Assembly (NCBI GenBank): GCA_019828565.1
Contig: JAHDYR010000015.1
Span: forward strand, 485,605-549,604
Direction of reading: 5' to 3'
Length of the DNA: 64,000 nt
DNA from: Carpediemonas membranifera BICM
Lineage: Eukaryota > Protista > Fornicata
Part shown: positions 1 through 64,000 of the stretch, in pieces
How the letters are laid out: each line of letters starts with the position of its first letter
Numbering within the stretch: position 1 is the stretch's first letter
The notes under the pieces: generated by a model
What the model saw: the letters and a program-made list of their open reading frames with translations, nothing else
What the model was told of the DNA's origin: nothing
The model's database searches: none
Made by a program: the position numbers and the translations under genes

Positions 1-1281
1 CTATCCTGTCTTTCGAGAGACGCATGCCAGTCGCGTCGAGCATGTACCCGACGACTTCGATCGAGGGGGCACCGAGGGTGCACTTTGGGGCTTTCAGTCT
101 GAGTCGTTTCTCTCTGCAGACCTGAAGCGCAGCTATCGCGTAGGAGGTTCAAGAACCTTTCTCCGTCCTTCGCGTAAAGCATTATATCGTCAAGGTAGAT
201 CGCTGCACCTTTGTGCAGTACTGGGGCGAACGCCATGTCCATGGCGCGTTGGAATCGAGAAGGGGCATTTTTCAACCCGAAGGGGCAACGAAGGAACTCT
301 TCGTAGGCATCAGGAGTGACGAATGCAGTCTTCGGCACGTTGTCAGCGGCCATGCGCATCTGGTAATAGCCCTGTCTTAAGTCGAGGCTCCCATAGAACT
401 TCGATCCGGCTGCCTCCCGTACGTACGTTCTGATGTCCGGGAGAGGGTACTTGTCGGTCTTCGTTATGTCATTGAGAGCCTTGAAGTCTACACAAAGGCG
501 GATCTTCTTCGAGCCCTTGTGGCCACCCTGTACCACCACTACCGGTGAGGAGTACGGGCCCTGACTCGGCTGTATAAAGCCTTGTTCTCTGAGTCGGTCA
601 AGCTCTTCTCTGACTAGGCCACGCTTCTCGTCAGAAAGAGGGCGCGCCTTAGCGTGCGGGAACGCGTTCTCCATGAGCTCAATCGTCATTTCCTCGAGCA
701 AAGAGCCTTCCGGTGGTAGTTCTGGATCGAACACGTCGTCATACTCCTTACAGATCTCCTTGATCCTACTGGAAATCTCCGAATCTGGAATATTGATGGT
801 GTTAATGTCTTCCGGGGCTTCCTCGACGGCGCAAACTTCTTCTATGTGTTCGCACAGCACGCAGAGATACTGATTCGAGGCAAGGTAGTCTTTCTTCTTC
901 CCGTCGTCTCTCTTGAACGCAATATGGAGGCCATCATCTGAGAGCCATCCGAGGGAGCGCATGGTGAAGGTGCCAAGGAGCATCTTGTCTTCTTCTCCAG
1001 GCAATATGTAAAATCGTTGTCGGATGACCAGGGCGGCTGTCTCCAGCTCGGGTAGCTCAATGGTCAGGTCCACCGCTTCTTCTGCTGTGAGTAGCTGGTG
1101 TCCCGCCGTCCTGACGAGGAACTTTGGGCATCTCGTTGTCGGTAAGTGCGGGTGTTCTCTCTTCAACTTCCCGACGAGCCCTCGGCTAATAAACGCCTTT
1201 CCTGAGCCAGTATCTATCGTAATGAGGTACTTGGAGCCATTTATCACGGCTTCCGTCTTCAGAACCTCTTCATCCTCTTCG
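1..1281 (-). mobile_element. pol: Ty3/gypsy element G1, protease-RT part (frameshifted, runs off window)
   Basis: Minus-strand translation gives aspartic protease YLITIDTGSG (~1201-1230). RT motifs follow: LDLRQGYYQ, KTAFVT, CPFGLKNAP, IYLDD (~181-200). Confidence 0.9.
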
Positions 1282-2202
1282 AAAGAAAGAAAGAAAAGAA
1301 AGAAATTTATGGTGCTTGGATTCTGACCCCGGACTGAGCTTGTTTCCCGTTGTCTTGGAGCTGAGTGCCCCGGGGTACTGCCTATTTCCCGTGGCAAACT
1401 GGTCAGCAGCGTTTGCCTTGGGCTTTCGGTGCTACTGTCTCCGCGGAAAGCCGATTCCAATCGCCCCAGAGGCCCTGCGGCCATCTCCGTGCAAATATGC
1501 TTTCCTGTCTCCCTGAAAGTCCGGCAACTATCCGGGGAGCCTGGGGGTCTGTCCTCGGGGCATTGACAGGCAGGATCGTCCTGCAGAACCTTGACTATGA
1601 CACTCCTTGCTTCCCTGCAGTCCTTGTAGAGCCGTTCAGCCACGGCACCCTCTCGTCTGTCCGGTTCCCCAATTCCATGCCCCCTCGACTCTGTTAAGAA
1701 GCCTACCCGAAGGCGGGGAAAGTGACTAAGTCCATGCTGTCTACCCCGGTTAGGTGGCGTGGGTCAGGGCATGGGTGGTGTACCCCCAGGCACTAGGCCT
1801 GGTTGTCCTGTTACCCCTTACAACATTTCGCTTGCACTACATGTCCTTGGTTTCCCATGTCGTTAACAAGGGCGGCAGGGGCACCTGTGCCCCTCCGACC
1901 CCCGTGGCCAGTCCCTGCAGTTTCCTTGGGGTCCCAACGAGTGGTGCAACCATATGAATATGGATTTCCTTGACCTTATCCTTGCTCTGTCCTTGTTGCA
2001 TGTCCTTTCTTCCATAATTCTGATCTGTCCTTCCCTGTTCTTTCCTTGCAGTCGTTCCTTCCCTTGCTTTGGTTCCTGGCTACCGGGATACGTGGGGCCT
2101 TTCCTCACTGATCCCAGGAGCTTAGCACCAGCGAGGGTGGTCCATGGCTGATTCCTTGTCCATCCCTTCCCGGTCCTGGAGTCAGGGGTTCATGACATGC
2201 TT

Positions 2203-5200
2203 CTATTCCACCTTGAAGCTGTTGTAAACCTTTGCCAGTTCCCGTAGTCCTGCCGTGAGGCCTTCCCAAATGTCCTCCGAGCCCCATATTATTAGTTGCT
2301 GTAATTCTAGGATGGGTCTTTCCTGGTACCATTCGCCCTGGGGGCCCTGCCTTACTTCCAAGTCCTTAGTTTTGTGCTTCGCTGCTGTCCACAGCTTTGT
2401 CCAAGCTTCTCCCCTGTCTACTGCCGGGCATTCACAGATTATGTGCGCTGCCGATCCTAGCCTCTGGCCCTCTGCCCACTCCCTGATCATTTCCTGCTTC
2501 CTTGCTGGTCCTGGCTTTTCCCTAATGATCCTGTAGAACAGGCTCACCTCCGACTCCTCCGAGCATAGGGGGCATAGTCTGCTAATTTCTCTCTTCAGGT
2601 CAGCGCCTTGGGCCAGCTCTGTGATGGCTCTCATAGGGCCCTCCCCTCTCTCTGCCGACGATGGGGATGGGCTGACATTGGCTGCAATGGATACAATTCT
2701 CTTCCATTCCGCCCTGCTTTGCCCCTTCCCAGCCTTTCGGTCTACCGTAGGCTTACCTTGCAGACACTTGCTTAATTTCCTTGTCCCCATGATTTCCATT
2801 AGTCCTAGTGCCGTACGGCTTTTGCACCGCTTCATCCACCCCCTCCTGATCGTTTCCATGCCATAATCCAGTAGCGCTGGTTTAGGGGCTCCCTCTCTGG
2901 TGCCCTCCAGTAGATGCTGCACTCTCTCCCTAGCTTCCCACATAACCGTGCCCCGCCCCCATTCTCTGTTTCTGACTGGTATATCCTGGTCCCTGTAGTT
3001 GACTATCCTTTTGACTGCCAGCCATTCCATGTGTGCCTGGAGGTCCACCCATCCATTCATCAGCCTCATGGCTGCGCCCCCTCCCGGTCCTGTTCCTGCC
3101 ATGATTCCCTGCCAGTCATTCCAGATCCTTCTACCTCCCGGTGCGTTCCCCCACACCTCGACTCCGAAGAGGATCCTGGGCCATATATATATTTCCAGTA
3201 GTAGCCTGCTCGCTAGTGCTGGCATGTTTGCCCTGGTCCACCCTGCCCATCTCACCAGTCTCTTGTACCTTTCGCTCTGCTCCTGTTTCCGCCTTATGCA
3301 GGCCGACATAGGGTCCTTCCCACTTGCGATCCATAATCCCAGGTATCTCGCCTCCTTCTCTGGCAGTAGTGTTACCCCCTCGATCCTGACTAGGGCTGTT
3401 CTGTCCACGCTAATCATTACATTCTTCTGGGCGTTCACCCTCATTTCATGCTCTCTGATTATGTCCACCATTATGTTGGCGACCATCTGGCTATGCTCCG
3501 GTTTGCTCCCTGTGACCGCAGTGTCATCCACAAACATGGTAAGTGCTGCCGGTAGTCGGTCGCTGAGGTGGCTCGTGGTCCTTGGCGGTTCTCTGATGTC
3601 GTACCGTTCTCCCTTGATTTTTCTTTCTGGCCAGGTGGGGCCAGTTAGCCATGAACAGCACAAACAGTGTCGGTGCCAGGACGCACCCTTGCTTAACTCC
3701 CCTGTTGGTTCTTTCCCATGCCTTTGCCCCCTTGACTGATATCCAGGTTTCCTTTATTGTGCCTTGAATTGCCCTGATCAAGTGCTCCTCCACCCCCATA
3801 CCCTGTAGCTTATCCATGAGAATGTCCCTTGGTACCGTGTCATATGCCTTCTCGATGTCCAGAAAGATTGACGTGGTCTCACCCCCTCCTGGTGCCGCTG
3901 CACAATGTACTGTATCTGCTGGATGACGTCCCTGTCTGACTGGAAACCAGCCTGTTCTCTTGGTATGAACCTTTTCGTTGCTGCTTCCAGACGTATCTTG
4001 AGCAATCTACCATAGACCCTGTACAGCAGTGGTGTCAAGGATATTGGTCTATATGATTCCGGCTTGACCCTTGGCTTCCCTGTCTTGTGTATGGCCGACA
4101 CTGTGGCATACTTCCATGCTTTGGGTACGTCGCCCTCCCTGTAGACCCTGTTGATGAGCCTCGTCACTTCCCTAAGGCCTTTCTCATCCAGCTCTCTCAG
4201 CATGTCTCCAGATGTGAGGTCAGGCCCTGGTGCGGTGTCCCTCCTGATCCTTTTGATTGCGGCTTTGACCTCGCTTTCCTTGAACTCATTTCCGTCCCTG
4301 CCCCTCCATGTCTTCCAGGTGGGTTCCCTGCCTCTGCTGACTCTAGCATACTGTTGCAAGAGGATCTCGCTGATGGCCGCCTTGTCCGTGGTTATCACTC
4401 CGTCCTTGAGGAGGCTCTCCGGCATTCCCTTGTATTGGTTGTCACACCACCACCTTCTGATGGCAGCTTCCACTGAGGCCCTTGAGGCCCTATACCCCCT
4501 TTTGCACTTCTGCTGATGTCGGCCACCCATTTGGCCCTGCGCTCTCCCCAGTATTTCTCCAGCTCCTCTTTCATCCTTTCCTTCCTGGTCCTGTTGCCTA
4601 TTTCTGTCCATGGGGTTCGCTGGAGTTCGCTCCACACTCCGTTCCCGAACACTTTGTCCCTTGCCTTTGCTCCCCTGTTGTTCACTGGGTCGCCCATGCA
4701 TGCTCTTATAGTCTCTTCCCATTGGTCCGAGCTCTTGATCCTGTTCAGCTTTGAGACTGTGACTGGCCCCTCCTTCTTTTTCATGGGCCAGGTGTGCACC
4801 TCGGGTATGGCCAGAGCCACGTCTCGCTCACTTCTGCCATAGTACCGTTGTTCCTTCCATGCTAGTGTGATTCCATTGTGTGCTGAGCCCCATACCCCGA
4901 CCTTCTGAGACTCTACCACCTCAATCTCCGCCCCCTGGATTCCTGGTGTTGTCACTGCAAAGTCCGGGGTTGATGTTCCTGATGTGAGCGTCCCAGACTT
5001 GGGTATGATGGCTTTGAGCCTGTGCTTCTCCATCATATCCTTCCACCGGGTGGATCTTTCCATCTGGCCTGGGTCGATGTTCCAGTCTCCCATAATTATG
5101 GCCTCCATGCTCCCTTTCATGTCCATGATCTTCTGTATAGTGTCCCTGAATCCATCCTTCTCCTGCTTGCTGTGGCCGGATGGAGGGCCATACACGTTGA

Positions 5201-5646
5201 TGACTAGTATGTCCCTGCCGGTTCTCATTATGCTGGCTTGCACTCTTCCCGATAGGCTGTCCGTTATGCCGATGTCCCACTTTGCAGTTGCGTGTGGGCT
5301 CACTATCGTGCCGATGCCTTCCCTTGTTCCCTTCCATCTTGGCGCAGGTTCGTCATTGCCTGCTATGCCTAGTTGTCGGTTGATGCGGTGCTGACTTTTT
5401 GACATCCGCCTTTCGTTTTTCGTTGGCTAAGACCAGGTCCTCTTCCGTCTCCCTCCCTGCTAGTGCGTAGTCAAGGTCCATGAAGCAATGAACCCTCGTA
5501 TTCGCCGTTCTCCATGTCTCTTGTATGAGTACTGCCTCTATGTCCTTCAACCTTAGCTGAATCGCCGTTGCCATAGACGCCGTGAAGTCCTTTCCTCTTC
5601 CTATGTGTCCCTCTGTGTTCAGACTAAGTATCTTGTAGGTTACCAT
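2203..5646 (-). CDS. LINE1-A ORF2: APE endonuclease, reverse transcriptase, C-terminal CCHC-like finger (several frameshifts)
   Basis: APE motifs ILSLN, LIQET, INVYGP, IMGDWN, SAH. RT motifs APGPD, YRPISL, QAGF, GVKQGCVLAP, MFVDD, YLG. C-terminal CPLC...HIICEC. Confidence 0.9.
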
Positions 5647-5979
5647 TGCCTTTGTCCTGTTTCCTTATCCTGCGAATTCCCAGAATTTGGGAGCCCCAGC
5701 TTCCCGCTCCTCTCCTGCTATCCTTGTCCTAACAAGGGGCCTAGATGCCGGTCTCGGTGACCCTTGTCAGGCCAACCTTGTTACCACCTGGTGACCTTCC
5801 ATTCTTCGGGCAGGGTACTTAGGAGGGGGACGATATGACGTGACCCCCCCTTTGGCTGCCGCTACAGCCTACCGGCAGTGCATTTCAGCTAATGCCGGGC
5901 CCTGGGTGGGAGCCAGGGCTTGTGAATTATAATAGAAAATGTTGCTTGTTCCTTGAAAGAATACTGCTTTACCATGTCC

Positions 5980-8900
5980 TTACTCCTCCTCCGTGGACTC
6001 CCCACTGCCGCTGCAGCTGTCCTCGGCCTGACTCACTTGCTGTCCTTGTAGACTCTGCATTACCGTGATGAACTGGGTCATCAGGTCCATGGGTGAGATC
6101 TGCTTGGCCTTCTTAGCCTTCTTGTGCTTGTGCCGGGGGATCGTGGGCTTCTCCTTGCTGGGCTTAGTCGCGACGCCGGAGAGCACCAACCTTCCGTGGC
6201 CTTGCTCTTGCATGAGTCGGGCAGACTTGAGCGCTGAGATCTCTTGTTGCGCCTCTGCCAACTGCTTTCGGAGCCGCAGCTTCTCCGAGTCCATGCCGGT
6301 TGCCTGTCTGCTTCCAGACTCCCAGTCCATGTCCTCTTCGTGCCTGCTTCTCTTTCCGCTGTCCGAGTCCATGATCCTACTCGTGCTGCCCTCCTTGCGC
6401 TTGAGCGTCGTGGAGGAAGAGTGATCCTTGCTGTTGTCCATGCCTCCCTCTGAGCCTCTACCGGCCCAGGTGTTCCCGCTGAACGAGCCTCTCATCTGCG
6501 TTCCCGTGTTGTCCTGTCTCTCCCTGTCGTCTCCTCCGTGGTTACGATCCGAGGTCCTGTTCATGTTACCAGCTCTGTCGCCGGTTCTGTCGTCAGCTCT
6601 GACACCAGCTCTACCGCCGGCTCCGTGTCCTACCCTTCTGTCCTCTTCCCTGTCTCCATGCTGGTCGTGATGTCCTTGATCCGCGTCCTGGCCGAAGTGC
6701 CTGCCCACCATCCTGGTGCTAATCCGCCTCGCCTTTTCCTCCAGGCCGTTGTCGAAGAACCTACTTTGGTATGGCTGTTCGGACTTTCCGTCGATGGTGG
6801 GGACATACGTGATGCCTGGGACATTGACTGTGTTGGCTCTGGGCTCGTCCGGGATAGCTGCCGAGACTAGTCTGGCCCCTTCCTTGCGCATGCGGCTTAG
6901 GATGGTCCCAGCCTCGCTGACCCTGACCATGCCCCCAGTCTCTCGGGATGAAGCTCGCCCCTAGGGTGATCCTACCCCTGTTCCTGGGGGCCTTGACGTT
7001 GACTATGACCTTCTCATAGTCCCTGAGGCTCTCTGCTAGGTCGTCGCAGCCCCAGACTCCTTGATGAGCCGTAGCCTCCTTCGAGGGCCACCACTCGTAT
7101 AGCATGGCCATGGTTATGATGTCCTCCTCCCTTGCTGCCCCTAGGCCCTTCCTGACGCGTACCATGCGGAGCTGGTTAGCCGTGGCTCTTTCCATGATGG
7201 TCCATAGCGGGCTTCTCTCCAGTACACCTTCGTTGTCCATGATTGTGAGGGGGGGCAGTAAGATGCCCTTCATGCCCAACAGAACCTCCCCGAACCCGAA
7301 GCCGATGCCGAAGCGGTGTCCGTTGTCCGGGACTACGAGGATCCTGTCGCCGACTTCCCTGCTGACGTCCCTTGCGTCCCCGATCGGGTACGTGCCGAAG
7401 ATCTCAAAGGTGTCCCTCCTTGTCGCGAATTCCGGGCCTCCCATGATATCCATGCCCGGCTCCGCCTTCCCGACTGCTTCCATGGTCTTGTCGAGTGCCT
7501 TACCCATGTAGTGGTAGACGTCTGGGGTGCTCATCCTCTCCTTGCATAGGGCCCTGATCCTGGCTGTGAAGACTACTGTATCCGCCAACCCACAGTGGTA
7601 GCAACCCGCGGTGTGTCTGTGGTACGGACAGACTCCCTTGGGCTCGCTCCTGTTCTGCCATCCATTTGACCATGTTGTTACTGCTTCCAGGTAGTTGGCC
7701 TTGTCGAGGTTGTCCCTGAGGTTTTGGCCAGCCTCCTCCCTTGCCGTTGTTCTCCAGGATCTCTGGTAGCTTCTTCTCGTCCACCAGCCTAGCTTGGAAG
7801 AATTCCCTGGTTCCTTGCTCCAGTCCATTTGTGGGGTTCGTGAGGAGGAAGCTTTCCATCTCCACCCCCTTTGCATACATGATTATCTTCCAACCCTCCG
7901 ACCTTTCGATCCTTGCCAGCTGAGCCGCCAGGCGGTTGGCCCAGTCCCTGAAAGTATGTATGTGCTTCTCATACTCGATCGGCGGCCGCCCCGTCCCGAC
8001 CTCCACGAAGGTGGCCGGCGGCAGCCCCGTCACTGCCCATGCCGTGTACCTCGCTTGGTCCATGCTTGCTGCCGGTATGTCCTGGTAATACAGGCCATGC
8101 CCGTGTCCAAGAATGTCCCCAGTGCTGAGGTCAAAGAGTACGATCCCGCCCTCAACCGGGATGGCAGGGATCCCTGCCTTCTTGACGCCAGGGTCTGCGC
8201 ACTCGAAGTCGATGGCTCCGATCACCAGTCGTTTCTCCTTGTCCTTTCTAGGCATCCTCGGCGGCTGGCTGCTGACCTTGTTTGAGTCGACCTCCTCGTC
8301 CTGGTCGATCTTGCCTTGGTTGGCCCCCGACCATGTCCTTGTTCACTTCCAGGAGGCTGTCGTCGAGGCTTCTTCTGCCGGGCATGGTGGCCTGCTGGCG
8401 TCGTTCCTCCTTGTCCTTGACATGTTGCTCCTCGTCTCCGTCGATGACCGTGCTAGCGGACGACCTGTCCAGATCGGCATGTTCGTCCCTATTGCTGCGG
8501 ACCGAGGTGGCCTTGAGCACTTCCAGCCTCACCTTCCGGAACGGCGGCTCGTTGCTAAGGGGGGTCTCCTCCCCTTCGCCCAGGATATTGGTTCTGCCCT
8601 TCAGGTAGATCCCTGACTTGTTCCATGCTGCCTGCCATATGGCCGGGGCCTCCGGTGCCTGAAGCCTGAGGATGTCCCTAGCCTCCTCCATGAAGCGGCT
8701 GATGGACCATGCTGACGTGTCGCTTAGCTCTAGGATGACCCTGTACTTGCCGTCCTCTTGCTCGTAGGCCACTCTGGTGACCGGGCCTTGGTTTGCCGGA
8801 TCCCATACCTTGTCGTAAGGCACGCCTTCTACGGCCTCGTCTCCATGAGCCCCTGATACCAGTATGAACGACCCTTCGGCCTTCTTGACGCTGTCCCTGT

Positions 8901-9486
8901 CTACATCCCATTCGATGGGCCCATCTTCCTTCGGCTTGAGGATCGCCGTCTCGATGTCCTTCTCAGATGGCCATCTTGCCATGCCAGTGAAGCCCGCTTT
9001 CAGCGTCTTGGGCTCCAGTGCCTGTGCCATGTCCTTTGCTTCCTCGTCTCTGGGGTTGAGCGCCTCTGTGAGCATGTAGAAAAGGTCGCGGAGGCCGTGG
9101 ATGCCGCATGGGTTCCTGAGGATGATGTCCTTGTTGTCAGTGACGCCGGTTGCGAAGAGGATGCGTCTGGCGTTCATGATTACTTCCTTGCGTCCTTTGG
9201 AGTTCGCATTGAGCGACTTTCCTGTAAACTTGCCTGTTCTACGAAGAAGTAGAGTCCTTGAATCGTTCCTTTCAGCGAGGAAGCTGTCCAGTAGTTCCCT
9301 GATGTCCTCCCACTGCTTCTGCGTGGAATCCCTGATCCTTGTCGGTATTTCTACCTGCATTGTTGAGTGCAAAATTTCTCCCCTTTTCCTAGTCCATAAA
9401 CTGGGTCGGAATTTTTGGGTCCGAAAGTCGGGCCACATGTACATATCCGGGTGAGGTCTCCGTCCAGGCCTTCCAGTTTCTCCCAT
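5980..9486 (-). CDS. LINE1-A ORF1 (~1150 aa once frameshifts are joined) with a DEDDh/Maelstrom-like exonuclease domain and a C-terminal coiled coil
   Basis: ORF pieces 8248-9486, 7500-8255, 6761-7876 and 5980-6930 join at homopolymers, and these joins are open in copy B. Motifs IDFE..PVE..YAKG..CPYH..HCGLAD. Confidence 0.8.
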
Positions 9487-9976
9487 TGTCCATGCTCCGT
9501 ACTATATAGGCCATTCTTTCAAAAAGGCGCGGTCCTAAAAATGCGTCGCCCTTTTCTGAGTAGCGGGGCCTTTCTGTGTAGTTGTTGTTGCTTTGTTCGT
9601 AGTCTCCTTTTAGCCTCTATCGACGGCCCCTGTTTCCCTTTTGTGCTGCCCTTCCTTCCTTGTGGTCTTGACAAAACCATGTAGCCGCCGGTGCTAGCAC
9701 TGGCCCTCGACGGTTGTTTTCCTTTTCCTTGTAAACATACGTTCCATGAAGACACTTTGATTCCTTGGTATGGGCGTGGAGCTCCCACTCGCGCCCAGCG
9801 GTATGCCCTGATAGCAACCCTTGAATGTTCAGACAGGAGGCCAAGGCCGCTCCTTCTGAGCTCCATGGGGCACTGCCCTATCCATATAGGCCAGGCCTGT
9901 TGGTCCTTGTCCATCCATGATCGAAGTGTTTCCACTTTGCTGAAATCATTGGTGAACTGACTCTTCATCCTCTTCG

Positions 9977-10075
9977 GCCATGTTGGCTTCGGCCGGCTTC
10001 CGCTCCTTAATCTCCTCGGGGCGGCGCAAACGACCGTTCTCCCGGGACTTCTTCTTGGACGGACAGTCATAGTCC
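9977..10075 (-). mobile_element. G1 gag/protease junction fragment
   Basis: Reads DYDCPSKKKSRE...ANMAEEDEE in frame with the protease at <1281 once LINE1-A is removed. Confidence 0.75.
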
Positions 10076-10147
10076 TGTAGGCTTGTAGGCTTAAGGGAAA
10101 CGATTTACAGCATAAAATGCACCTTGACTATTGAGGACTGGGTCACA
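10076..10147 (-). repeat. Probable very short (~72 bp) 3' LTR of gypsy G0
   Basis: TG...CA ends on the minus strand, directly after the polypurine tract GGCGGGGAGGGGGTAG that ends the integrase ORF. No second copy in the window. Confidence 0.55.
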
Positions 10148-11746
10148 CTACCCCCTCCCCGCCAGCCAAGATTTGATACGGGTCACCTGAGCTGGGTCAA
10201 CCTTGGTCAGATAGACGTCCCAGGCCTGAAGCTCCTCGTTACCTTTCACGGGCTCCCAGGTGGCCTCGGACAGCTCAAAGCCTGCCCAGGCGATTTGCAC
10301 TTCAGGGCGGCCGTCACGGACGCGATGGTCCAGGATACTTTCGACCACGTACTCGTCATGGACTCTGCCGGCCAGTCGCTTGGCTGCCTCAGCTGACAGC
10401 GGTAGGGCCTCTACAAGGCGCTCCTGGTGTACCAGGCTGGTCGTGCCCGTCACCAGGTCCCTCACCCAGTGGGTGTTCGGAGACGTTCCCTGCTTCACCA
10501 ATTCCATCGGACCCCTCAGTCGTGGGGCCAGTTTCGACGGCCTGGTCGCCGGACGGAGGAATACAAGTGCTCTGGCCTTCCACTCTTGGCACGAGTGAGT
10601 CGGTGCAGTTTTCTGGCTCTTCACCAGCTTCGCTTGCTCATATTGCTCAATTGAGTTTCTGGCTGCTTCTTGTAGTCTAGAACGTTGCTTGATCCATTCC
10701 TGAACCGCATTCGGCGCATCTGACTCCTCGGCGATGCGTGCCAGCTTCGTCGATGGCAATCTCGAATCGTCCACGCCAAATAGGCACTGCAGTGGCGTTT
10801 GATACGCCAGAACCTTCTTTGGCATCGAATTAACGATGAGTTGTACGGCCGGGAGCCATTTTTCCCAGTTGTCGTCGTTGGCGTCCATGAGAACCTTCCT
10901 CAGCGCCCGCACCGCCGTACCGTTAGCCCGTTCGACAATTCCCATGCTCTGGGGGTGATACGCGGTTGCGAAGCGGTGCTGAAGCGACAGCCGGTCCATC
11001 AGACGGGCCACCAGGTGGTTCCGGAACTGCGTCCCTCCGTCCGTCTGGATGAGGTGTGGGACTCCGTGCCTGCCCACGATGTCCCAAATCACGTCGACCG
11101 CTGTCTCAGCCTTCGTCGACTTGACCGGGTACAGCAGCGTGTACTTCGTAAACGTATCGATCACCGTCACGATGTACTTGTTCCCGGCCGGCGACTCGGG
11201 GAGCGGCCCGATTGTGTCCAATTGGATGGTATCCAAGGGGTACCTGGACTGAGTAGTGTGGTATGGCGCGAACGCCGGAGCCACACGGTCGTTTGACTTG
11301 TTGCAGACCGGGCAGGTTTTGACCCAGTCTGAAGCGAACGGAGCTATCTTCGCCCAATTGTCGCCCGAAAGTCTCTTAATGGTCTCTAAGCTCGCATGGC
11401 CTGCAGATCCACCGTGAAACTGCTGTAGGAGCGCTCGAACATCGTCCGGGATCTCCTCCGCCGCCAACGCTGAGAATGTCTGCCTCGAAAGCGCATCAGC
11501 GATGATATTGTCTTCTCCCTTGACATGTACTACATCGAAGGAGAACTGCTGTAGCGCTATGCGCCACCGCATGATCTTCCGGGACACCAGGGACTTCATC
11601 ATGAGATACGTGAGGTTCCTATGGTCTGTATGGACAGTCAGATGCTGGCACATGGTAAACAGAGGCCTCATGTCATCCCTGGTTAGCGCGTGGACCACGC
11701 CAAACAGCTCCTGGTCATAAGTTGACCACCTCCGTTGTACGTCACT
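10148..11746 (-). CDS. pol: Chromovirus G0 pol 3' part: RNase H, integrase, chromodomain (5'-truncated)
   Basis: RNase H WSTYDQE, TDHRNL, ADALSR. Integrase H..GH/CPVC, LDTIG, QTDGG, VERAN. Chromodomain YVVESILDH..IAWAGF..ATWEP. Confidence 0.92.
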   Translation of the reverse strand, partial: SDVQRRWSTYDQELFGVVHALTRDDMRPLFTMCQHLTVHTDHRNLTYLMMKSLVSRKIMRWRIALQQFSFDVVHVKGEDNIIADALSRQTFSALAAEEIPDDVRALLQQFHGGSAGHASLETIKRLSGDNWAKIAPFASDWVKTCPVCNKSNDRVAPAFAPYHTTQSRYPLDTIQLDTIGPLPESPAGNKYIVTVIDTFTKYTLLYPVKSTKAETAVDVIWDIVGRHGVPHLIQTDGGTQFRNHLVARLMDRLSLQHRFATAYHPQSMGIVERANGTAVRALRKVLMDANDDNWEKWLPAVQLIVNSMPKKVLAYQTPLQCLFGVDDSRLPSTKLARIAEESDAPNAVQEWIKQRSRLQEAARNSIEQYEQAKLVKSQKTAPTHSCQEWKARALVFLRPATRPSKLAPRLRGPMELVKQGTSPNTHWVRDLVTGTTSLVHQERLVEALPLSAEAAKRLAGRVHDEYVVESILDHRVRDGRPEVQIAWAGFELSEATWEPVKGNEELQAWDVYLTKVDPAQVTRIKSWLAGRG

Positions 11747-12060
11747 TGTGATTTGCTCGGGGTGAACGGCCCGTGAGGGGAGACAAAGGCAACAAGAAGT
11801 TGGTACGTTTAATGCCGCGGCAGTGCTGGGGGAGTGAATGTACACCATAAATGGAGTTACGTAATTCGCACTGCCTTTCTCGATAGCTGGCCAAGCTTGG
11901 ACGGCTGAACGTGAGGGACGAACGCAAATCACCTGCGGACGATCTTCGACACTCCTTTGGGTCGTTCAATCGTGCATCGGATGATCCTTTAGCGCACCTG
12001 GGCGTCCCCAGGCACTGGAGATTATACTGACGGGCCAAGGAAGCGTTCGGAAAAGGCCTT

Positions 12061-12109
12061 ACATACTGTTAGAATGGCCAGTTAATCCGGGGATATACGG
12101 AGGATAAAC
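12061..12109 (+). repeat. Left TIR (49 bp)
   Basis: ACATACTGTTAGAATGGCCAGTTAATCCGGGGATATACGGAGGATAAAC is the exact reverse complement of 53669-53717. Confidence 0.95.
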
Positions 12110-13145
12110 GCAAATTCCTTATTCGTGCTTCAGGGCGTTCGAAGTCCTAAGAAGCAGCTGAAATGATAGATGCGAGTGCATTAATGACATATCCATGCTT
12201 GATGTAACATGTGCGAGATTGGTGGTCGAGCAAATTGCCTCTCGCATTTTAAGGTCGAAGGCAAAAGTGGTCGTACGACCAAGTGGCCTTGTCAGCAAAG
12301 TCTGTGTGTTCTAAAGAGTATCCTCTGTTGTTTTTAGGCGTCAACTCCTTCTCAGTCGCCGGGAACTAATGACTGAATCAACCAATCAAAAGAATGAAGC
12401 TGTCCCCCAGAAAGCAGGCCATACTACGGTGGTATATAGTCAGTATACATCATCGGAGTATGTTCGGTTTTCTGGGGGACAGATTCAATCTTCTGTATCT
12501 CAAAATTTGCAATTTTTTATCGGCGATAAGATGGAATCAGAAGACTTGGCTCAGAGCTCAAGTGCACTTAGCTCCATAGAGCTGAGATCGGCAATTGGCA
12601 TGATCCACCGCCGCAGAAGGTGCCCAAAGAGGCGCTGACGTTGAGCGGTCGATCATGGCCGTTTAACACATCAACGGGGGCCTCATCCCATGCAGTATCC
12701 ATAACTTTTTACCATTTTCTTCTAGCTGCACTGGTTGGCAAATGAGCATTTTGTGTCGCCTTCATCATGGCAATATTCGAGATCAAATCCAGATTTGCTT
12801 TTTTTGTGCACAAGGAGCACAACAGCAAATTCGCAAGTAATGCAGATGAAAATCAGATGAATCTTAATCAGGCACTCTCATACACACACTGCTTTAGTTT
12901 CGGAGCCAACGTCCATAAACTGAAGGAGTTCTGAACATTGTTTCACCAATTGTGTGAAACTGGTGAAATTGTGAAATAGTGTTGAAACGGCCAGAGAAGA
13001 AGAAGGAACCCCGGCAGCGCAGTTGTAGCTGCTCTTATAGAGCTATAGCAACAGCCAAATTGTCTGATATATCTCACAGACCGTTGCGCATGTACCTGCC
13101 TAGTTTTTGTACAAAAATCTTGTTTTTTTAAACTCTACAGAAATC

Positions 13146-15402
13146 ATGGTTGCTCATATTGTGTTCGAGAGCCACATCGGTACAATATATGATGACCAGC
13201 CACGCTCAGTTGAGCGCATGAATTACCTTCTTGGCTGTACCTACTTCGCCATGGTCGGAATTGGCCTCAACTCCGCCAGAACAAGACCTCAGCGCGAGCA
13301 ATTCTGCCAGCTCGTCCGCGAGATGGAGGAGGCGGACCTGATCTCCCAGCGCATTCACGACGCAAGGTTCTTCCGCCCTCCAGCAGACTCCCGTCCCTTC
13401 CAACGTGCCGCAACCGCACACGGAAATCAACACCCTCCTCACCCTGTCTTCGTACGGGACGATTACCGCACCCACGCCATCCAGGAGCGTGCTGTGCAGG
13501 ACTACAACGACTCAGAGGAGCGCTCCGCCAACTTTTCTGAGATCATGGAGCTCACATCGATCCTGATGTACGTCCGCAATGGCTTCAACTCGACCCAAGA
13601 GCTCTTTAAGCTCATCAACAACATCTCCCGCCGGCTTGGAAAGCCGATCTCGAAGAACAAGACCGCGGAGGTGCTCATTAAGGACCTTGGCATTGACATG
13701 ACCAGAATATCTGGTGTCTCAGAGGCCCTCACTGAGGAGGAGCGCGCCTTCGTCAAGCATCTCGTGCCGTGCAGGTCGGTCTCAGGCAATACAACATGGC
13801 GGCGTACCATGTCCGGCACGCAGTCGCGACTTGAGCTCACGAACCGTTTGACTGTAGCCGACGGAGCCGAGCCGACTCCGTTTTTCGACCACGACCTCGT
13901 CGCCGACCACACTTGGGAGCGACCGACGCTCACCCTCCACTATGACAGCGAATCCGACGCTGTCCAGCACTACCAGTCCCTCAAAGGCAGTGTAGGTATC
14001 GCCCATCTGGGCAAGCGACTGAACAGCTCGACCTGGGACAAGGTGGAAACGGTGTGGTTCGATGGCGTGTACTATCTGCAGCAGGCAGTGCTTCACCCGG
14101 AGTGGCTCGAGTCTGACCAGACGAACTTCGAGCGTTGCTCTCGTGCCCTTCAGGACCCAGGCCATGTCGAGTTCCAACCACTAAAACTACTCCTGTGGCT
14201 CGACGCATGGAAGGGACATACCGCAACGTTCAAGATCCGCATCTACGACCCGTCAGGCTTCACGTTCCCTAACCGCATCACTCCCCCCTTCCGACTCGTT
14301 GAGTGTCTTGCCGGTGAGAAGGAGCTGACGGAGGAGGGAAACCTTCAACTCGTTGAGGAAGAAGTCGAGCGGATCTATCAAGCCCTCATACCGATCAGAG
14401 GAACTGACCAGGTCACCACCTTCGACCAAGTCATCGTCATGGGCGATCACGCGGCCATCAGGAAGCTGTCATCCGGCATCGAGGGTAATGGAGGGCACTA
14501 TCCCCAGCCCTTCAACAGCATCCGTCGAGACCACAAGGCGCTGCACCCCATTCCGGCGCACTCTCGGGTCACCTTGCATGATTTGCTCGAGCAGAAGGCA
14601 GCGTTCCACGCCGTGCAGGCCGACCCCGACCGTGTGCAGGACCCGAAAGAGGAGTATGGCAACTTCTCCGACAAGAGGGCCATCTTCGAGAACCGGCCAG
14701 AGCCCCGAGTCATCCACACGGAGCGAGTTGTCTTTTGTCCTCCGATCATGCACAACTCGCACCGCCTGCTCGAGCAAGTGGCACGGCTATGCGCCAGCTT
14801 CCCCGCTGATCGGAACGCAACTGCCGTAGACAAGCGCAAGCTCCAGCGCATGTCATCCAACCGCAGTATTGACCGCACTGTCGGGTGCAACGAGCAGTCT
14901 GCTGCCAGAGTTCGCATGGCGAACACCACGAACGAGGATTACGAGGCTCTTCCTGAGTCCGTCCAAGATATTGTGCGACTCATTGGCTATCTCCAGGCTC
15001 TTTACTACTCAACCGAGCCTGTCACCGACAGCAAAGTCGCATTCCACTTCTTGGCCGCGTCCATGTGCCACCTGTTCCACGTCATGCTCAGTCTGCAGGC
15101 ACACCAGACAAAGCTGGCGTTGCTCCCTCCTGGGCAAGCAGAGGAGAAGCCATGTGCCCAGACACTCTATGTCAACAGCAGGCTCACTGCCCAGCCTCTT
15201 CTTCACGATCATCTCCGCATTCCTCTTTTTTACCTCCTCGAGGAGTTCTTTGAGAGAGAGTTCATCAAGAACCAGGAGGTCCGAGCCGAGTTGCACAGGT
15301 CGGCCATGATCGAGAAGCTGTGTTTGACCGAGCAGACCACCCTCATCTGCACGTTCTTAACGGGTATTCGCTCGTTCGGTCGCCAGGACTACTCAGTCCC
15401 CC
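13146..15402 (+). CDS. Transib/Chapaev/RAG1-like DDE transposase, N-terminal ~750 aa (interrupted by an LTR element)
   Basis: Motif order LLLWLDAW (D1), VIVMGDHAAIRKL..G..G..YP (D2), PPIMH, LFYLLEEFFERE (E) matches the CMC/Transib pattern. The ORF lies inside TIRs. Confidence 0.7.
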
Positions 15403-15527
15403 TGTGGTTCGTTTGACGAACTATGTTTACAAGAGGAGAAGACTCGACACAATGGTGTCGAGGAGAAACTCCTTGACTAACTAATATCATATATAAATCT
15501 GTGTAATCTTGGGTGAGACCCATGACA
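15403..15527 (-). repeat. 125-bp 3' LTR of gypsy G2
   Basis: Identical to 32656-32780 and 44807-44931. TG..CA ends. Adjacent PPT GGAGGGGCAG (15528-15537, minus strand). Confidence 0.92.
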
Positions 15528-16090
15528 CTGCCCCTCCATGCCTCAATGAGGCATGACCCCAGACAGCGTGAGCTTTGACGGCTGGCTACTGCCAGTGGGG
15601 GTGAATGTTGGCTCTTGGGGGCCGGTCCTGGTGGGTGCCAACCACCGATCGAGCCCCTTTTTTGCGACCTTGGCGGGGACACAACAAGAAGCACAACGAC
15701 GTGCAAAATAGCACAGCTTACAATCGCGCGGTACCGCTGGGTTAGAAGGATCCTACCATAGGGGTTCTGCCCCTCCTCGGCTTTTCCTCGCCGAAAATCG
15801 AAATGTGACGTACCTTAAAATGCTTGGGTGCAGGTTATGGCCATCCAAGCACAACGATGGTGAAACACCGCCCCTTTCCAACTGTTTGCGCCATTAATCA
15901 GGTTGGTGCTGAAAATGGCATTTTCAGGCCTCAACGAGGCCTCTACGGCGAGATACGAGCCTTTTTCTTTGCAGCGTGAATTCACACCACGACTACGCTC
16001 AGATAGAGCTACTAAACGACTAAACAACATCAAGACAACAATAAAGAGATCATAACTCCATGTTTGAGCGGCTTTCCATTCGGGATTGGG

Positions 16091-16962
16091 ATGTTTCATT
16101 TTGCACCAATCTTGGTGCAAATGGTGACGGAACATTTGGGGGAATTGGCGCGGTTGCTGCAGCTAGTAGCTTCTGAGGAATCTGATGATCCTCGAATGCG
16201 TTCTCTGCAGCGCCGTTGTGCAACATTGGGCTCCGACATCCAAAATCTGCGATCGTCACGCGTAGCGCCGGGCAACAGGAGGCGCAAGAGGCTTGTGCGC
16301 CGTCCCGTGTGTCACTCAGAGCCCGCTTCGTCGGTAGACGAGAGCTCGAACGATGACAGCGAAGAAGACGAATCGCCGACTTCTTCGGACGATGCCCCGG
16401 GGAATGACAGCTCCCCAACGCTGCCAGACGGCCAGCCCGAAGCCAACCAGCCTGCTGACGTGACTACTACGGTTCGCCAGCTCTCCCACGCCTCAGGAAC
16501 GGACGTTTCGGACTTGAACCGGCTGGTCCATCGGCTGTTGGGCGAGCACGCCCATTCGATTGCTCTAACACTCACCCCGCTTATGAATTCTCTCCGTGAA
16601 CAGCGGTTCGAGCGTGAGTTCTCCCTCGAAGACGTCGAACGCCAACTTAAGGGTGTTTCTTGTGCGCGTCGCGTGTTGCTCGATCTTCAGGCCTTCATGA
16701 AACTTGCCCAGGCACTACCTGAACTGGACCTGCATCGCGCCGCCACTTGGCACCATGAGATGGACGCTATCCGACGCAAGCTCCCTGGTAGGGGTGACAA
16801 GTCCCTCTGCCACCTCCTGGCCTTAGCCGTCTTCCCGGGAGTCTATGGTTTGCTTCAAGAGGCTTGCTACCGGTCCTCTGATATACCGGAGATGGAGAAG
16901 CGATTCCGCTTGGTCATGCGGGTATTCAAAGTCCATCCACAGTGGGTACCGGTACTCATGAC
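16091..16962 (+). CDS. G2 antisense accessory ORF, N-terminal part (continues at 28303-28552)
   Basis: Open frame cut by LINE2 at WVPVLMT. It rejoins in frame to give ~373 aa. Confidence 0.75.
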
Positions 16963-17765
16963 AGTTAAAATGTCCGGTATGGAAAGTTGGAATCACCAAC
17001 CGGAACAAAGCCAAGCGCCGAGGAATGATAGCCATTGGCGATTCTTTCGAGGCTTATAGAGCTCAAAACAGAGCGGCGGTGACCTATAGCGCGGAATGCC
17101 ACATTTTGGTCAATTCAGCATCGTGAGTTCTCCTGCTCGGGGAATACCAGCAGGAACAGCATAACTCTTTACCACTTCTACCCATAGGGCGCACGAGGCC
17201 TCTCTCTAGCCTCCTCGATGAGATCGCCTGAGACCAAGTCAAACGGAAGCGAAACGGGCCGGTGGCAGAAAACTGGAAGATGCGAGCGCCGGAGGCACGA
17301 GCCGTCGCCCCTGAAACTACCCTGCCTGCCTTGTATAACCCGCTAGCGGACGGGCGCTGTGCTTGGGTTGGTTCTCTGTGCTCCCTAAAGTGCACCCTCT
17401 GGGGCAACGAAACCCGTATGGGCATGGAGCCCCCGGTGAGCGGTCTGATGGGATATTACCATCCAAAAGACCAAGGGAAGCTTACCGCCCGGACGTTCCT
17501 CAACCCACAGGGCAAAGAACGTCCAGAGGAGCCCCCAGCAACATGCCAAGGGCCCTCACCACTGCAACCAAGCCGAAACCAAGGTATGAACTCATGAATT
17601 TAGTAGGAATGACGCGCAACTGGAGGGAAACCCAAATGGCGCCCTGTGGCCGCGCTCCCCGCTGGGAGAAGGGGGAGAATGCCGGGGCCCAGCAACCCGA
17701 GTGGTAGGCAGATACCGCAAGGAACAGCAGCAACATGGTCTCAACCCCCATTCAACCCTGGGTGT

Positions 17766-18638
17766 TTACTGAGGAGTCCCGGCGCCCAGGAACTCCACTG
17801 AGGGGCTTCCGTCGGCAAGGAAATGGGAAACCGAAGGGACATACTGCCTAAGGGCCCGCTCAAGAGCGCCCCTGCTGCTGCGATACATAACCATCTGGGA
17901 CTGAGAAGTGCGCTGGAATGCCAAAATGGCCTGTAGGTTCTCGACAGGCTGATCCTCGTCGGTCCCCTCATGGAGCATGTCCACGAAGGCATAGGCACAC
18001 GAGTGCCAGTCCATGGCGATGCGATCCAAAGTGCTGAGAGCGTCGAGGGCTGACGCAAGTGGAGCCACAGGCTGACGAACGGTGCGAGCCCCAGCTGGGG
18101 AGGAAGCCAATGGCGTGACAAACGGGGCAGCGCCCTCGCCGTTGTGAGGACCGGGGGAAGCAGGGGACCGGGCCAGCTGGAGGCGGCGGGGGACGGCTTT
18201 CCCCTGGAAGGAGCGGAAGAGTCGGCGTTGAGGACTCCTGAGGCCCCATCCCACCAGGTTGGGAGCAGAGGCGCGGGCGCTGCGGGAGGAAGGCAATGCC
18301 AATGACCCGGGGGGCAGCTCCTCCACAGAGGACGATGTGGTGGAAGAATCCGACCCCCAGCCCTCTCTAGGGGTCTGGGGCTCCGCCGCGGCAATGCCTG
18401 GGCCTTGGAGGTGATCGGCATGAGGGCCAAGAGGGGAATCAGGTACCTTAGAAGGCTGAACCTTAGCTGCGGCAATGCCTGGGCCTTGGTGGTAGTCGCC
18501 AGGCGGGCTAATGGGTGTAACAGGAACCAAATGTGGTGAACTCATATTATGGCTACAAGGTTCGCAACCGACCCCGCATCTCAGGCAATAGGCCACACCT
18601 CCCCGCCCCTGCTCGGAAAGGCCAACGTGCAACGCCAC
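17766..18638 (-). CDS. Possible antisense ORF in the LINE2 5' region
   Basis: 290-aa ORF with a helical-looking C-terminal half and an internal QGPGIAAA repeat. No recognisable domain. Confidence 0.3.
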   Translation of the reverse strand: MALHVGLSEQGRGGVAYCLRCGVGCEPCSHNMSSPHLVPVTPISPPGDYHQGPGIAAAKVQPSKVPDSPLGPHADHLQGPGIAAAEPQTPREGWGSDSSTTSSSVEELPPGSLALPSSRSARASAPNLVGWGLRSPQRRLFRSFQGKAVPRRLQLARSPASPGPHNGEGAAPFVTPLASSPAGARTVRQPVAPLASALDALSTLDRIAMDWHSCAYAFVDMLHEGTDEDQPVENLQAILAFQRTSQSQMVMYRSSRGALERALRQYVPSVSHFLADGSPSVEFLGAGTPQ

Positions 18639-18673
18639 AAGGCTATGGTGTGATCAGGTGATGGAGCACTAAA

Positions 18674-21600
18674 ATGCACACTCCTCATCCGAGCCACCGG
18701 CCGGCAATGGACGCGTTTCCCAGGAACCCACAGGGCGGGTACGTTGCCCGAGCAGAAGATCTCCTCCCCGAGCATCCCATAGGGCCTCCTCTACGCAAGG
18801 AGCGCACGAGAACCGAGAAAATCGCCGACTTGATCCGGATGTACGGCGACCTAAAAGGGTATAGCAAGATAAAGGATCCCTTCCCCCAGGAGTGGATCAC
18901 CAGCTACAGTGGTGGCAGAATCCCAGCCGAGAAAGGGAAATAACGGCTACCCAAATGCTAGAAAATGACATCCTGCTATACCACTACGCCCTGATAACCG
19001 GAAGGCCATGGTGGGTAAGCCAGGCGGCCTGGAAAATCCACCGCGAGGACCAACAGCGCCGGCCACTGCCCCGATGCGGGCCGGCCTTCGTGATGTTCAC
19101 CTCCAAGGCCGATTACTCCCTGACCCCGGGTTTCCCAGCCTACGAGCGCCGGCAACGGCGCCTACAGGCGAGGCGGGCAGGGAGGGCTCCCTCCGGGGGA
19201 TTCATGCCGACTTTCCCCCTCCGACTTTTCGAGACCAATTTCGGCCACAAACACAAAGTTCCCCCAACAAGCCATGGGCCGGGGGAATGATGTAGACGAA
19301 GCTGGAACAGAGCTCACCAAGCTTGGAAAACGCTTAGCTACGACCGAAGAGTGGCAAAAAGTCCGAAGAGCAGCCGATTCCATCCTCGCCAAGTGCAACA
19401 ACACCACAGTGATCTTCTCGAGGGATAACGCCGCCAACTTCAAGGTATCAAGCCCGCCACCGGCTAGATCCTTGCTGTTCGAGCTAGTTGCCAGCACTCT
19501 CAAGGCCGCAGGTCACCAAAGCCTCACAGGGCCTGGGATCAGGACAAGGTTCGGCCAGCAGAGCGCCGCCTGGCTCCTCAAGGCAGGCGGCCAAGCCACA
19601 GCCGGCTCAGCGAAAGCGCCAGGTGCGGACAGAGCCCACAACAACGTCAACAACAAGTGGGCGGCCCTAGGTCGGGCCTGGGAGGATGCCCCCGTCCCCC
19701 TTAGCCCCAGACCCCCAGCAGGAGGCTTCCCCCCCCTTGACGGACAGGCCGTCAAGCCCTGGGAAGGTGGCATGTTCTCCGCGATAGCTGTCTACAGCAG
19801 GACCGATGGGGTGACCAGACCTGTGTTGGTTAGCAGGACACCCACGGATTCAGCCCTCAACATTGCCGGCGACGAGCTAGCGCGCAGTGAGGCCGAAGAC
19901 TTAGTGCTTCGCTGGACGGTTCCGGGCTTCAAAGAGCTGTGGGCCGCATGGGATACTACTACCCGGCCAATGCCGGCCCCTGAGTTCATCCACCCGGACC
20001 TCTGCGACGCTTCCACCCTCGTTAGCAGGATCGCAAACATCTGGATGGCGGACCAGGGTACCAAGCTGCTCGCCACCGAATCCACAGGGGACGGCCCGCC
20101 CAAGGGCAACGAGCAAACCGACAACCCACCCCACGAGGGCAACCCGGTCACCCCCCACCGAATAATGGCAGAGCAAGTGCAGGTGATAGCCTGCCCAACG
20201 GCGGCCCAAGGACGGACCCACCCACCAGGGGGCAACCTGGGCGTTGCCCCGCACAACGGCGGCGACCCGACCACTGGCCAACCCAACATGGGCGATCCAG
20301 TCGCCCCCTCGTTCATTGGGGGCGAAGCAGGTTGGAACCCAACTAGCGGGGGAACCCCGCCACCATGCCCAGCGGCGAAAGTGCGGGCTCGGAGACCGGG
20401 GGTACCCAAGATGGCCCCCGGCCCAACGCCGACGACTCGGCCAGAAGAGTCCCTGGCAGTGATAGTGACGTCAACCCGCCAAGGGGTAGAGAACTGTCAG
20501 CCAACAGCAGACTCCCCCCGTCCTGCCCGCTCACCAACCCGCAGGGCAAGAGGATGCTGATCGGATGCATTGACTTCGAAGCGTCCAAACCCGCATCCAA
20601 GGCGGGGGATGAGGCCGTCATATGCGAAGGGGCGGTCATAGTCTTTGACCCCGCCAACGGGAATATCGTCGCCAGTCTGCACGGGATGTTAGGCGAAGAT
20701 ATTCGGGTGGCCGACCTCGACCAGGCTCTGATGAGCTCAAGAATTCTCCACGGTTGCCCCCCAGCCACCTTCGTCGACATCACCACTGGGCAGGCCCCCC
20801 AGGGATTCGAAAGCACATTCCCAAACAGCACCACATGGTGCGCGGAAATGATCGATGCCCTCCGGCGTCTCGAAGGACACCATAACGCGTTCATCCACCT
20901 GACTGCCAAAGGGGTGGAAGCTGAACGAAGCGTCCTCACGAGCGCCAAATACGTACCGGATTCCACGGCCAGGGCATGGGTAGCCACCCACCTAATCGAT
21001 GAAGCCGGCCTAGATGCGGTGTACCCCCGTCTCAATAGCACCCTCACCCTCTTCTACCCCCCCTCCCAGGAGGACCGCCCGGTCCGAGAGACCCTCCCAC
21101 AGGAGGACCAGAAGGCAGCCGAGCAGGCCAAGGTCTGGACCCGCGACCAGCAAAGGAGAAGGGAACCCAAGGGGCTGTGCCCCTATCACAGAAAACGCAC
21201 CAGCCTACTGTCACTGTGCGCTTGCGGATGTATCGCTCTTCTACACAAGACTCTCCCTGGCCATCCACATGCTGTATAACCCGTGGACCTGGGCTGATGT
21301 GGGAGCGGAACTAATCGCACGAGGAGGGGGAAAGTGACGGGGGCACAAAGCCCCATCATTAGAGTAGGACACGGGGTCCCAGACCTGGCTGTAGAGATCA
21401 ACCGCCATAGAGGGCGAGAGGTCATCACACCCCTGGGGCAACTACAGCACGTGATCTTTACCACCAAGCCGCGTCCGAAGGAAATCCACATGGCCAACAC
21501 GACCGCGCAAGAGTTCAGCACAGGAAAAGGAATCCTAAGGGTCCTTGAAAGGAGGGGCGTAGCCGTTCTCAGCCCGGACTCCTGCCCAAGCACGAGACCC

Positions 21601-23012
21601 CTGGTCGTGGAGCTCCTATCCGAGTGGAACGGTAGGCGCCGCGTAGCAAGGGAGAAGGGCTACTGGCCAGACTTCTATGGCAACCGTACCACCCTGGACC
21701 CCAGGGTCATGGAGCAACTCCCGGTCAAACTCCACCCCGAGCTCCTGACCCTATCCCAGGCAGCCTCGCTGGTCCCGCTCCATAAGCATGACATGATGCA
21801 TGGGGGCTCAGCCCAGCAGCTGAGACACCGGCTCACCCACTGCCTGGTGAACATCGGCGATAGAGCACCAGCGGGCGTCCCGAAACTCATCGTAAGCGCG
21901 GAACTCCGGCGCCAAGATAGAGGGCCCAGGCATTATGTCAACTTCTTCCCCTCGGTTCTTCCCCTAGACTGGGGCATCCGCACAGTAGAACAAGGAGGGG
22001 AGCCTGGAAGACGCCGCCCGAGCGCCTTGGGCGAACCCCAATACGACGGCACCCTGGCCCTGGGATGCAGTCCCATGATGAGACTACCCCCCATCCGCCT
22101 GTGGGACTTCCCGTACACCCAGAACAACGACGGGCACAGGTCGCAGCGAGAGCAAAAAGAGGCTGTGACCGCGGCAAGGGCCGCGCTTAGAGCCTGCCTC
22201 GAAGAGCACCGGGAGAGGCTCACCAACGAGATTCACCAAGGCATGGAGTGGCCGGCCCTAGGGCTGCTTGAGGGCCCGCTCACCGAGAACCGACAGGTCC
22301 CCACCCCGAACCCATCTCAAAGGAAGGTGAACGCCACCCCCTCCCCCAGCAGGCTCCAAGGGGAAACAAACCCCACCCCCAACCCGCGCCAGGTAACCCC
22401 CGCCCACCCCACCCCAAGGGCAATCATCACCCCTAATGCGCACCAGGTAAGCCCTGCTTACCCCACTCCCAGAGGAATGAACCCCCCCACCCGGCCCCGG
22501 GACAGGCGATCCTCACGCCTCACAAAGAGGCCAACCCCCCGGCGATGCCTCTGAGCCAGGCTTTCGAGCACCGGCCCCCGCCGGGCGGCCCCGAAGGGAA
22601 GAGGCCCCCAAACCCAAGACTGGGCACGGTCGATCAGATGGGTGCCTACATCCAAGCCCTCTTCCAAGCGGAGGTGGAGCGAAGAGCTGAAGAAGAGCGG
22701 CAGCGGATCATGAGCCATTACGAAGAGGAAGTCTCCCGGCTGAACAACGAGGTTGCCCACCTCCAAGGCCAGCTGGCCAAGGAAAGGGAAGCCCTAGCAA
22801 GAGGAGCGAGCGAGCGCCAGCGCCTCCAGCGCATCGCCGAGAAATCGGAGGCCTTCAAAAGAGCCAGCCTCAGGCTCCGTGAAACAAACAGAGTCCTCGA
22901 GGCCAGGCTTGAGGGAGGCGCTTGCCGCCGCCAACGGAAGCGACGAGGAAGAAGAGCTCCTACGCATCGGAATGGAGCACGAGAGCGACGAACCAGATCA
23001 AGAGATGCATGA
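18674..23012 (+). pseudogene. LINE2 ORF1 region (frameshifted) with a DEDDh/Maelstrom-like domain and a C-terminal coiled coil
   Basis: RMLIGCIDFE..CEGAVIVFD..TAKGVEAE..CPYH..YCHCALADV (20553-21240) aligns with LINE1 ORF1. Pro-rich repeats at 22290-22500, coiled coil at 22640-22910. The start is uncertain. Confidence 0.7.
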
Positions 23013-23746
23013 GTAACGAGCCATACCAAAGCAGTGGAGGGAAGAGTGCAGAGTCTAAAGGGATGTGTATATATAGCACGTTAGTGTAGGACTAGGTGAA
23101 GTGAAGGCGCCGGAATAGGCGCAGCGTTGGAGCCCGCCAGAAGGGCTGTACTGGCGCCAATGCCCGGGTGACTTTTTCTTTTCTTAAAACCCCTGTTCCC
23201 CGCAGGGACCGGGGGGCGGGTAAGAGGCAGTTGGAACGCCATCGAGGACCCGCCTGTCCGGCAGGCTGGAACTCCAGCCTTGGGAGGGGCGCCGAAAGGA
23301 GTCGCTCCCCACCTATGCGTAGTTAGGTAACGATGCTGCCAATGTGCGAGGCCAGAAGCGCTATAGAGACTGGCACGAAAGTCCCGACAAGCACCGCGAG
23401 GGCGCGGCCAGTGAAAGGGGTGGTACACCCTAGGTCAGCTCCAAGAGGGAACCTGGGCCACGTCTGGGGACTCTGGAGGAAGCAGCCGTTCTGGCCAAGC
23501 ACCCCATGTGAATGGCGCATGCTTCTGGGTCCTGGAGAAATATCAAGGGCAAAAGAAGACGCCTACCCGGGCCGCCCACCAACAACCCACAGGGCGGGAA
23601 GCGGCCCACCCAACGTGCTAAACAACGACGACATAGGCGCTCACCCATTGGGAAGGCAACTATGCAGATGCTAAACCCCAACAACAAGATGAAAGTGTGC
23701 AGGTAGTGCAGAATAAGGAGTGCAGGTTAAGGCAGTAACAACCTGA

Positions 23747-26700
23747 ATGCGAATAGTCTCCCTTAACAGCCAAGGACACTTAACGGGCAATGAAGACTAC
23801 AGCGGATCTATAGCGGTAGCGCTTCGCAAGCACACGAGCCCGGACGCCCTCCTCTTGCAGGAAACATTCAGGTACGGTAACTCCGTAGTCCCCTGTTGGG
23901 CGGACCTACAATACGCATGTGCAGGGCACGCCAAACCCATCAAGGCTCGAAAGGGCAAGATTAACCTAGGCGTAGCCACGGTGATCAGCCCACATTCACA
24001 GGCAACCTGGGATGTAGGAGTATCTGACGGCACGAACCCCCGAGTTCAAGTTAGCATCCTCGAAACCTCAAGGGCTATCGCAGTCATCAACATATACGCC
24101 CCTCCAAGTGACCGCAGCGCAGCGGAGCTAGACCGCTTCGACCAACAGCTGGAAAACATCGTCAGAGAGTACCACGGCTTCGAGATAATCATCATGGGGG
24201 ACTGGAACCGTGACCCGCGGAGCCTGCGCCATGCCACCAGCGCCACACTACAGCGAAACAATCTAGACCTAGTTTTCCCTCGTCTCACACATACATGAGT
24301 GGGAATACCACCTCGACGCTGGATTATGCAGCTGTATCTGGGGGGGATCACGAGGGCCAAAGCTAGAGTCATTGACAAAGCTGAGATGGGGCATTGGGGC
24401 TCCCCCATAGGGCAGTGGAGCTAACCTGGGACGAACCGCATTGGAAGAAACAACCGGCCAAACCCAAGCTGGAAATCCCAGGAACAACCACCTGGAATGT
24501 CCTCCCAGAGCGCAACGGGGAAAGAGCAAGGGAATGGCCGCAACCCGATGTGGAGCTCCATGTAGATACAATCGAGTACCAAATACGGGAACTCTTATCG
24601 GTGGGATTTCAAACTTCCGCTAGGAACGTCAGACCAGGGAGATCGCAAAAAAGGATCCCGGAGAACGTATGGAAGCAACTCATCCTAGCCCGATGGAACA
24701 AAGCGGGGGCCGCGGAAATCAAGCGAACCCTGAACAACGAGCTCCAGAAGTCATGGAAAAGCTTCAAGGAGGAGTGGACGCAGCAGGTGGAAAACAGCGC
24801 AAGGGCAGGGTATAAGACCACCAAGAAGGTCATAGCAAACCAGGTCCACAGGTTCTGGAACGAGAAACAACACGCAGGGCTACCGGCGATGCTCAGAGGA
24901 AAGAGGTCGATCTTAACAAGGGAAAACGAGATAGCTAGGGAGCTGCAGAGGCAATACGCCCAAGTCAGTAGTGGCATAGCACCTAGTTGGGACCAGATCC
25001 CGGCGGCCCAAACAACTGATCAACCCCCACGGAGGAGGAGGTCACGGCCGCCATCAAGTCCCTGAAGAAATCATCGGCAGGAGGCCCGGATGGTATCACG
25101 GGCGAATGTCTGAGAGACCTCCCCCAGGCGGCCTACAGGGCAATCACATGCCTCTTCCAGAAAGTATACGAGTCTGGGGGAACTACCCACCACGTGGAAG
25201 TACGCCTCCATCTCCCCGATACACAAAGTAGGGAAAGATAAGCTACTGCCAGGATCCTACCGACCCATCTCACTCACCCCCCTCCTCTACCGAGCATATG
25301 GGAAGGTACTCAAATGGAGGCTCAAACCAACAGTTGAGAGGCACACCCCCAGAGAGCAGATCGGCTTCATGAAGGGAAAGACAGTCATAGACCACATCGC
25401 CCTCCTAACCCAACTGCACCAAGAAGGAGACCGGACCAGCGTGCTGCTCGACATTGCAAAGGCGTACGACACGGTTCCCAGGGACATCCTAGTCAGCAAG
25501 CTGATCAATATGGGTGTACACCCCCACCTAGTCAGAGCAGTACAAAGCACAATGGAGAGGACCTACATTGCGGTAAGGGGATCCGACCTATGGTCCGAAA
25601 CGAATCTAGGAGTCAAGCAAGGTTGCGTGGTCGCCCCCACCCTATTCATACTATTTACGGCCAACTGGATTAGCCAGGCGTCACTCAGAATACAGTACGG
25701 CGAGATACCAGACCCGAAGCTTCCCCCACCCACCACAGACCCGGGAATGGCATCATAGCAATGTTCGTAGACGATACGAGCATCTCGGCAAAGAAAGAAA
25801 AATGATGCGGAGTCCCTCACCGCCGCAATGGTGGAAGTGATAGTGGCACACAAGCTGTGTATCAGCCCAGGAAAGAACATCGTCATAAGTACCAATCCAA
25901 ATGCGGAAGTGCGAATTCAAGGGGAGGCCACCCGAGCAGCGGAGTCAGGCCGATACTTGGGACTCTGGATAGCAAGTGGCCCTCATCCGCTCAGCGCATG
26001 CATCGCAAAAGAAAAGAGAACAGTCGAACAAGTACATCGCCCTCGCCCGGAGAGTGGGATGGACTAAAGGCTCCACGCCCGCGGCTGTCTCCGAGTCCAT
26101 CCTCCGCACCTTCCTATGGCCAAAGATCGAATTCGGAATCGAAATTTGGGGCCAAGTCCCAGGAGGCAGAAGGCTTTGGAACGACTGGCGAGGACTCATG
26201 GCGGGAACCGGACCCGGTGGAGGGGTGTCGCCCGCCTGATGATGGGATGGATGTGCTGGGAAGCGGACATGGGTGTAAGAGCGGTTAGAATCCGCGAATC
26301 GGCCCGGGACCCTGACCGCCCATCGCCCCTAGCGGACTTCGACTGGGGAAGAGCGAACCCCAAGTCCGTTATCGGAAAGCTGAACAAGTGGGCAGACAAC
26401 GTACTAGATCTGGCCCCTAGCGACCTTCACGGACCCAGACCCAGAGCAATAGCCGGGGGATGGAAGATGACAGCACGAGACATCGCCACCAAAGGTAGCC
26501 GAACAGCCAAGGCGGCCGCCGAAGTGCTAGCTGCGGAGGCAATGCAAACAATGGCAGGCGGGAGAGCACCCAAGAAACCAAAGATTATCAGAGGGGAGAT
26601 GATGCTCAGGAGGGAGCTGAAGAGGGTAGTTGCAACAGCCTCCAACACGCTCCCCTCCGCTAGCAACAGCCACACAACTCGAGGAGCCGCGCTCATCATA

Positions 26701-27119
26701 AGCAGGAGGTACCCTGGGCAGGAAATGCTCTGCGACCGTATCCAAAGAATATGCCCGATATGCACACTCGCAGCCGAACGCGAATTGATCAACTACCTCC
26801 AACTATACCCCCCCCCAGGCGCAGGCGCTAGTGGCAGTAGCCGGGTGGCTGGAAGACCAACCGCTAGGAACACAAAGCCACATCATAGCGGAGTGCCAGG
26901 GCGTCGGCCGCCCAAGTGGGTGGGAGCAGTGCTGGGAAGCTGCGGCAACACACACCATGGCAAGTAGGCTGCGGCACGGCCCAGATGGGGGAGTGGTATA
27001 ACTCCAGGGCCATATTGGAGCTCCACTGGCTACTGCAACAGGAGGATGAAACAGTGAAGGAGGGTCTATTATGCGGGAAAAAGGCCATCAAGAACCTCAG
27101 AACAGGCCCAGACCCCTAG
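23747..27119 (+). pseudogene. LINE2 ORF2: APE-RT-zinc finger (many frameshifts and stops)
   Basis: IVSLN, LLQET, INIYAP, IMGDWN, YRPISLTP, LLDIAKAYD, GVKQGCVVAP, MFVDD, YLGLWIASG, CPIC. Confidence 0.9.
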
Positions 27120-28302
27120 GAGGAAAGCCCTGGGTGAAGACAAGGCACAGGGCGGAACATTCCTGGAACCGGCGGGAGGTGTTTTCCCCCCACATGTTCC
27201 GGTAGCGCCCGGCCGCACACCCAACCCAACCCACGCAGCAAGGGAGCACTCTGATGCCTGCATCACACTTGAAACAACTCCCCCACCACCAAGAGGGGAC
27301 AGGCCCAACCCACAGGGCGGCCTGGAAAGGTGGCCCGAGCACCGACCCCAAGCGCAGCGGGCCTGGAACCAATGAGGACAACACCACATGTTCCGGTAGC
27401 GCCAGGCGGAGGGAAGGCTGCAAAGGACCACTAAGGGACAACCGCATACAACAAGCACGAAATAGGGAAGGCCTGGCAAAACAGCTGGGCCAGTAGGGCG
27501 CAAGCGTCCGGACAAGCAGTCCGGCGCATCCCTCCGGCGCGCAAGGGGGTACCCCCTCCCCACACAGTGGGGGCGCACCAGGAGGATGATGCATGGCAGA
27601 CTGGCGGAGGTACTGGATGACGCAAGAAGCTACCCACTCCGTCGGTAACCTGCCGGGAAGGCAGGGCCATCCTGATGTGGCCCGGCGCCTAGCCAGGAAC
27701 ACTGGAAGACGTGGCAACCGCCCCTGGGAGCTCCCCCCCGATAATGGGAACCTGGAGTGAAATCGGACAGCGCTAGATGAGCCCGAACGCAGCCGGCAAG
27801 TCCGTGGAAGTCTACCTACGCGGCGTCGGTGGGTTCCTAACCCGGCCCAGCTGGTACGGCGAACTCTAGACCCGACCCCGCCCTGGCGGGTGCCTGAAAC
27901 ATGGCGAGCGGGTCGAGGAAACCCCAGGACCTCCCTAGGGGACCCGGGGGAGAGGGGAAACGTACGGAAGGTCCCTGACAGCAGCGTGCAGGGCAAGGCT
28001 TTGTAGGTGCCAGGCAGACCTGGGACCCAAAGGGCCCCTAAGAGTAAGACCTGGGTTAGCCTAACTTTGGGGGTATTAATGTGGCCATGTATAGGATCCC
28101 TCTAGCGTACCAGCTAGGCCTTGACGGCCGTTGTTCACGCCCTCTTAGGAAGTGTTAGGTGTGCTCTGTAGAGGTACCAACACGCTTAGGCGTTCCTCGA
28201 AGGGGTGACACAAACTGTGACATTCAGCTTACACAGCAGGACGAGTAGCAGGACACATTAAATTCTTTCTTTCTTTCTTTCTTTCGTACCGGTACTCATG
28301 AC

Positions 28303-28552
28303 TACGGGCGACGGAGGGCTCCAGTTCACTGATGAGCTCCGTACTTATCGACTGGAACGAGTTGTTGGCAGTCGCAATGGCCCGGGTGGTCGACTCCTCA
28401 CGTTGAAATGGGAAGACTACAGGTTTGTGACACGGTCGTACCCGACGCCGGAGTTGCTAGAATTGCCTGAAGTGGTAGCGCACCTTGCTCGTCACGGGGT
28501 TGAACCGCGCAGTACTGGACCTGCCTTCGCTGGTCGGGGCCGCCGACTCTAA
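28303..28552 (+). CDS. G2 antisense ORF, C-terminal chromodomain-like part
   Basis: YRLERVVGSR...LTLKWEDY resembles the chromo motif Y.VE.I...R..YLVKW.GY. Confidence 0.6.
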
Positions 28553-28595
28553 CAACTAATCAACAATAAATCAGGCGAGATGAGAATAGGAGGGT

Positions 28596-31500
28596 TTACA
28601 ACCCTTCCGACTTGGCCTGAGCAGACGACAAGAAGTCATCCAGAGCAGCAGCGTCTCTAAGGGAGCGGTATGGCTCCCAGGTAGCCTCGGAGTCTTCAAA
28701 TCCTTGCCAATGGACAAGGTACTCTCTCTTTGAGACCGAGCCCGTGCCACGCGACTTGGATATCCGGTCGATATACCACTCCTCCACGCCGGCGGCCGCC
28801 ACCTGCTTGATCTGTTCCTCTGATAGGGTGCCGGGGACGAACTTTCTGACGCGAGACGCATCGACCCGGATGGGTTCCGCTCCGGGCTGACCTAAGTCTT
28901 TCACCATGTAGGCTACTACAACACCGCTCTGCTTGACAGACGACACTCGTCGCATAGGCCCTCTCCAGCCCGGGGAAAGCTTGTTTGGAGGGCGCGAGGG
29001 ATATTTCACGAGCACAAACCGTGACAAGATCTCCGTGCGGGTGGTGGAGGCCTTCGCCAACGCGTCTTCGCGCATGGCCAGGACACGTGCCTTGGCCAAT
29101 TGTGTAGCGGCTTCGGCAGCGAGGAGATGCGACGTACGAGCTGCTGCCGTGCTGTTCTCGGTAACGTATAACTTCTCCGGCACCGCCATGTTGCTCCCCG
29201 AACAGTATCTCGGCGGGGGAAAGGCGTGTTGGTTGTCTTGGCATGGAATTGACAATAAACTGCGCAACCGGTAAATGCTGACGCCAATTGCCGTTTCTGA
29301 GCTCAAACTTCCTTGCCTTGAGCACTCTCTCGACCATCTGGTTAGCTCTCTCAACCATTCCGTTGGACTGAGGGTGATGCGCGGTGGTAACGTGTGTCTC
29401 GAACCCCATGTCCTGTGCCAGCTTCTTCATGAGAGCGTTATTGAACTCGGGACCTCCGTCAGACTGCAGCACTCGTGGGCAACCGTAACGCAGCACCCAT
29501 GTGTTGACGAAGGCATCCACGGCATCGCGTGCGGTGGTAGACTTGACGGGGGCTAGCTCCGTCCACCTGGAACACATGTCTATCATGACTTGGACGTATT
29601 TGTAGCCGTCACGCTCCGGGAGCGGACCTAGAGTATCGATTGCCACCCGCTGGAACGGTGCATCCACAGCCGTGTGTAGACCGTCTGTTTTTTCAACAGG
29701 CGGTCTCTCCAAGACCTGGCAGACAGGGCACTTGGCGACGTAGTCGTAAACGTCACGGCGAGTAACTGAAACACCGGCTTCCCGCAAACGTTCCATGGTT
29801 AACCGTCCGGAGAGGTGGGCGTTACCGAACAGGTGGGCTTTGCTGATCTCATCAACTGACGCTAGCGAGAATACGCGCGACAGACCGTCGGCTCCCCCGT
29901 TGTCTAAACCGGCCACGTGCTTCAATTCGAAATCTAGGTCTGCAATAGAATCGGCCCATCTACGCACCTTAGCGTTACTCGACCTATACATGTACAAGAG
30001 GTTGCGATGGTCGGTCAGGAGCTCGAATCTCTCCCAGGACAAGAACTTCCTCCACTTCTGAAGGGCTGACACAATCGCAAAGGCTTCCTTCTCGCCGACA
30101 CTCCATCTGGATTGGACGTCTGTGAAGGCTTTGGACATATAACACACGGGGCGACCCTCCTGCAGGAGGACAGCCCCGTACCCCACGTCGGATGCGTCAG
30201 TCATCACGACATGAGGTTTGGTCGCGTCGAACATCGCCAAAGAATCTGCCGAGCACAAGGCTTCTTTGATATCCGCTAGGGCAGCCTCTAGCTCTTTCTC
30301 TGGCACGGCCGTACGGTTAGTCGTTGCAGACACGAGTGGTTTGGCGCGGGTCGCGTAGTTCGGTACGAAGTCGCGGAAGTAGTTAAAGAATCCGACTAGA
30401 CCTTGCATCCCCTTGACTGTAGGCGACAGCTTCATGTCTTGGATATCGTTGACTCTCTCTGGTGAGATCCTGACTGACCCCTCGGAGATGATCCAGCCGA
30501 GGAACTCCACCTCGGCCCGACCGAACTGACACTTGTCCCTTCCGAGCTGGAGCTTGTACTCACGGGCGCGCTGGAGGACCTTCCTCAGGTTCTCGATGTA
30601 TTCCTCTGGCGTGGCACCCATGACGATCACGTCGTCGATGTAAATGATGCAGGCGGTCCCAAGTAGCCCTCTGAACGCGTTTTCCATCGCTCTCTGAAAG
30701 AAAGCACCGGCATTGCGAAGCCCAAAGGGCATCCGTGTATATTGGAACTGGCCGAAGGTAGTCCTGAACGCGGTATACTTCCGGCAACGCTCAGTAAGGG
30801 CGATCTGGTGGTAGCCGGCAGACAGATCGAGCGTTGCGAACACTCGCTTACCCGAAAGTTGTGTGATAACTTCGTCAATTCGAGGGATGGGGTAATCAAA
30901 TGGCTCTGTCATGGTGTTGACTTCACGAAAGTCGACGACAAAGCGAGTCTTGCCACCCTTCTTGGGTACGATGATAGTTGGGCTGGAATAGGCCGATTGA
31001 CACGCCTGTATATACCTCTTGGCCAGAAGGGTATCGATGTGTTCCTTGACAACCGGGACCTTTGGGGGCGGAACATAGTAGGGACGTACGTGGACGACTC
31101 GATCGCCCTTGAGGCATAGGTCGTAGGGCTCGAGCTTGCTCGGTTCAGTACGGTCACGGAAGAGGTCTTCGTACTCCTTGAGCAGCTTGATCTGCTGGCT
31201 CGCGATACCATCGGGGAGGGTAAGAGCCTTAGCTTCAAACTTGCTCGGGACGGGAGGATCGTCAGTTGCTTCGCTCTCCGAGTTGCTAGGCTGGGCCATT
31301 GAGGGCAGCAGTCCGATCTCTACCATCTGGCTGTAACCAAAACTGACTTCGTACGCAGTTTTGAGAACGAAAGCGCGGATCTTCAGCTCGCAGCCACGTG
31401 GCGTGAAGGGAGATGGCCTCAACGTGATCTGCACCGATACGGTGCCTTCAGCTTCTCGTATTCCACCTGCCGTTTGGATGCGTACAGTATCGTGGTTGAT

Positions 31501-32637
31501 CCTGGTAACGGCTGGCGAGGAGCACAGATCGGGAGATATCGTGGCACAGTCAGCACCAGAGTCTAGTAAGACCTTCACTTCGGCCTTCTCGATGACTCCA
31601 TTGACTACAGGCAACGACCCTCCACCTGACGCAGCGGAAAATAAACACTTCGCCCCGTTTACTGGGGACTTAAAACGACAGAACTTCTCGAGGTGACCCT
31701 GCTTCTTGCAAACCGGGCATGTGGCACGATCCCGCGGGCACTTGAAGGATGGATGGCCCGTCTCGCCGCAGTTGTAGCACACCAGCTCGCGCTTGCCCTC
31801 TCCTCGTTGGTTCGGGGCTCTTGCGGCTGGCTTATCCTGATGATGAGGCTTGGCGATTGGCTTGGGGGCGGGATGGGTGGGTTCGTGGTGAAGACCGCGA
31901 TGGGGTTTGCCCGACTTAGCCTTGGTTGACGACTGCTTGTCGGTCATTCCGATGGAACGCAGCATGGCACGGGATTCCTCGATATCGCGAGCGATATCAA
32001 TCACCCGCGGCATAGCCAGTTCGAGGGAGAAGCCTTCGGTGAGATCCTTAACCTTGTACTGAACGCGCGAATTATCGGGTAGCTTAAAGCAACGCGCGTA
32101 GGTGTCGCAGAGGATCTCAGAGTCTACCCCGGGATCAACAAGGGAGAGGAGGGTTCTGAACCGTCGGTTCACTCGAACCACCTCCTGCGGAGTAAAGGAC
32201 GAGATGGAGAGACGGAACAAGTCGAGACGGGCAGAAAAACGGGACGGTTGCAGTGCTCTACCGAGCCGCTTGAGGACGCGGTCGTCTTTAGCGAGACGCT
32301 TGGCCTTGCGCTTACGCTTGTGCGTCTTTCGGACAGCTGCGGTTAGGATGAGGGACTGCTGGAGGGGTTGCTCGTCGTCTTTAGGCGTTCCGGCTACTGG
32401 TGAACCTTCATCGTTCACGGGGACAGAGGCCTCGGCCGAGGGGATGGCTTCAGAGGCCTTGGCGAAGAGGTTAAAGCCGAGAGCGTCAGCGTACCGTTGG
32501 ACTTCGGTGTCAATCATGTCGGCAACGTCGGCATCACCGCCTTTGGCTCGGTACTCGGACAAATCCTCGGCGAATCGGACTAACGACTCAATGGTCGTCT
32601 TCTTTAGCATAGGCATATTGTTATAGAGCGTCATCAA
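28596..32637 (-). CDS. gag-pol: G2 gag-pol polyprotein (two Zn knuckles, PR, RT, RNase H, IN, chromodomain; one frameshift near 29200)
   Basis: CYNCGETGH..C, CPVCKKQGH..C, LLDSGA, YIDD, TDAS/EKE/TDH, IDTLG/SDGG/VERAN, YLVHWQGF..ATWEP. Confidence 0.95.
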
Positions 32638-32655
32638 AACGTGGAATACTAGTAT

Positions 32656-32780
32656 TGTGGTTCGTTTGACGAACTATGTTTACAAGAGGAGAAGACTCGA
32701 CACAATGGTGTCGAGGAGAAACTCCTTGACTAACTAATATCATATATAAATCTGTGTAATCTTGGGTGAGACCCATGACA
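32656..32780 (-). repeat. 125-bp 5' LTR of G2
   Basis: Identical to the other two copies. Sits ~20 bp upstream of gag. Confidence 0.92.
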
Positions 32781-34164
32781 AGACCCTATGATGTTCTTCG
32801 ACGATTTTGGTGACCTCCTCGCGGAGGGAAGGGATCTGAACGTTGAGTTCAAGCGGCTCCTCTTCAAGCAGATTAAAATCCACTTCACTGCCTTCGTCGG
32901 GTTCTTCCGCGACGATGTCTGACCCCACGTTAAAAGTGACCAGGCCCAGCTCGAGTGAGGAGGGTAGGCCGAAGATGATGTCGTAAGGTAGGTGTCGCAG
33001 GACGAGGAACTGGTCAATGACCGAGAGTTTGTGGCCAGTTCTGGAGCGGCCAAGGCTCATCTCGATGGTGCAGATGGCCTCGACGTTGACTGCTTGTCCG
33101 CTTCCCACACGGACGCGGCCTGAGTAAGGTCGCATGGGCAGCCCTAGTGTCGTCACGAGTGCGTGAGACACGAAGTTCGTCGTGGCGCCAGAATCAATCA
33201 GTGCGCTGCTGTGTGATACCTGGTGATCGTGCGGGATCTCTACCTCAATCTCGGCAGAGGCAGAAGACTTCCGTCCCGCTCGATCAGTCGCCATAACGTG
33301 TAGACAATGCTCATACTTACCACTTTTACCCGCACGCTTCTTCGCGAAGCACTGTTCTGCGGTGTGGCCTGCCTTATGGCAGTACGAGCATGTCACGGTG
33401 TTCGTAGCCTTGCCCGGGGCGCGGCTGGTCTGGTGGTTAGCCGGGGGTGCGCGCATCTCGTCGAGGTGCCGCGTCTCGCGTTGGGTCTGCTCAATGTGGC
33501 GTGACTGCTCGAGCGCCGCTTTGAACGCGGCTTGGAGGTCGCTGCGTGGAGCAATGGTGTTGACGCGGTCACGGAGACGCTCCGGTTCAAGGCCGCCGAT
33601 GAACTGCCTCACCAGACGCTTAGTCGGAGGCTTGACATCGGCGCAGTTCTCCAGCTGACGTTGGTACTGGAAGACGTAGTTAAGGGCGTTTTGGTAAGTC
33701 GAACCACGCTTCTTGCAGGTAATGCGGGTGAAGGAGTCCAAGGCGTCTTGCTTATCGAGGGGCTGGAAGATGGCGTTAATGCGACGGATGATGGCGACGC
33801 TTGCTTGGTCGTTCTCGAGGGCTGGGATAGGAACCGGGACCTGCTCGGGAGCTTCATCTTCGTCGTCGTCGGAGTCGTCGTTTGAGGAGTCACTGTCGGT
33901 GCCGTCGTTGTCCGCGTCACCTTGGATAAGCAGCCGTACGTCATCACCGGCGGATGCATCGTGATCGGGAACCTCGTACTCTTCGAGGGAAGGATCTCTC
34001 AGCTTGAGGACCTCCCATACGTCACGCGCGATGAGGAGGCGAATGGCCAGGGAGCCGCCGCGTGAGCGATACGCGTAATACTGCTCGCGATGGTCCTGCC
34101 AGGCGTCGGCGGTCGGGAGCTTTAAATAGGGGGCTACGAAAAGGTCGGGAACTTGGAATTGCAT
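32781..34164 (-). CDS. gag: Gypsy G3 gag-protease (cut by the G2 LTR)
   Basis: CSYCHKAGHTAEQC knuckle and LIDSGA protease. A probable LTR end (..CACCACA on the minus strand) lies at 34180. Confidence 0.85.
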
Positions 34165-34249
34165 GGATCCAGTAATTACTGTGGTGCAACCCAGATGAAG
34201 AGGAAGTGATTTAAAGAGTCAACCCTCGGTGGGGAAAAGGGCTAAAACT

Positions 34250-34599
34250 AACCCGATCCCAATGATCGACGAGGTGATCGCCCAACTACCCAACAAGAAG
34301 ATCTTCGCCACACTAGACCTGTCGTCGGGTTATCACCAGGTCGAACTGACCAAACGCTGCCGCAAGTACACTGCGTTCACCACCATTCTAGGTCAATATC
34401 AATACACTAGGATGCCCTTCGGGCTAAGGAACGCAGGAGCTCACTTTCAGCGTGCCATGGAGTCGGCTTTCGCCGAACTGGTTGGTCACGCCTGTTATAT
34501 CTATATCGACGATATCATTGTCTTCGGGGAAAACGAGGAGGATTACCTCAAGAACCTGGAGAGCGTGCTGCAGCGTACTAGACAGATCAAGTTACAACT
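34250..34599 (+). pseudogene. Gypsy RT fragment related to G2
   Basis: PIPMIDEVI..LDLSSGYHQ..RMPFGLRNAG..YIDD. Confidence 0.9.
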
Positions 34600-34664
34600 C
34601 ACGTTTCCGTGCGCCCTCTCGGGCGTCTCAGCACCCCGGGTGCCAATGGGTTCGAGTGGTGCTC
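34600..34664 (-). repeat. Fragment of YR element 1 repeat A
   Basis: Near-exact reverse complement of 56804-56868. Confidence 0.85.
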
Positions 34665-34830
34665 CGGTCAGGCTAGCTGTCCTAGCCTCTAGACATACTT
34701 GCTCTACCCAACGGGGATATCCCACCGGCAACGAGCATAGTGGAATGGCTTGCAGGCACGCTTTCGAGCCCAAACCGACCGTCTCCTCGAGAGACCGCGT
34801 CAAAGAATGTCTGTTGTGGCTTACCTTACC

Positions 34831-35910
34831 TTACCTTATCACATCAACATTCCACGGGGCGTACCGCTCACGCTTCTTCCGAGCCGTGTCGTGGTACTCG
34901 TTCGAGACCACAACATCGATGGCCGTAGGGTTCGTGCCGCGGTCGTTGAACGCGAAGACGTCAACTCGGGCGTCTCTGTGCGTTGTGTCGGGGTCTTTCG
35001 TGTAACGGGAGGAGTGGCGGGGCCAGAACTCCTTCCTGGCAGGGACACCGTTGTTTGAGAGCTCCGAGAAGAGACTCTCGACGATCGTGTCGTGCCTGGC
35101 GGTGGTCTTGGCTCCTCCGTGAAGGCATTTGCATGTCACCATATGCTCTGGGGTGGCCAACACGTGGCGGGGGTCAGCTCCGACGTTCAACTGGCCTGAT
35201 GCCGCATTGGTTACTGACTTCAGGGCACAGATTGGACAGAACTTAGTCGCGGACACGAAGGCAGCAAGCCCGAGGTGCTTTCTGAGGGCCGCCTGCAGCG
35301 GGACACCTGTAAGGCTCGTTGTGTGATCGTGACTGCGAAGGGGGTCGGCAGTCAGCGCGCGGCTTAGCACACTGGGCTGCGCTGTGTCGACACGAGCTTC
35401 CTTGGTCATGTTGGTAGTTATCTTGTCAAACAAGTGTGCCTGTGTCTTCTCAGGCAGGGCCAGCAGCTGGGCTTCGGTGACTGGCCAACCAGTTGTGAGG
35501 TGCTGGAAACCTTCGCTGATCGTGGAAAGGGTGGCAGGAAGGCCATGCTTCTCCCCGTACCGTGCAAGTTGGCGCAGGGCACCAATCCTGGCACACGGCC
35601 AGACGATAGTGGGCATCGCGAAGCCAGGCCACCATGCTTTGCCGGCAGCCCCAAGGCCTGACTGATGTCTGGCGACAGGGTGCGGCCAAGCACCTTCCCA
35701 ACGACGTCGGATAGGGTGGACTGGCAGAAGGTCTCTGCGGGAGTGAGCACCTCGGGGGTGGGATCGACATTACGCATCAAGTGTGCAATCTTGGGGAGGA
35801 CACAGAACTTGATCATCGACAGGGCCGGGCCAACACCCTCCGCACCGACATCCTCGCTGAAGTCGGCGATGGCCTTGAGGGTCAGGGCAGCCTTGTCAAC
35901 AACTCAACTC
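34831..35910 (-). pseudogene. CRE-like (RLE-type) non-LTR 3' fragment, inverted copy of 55550-56630
   Basis: LGLPAKHGGL, CPIC..H..C, RHD, RVD..IDVVV..K..Y. Confidence 0.75.
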
Positions 35911-37030
35911 AACGCCACAAATTATGATCGTTGAAATAGAGGGTAACAGGTACGGTGTTACAAAGATCCTTTGTCAGGAAGGTCAGCGACGGCAACGGGT
36001 AGCCAGCGAACTGGATGAGTAGGACGAATGACTCCCGCAGATGGTTACTCGAATAGAGTTCGAAATGTTCTAGAACGTCCACCACACCATAGGTGGCTGA
36101 GGTGTCAGTCAGCTGGAGCAAAGAAAGAAAGAAATTTATGGTGCTTGGATTCTGACCCCGGACTGAGCTTGTTTCCCGTTGTCTTGGAGCTGAGTGCCCC
36201 GGGGTACTGCCTATTTCCCGTGGCAAACTGGTCAGCAGCGTTTGCCTTGGGCTTTCGGTGCTACTGTCTCCGCGGAAAGCCGATTCCAATCGCCCCAGAG
36301 GCCCTGCGGCCATCTCCGTGCAAATATGCTTTCCTGTCTCCCTGAAAGTCCGGCAACTATCCGGGGAGCCTGGGGGTCTGTCCTCGGGGCATTGACAGGC
36401 AGGATCGTCCTGCAGAACCTTGACTATGACACTCCTTGCTTCCCTGCAGTCCTTGTAGAGCCGTTCAGCCACGGCACCCTCTCGTCTGTCCGGTTCCCCA
36501 ATTCCATGCCCCCTCGACTCTGTTAAGAAGCCTACCCGAAGGCGGGGAAAGTGACTAAGTCCATGCTGTCTACCCCGGTTAGGTGGCGTGGGTCAGGGCA
36601 TGGGTGGTGTACCCCCAGGCACTAGGCCTGGTTGTCCTGTTACCCCTTACAACATTTCGCTTGCACTACATGTCCTTGGTTTCCCATGTCGTTAACAAGG
36701 GCGGCAGGGGCACCTGTGCCCCTCCGACCCCCGTGGCCAGTCCCTGCAGTTTCCTTGGGGTCCCAACGAGTGGTGCAACCATATGAATATGGATTTCCTT
36801 GACCTTATCCTTGCTCTGTCCTTGTTGCATGTCCTTTCTTTCTTATTTCTGGTCTGTCCTTCCTGTTATTTCCTTGCAGTCGTTCCTTCCCTTGCTTTGG
36901 TTCCTGGCTACCGGGATACGTGGGGCCTTTCCTCACTGATCCCAGGAGCTTAGCACCAGCGAGGGTGGTCCATGGCTGATTCCTTGTCCATCCCTTCCCG
37001 GTCCTGGAGTCAGGGGTTCATGACATGCTT

Positions 37031-40000
37031 CTATTCCACCTTGAAGCTGTTGTAAGCCTTTGCCAGTTCCCGTAGTCCTGCCGTGAGGCCTTCCCAAATG
37101 TCCTCCGAGCCCCATATTATTAGTTGCTGTAATTCTAGGATGGGTCTTTCCTGGTACCATTCGCCCTGGGGGCCCTGCCTTACTTCCAAGTCCTTAGTTT
37201 TGTGCTTCGCTGCTGTCCACAGCTTTGTCCAAGCTTCTCCCCTGTCTACTGCCGGGCATTCACAGATTATGTGCGCTGCCGATCCTAGCCTCTGGCCCTC
37301 TGCCCACTCCCTGATCATTTCCTGCTTCCTTGCTGGTCCTGGCTTTTCCCTAATGATCCTGTAGAACAGGCTCACCTCCGACTCCTCCGAGCATAGGGGG
37401 CATAGTCTGCTAATTTCTCTCTTCAGGTCAGCGCCTTGGGCCAGCTCTGTGATGGCTCTCATAGGGCCCTCCCCTCTCTCTGCCGACGATGGGGATGGGC
37501 TGACATTGGCTGCAATGGATACAATTCTCTTCCATTCCGCCCTGCTTTGCCCCTTCCCAGCCTTTCGGTCTACCGTAGGCTTACCTTGCAGACACTTGCT
37601 TAATTTCCTTGTCCCCATGATTTCCATTAGTCCTAGTGCCGTACGGCTTTTGCACCGCTTCATCCACCCCCTCCTGATCGTTTCCATGCCATAATCCAGT
37701 AGCGCTGGTTTAGGGGCTCCCTCTCTGGTGCCCTCCAGTAGATGCTGCACTCTCTCCCTAGCTTCCCACATAACCGTGCCCCGCCCCCATTCTCTGTTTC
37801 TGACTGGTATATCCTGGTCCCTGTAGTTGACTATCCTTTTGACTGCCAGCCATTCCATGTGTGCCTGGAGGTCCACCCATCCATTCATCAGCCTCATGGC
37901 TGCGCCCCCTCCCGGTCCTGTTCCTGCCATGATTCCCTGCCAGTCATTCCAGATCCTTCTACCTCCCGGTGCGTTCCCCCACACCTCGACTCCGAAGAGG
38001 ATCCTGGGCCATATATATATTTCCAGTAGTAGCCTGCTCGCTAGTGCTGGCATGTTTGCCCTGGTCCACCCTGCCCATCTCACCAGTCTCTTGTACCTTT
38101 CGCTCTGCTCCTGTTTCCGCCTTATGCAGGCCGACATAGGGTCCTTCCCACTTGCGATCCATAATCCCAGGTATCTCGCCTCCTTCTCTGGCAGTAGTGT
38201 TACCCCCTCGATCCTGACTAGGGCTGTTCTGTCCACGCTAATCATTACATTCTTCTGGGCGTTCACCCTCATTTCATGCTCTCTGATTATGTCCACCATT
38301 ATGTTGGCGACCATCTGGCTATGCTCCGGTTTGCTCCCTGTGACCGCAGTGTCATCCACAAACATGGTAAGTGCTGCCGGTAGTCGGTCGCTGAGGTGGC
38401 TCGTGGTCCTTGGCGGTTCTCTGATGTCGTACCGTTCTCCCTTGATTTTCTTTCTGGCCAGGTGGGGCCAGTTAGCCATGAACAGCACAAACAGTGTCGG
38501 TGCCAGGACGCACCCTTGCTTAACTCCCCTGTTGGTTCTTTCCCATGCCTTTGCCCCCTTGACTGATATCCAGGTTTCCTTTATTGTGCCTTGAATTGCC
38601 CTGATCAAGTGCTCCTCCACCCCCATACCCTGTAGCTTATCCATGAGAATGTCCCTTGGTACCGTGTCATATGCCTTCTCGATGTCCAGAAAGATTGACG
38701 TGGTCTCACCCCCTCCTGGTGCCGCTGCACAATGTACTGTATCTGCTGGATGACGTCCCTGTCTGACTGGAAACCAGCCTGTTCTCTTGGTATGAACCTT
38801 TTCGTTGCTGCTTCCAGACGTATCTTGAGCAATCTACCATAGACCCTGTACAGCAGTGGTGTCAAGGATATTGGTCTATATGATTCCGGCTTGACCCTTG
38901 GCTTCCCTGTCTTGTGTATGGCCGACACTGTGGCATACTTCCATGCTTTGGGTACGTCGCCCTCCCTGTAGACCCTGTTGATGAGCCTCGTCACTTCCCT
39001 AAGGCCTTTCTCATCCAGCTCTCTCAGCATGTCTCCAGATGTGAGGTCAGGCCCTGGTGCGGTGTCCCTCCTGATCCTTTTGATTGCGGCTTTGACCTCG
39101 CTTTCCTTGAACTCATTTCCGTCCCTGCCCCTCCATGTCTTCCAGGTGGGTTCCCTGCCTCTGCTGACTCTAGCATACTGTTGCAAGAGGATCTCGCTGA
39201 TGGCCGCCTTGTCCGTGGTTATCACTCCGTCCTTGAGGAGGCTCTCCGGCATTCCCTTGTATTGGTTGTCACACCACCACCTTCTGATGGCAGCTTCCAC
39301 TGAGGCCCTTGAGGCCCTATACCCCCTTTTTGCACTTCTGCTGATGTCGGCCACCCATTTGGCCCTGCGCTCTCCCCAGTATTTCTCCAGCTCCTCTTTC
39401 ATCCTTTCCTTCCTGGTCCTGTTGCCTATTTCTGTCCATGGGGTTCGCTGGAGTTCGCTCCACACTCCGTTCCCGAACACTTTGTCCCTTGCCTTTGCTC
39501 CCCTGTTGTTCACTGGGTCGCCCATGCATGCTCTTATAGTCTCTTCCCATTGGTCCGAGCTCTTGATCCTGTTCAGCTTTGAGACTGTGACTGGCCCCTC
39601 CTTCTTTTTCATGGGCCAGGTGTGCACCTCGGGTATGGCCAGAGCCACGTCTCGCTCACTTCTGCCATAGTACCGTTGTTCCTTCCATGCTAGTGTGATT
39701 CCATTGTGTGCTGAGCCCCATACCCCGACCTTCTGAGACTCTACCACCTCAATCTCCGCCCCCTGGATTCCTGGTGTTGTCACTGCAAAGTCCGGGGTTG
39801 ATGTTCCTGATGTGAGCGTCCCAGATTTGGGTATGATGGCTTTGAGCCTGTGCTTCTCCATCATATCCTTCCACCGGGTGGATCTTTCCATCTGGCCTGG
39901 GTCGATGTTCCAGTCTCCCATAATTATGGCCTCCATGCTCCCTTTCATGTCCATGATCTTCTGTATAGTGTCCCTGAATCCATCCTTCTCCTGCTTGCTG

Positions 40001-40473
40001 TGGCCGGATGGAGGGCCATACACGTTGATGACTAGTATGTCCCTGCCGGTTCTCATTATGCTGGCTTGCACTCTTCCCGATAGGCTGTCCGTTATGCCGA
40101 TGTCCCACTTTGCAGTTGCGTGTGGGCTCACTATCGTGCCGATGCCTTCCCTTGTTCCCTTCCATCTTGGCGCAGGTTCGTCATTGCCTGCTATGCCTAG
40201 TTGTCGGTTGATGCGGTGCTGACTTTTGACATCCGCCTTTCGTTTTTCGTTGGCTAAGACCAGGTCCTCTTCCGTCTCCCTCCCTGCTAGTGCGTAGTCA
40301 AGGTCCATGAAGCAATGAACCCTCGTATTCGCCGTTCTCCATGTCTCTTGTATGAGTACTGCCTCTATGTCCTTCAACCTTAGCTGAATCGCCGTTGCCA
40401 TAGACGCCGTGAAGTCCTTTCCTCTTCCTATGTGTCCCTCTGTGTTCAGACTAAGTATCTTGTAGGTTACCAT
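37031..40473 (-). CDS. LINE1-B ORF2 APE-RT (single frameshift near 38710)
   Basis: ORFs 38605-40473 and 37031-38644. Same motifs as copy A. Confidence 0.92.
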
Positions 40474-40805
40474 TGCCTTTGTCCTGTTTCCTTATCCTGC
40501 GAATTCCCAGAATTTGGGAGCCCCAGCTTCCCGCTCCTCTCCTGCTATCCTTGTCCTAACAAGGGGCCTAGATGCCGGTCTCGGTGACCCTTGTCAGGCC
40601 AACCTTGTTACCACCTGGTGACCTTCCATTCTTCGGGCAGGGTACTTAGGAGGGGGACGATATGACGTGACCCCCCTTTGGCTGCCGCTACAGCCTACCG
40701 GCAGTGCATTTCAGCTAATGCCGGGCCCTGGGTGGGAGCCAGGGCTTGTGAATTATAATAGAAAATGTTGCTTGTTCCTTGAAAGAATACTGCTTTACCA
40801 TGTCC

Positions 40806-43800
40806 TTACTCCTCCTCCGTGGACTCCCCACTGCCGCTGCAGCTGTCCTCGGCCTGACTCACTTGCTGTCCTTGTAGACTCTGCATTACCGTGATGAACT
40901 GGGTCATCAGGTCCATGGGTGAGATCTGCTTGGCCTTCTTAGCCTTCTTGTGCTTGTGCCGGGGGATCGTGGGCTTCTCCTTGCTGGGCTTAGTCGCGAC
41001 GCCGGAGAGCACCAACCTTCCGTGGCCTTGCTCTTGCATGAGTCGGGCAGCCTTGAGCGCTGAGATCTCTTGTTGCGCCTCTGCCAACTGCTTTCGGAGC
41101 CGCAGCTTCTCCGAGTCCATGCCGGTTGCCTGTCTGCTTCCAGACTCCCAGTCCATGTCCTCTTCGTGCCTGCTTCTCTTTCCGCTGTCCGAGTCCATGA
41201 TCCTACTCGTGCTGCCCTCCTTGCGCTTGAGCGTCGTGGAGGAAGAGTGATCCTTGCTGTTGTCCATGCCTCCCTCTGAGCCTCTACCGGCCCAGGTGTT
41301 CCCGCTGAACGAGCCTCTCATCTGCGTTCCCGTGTTGTCCTGTCTCTCCCTGTCGTCTCCTCCGTGGTTACGATCCGAGGTCCTGTTCATGTTACCAGCT
41401 CTGTCGCCGGTTCTGTCGTCAGCTCTGACACCAGCTCTACCGCCGGCTCCGTGTCCTACCCTTCTGTCCTCTTCCCCGTCTCCATGCTGGTCGTGATGTC
41501 CTTGATCCGCGTCCTGGCCGAAGTGCCTGCCCACCATCCTGGTGCTAATCCGCCTCGCCTTTTCCTCCAGGCCGTTGTCGAAGAACCTACTTTGGTATGG
41601 CTGTTCGGACTTTCCGTCGATGGTGGGGACATACGTGATGCCTGGGACATTGACTGTGTTGGCTCTGGGCTCGTCCGGGATAGCTGCCGAGACTAGTCTG
41701 GCCCCTTCCTTGCGCATGCGGCTTAGGATGGTCCCAGCCTCGCTGACCCTGACCATGCCCCAGTCTCTCGGGATGAAGCTCGCCCCTAGGGTGATCCTAC
41801 CCCTGTTCCTGGGGGCCTTGACGTTGACTATGACCTTCTCATAGTCCCTGAGGCTCTCTGCTAGGTCGTCGCAGCCCCAGACTCCTTGATGAGCCGTAGC
41901 CTCCTTCGAGGGCCACCACTCGTATAGCATGGCCATGGTTATGATGTCCTCCTCCCTTGCTGCCCCTAGGCCCTTCCTGACGCGTACCATGCGGAGCTGG
42001 TTAGCCGTGGCTCTTCCATGATGGTCCATAGCGGGCTTCTCTCCAGTACACCTTCGTTGTCCATGATTGTGAGGGGGGGCAGTAAGATGCCCTTCATGCC
42101 CAACAGAACCTCCCCGAACCCGAAGCCGATGCCGAAGCGGTGTCCGTTGTCCGGGACTACGAGGATCCTGTCGCCGACTTCCCTGCTGACGTCCCTTGCG
42201 TCCCCGATCGGGTACGTGCCGAAGATCTCAAAGGTGTCCCTCCTTGTCGCGAATTCCGGGCCTCCCATGATATCCATGCCCGGCTCCGCCTTCCCGACTG
42301 CTTCCATGGTCTTGTCGAGTGCCTTACCCATGTAGTGGTAGACGTCTGGGGTGCTCATCCTCTCCTTGCATAGGGCCCTGATCCTGGCTGTGAAGACTAC
42401 TGTATCCGCCAACCCACAGTGGTAGCAACCCGCGGTGTGTCTGTGGTACGGACAGACTCCCTTGGGCTCGCTCCTGTTCTGCCATCCATTTGACCATGTT
42501 GTTACTGCTTCCAGGTAGTTGGCCTTGTCGAGGTTGTCCCTGAGGTTTTGGCCAGCCTCCTCCTTGCCGTTTTTCTCCAGGATCTCTGGTAGCTTCTTCT
42601 CGTCCACCAGCCTAGCTTGGAAGAATTCCCTGGTTCCTTGCTCCAGTCCATTTGTGGGGTTCGTGAGGAGGAAGCTTTCCATCTCCACCCCCTTTGCATA
42701 CATGATTATCTTCCAACCCTCCGACCTTTCGATCCTTGCCAGCTGAGCCGCCAGGCGGTTGGCCCAGTCCCTGAAAGTATGTATGTGCTTCTCATACTCG
42801 ATCGGCGGCCGCCCCGTCCCGACCTCCACGAAGGTGGCCGGCGGCAGCCCCGTCACTGCCCATGCCGTGTACCTCGCTTGGTCCATGCTTGCTGCCGGTA
42901 TGTCCTGGTAATACAGGCCATGCCCGTGTCCAAGAATGTCCCCAGTGCTGAGGTCAAAGAGTACGATCCCGCCCTCAACCGGGATGGCAGGGATCCCTGC
43001 CTTCTTGACGCCAGGGTCTGCGCACTCGAAGTCGATGGCTCCGATCACCAGTCGTTTCTCCTTGTCCTTTCTAGGCATCCTCGGCGGCTGGCTGCTGACC
43101 TTGTTTGAGTCGACCTCCTCGTCCTGGTCGATCTTGCCTTGGTTGGCCCCGACCATGTCCTTGTTCACTTCCAGGAGGCTGTCGTCGAGGCTTCTTCTGC
43201 CGGGCATGGTGGCCTGCTGGCGTCGTTCCTCCTTGTCCTTGACATGTTGCTCCTCGTCTCCGTCGATGACCGTGCTAGCGGACGACCTGTCCAGATCGGC
43301 ATGTTCGTCCCTATTGCTGCGGACCGAGGTGGCCTTGAGCACTTCCAGCCTCACCTTCCGGAACGGCGGCTCGTTGCTAAGGGGGTCTCCTCCCCTTCGC
43401 CCAGGATATTGGTTCTGCCCTTCAGGTAGATCCCTGACTTGTTCCATGCTGCCTGCCATATGGCCGGGGCCTCCGGTGTCTGAAGCCTGAGGATGTCCCT
43501 AGCCTCCTCCATGAAGCGGCTGATGGACCATGCTGACGTGTCGCTTAGCTCTAGGATGACCCTGTACTTGCCGTCCTCTTGCTCGTAGGCCACTCTGGTG
43601 ACCGGGCCTTGGTTTGCCGGATCCCATACCTTGTCGTAAGGCACGCCTTCTACGGCCTCGTCTCCATGAGCCCCTGATACCAGTATGAACGACCCTTCGG
43701 CCTTCTTGACGCTGTCCCTGTCTACATCCCATTCGATGGGCCCATCTTCCTTCGGCTTGAGGATCGCCGTCTCGATGTCCTTCTCAGATGGCCATCTTGC

Positions 43801-44306
43801 CATGCCAGTGAAGCCCGCTTTCAGCGTCTTGGGCTCCAGTGCCTGTGCCATGTCCTTTGCTTCCTCGTCTCTGGGGTTGAGCGCCTCTGTGAGCATGTAG
43901 AAGAGGTCGCGGAGGCCGTGGATGCCGCATGGGTTCCTGAGGATGATGTCCTTGTTGTCAGTGACGCCGGTTGCGAAGAGGATGCGTCTGGCGTTCATGA
44001 TTACTTCCTTGCGTCCTTTGGAGTTCGCATTGAGCGACTTTCCTGTAAACTTGCCTGTTCTACGAAGAAGTAGAGTCCTTGAATCGTTCCTTTCAGCGAG
44101 GAAGCTGTCCAGTAGTTCCCTGATGTCCTCCCACTGCTTCTGCGTGGAATCCCTGATCCTTGTCGGTATTTCTACCTGCATTGTTGAGTGCAAAATTTCT
44201 CCCCTTTCCTAGTCCATAAACTGGGTCGGAATTTTTGGGTCCGAAAGTCGGGCCACATGTACATATCCGGGTGAGGTCTCCGTCCAGGCCTTCCAGTTTC
44301 TCCCAT
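40806..44306 (-). CDS. LINE1-B ORF1 with a DEDDh/Maelstrom-like domain (domain unbroken at ~42390-43060)
   Basis: ORF 41966-43459 holds IDFE..PVE..YAKG..CPYH..HCGLAD in one frame. Confidence 0.8.
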
Positions 44307-44783
44307 TGTCCATGCTCCGTACTATATAGGCCATTCTTTCAAAAAGGCGCGGTCCTAAAAATGCGTCGCCCTTTTCTGAGTAACGGGGCCTTTCTGTGTA
44401 GTTGTTGTTGCTTTGTTCGTAGTCTCCTTTTTAGCCTCTATCGACGGCCCCTGTTTCCCTTTTGTGCTGCCCTTCCTTCCTTGTGGTCTTGACAAAACCA
44501 TGTAGCCGCCGGTGCTAGCACTGGCCCTCGACGGTTGTTTTCCTTTTCCTTGTAAACATACGTTCCATGAAGACACTTTGATTCCTTGGTATGGGCGTGG
44601 AGCTCCCACTCGCGCCCAGCGGTATGCCCTGATAGCAACCCTTGAATGTTCAGACAGGAGGCCAAGGCCGCTCCTTCTGAGCTCCATGGGGCACTGCCCT
44701 ATCCATATAGGCCAGGCCTGTTGGTCCTTGTCCATCCATGATCGAAGTGTTTCCACTTTGCTGAAATCATTGGTGAACTTCAA

Positions 44784-44931
44784 ATCAAAACGTGGAATAC
44801 TAGTATTGTGGTTCGTTTGACGAACTATGTTTACAAGAGGAGAAGACTCGACACAATGGTGTCGAGGAGAAACTCCTTGACTAACTAATATCATATATAA
44901 ATCTGTGTAATCTTGGGTGAGACCCATGACA
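44784..44931 (-). repeat. G2 5' LTR (44807-44931) plus leader up to the gag start
   Basis: Identical to 32633-32780. Flanked by CCCCC, matching 15398-15402. Confidence 0.92.
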
Positions 44932-44935
44932 CCCC

Positions 44936-45210
44936 CGCTGAACAGGCTTCGTCGTGTCCGAGTCCACCAATGCTGCAGACAAGCTCGCTCATGGTTCGCC
45001 ATTCGCAGCCACATGGAGGCAAGGCACCAATTCCATGCCACGGCGGCGGTGGTGCGCCTCTTCCAGGAGCTCGTTGACGAGATGTGGCAGTACGTCAACG
45101 ATTATACGGCTTTGGCATGGGACGAAGAGTCTGGGGTGATGGTTTGCGAGTTGGCAGACATGGGTGAGGAGCTTGTTTGCTGCATTTGCGGTCATGCACG
45201 CGCTGAGTAG
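44936..45210 (+). CDS. Probable C-terminus of the DNA transposase
   Basis: In frame with 13146-15402 if the TSD is 4 bp in a C6 run (SVP|PLNRLRR...CCICGH), giving ~843 aa in total. Confidence 0.6.
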
Positions 45211-45333
45211 TGAGTAAAGGAGTTTTATTGGTCAGTACATCCCATTTGGTGTGTTTCCCCCAACTACCAATTTTTTTTTCAACATTGGTAGTTTCACAAT
45301 TTTCACATTACGTCACTTGTTTGGTGAAAAACA

Positions 45334-46258
45334 ATGGAAACGCCACTTCCGACATGGCTGACGATGAATTTATCGCAACACAAGGCCTATATTCAATATG
45401 TCAAGCTTTCAGACAAGTCTGAGCTCTTGCCGTCTGTCAGGGCCTTCTTCAACAGAGATCTGGCGACTTCGAACCTCGACTGTCTGAACTACTCATTCGT
45501 CATGTATGTCAGACCCACTACACTTCTTGTTAACACAGTCTCATCGCAATTCGTGGGGTTGAGATGGACAACATCAAGGCTGCATGCCTTCTCTTCCGCG
45601 AGTCGTACAGGGAGGGGCAGACCCTGAGCGGACAACTGCACCAGGAGCGGTTTGTCATCGGCTTACGGACAGCCGTCTCCTGCAGAGGTCTTGGGTTCGC
45701 GAGGGTGCTTCTTAGCATAGCATCTGCCGAAGAACTCGTCCGACTGCAGTGCGACAAGCGACTCCAGGACATGTATGCGTCCTTTGGCCTCAAGGAGTCA
45801 TCGGACCCGTCGCAGGTCGAGCAGCTGGTGGACACGGGGGCAACCCACTTGCCATTGTCACGATGGAGGGCACGATGGGTCCCAACAAGTGGACCAACCT
45901 CGGCAAGAGCCTGACAGAGTGCTGTGGGATGATAATGCAAGGCTCTACGTTGATCCGCGTGACCAACCATGGTAATAGACTTGATCAGCACGCTCATGGG
46001 ATGCCTGCTTCCGACAAGAGGAGTGTTGACTCGTTCGTGGAACGCACCCGTGTGTCCGTGCGCCGTGAACGTGCGGCAAAACAGCCTAACGTCACCCGCA
46101 TCAGGCAGAAGTTGATGATTATCCGCCATTACAACCTTCGTTCTTTCACGCTGGTCAAAGAGATCAAGGAAACGAGGACCGAGATGCGTAAGGAGAAGAA
46201 AGCCAACTTCTGGGACAGTGAATGGAATATTTCCGTTGAGGATGACGAAGAAGTGTAA
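45334..46258 (+). CDS. Transposon cargo gene, unknown function (~295 aa; intron 45504-45538, frameshift near 45838)
   Basis: Removing GTATGT..TAACACAG joins ORF 45334 to ORF 45564 in frame. A G-run shift joins it to ORF 45749-46258. Confidence 0.6.
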
Positions 46259-46282
46259 ATGAAATGAAAATAAAACAAGAAT

Positions 46283-47044
46283 TTATAGCTCCTGTGCCGA
46301 ACACTCTAAGTAGTAATTCATGATGGCTTGGTATACCTTGCGACGCAGCACATCACGCGATTCTGCCTCAGCACGTTCCGCATTCCGCTTGGCAATGACA
46401 GAAGTGAGCTGACTGAGTGTCTTAGCCTCCTTCTTCAGAACTCTGGTGGGTCTGGCGAAGATGAGATCCGCGTCGCGGTCACGGCAAGGCTTGCTCAGGA
46501 CGAGCTTGACGTCATCGACCGTCACACCGCACGATGAAGCAGCGAAGGCATGGACCTTAGCCCGGTAGGCGATGGGAATGCGGTGAAAGGCATCATCCAT
46601 CTCGCGGACAGTCGCGATGAGTGGGTCGTCCGTGTCCAGCTCATCTGTCTGGGCGTCAAGACTGAGGAGAGCCTTGAAGCGGTGACGCTTGTCCTCATCA
46701 CCGCCTCCCTGCCACTTGCGGCTGATCTCTTCGACCGACTGGAGATTGCCGTAGAGCTTGTCCTTCTTCAAGGAGGCTACTTTCATTTTAGGGACCTCGG
46801 CGGCAAACTTCTGGCTGAAGTCGACAACCCATCCGTTTGCGCGGGTAATATCGTCATTATTAAGGAGGAAATTGCTGATAAAGGTCTGAACGATCTCGAT
46901 GGGCGTCTTGTGAGCTTTTCGGGCTGTTTTCGTGGACTTGTTGGACTTGCTCTGGCTCTTTTGCTGCGCTTTCTTGCCAAGAGCCATTCTCCTCTCCTTT
47001 TGAGCTTCAGTGGCCTGTATATTGCCTTGTTTACTTCTTGCCAT
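46283..47044 (-). CDS. Cargo protein (253 aa) with a histone H3-like basic N-terminus
   Basis: Intact ORF starting MARSKQ and containing KSTKTARKA. Confidence 0.7.
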   Translation of the reverse strand: MARSKQGNIQATEAQKERRMALGKKAQQKSQSKSNKSTKTARKAHKTPIEIVQTFISNFLLNNDDITRANGWVVDFSQKFAAEVPKMKVASLKKDKLYGNLQSVEEISRKWQGGGDEDKRHRFKALLSLDAQTDELDTDDPLIATVREMDDAFHRIPIAYRAKVHAFAASSCGVTVDDVKLVLSKPCRDRDADLIFARPTRVLKKEAKTLSQLTSVIAKRNAERAEAESRDVLRRKVYQAIMNYYLECSAQEL

Positions 47045-47461
47045 CGTTGTTTCCTTAAAATGCGTGTGAAAATGTGAAATGAACTGTGACTCTCGACATT
47101 GCTGCGCAGCTATGGTATTCCAACGGCACAGAACGGGTTTATAGCATGCATATGATCCATTCTGGTGCCTTTATCCTCTATAACCAACATCAGTCCATCA
47201 AAAATGAATCTTGCAACAGAATACTCATCCACACGCATCGAGAACGAAAAAGAAGCATATAACCAACATCAACAACCTAATAGAAGGCTGCATGCAAGCG
47301 TAGAGCTCTCCTAGTCAATTCTTCATTTTCACCACCATCGATCTCCACGTCAGGATGAAACCGTGCGCCCAAAAGCTCAGAGATGCCGTTATAGATGATA
47401 TAACGACGTCTCTGAGCTTTTCAGCGATTTCAGTTTCTGGCCATGGATAAGCTACAAATCC

Positions 47462-47526
47462 TGTCAATGTTGTCCTCAGAGGACACTGAAAAATTTAATC
47501 TGTGTCCTCTGAGGACCAAATTGACA
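47462..47526. promoter_or_regulatory. Inverted repeat in the divergent intergenic region, with a third partial copy at 47705-47728
   Basis: TGTCAAT..GTCCTCAGAGGACAC / GTGTCCTCTGAGGAC..ATTGACA. Confidence 0.5.
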
Positions 47527-47772
47527 AAATCGAAAATGGAGCGATGAGATGCCCATCGAAAAACGGCCAAAAACAGCGCAGGTGCAGAATGAGCTGAAAA
47601 TCGGCCAAGGGGGTAGCTCTTGGGTCTTTATGGCTGATCGGAGGTATTTACATGACAGCTGGCAATATTTATTGAGATAAAACGTATTTCATTTTTTCGA
47701 GAAAGTCTTCTGAGGACCAAATTGACAATGGTTAACGAAGACATCATCTCTCTCGGCAAACTGAAGGAGACA

Positions 47773-49905
47773 ATGCTTGCTCCTGACGATTCTGGTATGT
47801 CACTTTCATTTTCACGGTCCTATTTACACAGATGATTCATTCCGTGCATACGACGCCCTTTCGTCCACAAAGAGCCGTATAACCTGGCTGCAAGATCACG
47901 GCATCGTCTCTGATGACCCTCTGTTCTTCGTTTGCGTCCGTCTGATCAGCATTCGTACGATCAACGTTGTTTTCGGGTTCCCGTTGAAGCGCACTTTAAG
48001 CCAGCACGTTCACGACTATGGAGTTGCCAAACTACGCGCGATATGTGACGCAACTAACCGCAACTACCTCTGCGAGGTCGACTTTGACTCTCCCGACACA
48101 ATTGAGGCATTCCGACGGAAGTTTTGTGACCACTTCACCGCCAAATCTGTTCATAAGGCTCTAGTCGGCGTCGACTCGCTCCCTGTTGAGAAGCAGGTTG
48201 AGATTTACCGCGCATTCCACCTTGTGTTGCGCCACAAGGACTCGAAGAAACTCGATTCTCGTGTTCCGGCAGGCCAATTTGGCCAGTTTATCGCCCACGC
48301 CCAGCTCAGCAAGAAGCTGTCCTTCGCTGGCTCAGAGAAGCTGGCCGAGGAGTTGGCTAAGATCGGTTCGCTCGATCCGTCAGCTCCTCTGAAGAGGAAG
48401 ATCGCTCGTCTTGAGAAGGAGCTCGCCTCATCGACTGCTGCTCTGATGAAGGTCCAAGAGGAGTTAGTCCGGGCCCAGGACCACTCAGCAGCAGCCACCA
48501 AGCCTTCTGCCGTCGTTGCTGCCCCTCAGCCGCTTCCGGTTGTCGACGCAGAGTCCACGACACACGATGAATTTTCCGACACTGACGAGTCCGAGTCTGA
48601 TGACCACTCTGAACCGGCCGCCATGCAGGGTGACGGCGTTCCTTTGCCCCAGACTGATCAAGACATCGACGTAGAGTCTGATGTGGACGACACAGACACC
48701 GTTGGTTCTCTCCTTCAGCAGCTAGACGACACCATTGCAGGCCTTGATGATGTCCCTGAGTCTGTGCGCTTGTTGGAGCAGTACGAGCCCCTTGATAAAA
48801 CGGCTTGCTGAGGAGAGGGAGGCGAGGGAGGCGCTTGAACAGGCTAACAGAGAGTCTGAGGAGTCCCAGAAGAGACTTGAAGCTGAGTTAGGTCAGCAGA
48901 AGGCCGAGGATCAGGCGATCCATCAGTTTACTCAAGCAGAGTTGGCACGCGCGAGTGAGGCTGGGCTTGAAGCGCTCGCCGATGAACTCGAGGACAACTG
49001 GGCTGAGCTTGTCAGGCGCGCCGAGGAGGCAACAGTGGAGCTTGACCGCTACGTTCCTCTCGCTGCCTTGATGGTACTGTTCCAGAGGAACAATGTGACT
49101 GGAGCCTTATGGACTCGGATCAATAGCACCATGATGAGGTACGGGGGCCAGAAGTTCATAACGGTCCCACCTCTCGACCTCGGTCTGTCGCCAGAGATGA
49201 AGGCTATCATCAAACAGCACTCTCCGACGCCTGCCAATGTTCCCCCCTATGCAGATATACTTACGGAGCGACGTTGATAGGCAGAAGTACATCGACGTGG
49301 AGTACGACAAGGTAGGCGAGCGAGTTCTCAAAGATCGTAAGAGTTGGCGGAAGATTGCAGTCAACCCGGATGGATTGTGCATCGGCTACTGCCTGCAGAA
49401 GGTTGAGAATGGCGAGTTCGACAAGAAGTTTGCGGCAGAGGAAGTGGCAGCAGTGAGGGAGGAGGTGCGCGCCTGGGGATTCTCCGATGCTGGCGAGAGG
49501 CTGAGGCTTGAGACGTCTAACGTGTTCGTGCCCACCCTGATGTTCGACGATGCCACTGATTGGTACAGCAACTTTGGTGTCATGGCCTGGTCAGCTCTGA
49601 AGAGCAAGACTGTAGTCGTTATCTGGGTCAAGATGCTGACGTACCATGACAAGTATATTGTGCGGATGCATTTGACGGAAGTTTATGAGTCCGGCATGGT
49701 CCGGCGTGGATCTGATGAAGATGTGGCTGCGGCGCAAGCTATTGTGGTCGTCAAGGATGAGCATGCGACGCTATTTGTCCGCAAACGTTCAAAGGGTGGT
49801 AAGAGAAAGGCTCATACGACTTATATCAAGCGCAAGGCAGTCGATAAGGATCGCGAAAAGAGAGTTGTTGATGCCGAGGACGTTAAGCGTGGAGTTCCCG
49901 AGTAA
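47773..49905 (+). CDS. Cargo protein (~700 aa): coiled coil/acidic region plus an OTU-like cysteine protease (intron 47795-47831, two homopolymer frameshifts)
   Basis: ATG 47773 splices in frame. C-terminal VNPDGLC...W....VMAWSAL...KDEHA fits the OTU D-G-x-C..W..H pattern. Confidence 0.6.
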
Positions 49906-49932
49906 AAAAAGAGATGTTTTGACATTTTTAAT

Positions 49933-50742
49933 TCATTTCTTCCGCTTCTTGAGTGCCGGATACTGCTCCAGGAACCTTGTGAGATAGTTTGGATGAGAAA
50001 TGGGCAGACTCGGGAACCTAGCAATGGTTAAGACCTCACCCGCATCAAAGAAGATCTCGCCGTAACTGATACGAAGAAACTCTTCGGCCTGAATGACGTT
50101 CGTCGACTCAACCGCAAGGACTGGAAGGTCCTTGAGCAAACGGTTGGTGAACTGGCAGTTGGTGTCACTCTCACTGTGGTTGATGAGGTGTACACCAATG
50201 CCTTCACCTTCGCCGGCGTCGACGTGAATGTTGCTAGCGTCGAATGAAATGCTGTGTAAAGGCATAATGAACAATGAACAAACACCATGTTGCTGTTATT
50301 CGCGTGGTAGTCCTCGTCGGACACAATCCTACCGGCGTAAATGCCGAGGAGCTTTCCGGGCTCAATTGCGGCAGTTGCAATGAGGCCTCTACCCACGTCC
50401 GTGTGGTCGGGGAGCCAGACAAGGCTGCACCTCAACGGCAATGGAGGGGTGGGTCAGCCGGGTGGATAACCAACTCGGGGGTTCGAGGGGAGGAAGGTCC
50501 TTCTCGGCCTCCTTAAGCTCCCTGATCGACTCCTCGGGAGTGTTTGGGTAGATCGCGGCGACCAGATCCGGATGCAGTGCCTGAGTATGCACAACGGATT
50601 CAATGATGGAATCTTCGCTTGAGGAATCCTCCTGAGAATCATTTGAAGGCGCAGACGGCGGCGTCTTGCCCGCAGTGGACGTAATGGGTATTCTGATACC
50701 CCCAGGCTGCGGCTTTGGTGGGAGCGCCTTTCTTCTCGCCAT
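49933..50742 (-). CDS. SET-domain methyltransferase-like cargo (intron 50252-50283, one frameshift near 50410)
   Basis: GRGLIATAAIEPGKLLGIYAG, VDA, LINHS..N, EEFLRISYG are the canonical SET motifs. Confidence 0.85.
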
Positions 50743-50854
50743 CTGATTTTTTTTGCAAACGGACACGCGGTATTTCTCGGGATTGATGGGGCCGTCTCAC
50801 ACCGTAAAGGACACACATACAATATCTTATCTGTAACACCAGAATGCTTGCTTA

Positions 50855-51949
50855 TTGTGGTCCATATCCTTCCCTGCTGGTTCGGCCAACTACCAGTGTT
50901 GGAAAAAAAGTGGTAGTTGCCAAATGGAGAGGAAATTTGGCAAATTCGGTACCAGACGCATCAGCGACCATCCTCTCACGTATGAATGCGTCTGTGGAAT
51001 CACTAGGCCGCGTTCTGACCTTCGCAACCAGGGCCTGAAGGAATATGACGGAATCAGGTACACGCATGACTGCCCCTTCACCCTGAGCAAGCTTGTGAAC
51101 CGCCGCATCGTTATCCTGCTCGAGCCAGTCCATGGCTTCGAAGCACCTACTTGTGCGAACCCGGTCTTCACTGTCACCGGGCTTGCTGGCTCCGAGGGGT
51201 ACCACAAGCGCATGAAGGCCATCCTCGATCTCGTCAGCGACGAGTGGCTCACCACGGTTGCCGTCAGTTTCGTCTCGACGACCCACCTCGGCTCCATACT
51301 GCAACAGTTGGCTGCAGAATTCGCCAATTTCGAGACATTCTGGGTTGTTTCTGGCCACAGCGAGACCACAACGTCGAGAATGATCGTTAATGCGAGCGCT
51401 AACGAGTTCCTGTACCTTCACGATATCGTACAGATGATCCTCTTCGCTTTCCGTGAGCCATCCCTCGTCACCACCAGCCGGGTTCGGCTCATCTACTTCG
51501 CCACCTGTACCGGAGCGGACAATAGCGAGTTCTCTCTGCTTAAGCAGTCCATTTCGACCCAGGCATACGAGCATACGTGCATCATTCTCACTCCGGAGAA
51601 AATGCTTGCCAACGAACTCGTCCTGCAGGACTGCTTTTGGCTCTACCGCACTACATGCATGGACAACCCGCTCCACTTCGTCTCGCGTTACTTCTCCGGC
51701 TATGGGCTCGCACCTGGCACAGCAGGGAGACGGGTTATCGCGAATGGATCAATGTCCATAACCCCGGGCGCGATTGAGATCCTCACAGCCACTCAGTTCC
51801 GCACGCCAATCCCTCTTCCCGAGATGGTCGACCTTGTTTCTGAGGTACTTGCATATAGACCACTGCATAGATCTCCGGCGGATGTTATGGCCTCGCGCTA
51901 CATTACTGAGATGACAGTTGCGCACAGAGCGGCACTGGAAGACACTTAA
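50855..51949 (+). CDS. Cargo protein with an N-terminal Cys/His cluster and a possible clan CD (caspase/CHAT-like) peptidase
   Basis: 364-aa ORF. FWVVSGHS and LIYFATC resemble the strand-His and strand-Cys dyad motifs. Confidence 0.45.
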   Translation: MWSISFPAGSANYQCWKKSGSCQMERKFGKFGTRRISDHPLTYECVCGITRPRSDLRNQGLKEYDGIRYTHDCPFTLSKLVNRRIVILLEPVHGFEAPTCANPVFTVTGLAGSEGYHKRMKAILDLVSDEWLTTVAVSFVSTTHLGSILQQLAAEFANFETFWVVSGHSETTTSRMIVNASANEFLYLHDIVQMILFAFREPSLVTTSRVRLIYFATCTGADNSEFSLLKQSISTQAYEHTCIILTPEKMLANELVLQDCFWLYRTTCMDNPLHFVSRYFSGYGLAPGTAGRRVIANGSMSITPGAIEILTATQFRTPIPLPEMVDLVSEVLAYRPLHRSPADVMASRYITEMTVAHRAALEDT

Positions 51950-51972
51950 AGTTCAAAATCTCCCTATTTAAC

Positions 51973-53194
51973 TTACTCAATTGGCTTCATATCCGCCACC
52001 TTCTGGTAGACAGTCATACACTGGTCGCAGAACCTGACACGATAGTCCTGGCCGTCGAGATGGAACTCAGCATAGCTGAAGTGTTTCTCTTCGCAGAACC
52101 AGTTTAGGCACGCCCGGCAGACGCCAGTGTCCTTTGTCGACTTGTCTCCGTCCTTGATACACGCGTGACATCTGTTAGACCTTCCTGCCAGACTGCAAGC
52201 TGCGCAAACCTTTCTGTTCTTACCATCAATCCTCTTCTCTCTGACACACTGAAGATGCATGAACTGATGGCAGAGATAGCACGTTTCATACTCGTTTCTT
52301 TTTCATGTTTGGGTTGAAGTACCATTCAGGTGAGGCACAAACAGCGCATGCGAACAGTAACTTACGCTGATATAGCTTCAGAAACGTCGCTTGCTTGAGG
52401 GCGGGGACCTTATCGTTCATTTCAACGGCCTTGGGTGACTGCTTGAGGAGATCAGTGACAGTTGTGGAGAGTGAAGCCGTCACCATCGCGGCAACCTCCT
52501 TCAAGTCAGCCTCTTCGAGCCTCGATCGCTTCTGAGCAGGCTCATGCATCTGCGCATCAAAATTAAGCTTCTTGACGGGGGAATCAGGCTTGATGGTAGC
52601 CAAGTCAGCTCTTTTTCTGAGCTTTGGTACCAATGTTGTCACTGGAGTCTTTGTGGGTGTCTCTGCGGGTGTTTCTGCTGGGGTACGTGGCTCAGGCTGG
52701 AGCTTGCGATGCTTGATCCTGATTACAACGGCTGGAGGCCATTGAATGCCGGTGCAAGTGATCAGACTGGAGACATCGTGGAGTCCAAGTCCCCGAAACA
52801 GCACAGACATCCTGTTTCTAAACTCCTGCAAGTGTTCAGCTGCATTTGCTCTGTCTCTGACAACCAGGTAGGGTATCTTTGTGCCAATGAGCTCTGTGCC
52901 ACCCTTTCTACTTGCCACAAATGCCTGAATGGGCTCAGTAGTCGTGCGCCTGACGGAGTTTGCAATAGCAATCTTGCGAAAGCCGTTGCAGAGGCCCGAT
53001 ATCACATCCTGCATGCCAAGGAGAGCGCGATGAACGTCAGAGGTCGTCAGACCGATAGTTGGGATGTCCGCGACGTCGAAAAAGCATTCCAGGAAGCTAG
53101 TCACGAACAGCCGGCGGTACTCTGTTCTCTTATCCGATCCGCAAGACGTGCCCTGCGAAATCTCAGCTTTCTTCGCAGTTTCACTGGTCGTCAT
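51973..53194 (-). CDS. PHD-finger cargo protein (~406 aa; one frameshift near 52300)
   Basis: The joined frame reads CAVC..ETCYLCHQFMHLQC..VCAAC (C4HC3). A second cluster follows: CHAC..CRAC..C..H..CDQC. Confidence 0.75.
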
Positions 53195-53668
53195 ATTCTC
53201 ATCTTAAACTGCGCAGGTGTTGACGACAATGTTACGGTTATCCACGAACGAAAGGCTTAATCATATGACCAGTTGCATCCATGAAGTCGGCAAGATACAA
53301 GATTCTGTTCGAGAAATACGAAATCACATCACTGGGCTGAATTGCGAGGGGTTGGTGAATGAGAGGCTGAATGACACACAACACGTTCTGGAAGAGATAG
53401 GAGATATGTTTATAGATGTAATACAGCAACTTAAAGACCACTAGCACGTTATTATCACTTTGAATAAGCAATGAATGGTTATGCAACATCAGCACCTACC
53501 TACGAATCACAAGAATGCCCCTAGCACGTCGTATGCAAGCAAAAATGAGACTTACCCGTACCTTCCGCACGTTTCTCTACGTTTCACAAACGTTGGTGAA
53601 ACGTGTGAAATAGTGAAAAAGATACGGGTGAATCTCATTTTTTCTTGCAGTTTCTTGTGCAAAAGGGT

Positions 53669-53717
53669 GTTTATCCTCCGTATATCCCCGGATTAACTGG
53701 CCATTCTAACAGTATGT
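53669..53717 (-). repeat. Right TIR (49 bp)
   Basis: Exact reverse complement of 12061-12109. Confidence 0.95.
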
Positions 53718-55341
53718 CTACTGGAGGGCACCAGAGAGGGAGCCCCTAAACCAGCGCTACTGGATTATGGCATGGAAACGATCAGGAGGGGGTGGATGAA
53801 GCGGTGCAAAAGCCGTACGGCACTAGGACTAATGGAAATCATGGGGACAAGGAAATTAAGCAAGTGTCTGCAAGGTAAGCCTACGGTAGACCGAAAGGCT
53901 GGGAAGGGGCAAAGCAGGGCGGAATGGAAGAGAATTGTATCCATTGCAGCCAATGTCAGCCCATCCCCATCGTCGGCAGAGAGAGGGGAGGGCCCTATGA
54001 GAGCCATCACAGAGCTGGCCCAAGGCGCTGACCTGAAGAGAGAAATTAGCAGACTATGCCCCCTATGCTCGGAGGAGTCGGAGGTGAGCCTGTTCTACAG
54101 GATCATTAGGGAAAAGCCAGGACCAGCAAGGAAGCAGGAAATGATCAGGGGAGTGGGCAGAGGGCCAGAGGCTAGGATCGGCAGCGCACATAATCTGTGA
54201 ATGCCCGGCAGTAGACAGGGGAGAAGCTTGGACAAAGCTGTGGACAGCAGCGAAGCACAAAACTAAGGACTTGGAAGTAAGGCAGGGCCCCCAGGGCGAA
54301 TGGTACCAGGAAAGACCCATCCTAGAATTACAGCAACTAATAATATGGGGCTCGGAGGACATTTGGGAAGGCCTCACGGCAGGACTACGGGAACTGGCAA
54401 AGGTTTACAACAGCTTCAAGGTGGAATAGAAGCATGTCATGAACCCCTGACTCCAGGACCGGGAAGGGATGGACAAGGAATCAGCCATGGACCACCCTCG
54501 CTGGGTGCTAAGCTCCTGGGATCAGTGAGGAAAGGCCCCACGTATCCCGGTAGCCAGGAACCAAAGCAAGGGAAGGAACGACTGCAAGGAAAGAACAGGA
54601 AGGACAGACCAGAAATAAGAAAGAAAGGACATGCGACAAGGACAGAGCAAGGATAAGGTCAAGGAAATCCATATTCATATGGTTACACCACTCGTTGGGA
54701 CCCCAAGGAAACTGCAGGGACTGGCCACGGGGGTCGGAGGGGCACAGGTGCCCCTGCCGCCCTTGTTAACGACATGGGAAACCAAGGACATGTAGTGCAA
54801 GCGAAATGTTGTAAGGGGGTAACAGGACAACCAGGCCTAGTGCCTGGGGGTACACCACCATGCCCTGACCCACGCCACCTAACCGGGGTAGACAGCATGG
54901 ACTTAGTCACTTTCCCCGCCTTCGGGTAGGCTTCTTAACAGAGTCGAGGGGGCATGGAATTGGGGAACCGGACAGACGAGAGGGTGCCGTGGCTGAACGG
55001 CTCTACAAGGACTGCAGGGAAGCAAGGAGTGTCATAGTCAAGGTTCTGCAGGACGATCCTGCCTGTCAATGCCCCGAGGACAGACCCCCAGGCTCCCCGG
55101 ATAGTTGCCGGACTTTCAGGGAGACAGGAAAGCATATTTGCACGGAGATGGCCGCAGGGCCTCTGGGGCGATTGGAATCGGCTTTCCGCGGAGACAGTAG
55201 CACCGAAAGCCCAAGGCAAACGCTGCTGACCAGTTTGCCACGGGAAATAGGCAGTACCCCGGGGCACTCAGTTCCAAGACAACGGGAAACAAGCTCAGTC
55301 CGGGGTCAGAATCCAAGCACCATAAATTTCTTTCTTTCTTT
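53718..55341 (+). mobile_element. Non-LTR family 1, copy C (3' fragment with tail)
   Basis: Reverse complement of ~36120-37741, with the same 3' junction as copy B. Confidence 0.92.
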
Positions 55342-55549
55342 GCTCCAGCTGACTGACACCTCAGCCACCTATGGTGTGGTGGACGTTCTAGAACATTTCG
55401 AACTCTATTCGAGTAACCATCTGCGGGAGTCATTCGTCCTACTCATCCAGTTCGCTGGCTACCCGTTGCCGTCGCTGACCTTCCTGACAAAGGATCTTTG
55501 TAACACCGTACCTGTTACCCTCTATTTCAACGATCATAATTTGTGGCGT

Positions 55550-56630
55550 TGAGTTGAGTTGTTGACAAGGCTGCCCTGACCCTCAAGGCCATCGCCGACT
55601 TCAGCGAGGATGTCGGTGCGGAGGGTGTTGGCCCGGCCCTGTCGATGATCAAGTTCTGTGTCCTCCCCAAGATTGCACACTTGATGCGTAATGTCGATCC
55701 CACCCCCGAGGTGCTCACTCCCGCAGAGACCTTCTGCCAGTCCACCCTATCCGACGTCGTTGGGAAGGTGCTTGGCCGCACCCTGTCGCCAGACATCAGT
55801 CAGGCCTTGGGGCTGCCGGCAAAGCATGGTGGCCTGGCTTCGCGATGCCCACTATCGTCTGGCCGTGTGCCAGGATTGGTGCCCTGCGCCAACTTGCACG
55901 GTACGGGGAGAAGCATGGCCTTCCTGCCACCCTTTCCACGATCAGCGAAGGTTTCCAGCACCTCACAACTGGTTGGCCAGTCACCGAAGCCCAGCTGCTG
56001 GCCCTGCCTGAGAAGACACAGGCACACTTGTTTGACAAGATAACTACCAACATGACCAAGGAAGCTCGTGTCGACACAGCGCAGCCCAGTGTGCTAAGCC
56101 GCGCGCTGACTGCCGACCCCCTTCGCAGTCACGATCACACAACGAGCCTTCCAGGTGTCCCGCTGCAGGCGGCCCTCAGAAAGCACCTCGGGCTTGCTGC
56201 CTTCGTGTCCGCGACTAAGTTCTGTCCAATCTGTGCCCTGAAGTCAGTAACCAATGCGGCATCAGGCCAGTTGAACGTCGGAGCTGACCCCCGCCACGTG
56301 TTGGCCACCCCAGAGCATATGGTGACATGCAAATGCCTTCACGGAGGAGCCAAGACCACCGCCAGGCACGACACGATCGTCGAGAGTCTCTTCTCGGAGC
56401 TCTCAAACAACGGTGTCCCTGCCAGGAAGGAGTTCTGGCCCCGCCACTCCTCCCGTTACACGAAAGACCCCGACACAACGCACAGAGACGCCCGAGTTGA
56501 CGTCTTCGCGTTCAACGACCGCGGCACGAACCCTACGGCCATCGATGTTGTGGTCTCGAACGAGTACCACGACACGGCTCGGAAGAAGCGTGAGCGGTAC
56601 GCCCCGTGGAATGTTGATGTGATAAGGTAA
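55550..56630 (+). pseudogene. CRE-like RLE non-LTR 3' fragment
   Basis: CVLPKIAHLMR, LGLPAKHGGL, CCHC finger, RHD and PD-(D/E)xK-like motifs. Ends at (TAAGG)n. Confidence 0.75.
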
Positions 56631-56874
56631 GGTAAGGTAAGCCACAACAGACATTCTTTGACGCGGTCTCTCGAGGAGACGGTCGGTTTGGGCTCGAAAG
56701 CGTGCCTGCAAGCCATTCCACTATGCTCGTTGCCGGTGGGATATCCCCGTTGGGTAGAGCAAGTATGTCTAGAGGCTAGGACAGCTAGCTGGCGCTTCTC
56801 CGTGAGCACCACTCGAGCCCATTGGCACCCGGGGTGCTGAGACGCCCGAGAGGGCGCACGGAAACGTGCAGTTT

Positions 56875-57447
56875 ATGGCATCAGAATTTCGAATGCCCGA
56901 AGGCACATCGGGCACGTCCGCAGAACCTCCTGTATCCCAGGAAGAGTTCCGAAAGTTTACCAACAACGTAACTGCCACATTGGAGTTCATGAAAACGAAG
57001 ATGGAGAACATCGAGGAAAGATCCATCCAGAGGGAGGTAGAACAAGAAGAGTACGAGCTAGAAACCGATGAGCAAGCAACCCAGGGAACCTTCCAAGGCT
57101 TTCCGTCCTTCTTGTTCGATTTGGAGCTCCCCAAGAGGTACGGGCCCCGCGACGAAGCCAAGTTCCTACGCGAGATCATGCGTCTCCTGACGACCGCGGA
57201 CCCGCACTCACTCGACGTGAACGATCTACTGCTCCGTCTCCTGAGCCGGTTCAAGGTCCTTCTCCTCAAGGACGACTACGACGACAACGTCTGTGACTAC
57301 GCCACTGCAGCCCTGCGAGCCACGCCCCCGAAGTCTGAGATGGAGATCGAGACGATCCTCGCTAAGGCCAAGACTAAGGGCAAGCGTAAGCGTCGGAATT
57401 TTCAGGAGCAGGGCTCCAGCAGCGTCGGCCGCCGGGCCCGCTCCTAA
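56875..57447 (+). CDS. YR element 1 gag-like ORF
   Basis: First ORF after repeat A. Homologous to 60698-61276 (ELPK..EAKFLR..KDDY.D). Confidence 0.75.
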   Translation: MASEFRMPEGTSGTSAEPPVSQEEFRKFTNNVTATLEFMKTKMENIEERSIQREVEQEEYELETDEQATQGTFQGFPSFLFDLELPKRYGPRDEAKFLREIMRLLTTADPHSLDVNDLLLRLLSRFKVLLLKDDYDDNVCDYATAALRATPPKSEMEIETILAKAKTKGKRKRRNFQEQGSSSVGRRARS

Positions 57448-57476
57448 TATTCCCATCAACCCGTTCGCGATGGCGG

Positions 57477-59377
57477 GTGTGGGAACAATTCAGGGTAGCT
57501 CCAGCAGTAGTAGCGCGGGTACGAGACGGAATCCCCGTCGAGATCACAGCGCCTCCACCACCGGCAGCCCCACAGAGGACCATCGACCCGAGGATACTTC
57601 CGAAGCTCGAATCAATGACACAACAAGGAATCATCGAGCCGACGCCCCTCAGTCAGCTCAAGCACAGCGCCCCGCTGTTTGCTGTCCCCAAGGGGGAAGA
57701 CATAAGAGTGATCCACGACCTGAGGCGGCTGAACACGGTCACACGCGAACGCCGCTCCTTCCGTCTGTTCGGCATACGTCGTGCCATCAACACACTCTCC
57801 AGCCAGGCCTGGATGGCCAAGATAGACCTAAGATCCGGCTACTCACAGCTGGCCATCAGAGACTCGGACAAACCGCTCCTGGGCATCGCTCTGCCCGACG
57901 GTCGGGCGTTCCAATACCGCACGCTAGGCTTCGGTTGGACCGCCGCGCCTTATTTCTTCCAGTCCGCTATGGTCCAGGTAGCAAAGGTCATCGCCCTCCG
58001 CCACAAGGTAATCGTCAACGTCTACCTCGACGACTTCTTACTGTCAGCCGACAGCAGAGACCACCTCAGCAAGGAAATACCCAAGATCATCAAGACGATG
58101 GAGGCACTGGGCCTCATCCCGTCGCTGGAGAAGTGCATCTTAACACCGTGCCAGTGCATAGAATTCCTTGGCCTGCTCCTGAACACCACGTCCAACACCA
58201 TCCGTCTCCCCGCCGACAAGGCCAAGAGGTACGCAGAGGCCCTATCAGAAGCACTCGTCAAGAAGCGCATCCGCGCGAAAGACTGGGCGAAGATCGTAGG
58301 CAAGCTCTCCTTCTTCGCCACCTCTGCAAGACGGGCTACCCTGAAGCTCCGCACGCTCCCCTCTGCCACGGAGAACTGGGTCGACATCCACCCCTACACA
58401 GCAGACCTCAAGGAGTGGCTGCAGCTCCTGGCCGTCCGACCAACCCGCTCCTTCGCCGAGTTGAAGAACCTATGGTCTCAGGACCAGCAACTAGAGCTGA
58501 TTATTTCCACAGATGCGTCGGGCACAGGCTGGGGAGCCCAGTGGACCAACACGTCCGCGAACTCCCACGGTTCTTTCAAGGGCGCACTGGCGGAACAATC
58601 TATCAACGTGAAGGAGCTCGCCGCAGTCCTCTTTGGCTCACGCATCATACCAGCACAGGACTCAGAGCGCAATCTCACGGTCTTCTCAGACAACAGCTCG
58701 TGCGTCGCCTGGATCAACAAGGAGGGCAGCTCAAAGGCCCCCCGATGGCGCTACAGACACTCAGGATACTCTACAAGGAGATGGAACGCAAGAAGCTCCT
58801 CATACACGCTCGACACACCCCAGGCCACCTCAATCTCGCCGCAGACCGACTGTCACGCGGGTTGTCCACCCCACCCCACGTGCTGGAGACAATTCTCGAG
58901 ACTTGGGGCCCCGTCGACGTGGACGCTACAGCACACCCAGACCGCACTCTACGCCTCCCAGGGTTTACCATCGAACACTGGCCGGACGGCCTGTTCAGGG
59001 ACTGGCGCGGACACCGCGTTTATGCCGCGCCACACCCGTCCCCGATGACCTTGGGACGGACATGGCAGACCCTCCTACCGATCTTAACGACCCCGACTAC
59101 ATCCCCTCCGAACTCGTGGACCTCAGCATGCTTCCTCGTCGTGCCAGACATTACGAGCCCCGAACTCCAACAACTCAAGGCGCACGCGACATGCAAGATT
59201 CCCTTCTCAGCACCGAAAGACGACTTCGCATCAGAGGACCAACAACTCCTAGACCGTCTCTCCAGGCCAAACGGGACCATCCGCTTCATAGCTCTCGCCT
59301 TCAGGACACGTTCTCCAGAATCCTGCAGCACCCAATACTGTCTCACATGCGCCGAGACGAGTCCAAGCGCTCAGTAG
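57477..59377 (+). CDS. YR element 1 RT-RNase H-methyltransferase-like ORF (frameshift near 58740)
   Basis: IDLRSGY, YLDD, TDAS, KEL, SDN, ADRLSR. MT-like WGPVDVDATA..DGLFRDW..YAAP. Confidence 0.9.
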
Positions 59378-60210
59378 CCGGATGGATTACAGCATTCCTT
59401 GAGTACCGCGACCCACACGAGGACGACACCGATGAGTACCGAGCCTTCCTGGAGGACGAGGCCGAGTATAATGCACCAGCCACGGTCGATCGAAAGGGAT
59501 ACTGGATCGAGAAGGCCGCCCCACTCTTTTCCGACTGGACCCCCAGCACCTACTGTCCACAAATCAGAAGAGGCATAGCAGACAACGCCAACACCACCGG
59601 CATGACAGGCGGGTCAGCCCCAGTCACAAGGGAGGACATGATCAGGGCCATCAAGTCCAGGAACAGCGACATCGCGACGTACCAAGCGACACTATTCGCC
59701 GCGATTGCTTACCTGACCGTGAGCCGCGGAGCTGAAATCTTCAACCTGACGAGCGCTGACATCGTGTTCAAGACAAACGGGGACGCCCAGCTGCTCCTTG
59801 GTCGCACAAAGACGCTTGCAAAGGTCACTAAGTCACTACCCAACACCCTACTAGGCCCATTCAACCCAGCGCTGGCCCTGAAGAGATGGGTACGAGGCTT
59901 GAACCTTCCACCGGACGCCTGCATCTGGCGCGCGATCACATCCTCATCGAAGGTCAGCCGTAAGACCCCGTGCACAATGCGACGTATGCGAGAGGAGCTA
60001 CGCACAGTCTTCCACGACAACAGGATTGGCCTACACAGCTTCCGCAAGGGAGCGGCTTCCGAACTGGCACTAGCAGGCACACCGATAGAGACCTTACTCC
60101 AACTCGGAACCTGGGCTAACGGCAACTCTCTCCGGCCTTACATCGGGGAGGCTATCCGCAACCACCCTCGTCAAACCCGACAAACTGCAAACACCCTGTT
60201 CCCATTCTAA
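59000..60210 (+). CDS. YR element 1 tyrosine recombinase (start uncertain, overlaps pol)
   Basis: SRGAEI, RTKT, HSFRKG, LGTW, RPY. Confidence 0.9.
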
Positions 60211-60580
60211 CACCATAAACCATCGCACCGGAGGCCGTCAAGGAGACGCCCGGTCCAGCCGAAAGCAGCAAGGAGCTGCTGGCACTTGAGGCAGGCATGG
60301 AGCCGCCATACTCCACTGTAATTACTCTACTTACCTCAGATCTGCGGACGGTGTTCCCCTTTGGGAGTATGAGTTAGGTGGCTAGCCTAGTCTAGCGAGC
60401 ACCACTCGAGCCCATTGGCACCCGGGGTGCTGAGACGCCCGAGAGGGCGCACGGAAACGTGCAGTTTATGGCATCAGAATTTCGAATGCCCGAAGGCACA
60501 TCGGGCCTAAAGGAGCCCGAGAAGAATAAATCCTTTACCCCCCTTTGGGAGTATGAGTTAGGTGGCTAGCCTAGTCTAGC

Positions 60581-63500
60581 ATTCGGGTAGTACCCCAGCT
60601 CATTGTCGCAAGGGCGACGGGACGTGGGCGAGGCCGGCAATCGCCGGATGCCCGCGTCATTGGTCAAGATTGGTCGGCGCAGTTTATGCGGCCAGATGAC
60701 GAACGATTCGCAGCCGGTGGCTGCGACGGCCGAGGAAGTGGCAGAACTGCGTACCACGGTGCAGGAGATGCAGAAAGCTCAGGAGAGATCCACCAAGATC
60801 CTCGAGAGGATGGCCGCCGCAAGCGCCGAATCTGAAGCGGATTTCCACGAGGAACTGGCGTTTGAAGAAGATGAACAAGACCCCATCATGGCTTCCCTTT
60901 CATACATTGAGGCCATGACCGAGCTGCCGAAGAAGCGCCCTCTTCTGGAGGAGGCGAAGTTCCTTCGGAAGGTTCAAACGATCCTCACCTCTTCTACAGA
61001 CACGAAACTCCTCAAGCGCCTTTCCCCCTCCTCTCCGCCCGGCGTAGAGCTCTGATGATGAAGGATGAAGATTACAACGACGTCACAGTCACCTACTTTC
61101 AGAACCAGGTATGGAAGGCCATCGCGGACAAAGGAACCCTCGACGAGTCCCAGATCGAGTCCTTCGAGCTCAAGTCTAAGATTCACGGAGCCAAGCGAAA
61201 GGGCGACAAGTTTCAGCCTCCGGGAGGCGGGGGCCGAGGCGGCAGCTCTCGCGGTCGCAACCGGCAGTCAAACTAACCGAGAACCACCTCTTCCCATCGA
61301 TAACTGGCGACGTGTGGCGACTCTGGGAGCGCTTCGGCGCCTCAGAGCACGTCGTCAGCCTACTCAGAGACGGCGTTCCAATATCACTGACCGCGCCTCC
61401 GTCGGCGGCCGCACCACAGACGCGACTGGACCCACGTGTTCGGGCCAAGCTCCAACAGCTGTTGAACGAGGGCATTCTCCGCAGAACGACCCTGCAGTCC
61501 CTCCGCCATTCGGCCCCCGATCTTCCCTGTTTCGAAAGGCTCGGACGACATCCGAGTAATACACGACCTCCGAGAACTCAACACCGTGACGGAGGAGACC
61601 CGAGTCTTCCGCCTCTTCGGCATCAAACGTGCTTTGGCGACGCTCACGGCCGGGGACTGGATGACGAAGATCGACCTCCGCTCGGGGTACTCTCAAGTCC
61701 CAGTCAGGGAGCAGGACAGGACACTTCTGGGCGTGGTCACTCCGGAGGGCGAGGCATTCTGCTACACTGGACTCCCCTTCGGTTGGACCGCGGCTCCGTT
61801 CTACTTTCAGACAATAACCATCCAGGCCGCAAAGATCATCGCCAGGCGCCTCCAGATCCACGTTTGCGTGTATCTAGACGACTTCCTCCTATCGTCTGCG
61901 CGCAAGGAGCACCTGGCATGGGCAACACACGAGGCCCTCGAGCTCATGCGCTCCCTCGGCCTCATTCCGGGGCTGGACAAGTGTATTCTTCAGCCTACAC
62001 GCTGCTTGGAGTACCTCGGCCTCCTCATCAATACGGAAAACACTTCAGTGCGCCTTTCCAGCGACAAGGCGCGCAAGTATCAGCAGACGTTGATATCCGC
62101 GTTGGAGAGCGACTCCATCAGCGCCGTCGACTACTCCAAGATCCTAGGGCGTCTCTCCTTCTTCGCTTCCGCAGCGCATGCAGCACAGCTCAAGCTGCGG
62201 CCGTTGCAAGCAAGACAGCCGAGAGGCAGAGTACCTTTGGATGCAGCCCTCAAGCAAGAGCTCGCCCAGTGGGTCTCACTGCTGCAGCAGCGCCCAGCCA
62301 AGTCATTTATCGAGCTCAGGGCCCTCTGGGACATGACAGGCTCCCTGGAGATGACAGTGGCGTCCGACGCATCCAGCTTCGGCTGGGGGGCCAGAGTATA
62401 CCTCGGAGAGAACAACAGATCGGCGCATGGGCACTTCCCCCCGCACATAGTGAACGCCCACATCTGCACAAAGGAGCTTTTCGCAGTCGTTCGGGGCATC
62501 GAACTCATCTCTCCACAGCCGCAGGTGCGCACCCTGACAGTTTTCTGCGACAACTCGGCCGTAGTCTCGTGGGTCAACAAGGGCGGATCGACAAGAGCAG
62601 ACCAGACAGTCATGAGCCTACTCCACGAGCTGCAACAACACCTCGACAGCAGAAACCTCGTGGCTCGATGTCTTCACATCGCAGGACACCTCAACGTGGA
62701 GCCGGACAGGCTGAGCCGGTTCATGAAGCTCGAGTGGTCGACCCCGCGTTCAGTCCTCGAGCGAATCCAGCGCAACTGGGGACCAGTGCAGGTCGACGCG
62801 ACCGCCGCTCCCACTCGCCGCCTGGCCCTCCCAGGATTCGCTCAGCACGGATGGACTCTCGCAGAACACGGCCTGTCTCGGGACTGGACGGGGATGAGAG
62901 TCTTCGCAGCTCCTCCAGTAGCGATGATTCCAGCGACATATCTGCATATTCGGACGATTCGGTCGCCGACCCAGACTGGATCCCCTCAGACGTGGAGGTC
63001 AGCTGCGATAATAGTGACTCCGGACATCCCGTCACCAGAACTCCGCCGCTTGCTAGCCCTCTCATCAGTTCCCAAGATGTACTTCAGAGTGAACCAAGAT
63101 CTTCTGTCGGACTCCGAGCTGTCGCGGCTGGCCGAGAGGGGCAGGATAAGGCTCATCGCGATGATCATCAGGACTTCGAGTTCCTCCTCCACCACGACAG
63201 GCTCTCACATCTGAGCCTAGAGGCGTCACGCAGGGCAGTCGCGGGCTACCTCGTCAAGTTCAACGCGTCGAGAGACACCACGCTATCACACGCGGCGCAG
63301 CTCAGGCAGCACCTCATGAGCGAAGCCAAGACCTCGGGGCCCGACACGATCGGCAAGAAGGGACACTGGATTTGCAAAGCGGCCCCACTGATCTGCGACT
63401 GGACCCCCCGCAGGACAGCAGCGAGATCATTCGATCAGTCCGCAACGTAGCATCCACCACCAGACTGACTGGCGGGGCTCGACCGGTGACGAGCGACATA

Positions 63501-64000
63501 ATCCGGTCGGGTTTCCGACGTTGGAAACAAGATCCGAAGACGTTCCAGGCGGTCTTGTTCGCCGCACTCTGCTTCCAAACTGTCAGCCGCGGCAAGGAAA
63601 TCTTCACTCTGACGAGGGGAGACGTGACGTTCAGCCCAGAGGGCGACGCGACGCTGTTCATGGCACGCACCAAGACTACCACAGCGGTGAAGAAGCTCGT
63701 GGTCAACGCCACCTTTGACTCATTCAACATCGCGAAGGCGCTCCAGCTTTGGGTCAACTTGGCCACGAAGCGCGACACGGATTCACTATGGAGGAAGGTC
63801 AACGGAGACACGATCAGCAAGACAGAGGGGCTGTCAGAAGGCGCAATGAGGCGCTGGATCGCAGCAGTGTTTGGCGACTCCGTCACTTGGCACAGCTTCA
63901 GAAAGGGCGCGGCGACCGAGCTCGCCGTCGCCGGCACTCCTGAGCACGTGCTGATGGCACTGGGGAACTGGCGCTCCGCGAAGAGCCTGCTGGCGTACAC
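60581..64000 (+). mobile_element. Second, diverged YR retrotransposon (gag ~60698-61276, RT-RH-MT ~61290-63214, YR ~62900->64000), cut by the window edge
   Basis: YLDD, SDAS, WGPVQVDATA..FAAPP, SRGKEI, HSFRKG, LGNW..Y. Confidence 0.9.

Follow-up and report, generated by a model that had tools for sequence, protein, structure and literature searches.

The element described here is one copy of a genuine cut-and-paste DNA transposon, 12.1 kb long, from the protist Carpediemonas membranifera, and it is quite probable that this transposon combines a RAG1/Transib-like transposase with a cargo of SET-domain, tandem-PHD and g7 genes that serves a chromatin role. The window is the whole 64,000-nucleotide stretch of contig JAHDYR010000015.1 that was analysed, and coordinates refer to it unless another locus is named. 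The initial annotation had proposed a single DNA transposon bounded by terminal inverted repeats (TIRs) and hidden by a secondary insertion, and both proposals are borne out by comparison with other copies.

An inverted repeat that is perfect over 49 nt, as first reported, is present at 12061-12109 and 53669-53717. The true element termini are 12062 and 53716 and the TIR is 48 nt long, because other copies stop at the same base while their flanking bases differ; the 49th pair consists of flank bases that agree by coincidence. The left TIR (12062-12109, plus strand) begins with CATACTG and is a perfect inverted match to the right TIR (53669-53716, minus strand), which ends with CAGTATG. The left terminus recurs at position 663 of locus L009, and at the right terminus L003, L008, L009 and L010 share a single end point but differ from one another in their flanks. 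The CATACTG start is common to family A, to which the window element belongs, family B (L005 3574) and family D, a second assembly having it at L006 2171. On the left a subterminal imperfect palindrome (12387-12495) has 52-nt arms that are 79% complementary, with a counterpart at the same offset in family B (L001 9365-9477), and on the right a subterminal palindrome of about 116 nt, seen as a self-inverted match, occupies 53534-53649.

The nest (15403-44931, 29.5 kb) is outside the element proper and consists of a chromovirus, either tandem or recombinant, whose three LTRs (TG..CA; 15403-15527, 32656-32780 and 44807-44931) are each 125 bp long. It carries a LINE, designated Z, on the plus strand from at least 18551 to about 28285, and a second LINE of 10.2 kb on the minus strand (34596-44779). 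Runs of C border the nest on either side (15398-15402 and 44932-44936), and its target duplication is bracketed at 3-5 bp, since uninterrupted copies have six or seven C residues at this point. The nest is absent from the four other copies: in L002/L003, L008 and L009 the sequence continues from 15402 to 44932, while L010 does not span the insertion site. It is thus a later insertion near the 3' end of the transposase gene, which disabled the window copy, and without it the element measures about 12.12 kb.

Five copies are found in C. membranifera, sited on different contigs, the other four being 99.2-99.6% identical to the one in the window. Locus L009 holds a full-length copy of 12,130 bp flanked by a 2-bp CG target duplication, and its empty target site is located inside the window's own LINE Z (19208-19209), where the window reads ...CATGC CG ACTTT... 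and L009 reads ...CATGCCG, the element, and CGACTTT.... A 2-bp duplication is demonstrated independently at L006, where the interrupted chromovirus pol reads through between residues 853 and 854 when GC is counted once, and a family B insertion has GG on each flank, so that the duplications seen (CG, GC and GG) are not limited to TA. In the window itself the repeats lie 41.6 kb apart and the right one adjoins a 5'-truncated LINE, leaving the right-hand duplicate unreadable there, an arrangement that would also suit two independent small elements with ordinary host genes between them. This alternative has a negligible probability and is ruled out by the complete unit in L009, bounded by the same termini, with its 2-bp duplication and sequenced empty site; moreover, three further copies have the same internal genes and right terminus, and the architecture is repeated in family B and L006. 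None of the copies of this single transposon is intact as assembled: in every one the genes for the transposase or the cargo contain insertions or single-base indels in homopolymers, which may be Nanopore assembly errors.

The transposase gene is split by the nest into a 5' part (13146-15402, plus strand), a 769-aa ORF whose frame is open from 13107 with the first in-frame ATG at about 13146, and a 3' part (44932-45210, plus strand) of about 92 aa, which contains an HxCC...CIC motif and ends with a stop at 45208-45210. If the empty site has six C residues, as in L002, the frame continues from 15402 into 44932, and the whole protein comprises about 844 aa. A search of 1.84 billion proteins, clustered at 50%, yielded 19 family representatives, at least 12 of which are annotated Carpediemonas paralogues. 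Residues W364, D366 and D447 and the motif PPxMH549xS are invariant in the family alignment, and the C-terminal H-C-C...C-I-C motif is kept in full-length members. An AlphaFold model based on 18 diverse sequences reached a pLDDT of 78 and a pTM of 0.70, and in a Foldseek comparison with the PDB its top 49 matches are all RAG1, RAG-like (BbRAGL) or HzTransib (E 9e-10 to 2e-3; 480-785 aligned columns), the next match being noise. In this model D366 and D447 are surrounded by predicted strand, strand, strand, helix and strand, which places the two invariant aspartates on the expected strands of a predicted RNase-H-like core. A conserved EE..FER helix motif follows downstream, and the third catalytic residue is a candidate assigned by motif.

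The predicted fold is therefore RAG1/Transib-like, while the family has no detectable sequence relative outside itself: the large ORF has no Pfam family and no PDB sequence match, the Pfam RAG1, CACTA, Plavaka and KDZ models find no match among 18 family members, and the alignment shows no conservation of the zinc motifs C(2)C and H(3-4)H by which CMCT/RAG1 cores are defined. The lack of a sequence-level match to any transposase family, the missing RAG1/CMC-type zinc motifs, a useless earlier model from a shallow alignment (pLDDT 33) and the frameshifts of this ORF in most assembled copies would be in line with a non-autonomous element moved by an enzyme encoded elsewhere, the RAG1-like match being a modelling artefact. 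Such a reading is very improbable when set against the 18-sequence model, which matches RAG1-family chains only, over some 500-780 columns, and against the position of the invariant aspartates; in addition, this ORF is the only gene found in every lineage, and its distance from the left terminus is about 0.4-1 kb in families A, B and D and about 2.8 kb in L004.

Transib, RAG1 and ProtoRAG are the sole solved structures that match the predicted fold of this enzyme. The RSS/Transib heptamer is of the type CAC-A/T-x-TG, with which CATACTG agrees at five of seven positions, and the separate PHD-containing gene is reminiscent of RAG2, which has a PHD finger at its C-terminus, although a RAG2-type propeller is not seen in the PHD protein of the element. 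A true Transib was rejected: the element duplicates 2 bp, whereas Transib target duplications are typically 5 bp (PMC4411706), and it differs from Transib/RAG1/ProtoRAG in its metamonad protist host, in its seven extra ORFs, and, as regards Transib and RAG1, in the absence of sequence-level similarity and of a conserved zinc site.

Because of the predicted fold, the CA..TG termini and the 2-bp duplication, the element belongs within the CACTA-Mirage-Chapaev-Transib (CMCT) group of DDE transposons or next to it, where it forms a new deep lineage. CMCT transposons have CA..TG termini and 2-5-bp duplications, and the Mirage, Plavaka and ESTA lineages share with the element a 2-bp duplication (PMC12730594). 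The PlavakaB termini (CATCA..TGATG) resemble the CATAC..GTATG of the element, and with the ESTA transposases, as with the one described here, it takes a structure-aware comparison to reveal the likeness to RAG1 (PMC12730594). The architecture, which had initially not been recognised from Transib/CMC families, can hence be related to them by predicted fold, termini and duplication (PMC12730594). In contrast to Mirage, Plavaka and ESTA, the element does not confine its duplication to TA, it lacks the zinc motifs, and the Pfam models for these transposases find no match in the 18 members; some lineages of that type carry the epigenetic modifier gene TET/JBP (PMC12730594), whereas the cargo here comprises SET, tandem PHD and g7.

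Apart from the nest, the element contains seven ORFs in addition to the large one close to its end, and three of the seven have short introns (35, 37 and 32 nt); the initial annotation was roughly right in counting a transposase and about six genes, and right in its three introns. Two of the three introns have been annotated publicly in other copies, and the third has the length that the L010 annotation requires and a position conserved in a diverged family. The g2 gene (45334-46258, plus strand; intron 45504-45538, 35 nt; frameshift at about 45836 in the window copy) corresponds to an annotated 296-aa gene of L003, and its motif RGxGxA...LRLQCD...Y..GF is conserved between families A and B. 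Pfam GNAT matches of family-B g2 below threshold (E 3e-4 to 0.04) and one PDB N-acetyltransferase match (E 0.03; only E 0.95 for the g2 profile) weakly point to a candidate GNAT-type acetyltransferase. The g3 gene (46283-47044, minus strand) is a 253-aa ORF, 40% identical to a family-B ORF, whose basic N-terminus begins with MARSKQ; this N-terminus recurs in one other element and other copies are annotated as starting at a later Met (window 46987), so that the H3-tail-like protein of the initial annotation would be a weak candidate for an H3-tail mimic. The g4 gene (47728-49277, plus strand) encodes about 520 aa with an acidic/coiled-coil middle, has a 37-nt intron near 47795-47831 and a frameshift at 48788 in the window copy, and its 3' part (48569-49226) shows 97% nucleotide identity to family B. 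The ORF once labelled OTU-like (49237-49905, plus strand; 222 aa) is confined to family A, with no counterpart in the sister family B, and gives no Pfam OTU or PDB match even at E <= 10. The label is thus unsupported, and the proposed "writer/reader/eraser set" was overstated, since an eraser is not shown.

The SET and PHD assignments, on the other hand, hold. The SET-domain gene (49933-50642, minus strand) has two exons separated by a 32-nt intron (50252-50283), and exon 1 of the window copy contains one additional G (50409); its exon pieces match Pfam SET positions 1-37 and 47-105, and the annotated L010 orthologue (225 aa) has Pfam SET on record. A profile built from the SET proteins of the element matches EHMT1/EHMT2 (E 5e-7), which suggests that the enzyme is closest to H3K9-type EHMT, judging its substrate specificity from the nearest solved relatives. 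The g7 gene (50924-51949, plus strand) encodes a conserved 341-aa protein with ECVCG, SGH and IYFAxC motifs, identical in three other copies and with orthologues in families B, D and E. It has no Pfam or PDB match; the conserved SGH...IYFAxC motif, the basis of its earlier protease-like label, points weakly to a possible Cys protease whose dyad would be His/Cys. The g8 gene (51973-53194, minus strand; about 405 aa; frameshift at about 52299 in the window copy) ends in tandem PHD-type zinc fingers (Cys-rich part 51973-52400), whose C-x2-C..C-x2-C-x4-H-x2-C..C-x2-C (C4HC3) pattern is invariant across five lineages. Its Pfam PHD matches are below threshold, and in the PDB its profile finds PHD fingers with a best E of 2.8e-4, the matches including Jade-1, BPTF, TAF3 and PHF2.

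SET, g7 and g8 are syntenic with the transposase in families A, B and C of Carpediemonas and in families D and E of assembly GCA_002919055.1, at 23-47% protein identity, and L004 has the PHD gene arranged head to head with the transposase gene, at distances of 48 and 268 bp. It is unlikely that the chromatin-type genes are host genes captured passively (transduplication) and without a role in the life cycle of the element. Host gene capture is common in DNA transposons, unrelated transposon lineages have acquired SET genes, as PMC12730594 reports, and the gene content shifts, as seen in the ORF restricted to family A and in A/B patches of 95-97% identity; neutral passengers, however, would not survive the divergence across which the ORFs and the catalytic or zinc-ligand motifs of SET, g7 and the PHD gene are kept, and the position and phase of the SET intron are the same in families A and B. 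Since all three occur alongside the transposase in each of five diverged lineages, which come from two assemblies, they are stable element genes and not recent captures. According to PMC12730594, which cites Repbase Reports, SET genes inside DNA transposons were already known from the HarbingerS and MuDR families of Phytophthora, which likewise encode their own SET-domain lysine methyltransferase; compared with what is described there, the present element has a transposase of a different superfamily, its SET gene stands together with a gene for a PHD reader and one further conserved gene, and this set is conserved across deep lineages.

Five of the six mapped insertions lie in or beside other transposable elements (TEs), most commonly chromoviruses, a bias that could reflect selection against genic insertions instead of targeting. 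Chromoviruses (Ty3 elements with an integrase chromodomain) carry their own histone-mark reader, which is thought to steer insertion into heterochromatin. They could serve as a working analogy only, being retrotransposons with the reader fused to the integrase, whereas the reader of this element is separate and a writer enzyme is also encoded. In the proposed mechanism, the transposase, like RAG1 and Transib, would excise and integrate the element via its termini, the tandem-PHD protein would tether the transposase to histone H3 tails in the way that RAG1 is tethered by the PHD finger of RAG2, and the SET enzyme would write or maintain the chromatin state that the element prefers. The cargo would in this way act in chromatin-guided targeting or anti-silencing, and the result may be insertion into tolerated, TE-rich chromatin or a modulation of silencing.

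A recently amplified, TIR-bounded element lies in the window; it duplicates 2 bp of its target and encodes a protein with a predicted RAG1 fold. The perfect pair of 49-nt terminal inverted repeats (TIRs) proposed in the initial annotation is present, and comparison with other copies, among which the base immediately outside differs, places the true ends of the element at 12062 and 53716. The supposed LTR-bounded nest is also present: its 125-bp LTRs (TG..CA) occupy 15403-15527 and 44807-44931, with another at 32656-32780, and a C run lies on either side of the nest. This nest is a later insertion, since copies on other contigs pass directly from window position 15402 to 44932. The C run at the uninterrupted site has 6 residues in the L002 copy and 7 in the L008 and L009 copies, and because of this variation the nest target duplication can be given only as 3-5 bp. 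The nest (15403-44931) consists of a chromovirus with three LTRs and a second LINE, named Z, arranged as LTR, gag-protease with a LINE insertion, LTR, full gag-pol with LINE Z further on, and LTR; the three 125-bp LTRs are identical. Rather than a simple nested pair, this is a chromovirus that is tandem or recombinant.

Four more copies of the element (family A), for which a search had been suggested from the start, were found at L002/L003, L008, L009 and L010, with 99.2-99.6% identity. The L009 copy is a full 12,130-bp unit with termini identical to those of the window element, and it sits within a copy of LINE Z, whose empty site is preserved in the window's own LINE Z copy as CATGC-CG-ACTTT at 19208-19209. 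The L009 junctions read CATGCCG-element-CGACTTT, and the comparison with the empty site therefore gives a target duplication of 2 bp. A related element, whose inverted repeats are 74 nt long, interrupts a chromovirus pol gene in L006, a locus of a second assembly. The two halves of this gene align to neighbouring residues of a reference pol, 853 and 854, and GC has to be counted a single time for the frame to close. The 13.9-kb family B element of L005 has GG at the start of both flanks. At the window copy the right flank is a truncated LINE, so that only the first base of a possible TA is visible. A Transib-type 5-bp duplication is ruled out at every insertion mapped (L009, L006 and L005), and the window copy and L006 do not share an identical chromovirus RNase H target site. 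The right ends of the L004 and L007 elements were not found in the loci retrieved. The terminal CATACTG is common to families A, B and D, which differ beyond it. Just inside both ends of the window element (12387-12495 and 53534-53649) lie imperfect palindromes about 110 nt long, with a family B palindrome at equal distance from the left end (L001 9365-9477), and these subterminal palindromes may be binding sites or promoters.

The window as a whole is a stack of mobile elements, all of which, save those in the nest, lie outside the transposon. A 10.2-kb LINE encoding an endonuclease and a reverse transcriptase is present in three copies that are 99.2-99.7% identical (1290-9958, 34596-44779 and 53717-56873), and the third of them, inverted and 5'-truncated, abuts the last base of the transposon, thus hiding the target duplication. 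A chromovirus fragment lies at 10148-11932, and two tandem units at 57293-64000, about 70% alike, look DIRS-like, with a tyrosine recombinase (Phage_integrase, E 5e-9 at 58633-60207) and a region resembling reverse transcriptase. The 3'-terminal 65 nt of the LINE (34600-34664) recur beside both of these units (56804-56913 and 60397-60506), followed at each recurrence by an identical 45 nt; a 3' module common to unrelated retroelements is possible.

The copies of the element differ in their state. The window copy carries the nest in its transposase gene and has single-base indels relative to other copies in g2, g4, SET exon 1 and g8, while L002/L003 has a LINE at window position 13436, and L003 an additional 2.8-kb insertion at 49216-49221. 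Differences among L009, L008, L002 and L003 are mostly single-base homopolymer changes, for example at 15226 and 15398-15402, and are either assembly errors, the assembly being Nanopore-based, or shared frameshifts; whether any copy is intact depends on which of the two holds. Most copies have an extra T in the T6/T7 run that immediately precedes the transposase LLEE motif (15226), where the window has the in-frame version. A conserved programmed frameshift near this motif was considered and rejected: families A and B shift at different T runs, a few codons apart, and for this reason the frame shifts are read as homopolymer indels.

The transposase is the large ORF nearest the left end (13107-15402), which resumes at 44932-45210 with a 6-C empty site and spans about 844 aa from the first ATG; its C-terminal piece (44932-45210) bears the H-C-C...C-I-C motif of the full-length relatives. 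The best protein matches of this ORF are Carpediemonas membranifera hypothetical proteins with 99% and 44% identity, and the loci related to it belong to assembly GCA_019828565.1, with no sign of human DNA. An exhaustive HMMER search of 1.84 billion representatives defined a family of 19 clusters, at least 12 members of which are annotated Carpediemonas genes, the others coming from NCBI, ENA, JGI and Logan contigs. No Pfam match was obtained for 18 family members, and no PDB sequence match for the transposase, either as a single sequence or as a profile (the latter at E <= 10). The family alignment has invariant W364, D366, K376, R378, D381, T392, E404, D447, P481 and PPxMH549xS, and the motifs RTTGCNEQ, LQALYYS and LLEE..FER(D/E)F are common to all full-length members.

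A first AlphaFold run with a 3-sequence alignment was unusable (pLDDT 33), whereas the family alignment gave a model with pLDDT 78 and pTM 0.70. The predicted secondary structure runs strand (ending near D366), strand, strand, helix, strand (ending at D447), helix, which places D366 and D447 at the ends of predicted strands 1 and 4; this is the pattern expected of an RNase-H-like core. The putative third catalytic residue is assigned, by motif and position in the model, to a Glu in the conserved LLEE..FER helix. A Foldseek search of the PDB returned 49 matches with E values from 9e-10 to 2e-3, aligned over approximately 480-785 columns, and all 49 are mouse or zebrafish RAG1, amphioxus RAG-like or Helicoverpa Transib chains; match 50 is noise (probability 0.35).

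Transib elements make 5-bp target duplications (PMC4411706), and with its 2-bp duplication the family thus fails a defining Transib feature. In a strict comparison, RAG1, RAG-like and HzTransib chains are the only matches to the predicted fold, and no Pfam or PDB sequence match was obtained. The terminal CATACTG agrees with the RSS heptamer CAC...GTG at 5 of 7 positions, the third base being T and not C. When the family is compared with the CACTA/EnSpm-Mirage-Chapaev-Transib (CMCT) clade, defined after PMC12730594, the 5'-CA..TG-3' termini are shared (CATACTG...CAGTATG in families A, B and D) and the 2-bp duplication lies within the CMCT range of 2-5 bp, but the conserved zinc motifs are missing in the family alignment. 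A conserved C-x2-C after D447 is absent from this alignment, and the sole conserved His motif is MH549-x-S-(H/F), with two intervening residues and a second His that is not conserved. Within this clade, ESTA is recognisable as RAG1-like by HHpred only, and PlavakaB ends in CATCA..TGATG with 2-3-bp duplications (PMC12730594). With its shared termini and duplication size but without the zinc motifs, the transposase family is filed here as a new lineage that would work like a CMCT element, its membership being unproven at the sequence level. SET-bearing DNA transposons and RAG1-like transposases outside animals are already on record (PMC12730594). New are a metamonad transposase family to which no relatives are detectable by sequence, a predicted RAG1-like fold combined with a 2-bp duplication and zinc-motif loss, and a conserved set of three companion genes that includes a putative writer and a putative reader of histone marks.

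These companions are linked to the transposase across lineages. Family B has the gene order transposase, g2, g3, g4, SET, g7, g8, with protein identities of 25-47%; two more lineages, at the L004 locus, have a transposase, a PHD gene and a SET gene; and L006 and L007 keep transposase, SET and g7, L007 having g8 as well. Open reading frames and motifs are kept despite this divergence, which argues that selection retains SET, g7 and the PHD gene as part of the element. L006 and L007 are PPCM01000946.1 and PPCM01001064.1 of the unannotated assembly GCA_002919055.1 (GC about 50%); their element proteins share only 23-33% identity with those of Carpediemonas, and a chromovirus as well as RCC1-like and kinase genes are among the neighbours of the elements. 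Families A and B share two patches at 95-97% nucleotide identity (window 47117-47443 and 48569-49226; L005 9137-9462 and 10820-11476), while their proteins are only 25-47% identical, and such near-identical patches imply recent recombination or gene conversion between the families. An ORF found only in family A starts immediately after the second patch.

No match at E <= 0.01 was found in Pfam for the ten longest plain ORFs of the element, and cargo domains became recognisable only when searches used exon pieces, uninterrupted paralogues or profiles. Cargo exons and the two parts of the transposase ORF were searched as separate pieces, with uninterrupted paralogues used in place of joined sequences, and candidate introns were removed by script only to test frame continuity against annotated protein lengths. 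The SET assignment of the initial annotation is borne out in this way. The gene lies on the minus strand at 49933-50642 in two exons, and its exon pieces match Pfam SET positions 1-37 and 47-105 (E 0.023 and 0.003). In L004, a paralogue lacking the intron reaches 22.3 bits across Pfam SET positions 1-105 (cutoff 22.4), and an annotated 225-aa orthologue in L010 has Pfam SET on record. The length of this 225-aa protein requires an intron of exactly 32 nt, located at 50252-50283 (GTTTGT...TTTACACAG); the same position and phase are used in family B, where the intron is 29 nt long, and the 3' motif ACA(C/T)AG is common to the SET intron and the annotated g2 and g4 introns. The motifs VGRGL, INHS and ISYGE are readable, and a profile from three element SET proteins matches the SET domains of EHMT1 and EHMT2 (E 5e-7); the NCBI name of the L004 protein is putative H3K9 methyltransferase. 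Compared with EHMT/G9a, the element SET proteins are only 224-270 aa long and the PDB match covers the SET core alone (query 77-200). Their alignment has no Cys clusters flanking the core, and the pre-SET/post-SET and ankyrin arrangement of EHMT/G9a was not found. The SET and g7 profiles retrieved only element copies in a word-indexed protein search, with no host donor genes identified.

Tandem PHD-type zinc fingers are encoded by g8 (51973-53194, minus strand). The PHD claim holds, as the C4HC3 pattern, including C-x2-C-x2-aromatic-x-H-x2-C, is kept in five lineages, with C283, C286, C305, C308, H313, C316, C330 and C333 invariant and a second Cys cluster following. Most PDB matches listed for the g8 profile are PHD fingers, the best at E 2.8e-4, and they include the Jade-1 double PHD; single-sequence Pfam PHD matches lie below threshold (E 0.014 and 0.031). 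In L004, the PHD and transposase genes are divergent, head to head, and 268 and 48 bp apart. This locus has two different family members side by side (1114-4857 and 8637-12574), and a 20-nt palindrome, TAGTGGCCAATTGGCCACTA, at 7113 and 21100.

Families A, B, D and E all conserve the third companion, g7 (50924-51949), with invariant ECVCG, SGH and IYFAxC motifs, SGH144 and IYFAxC194 lying 50 residues apart. It has no match in Pfam, in the PDB (profile) or, in a protein search, beyond element copies. We take the SGH/IYFAxC His-Cys arrangement to resemble the dyad of clan CD (caspase-like) cysteine peptidases, whose His and Cys each follow a hydrophobic strand of a caspase-hemoglobinase fold, and from this reading of its motifs g7 may be a clan-CD-like protease. 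The L004 interval 14645-15772 was discarded as a g7 homologue, with 12% identity. The g2 protein keeps a GNAT-like RGxGxA motif, RG(K/L)G(Y/F)A, between families A and B, comparable with the acetyl-CoA-binding motif A of GNAT enzymes (R/Q-x-x-G-x-G/A); three GNAT Pfam models match the family B version below threshold, together with one PDB acetyltransferase (E 0.03), and the family A version and the g2 profile gave nothing significant. A GNAT acetyltransferase is for g2 a lead only. The OTU identity proposed for 49237-49905 is unsupported: neither the window nor the L003 version has a Pfam OTU (PF02338) match at E <= 10, no PDB match was found, the ORF has no counterpart in family B, and by eye it offers only a DGxC string and a late His. 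Histone H3 tails begin with ARTKQ, and g3 had been described as H3-tail-like. The resemblance is a weak lead: g3 opens with MARSKQ (window 47027-47044) and a small gene of L007 (3999-4370) opens with the identical six residues, the two proteins, from two assemblies, being both small and basic and otherwise not detectably similar; against it, the public family A annotation starts at a later Met.

By analogy with RAG1 and Transib, which its predicted fold resembles, the transposase would excise and integrate the element at the CATACTG ends by DDE catalysis. Domain content and linkage suggest that the tandem PHD protein could bind H3 tails and recruit or activate the transposase, and that the SET enzyme could place or keep a lysine-methyl mark. 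Five of the six mapped insertions lie within or adjoin other transposons, a bias explained equally well by targeting to repeat chromatin and by survival only at sites where a compact genome takes no harm from insertion. Alternatively, the chromatin-type genes may serve anti-silencing, with neither role favoured. In vertebrates, RAG1 is paired with RAG2, a PHD reader whose finger links V(D)J cleavage to H3K4me3; the PHD gene beside a RAG1-like gene invites comparison with this finger. That the RAG1-type transposase, a separate tandem-PHD reader and the element's SET protein form a chromatin-guided transposition module, with g3 as a regulatory H3-tail mimic, is a reading we put forward as speculative and rather improbable. 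If true, finding such a partnership in a deep-branching protist would make the union of RAG1-like enzyme and PHD reader either far older than animals or a repeated solution.

The element adds a metamonad lineage, recognisable by predicted structure only, to the RAG1/Transib-CMC group, and it widens the known diversity and host range of RAG1-like enzymes. It also shows what transposon annotation based only on Pfam or RepeatMasker overlooks; the genome paper of C. membranifera makes no mention of transposons. Finally, it exemplifies clearly how a DNA transposon can retain chromatin-type genes, a putative SET writer and a putative tandem PHD reader, across long evolutionary distances, and makes testable the idea that cut-and-paste elements may carry their own chromatin machinery for targeting or anti-silencing.
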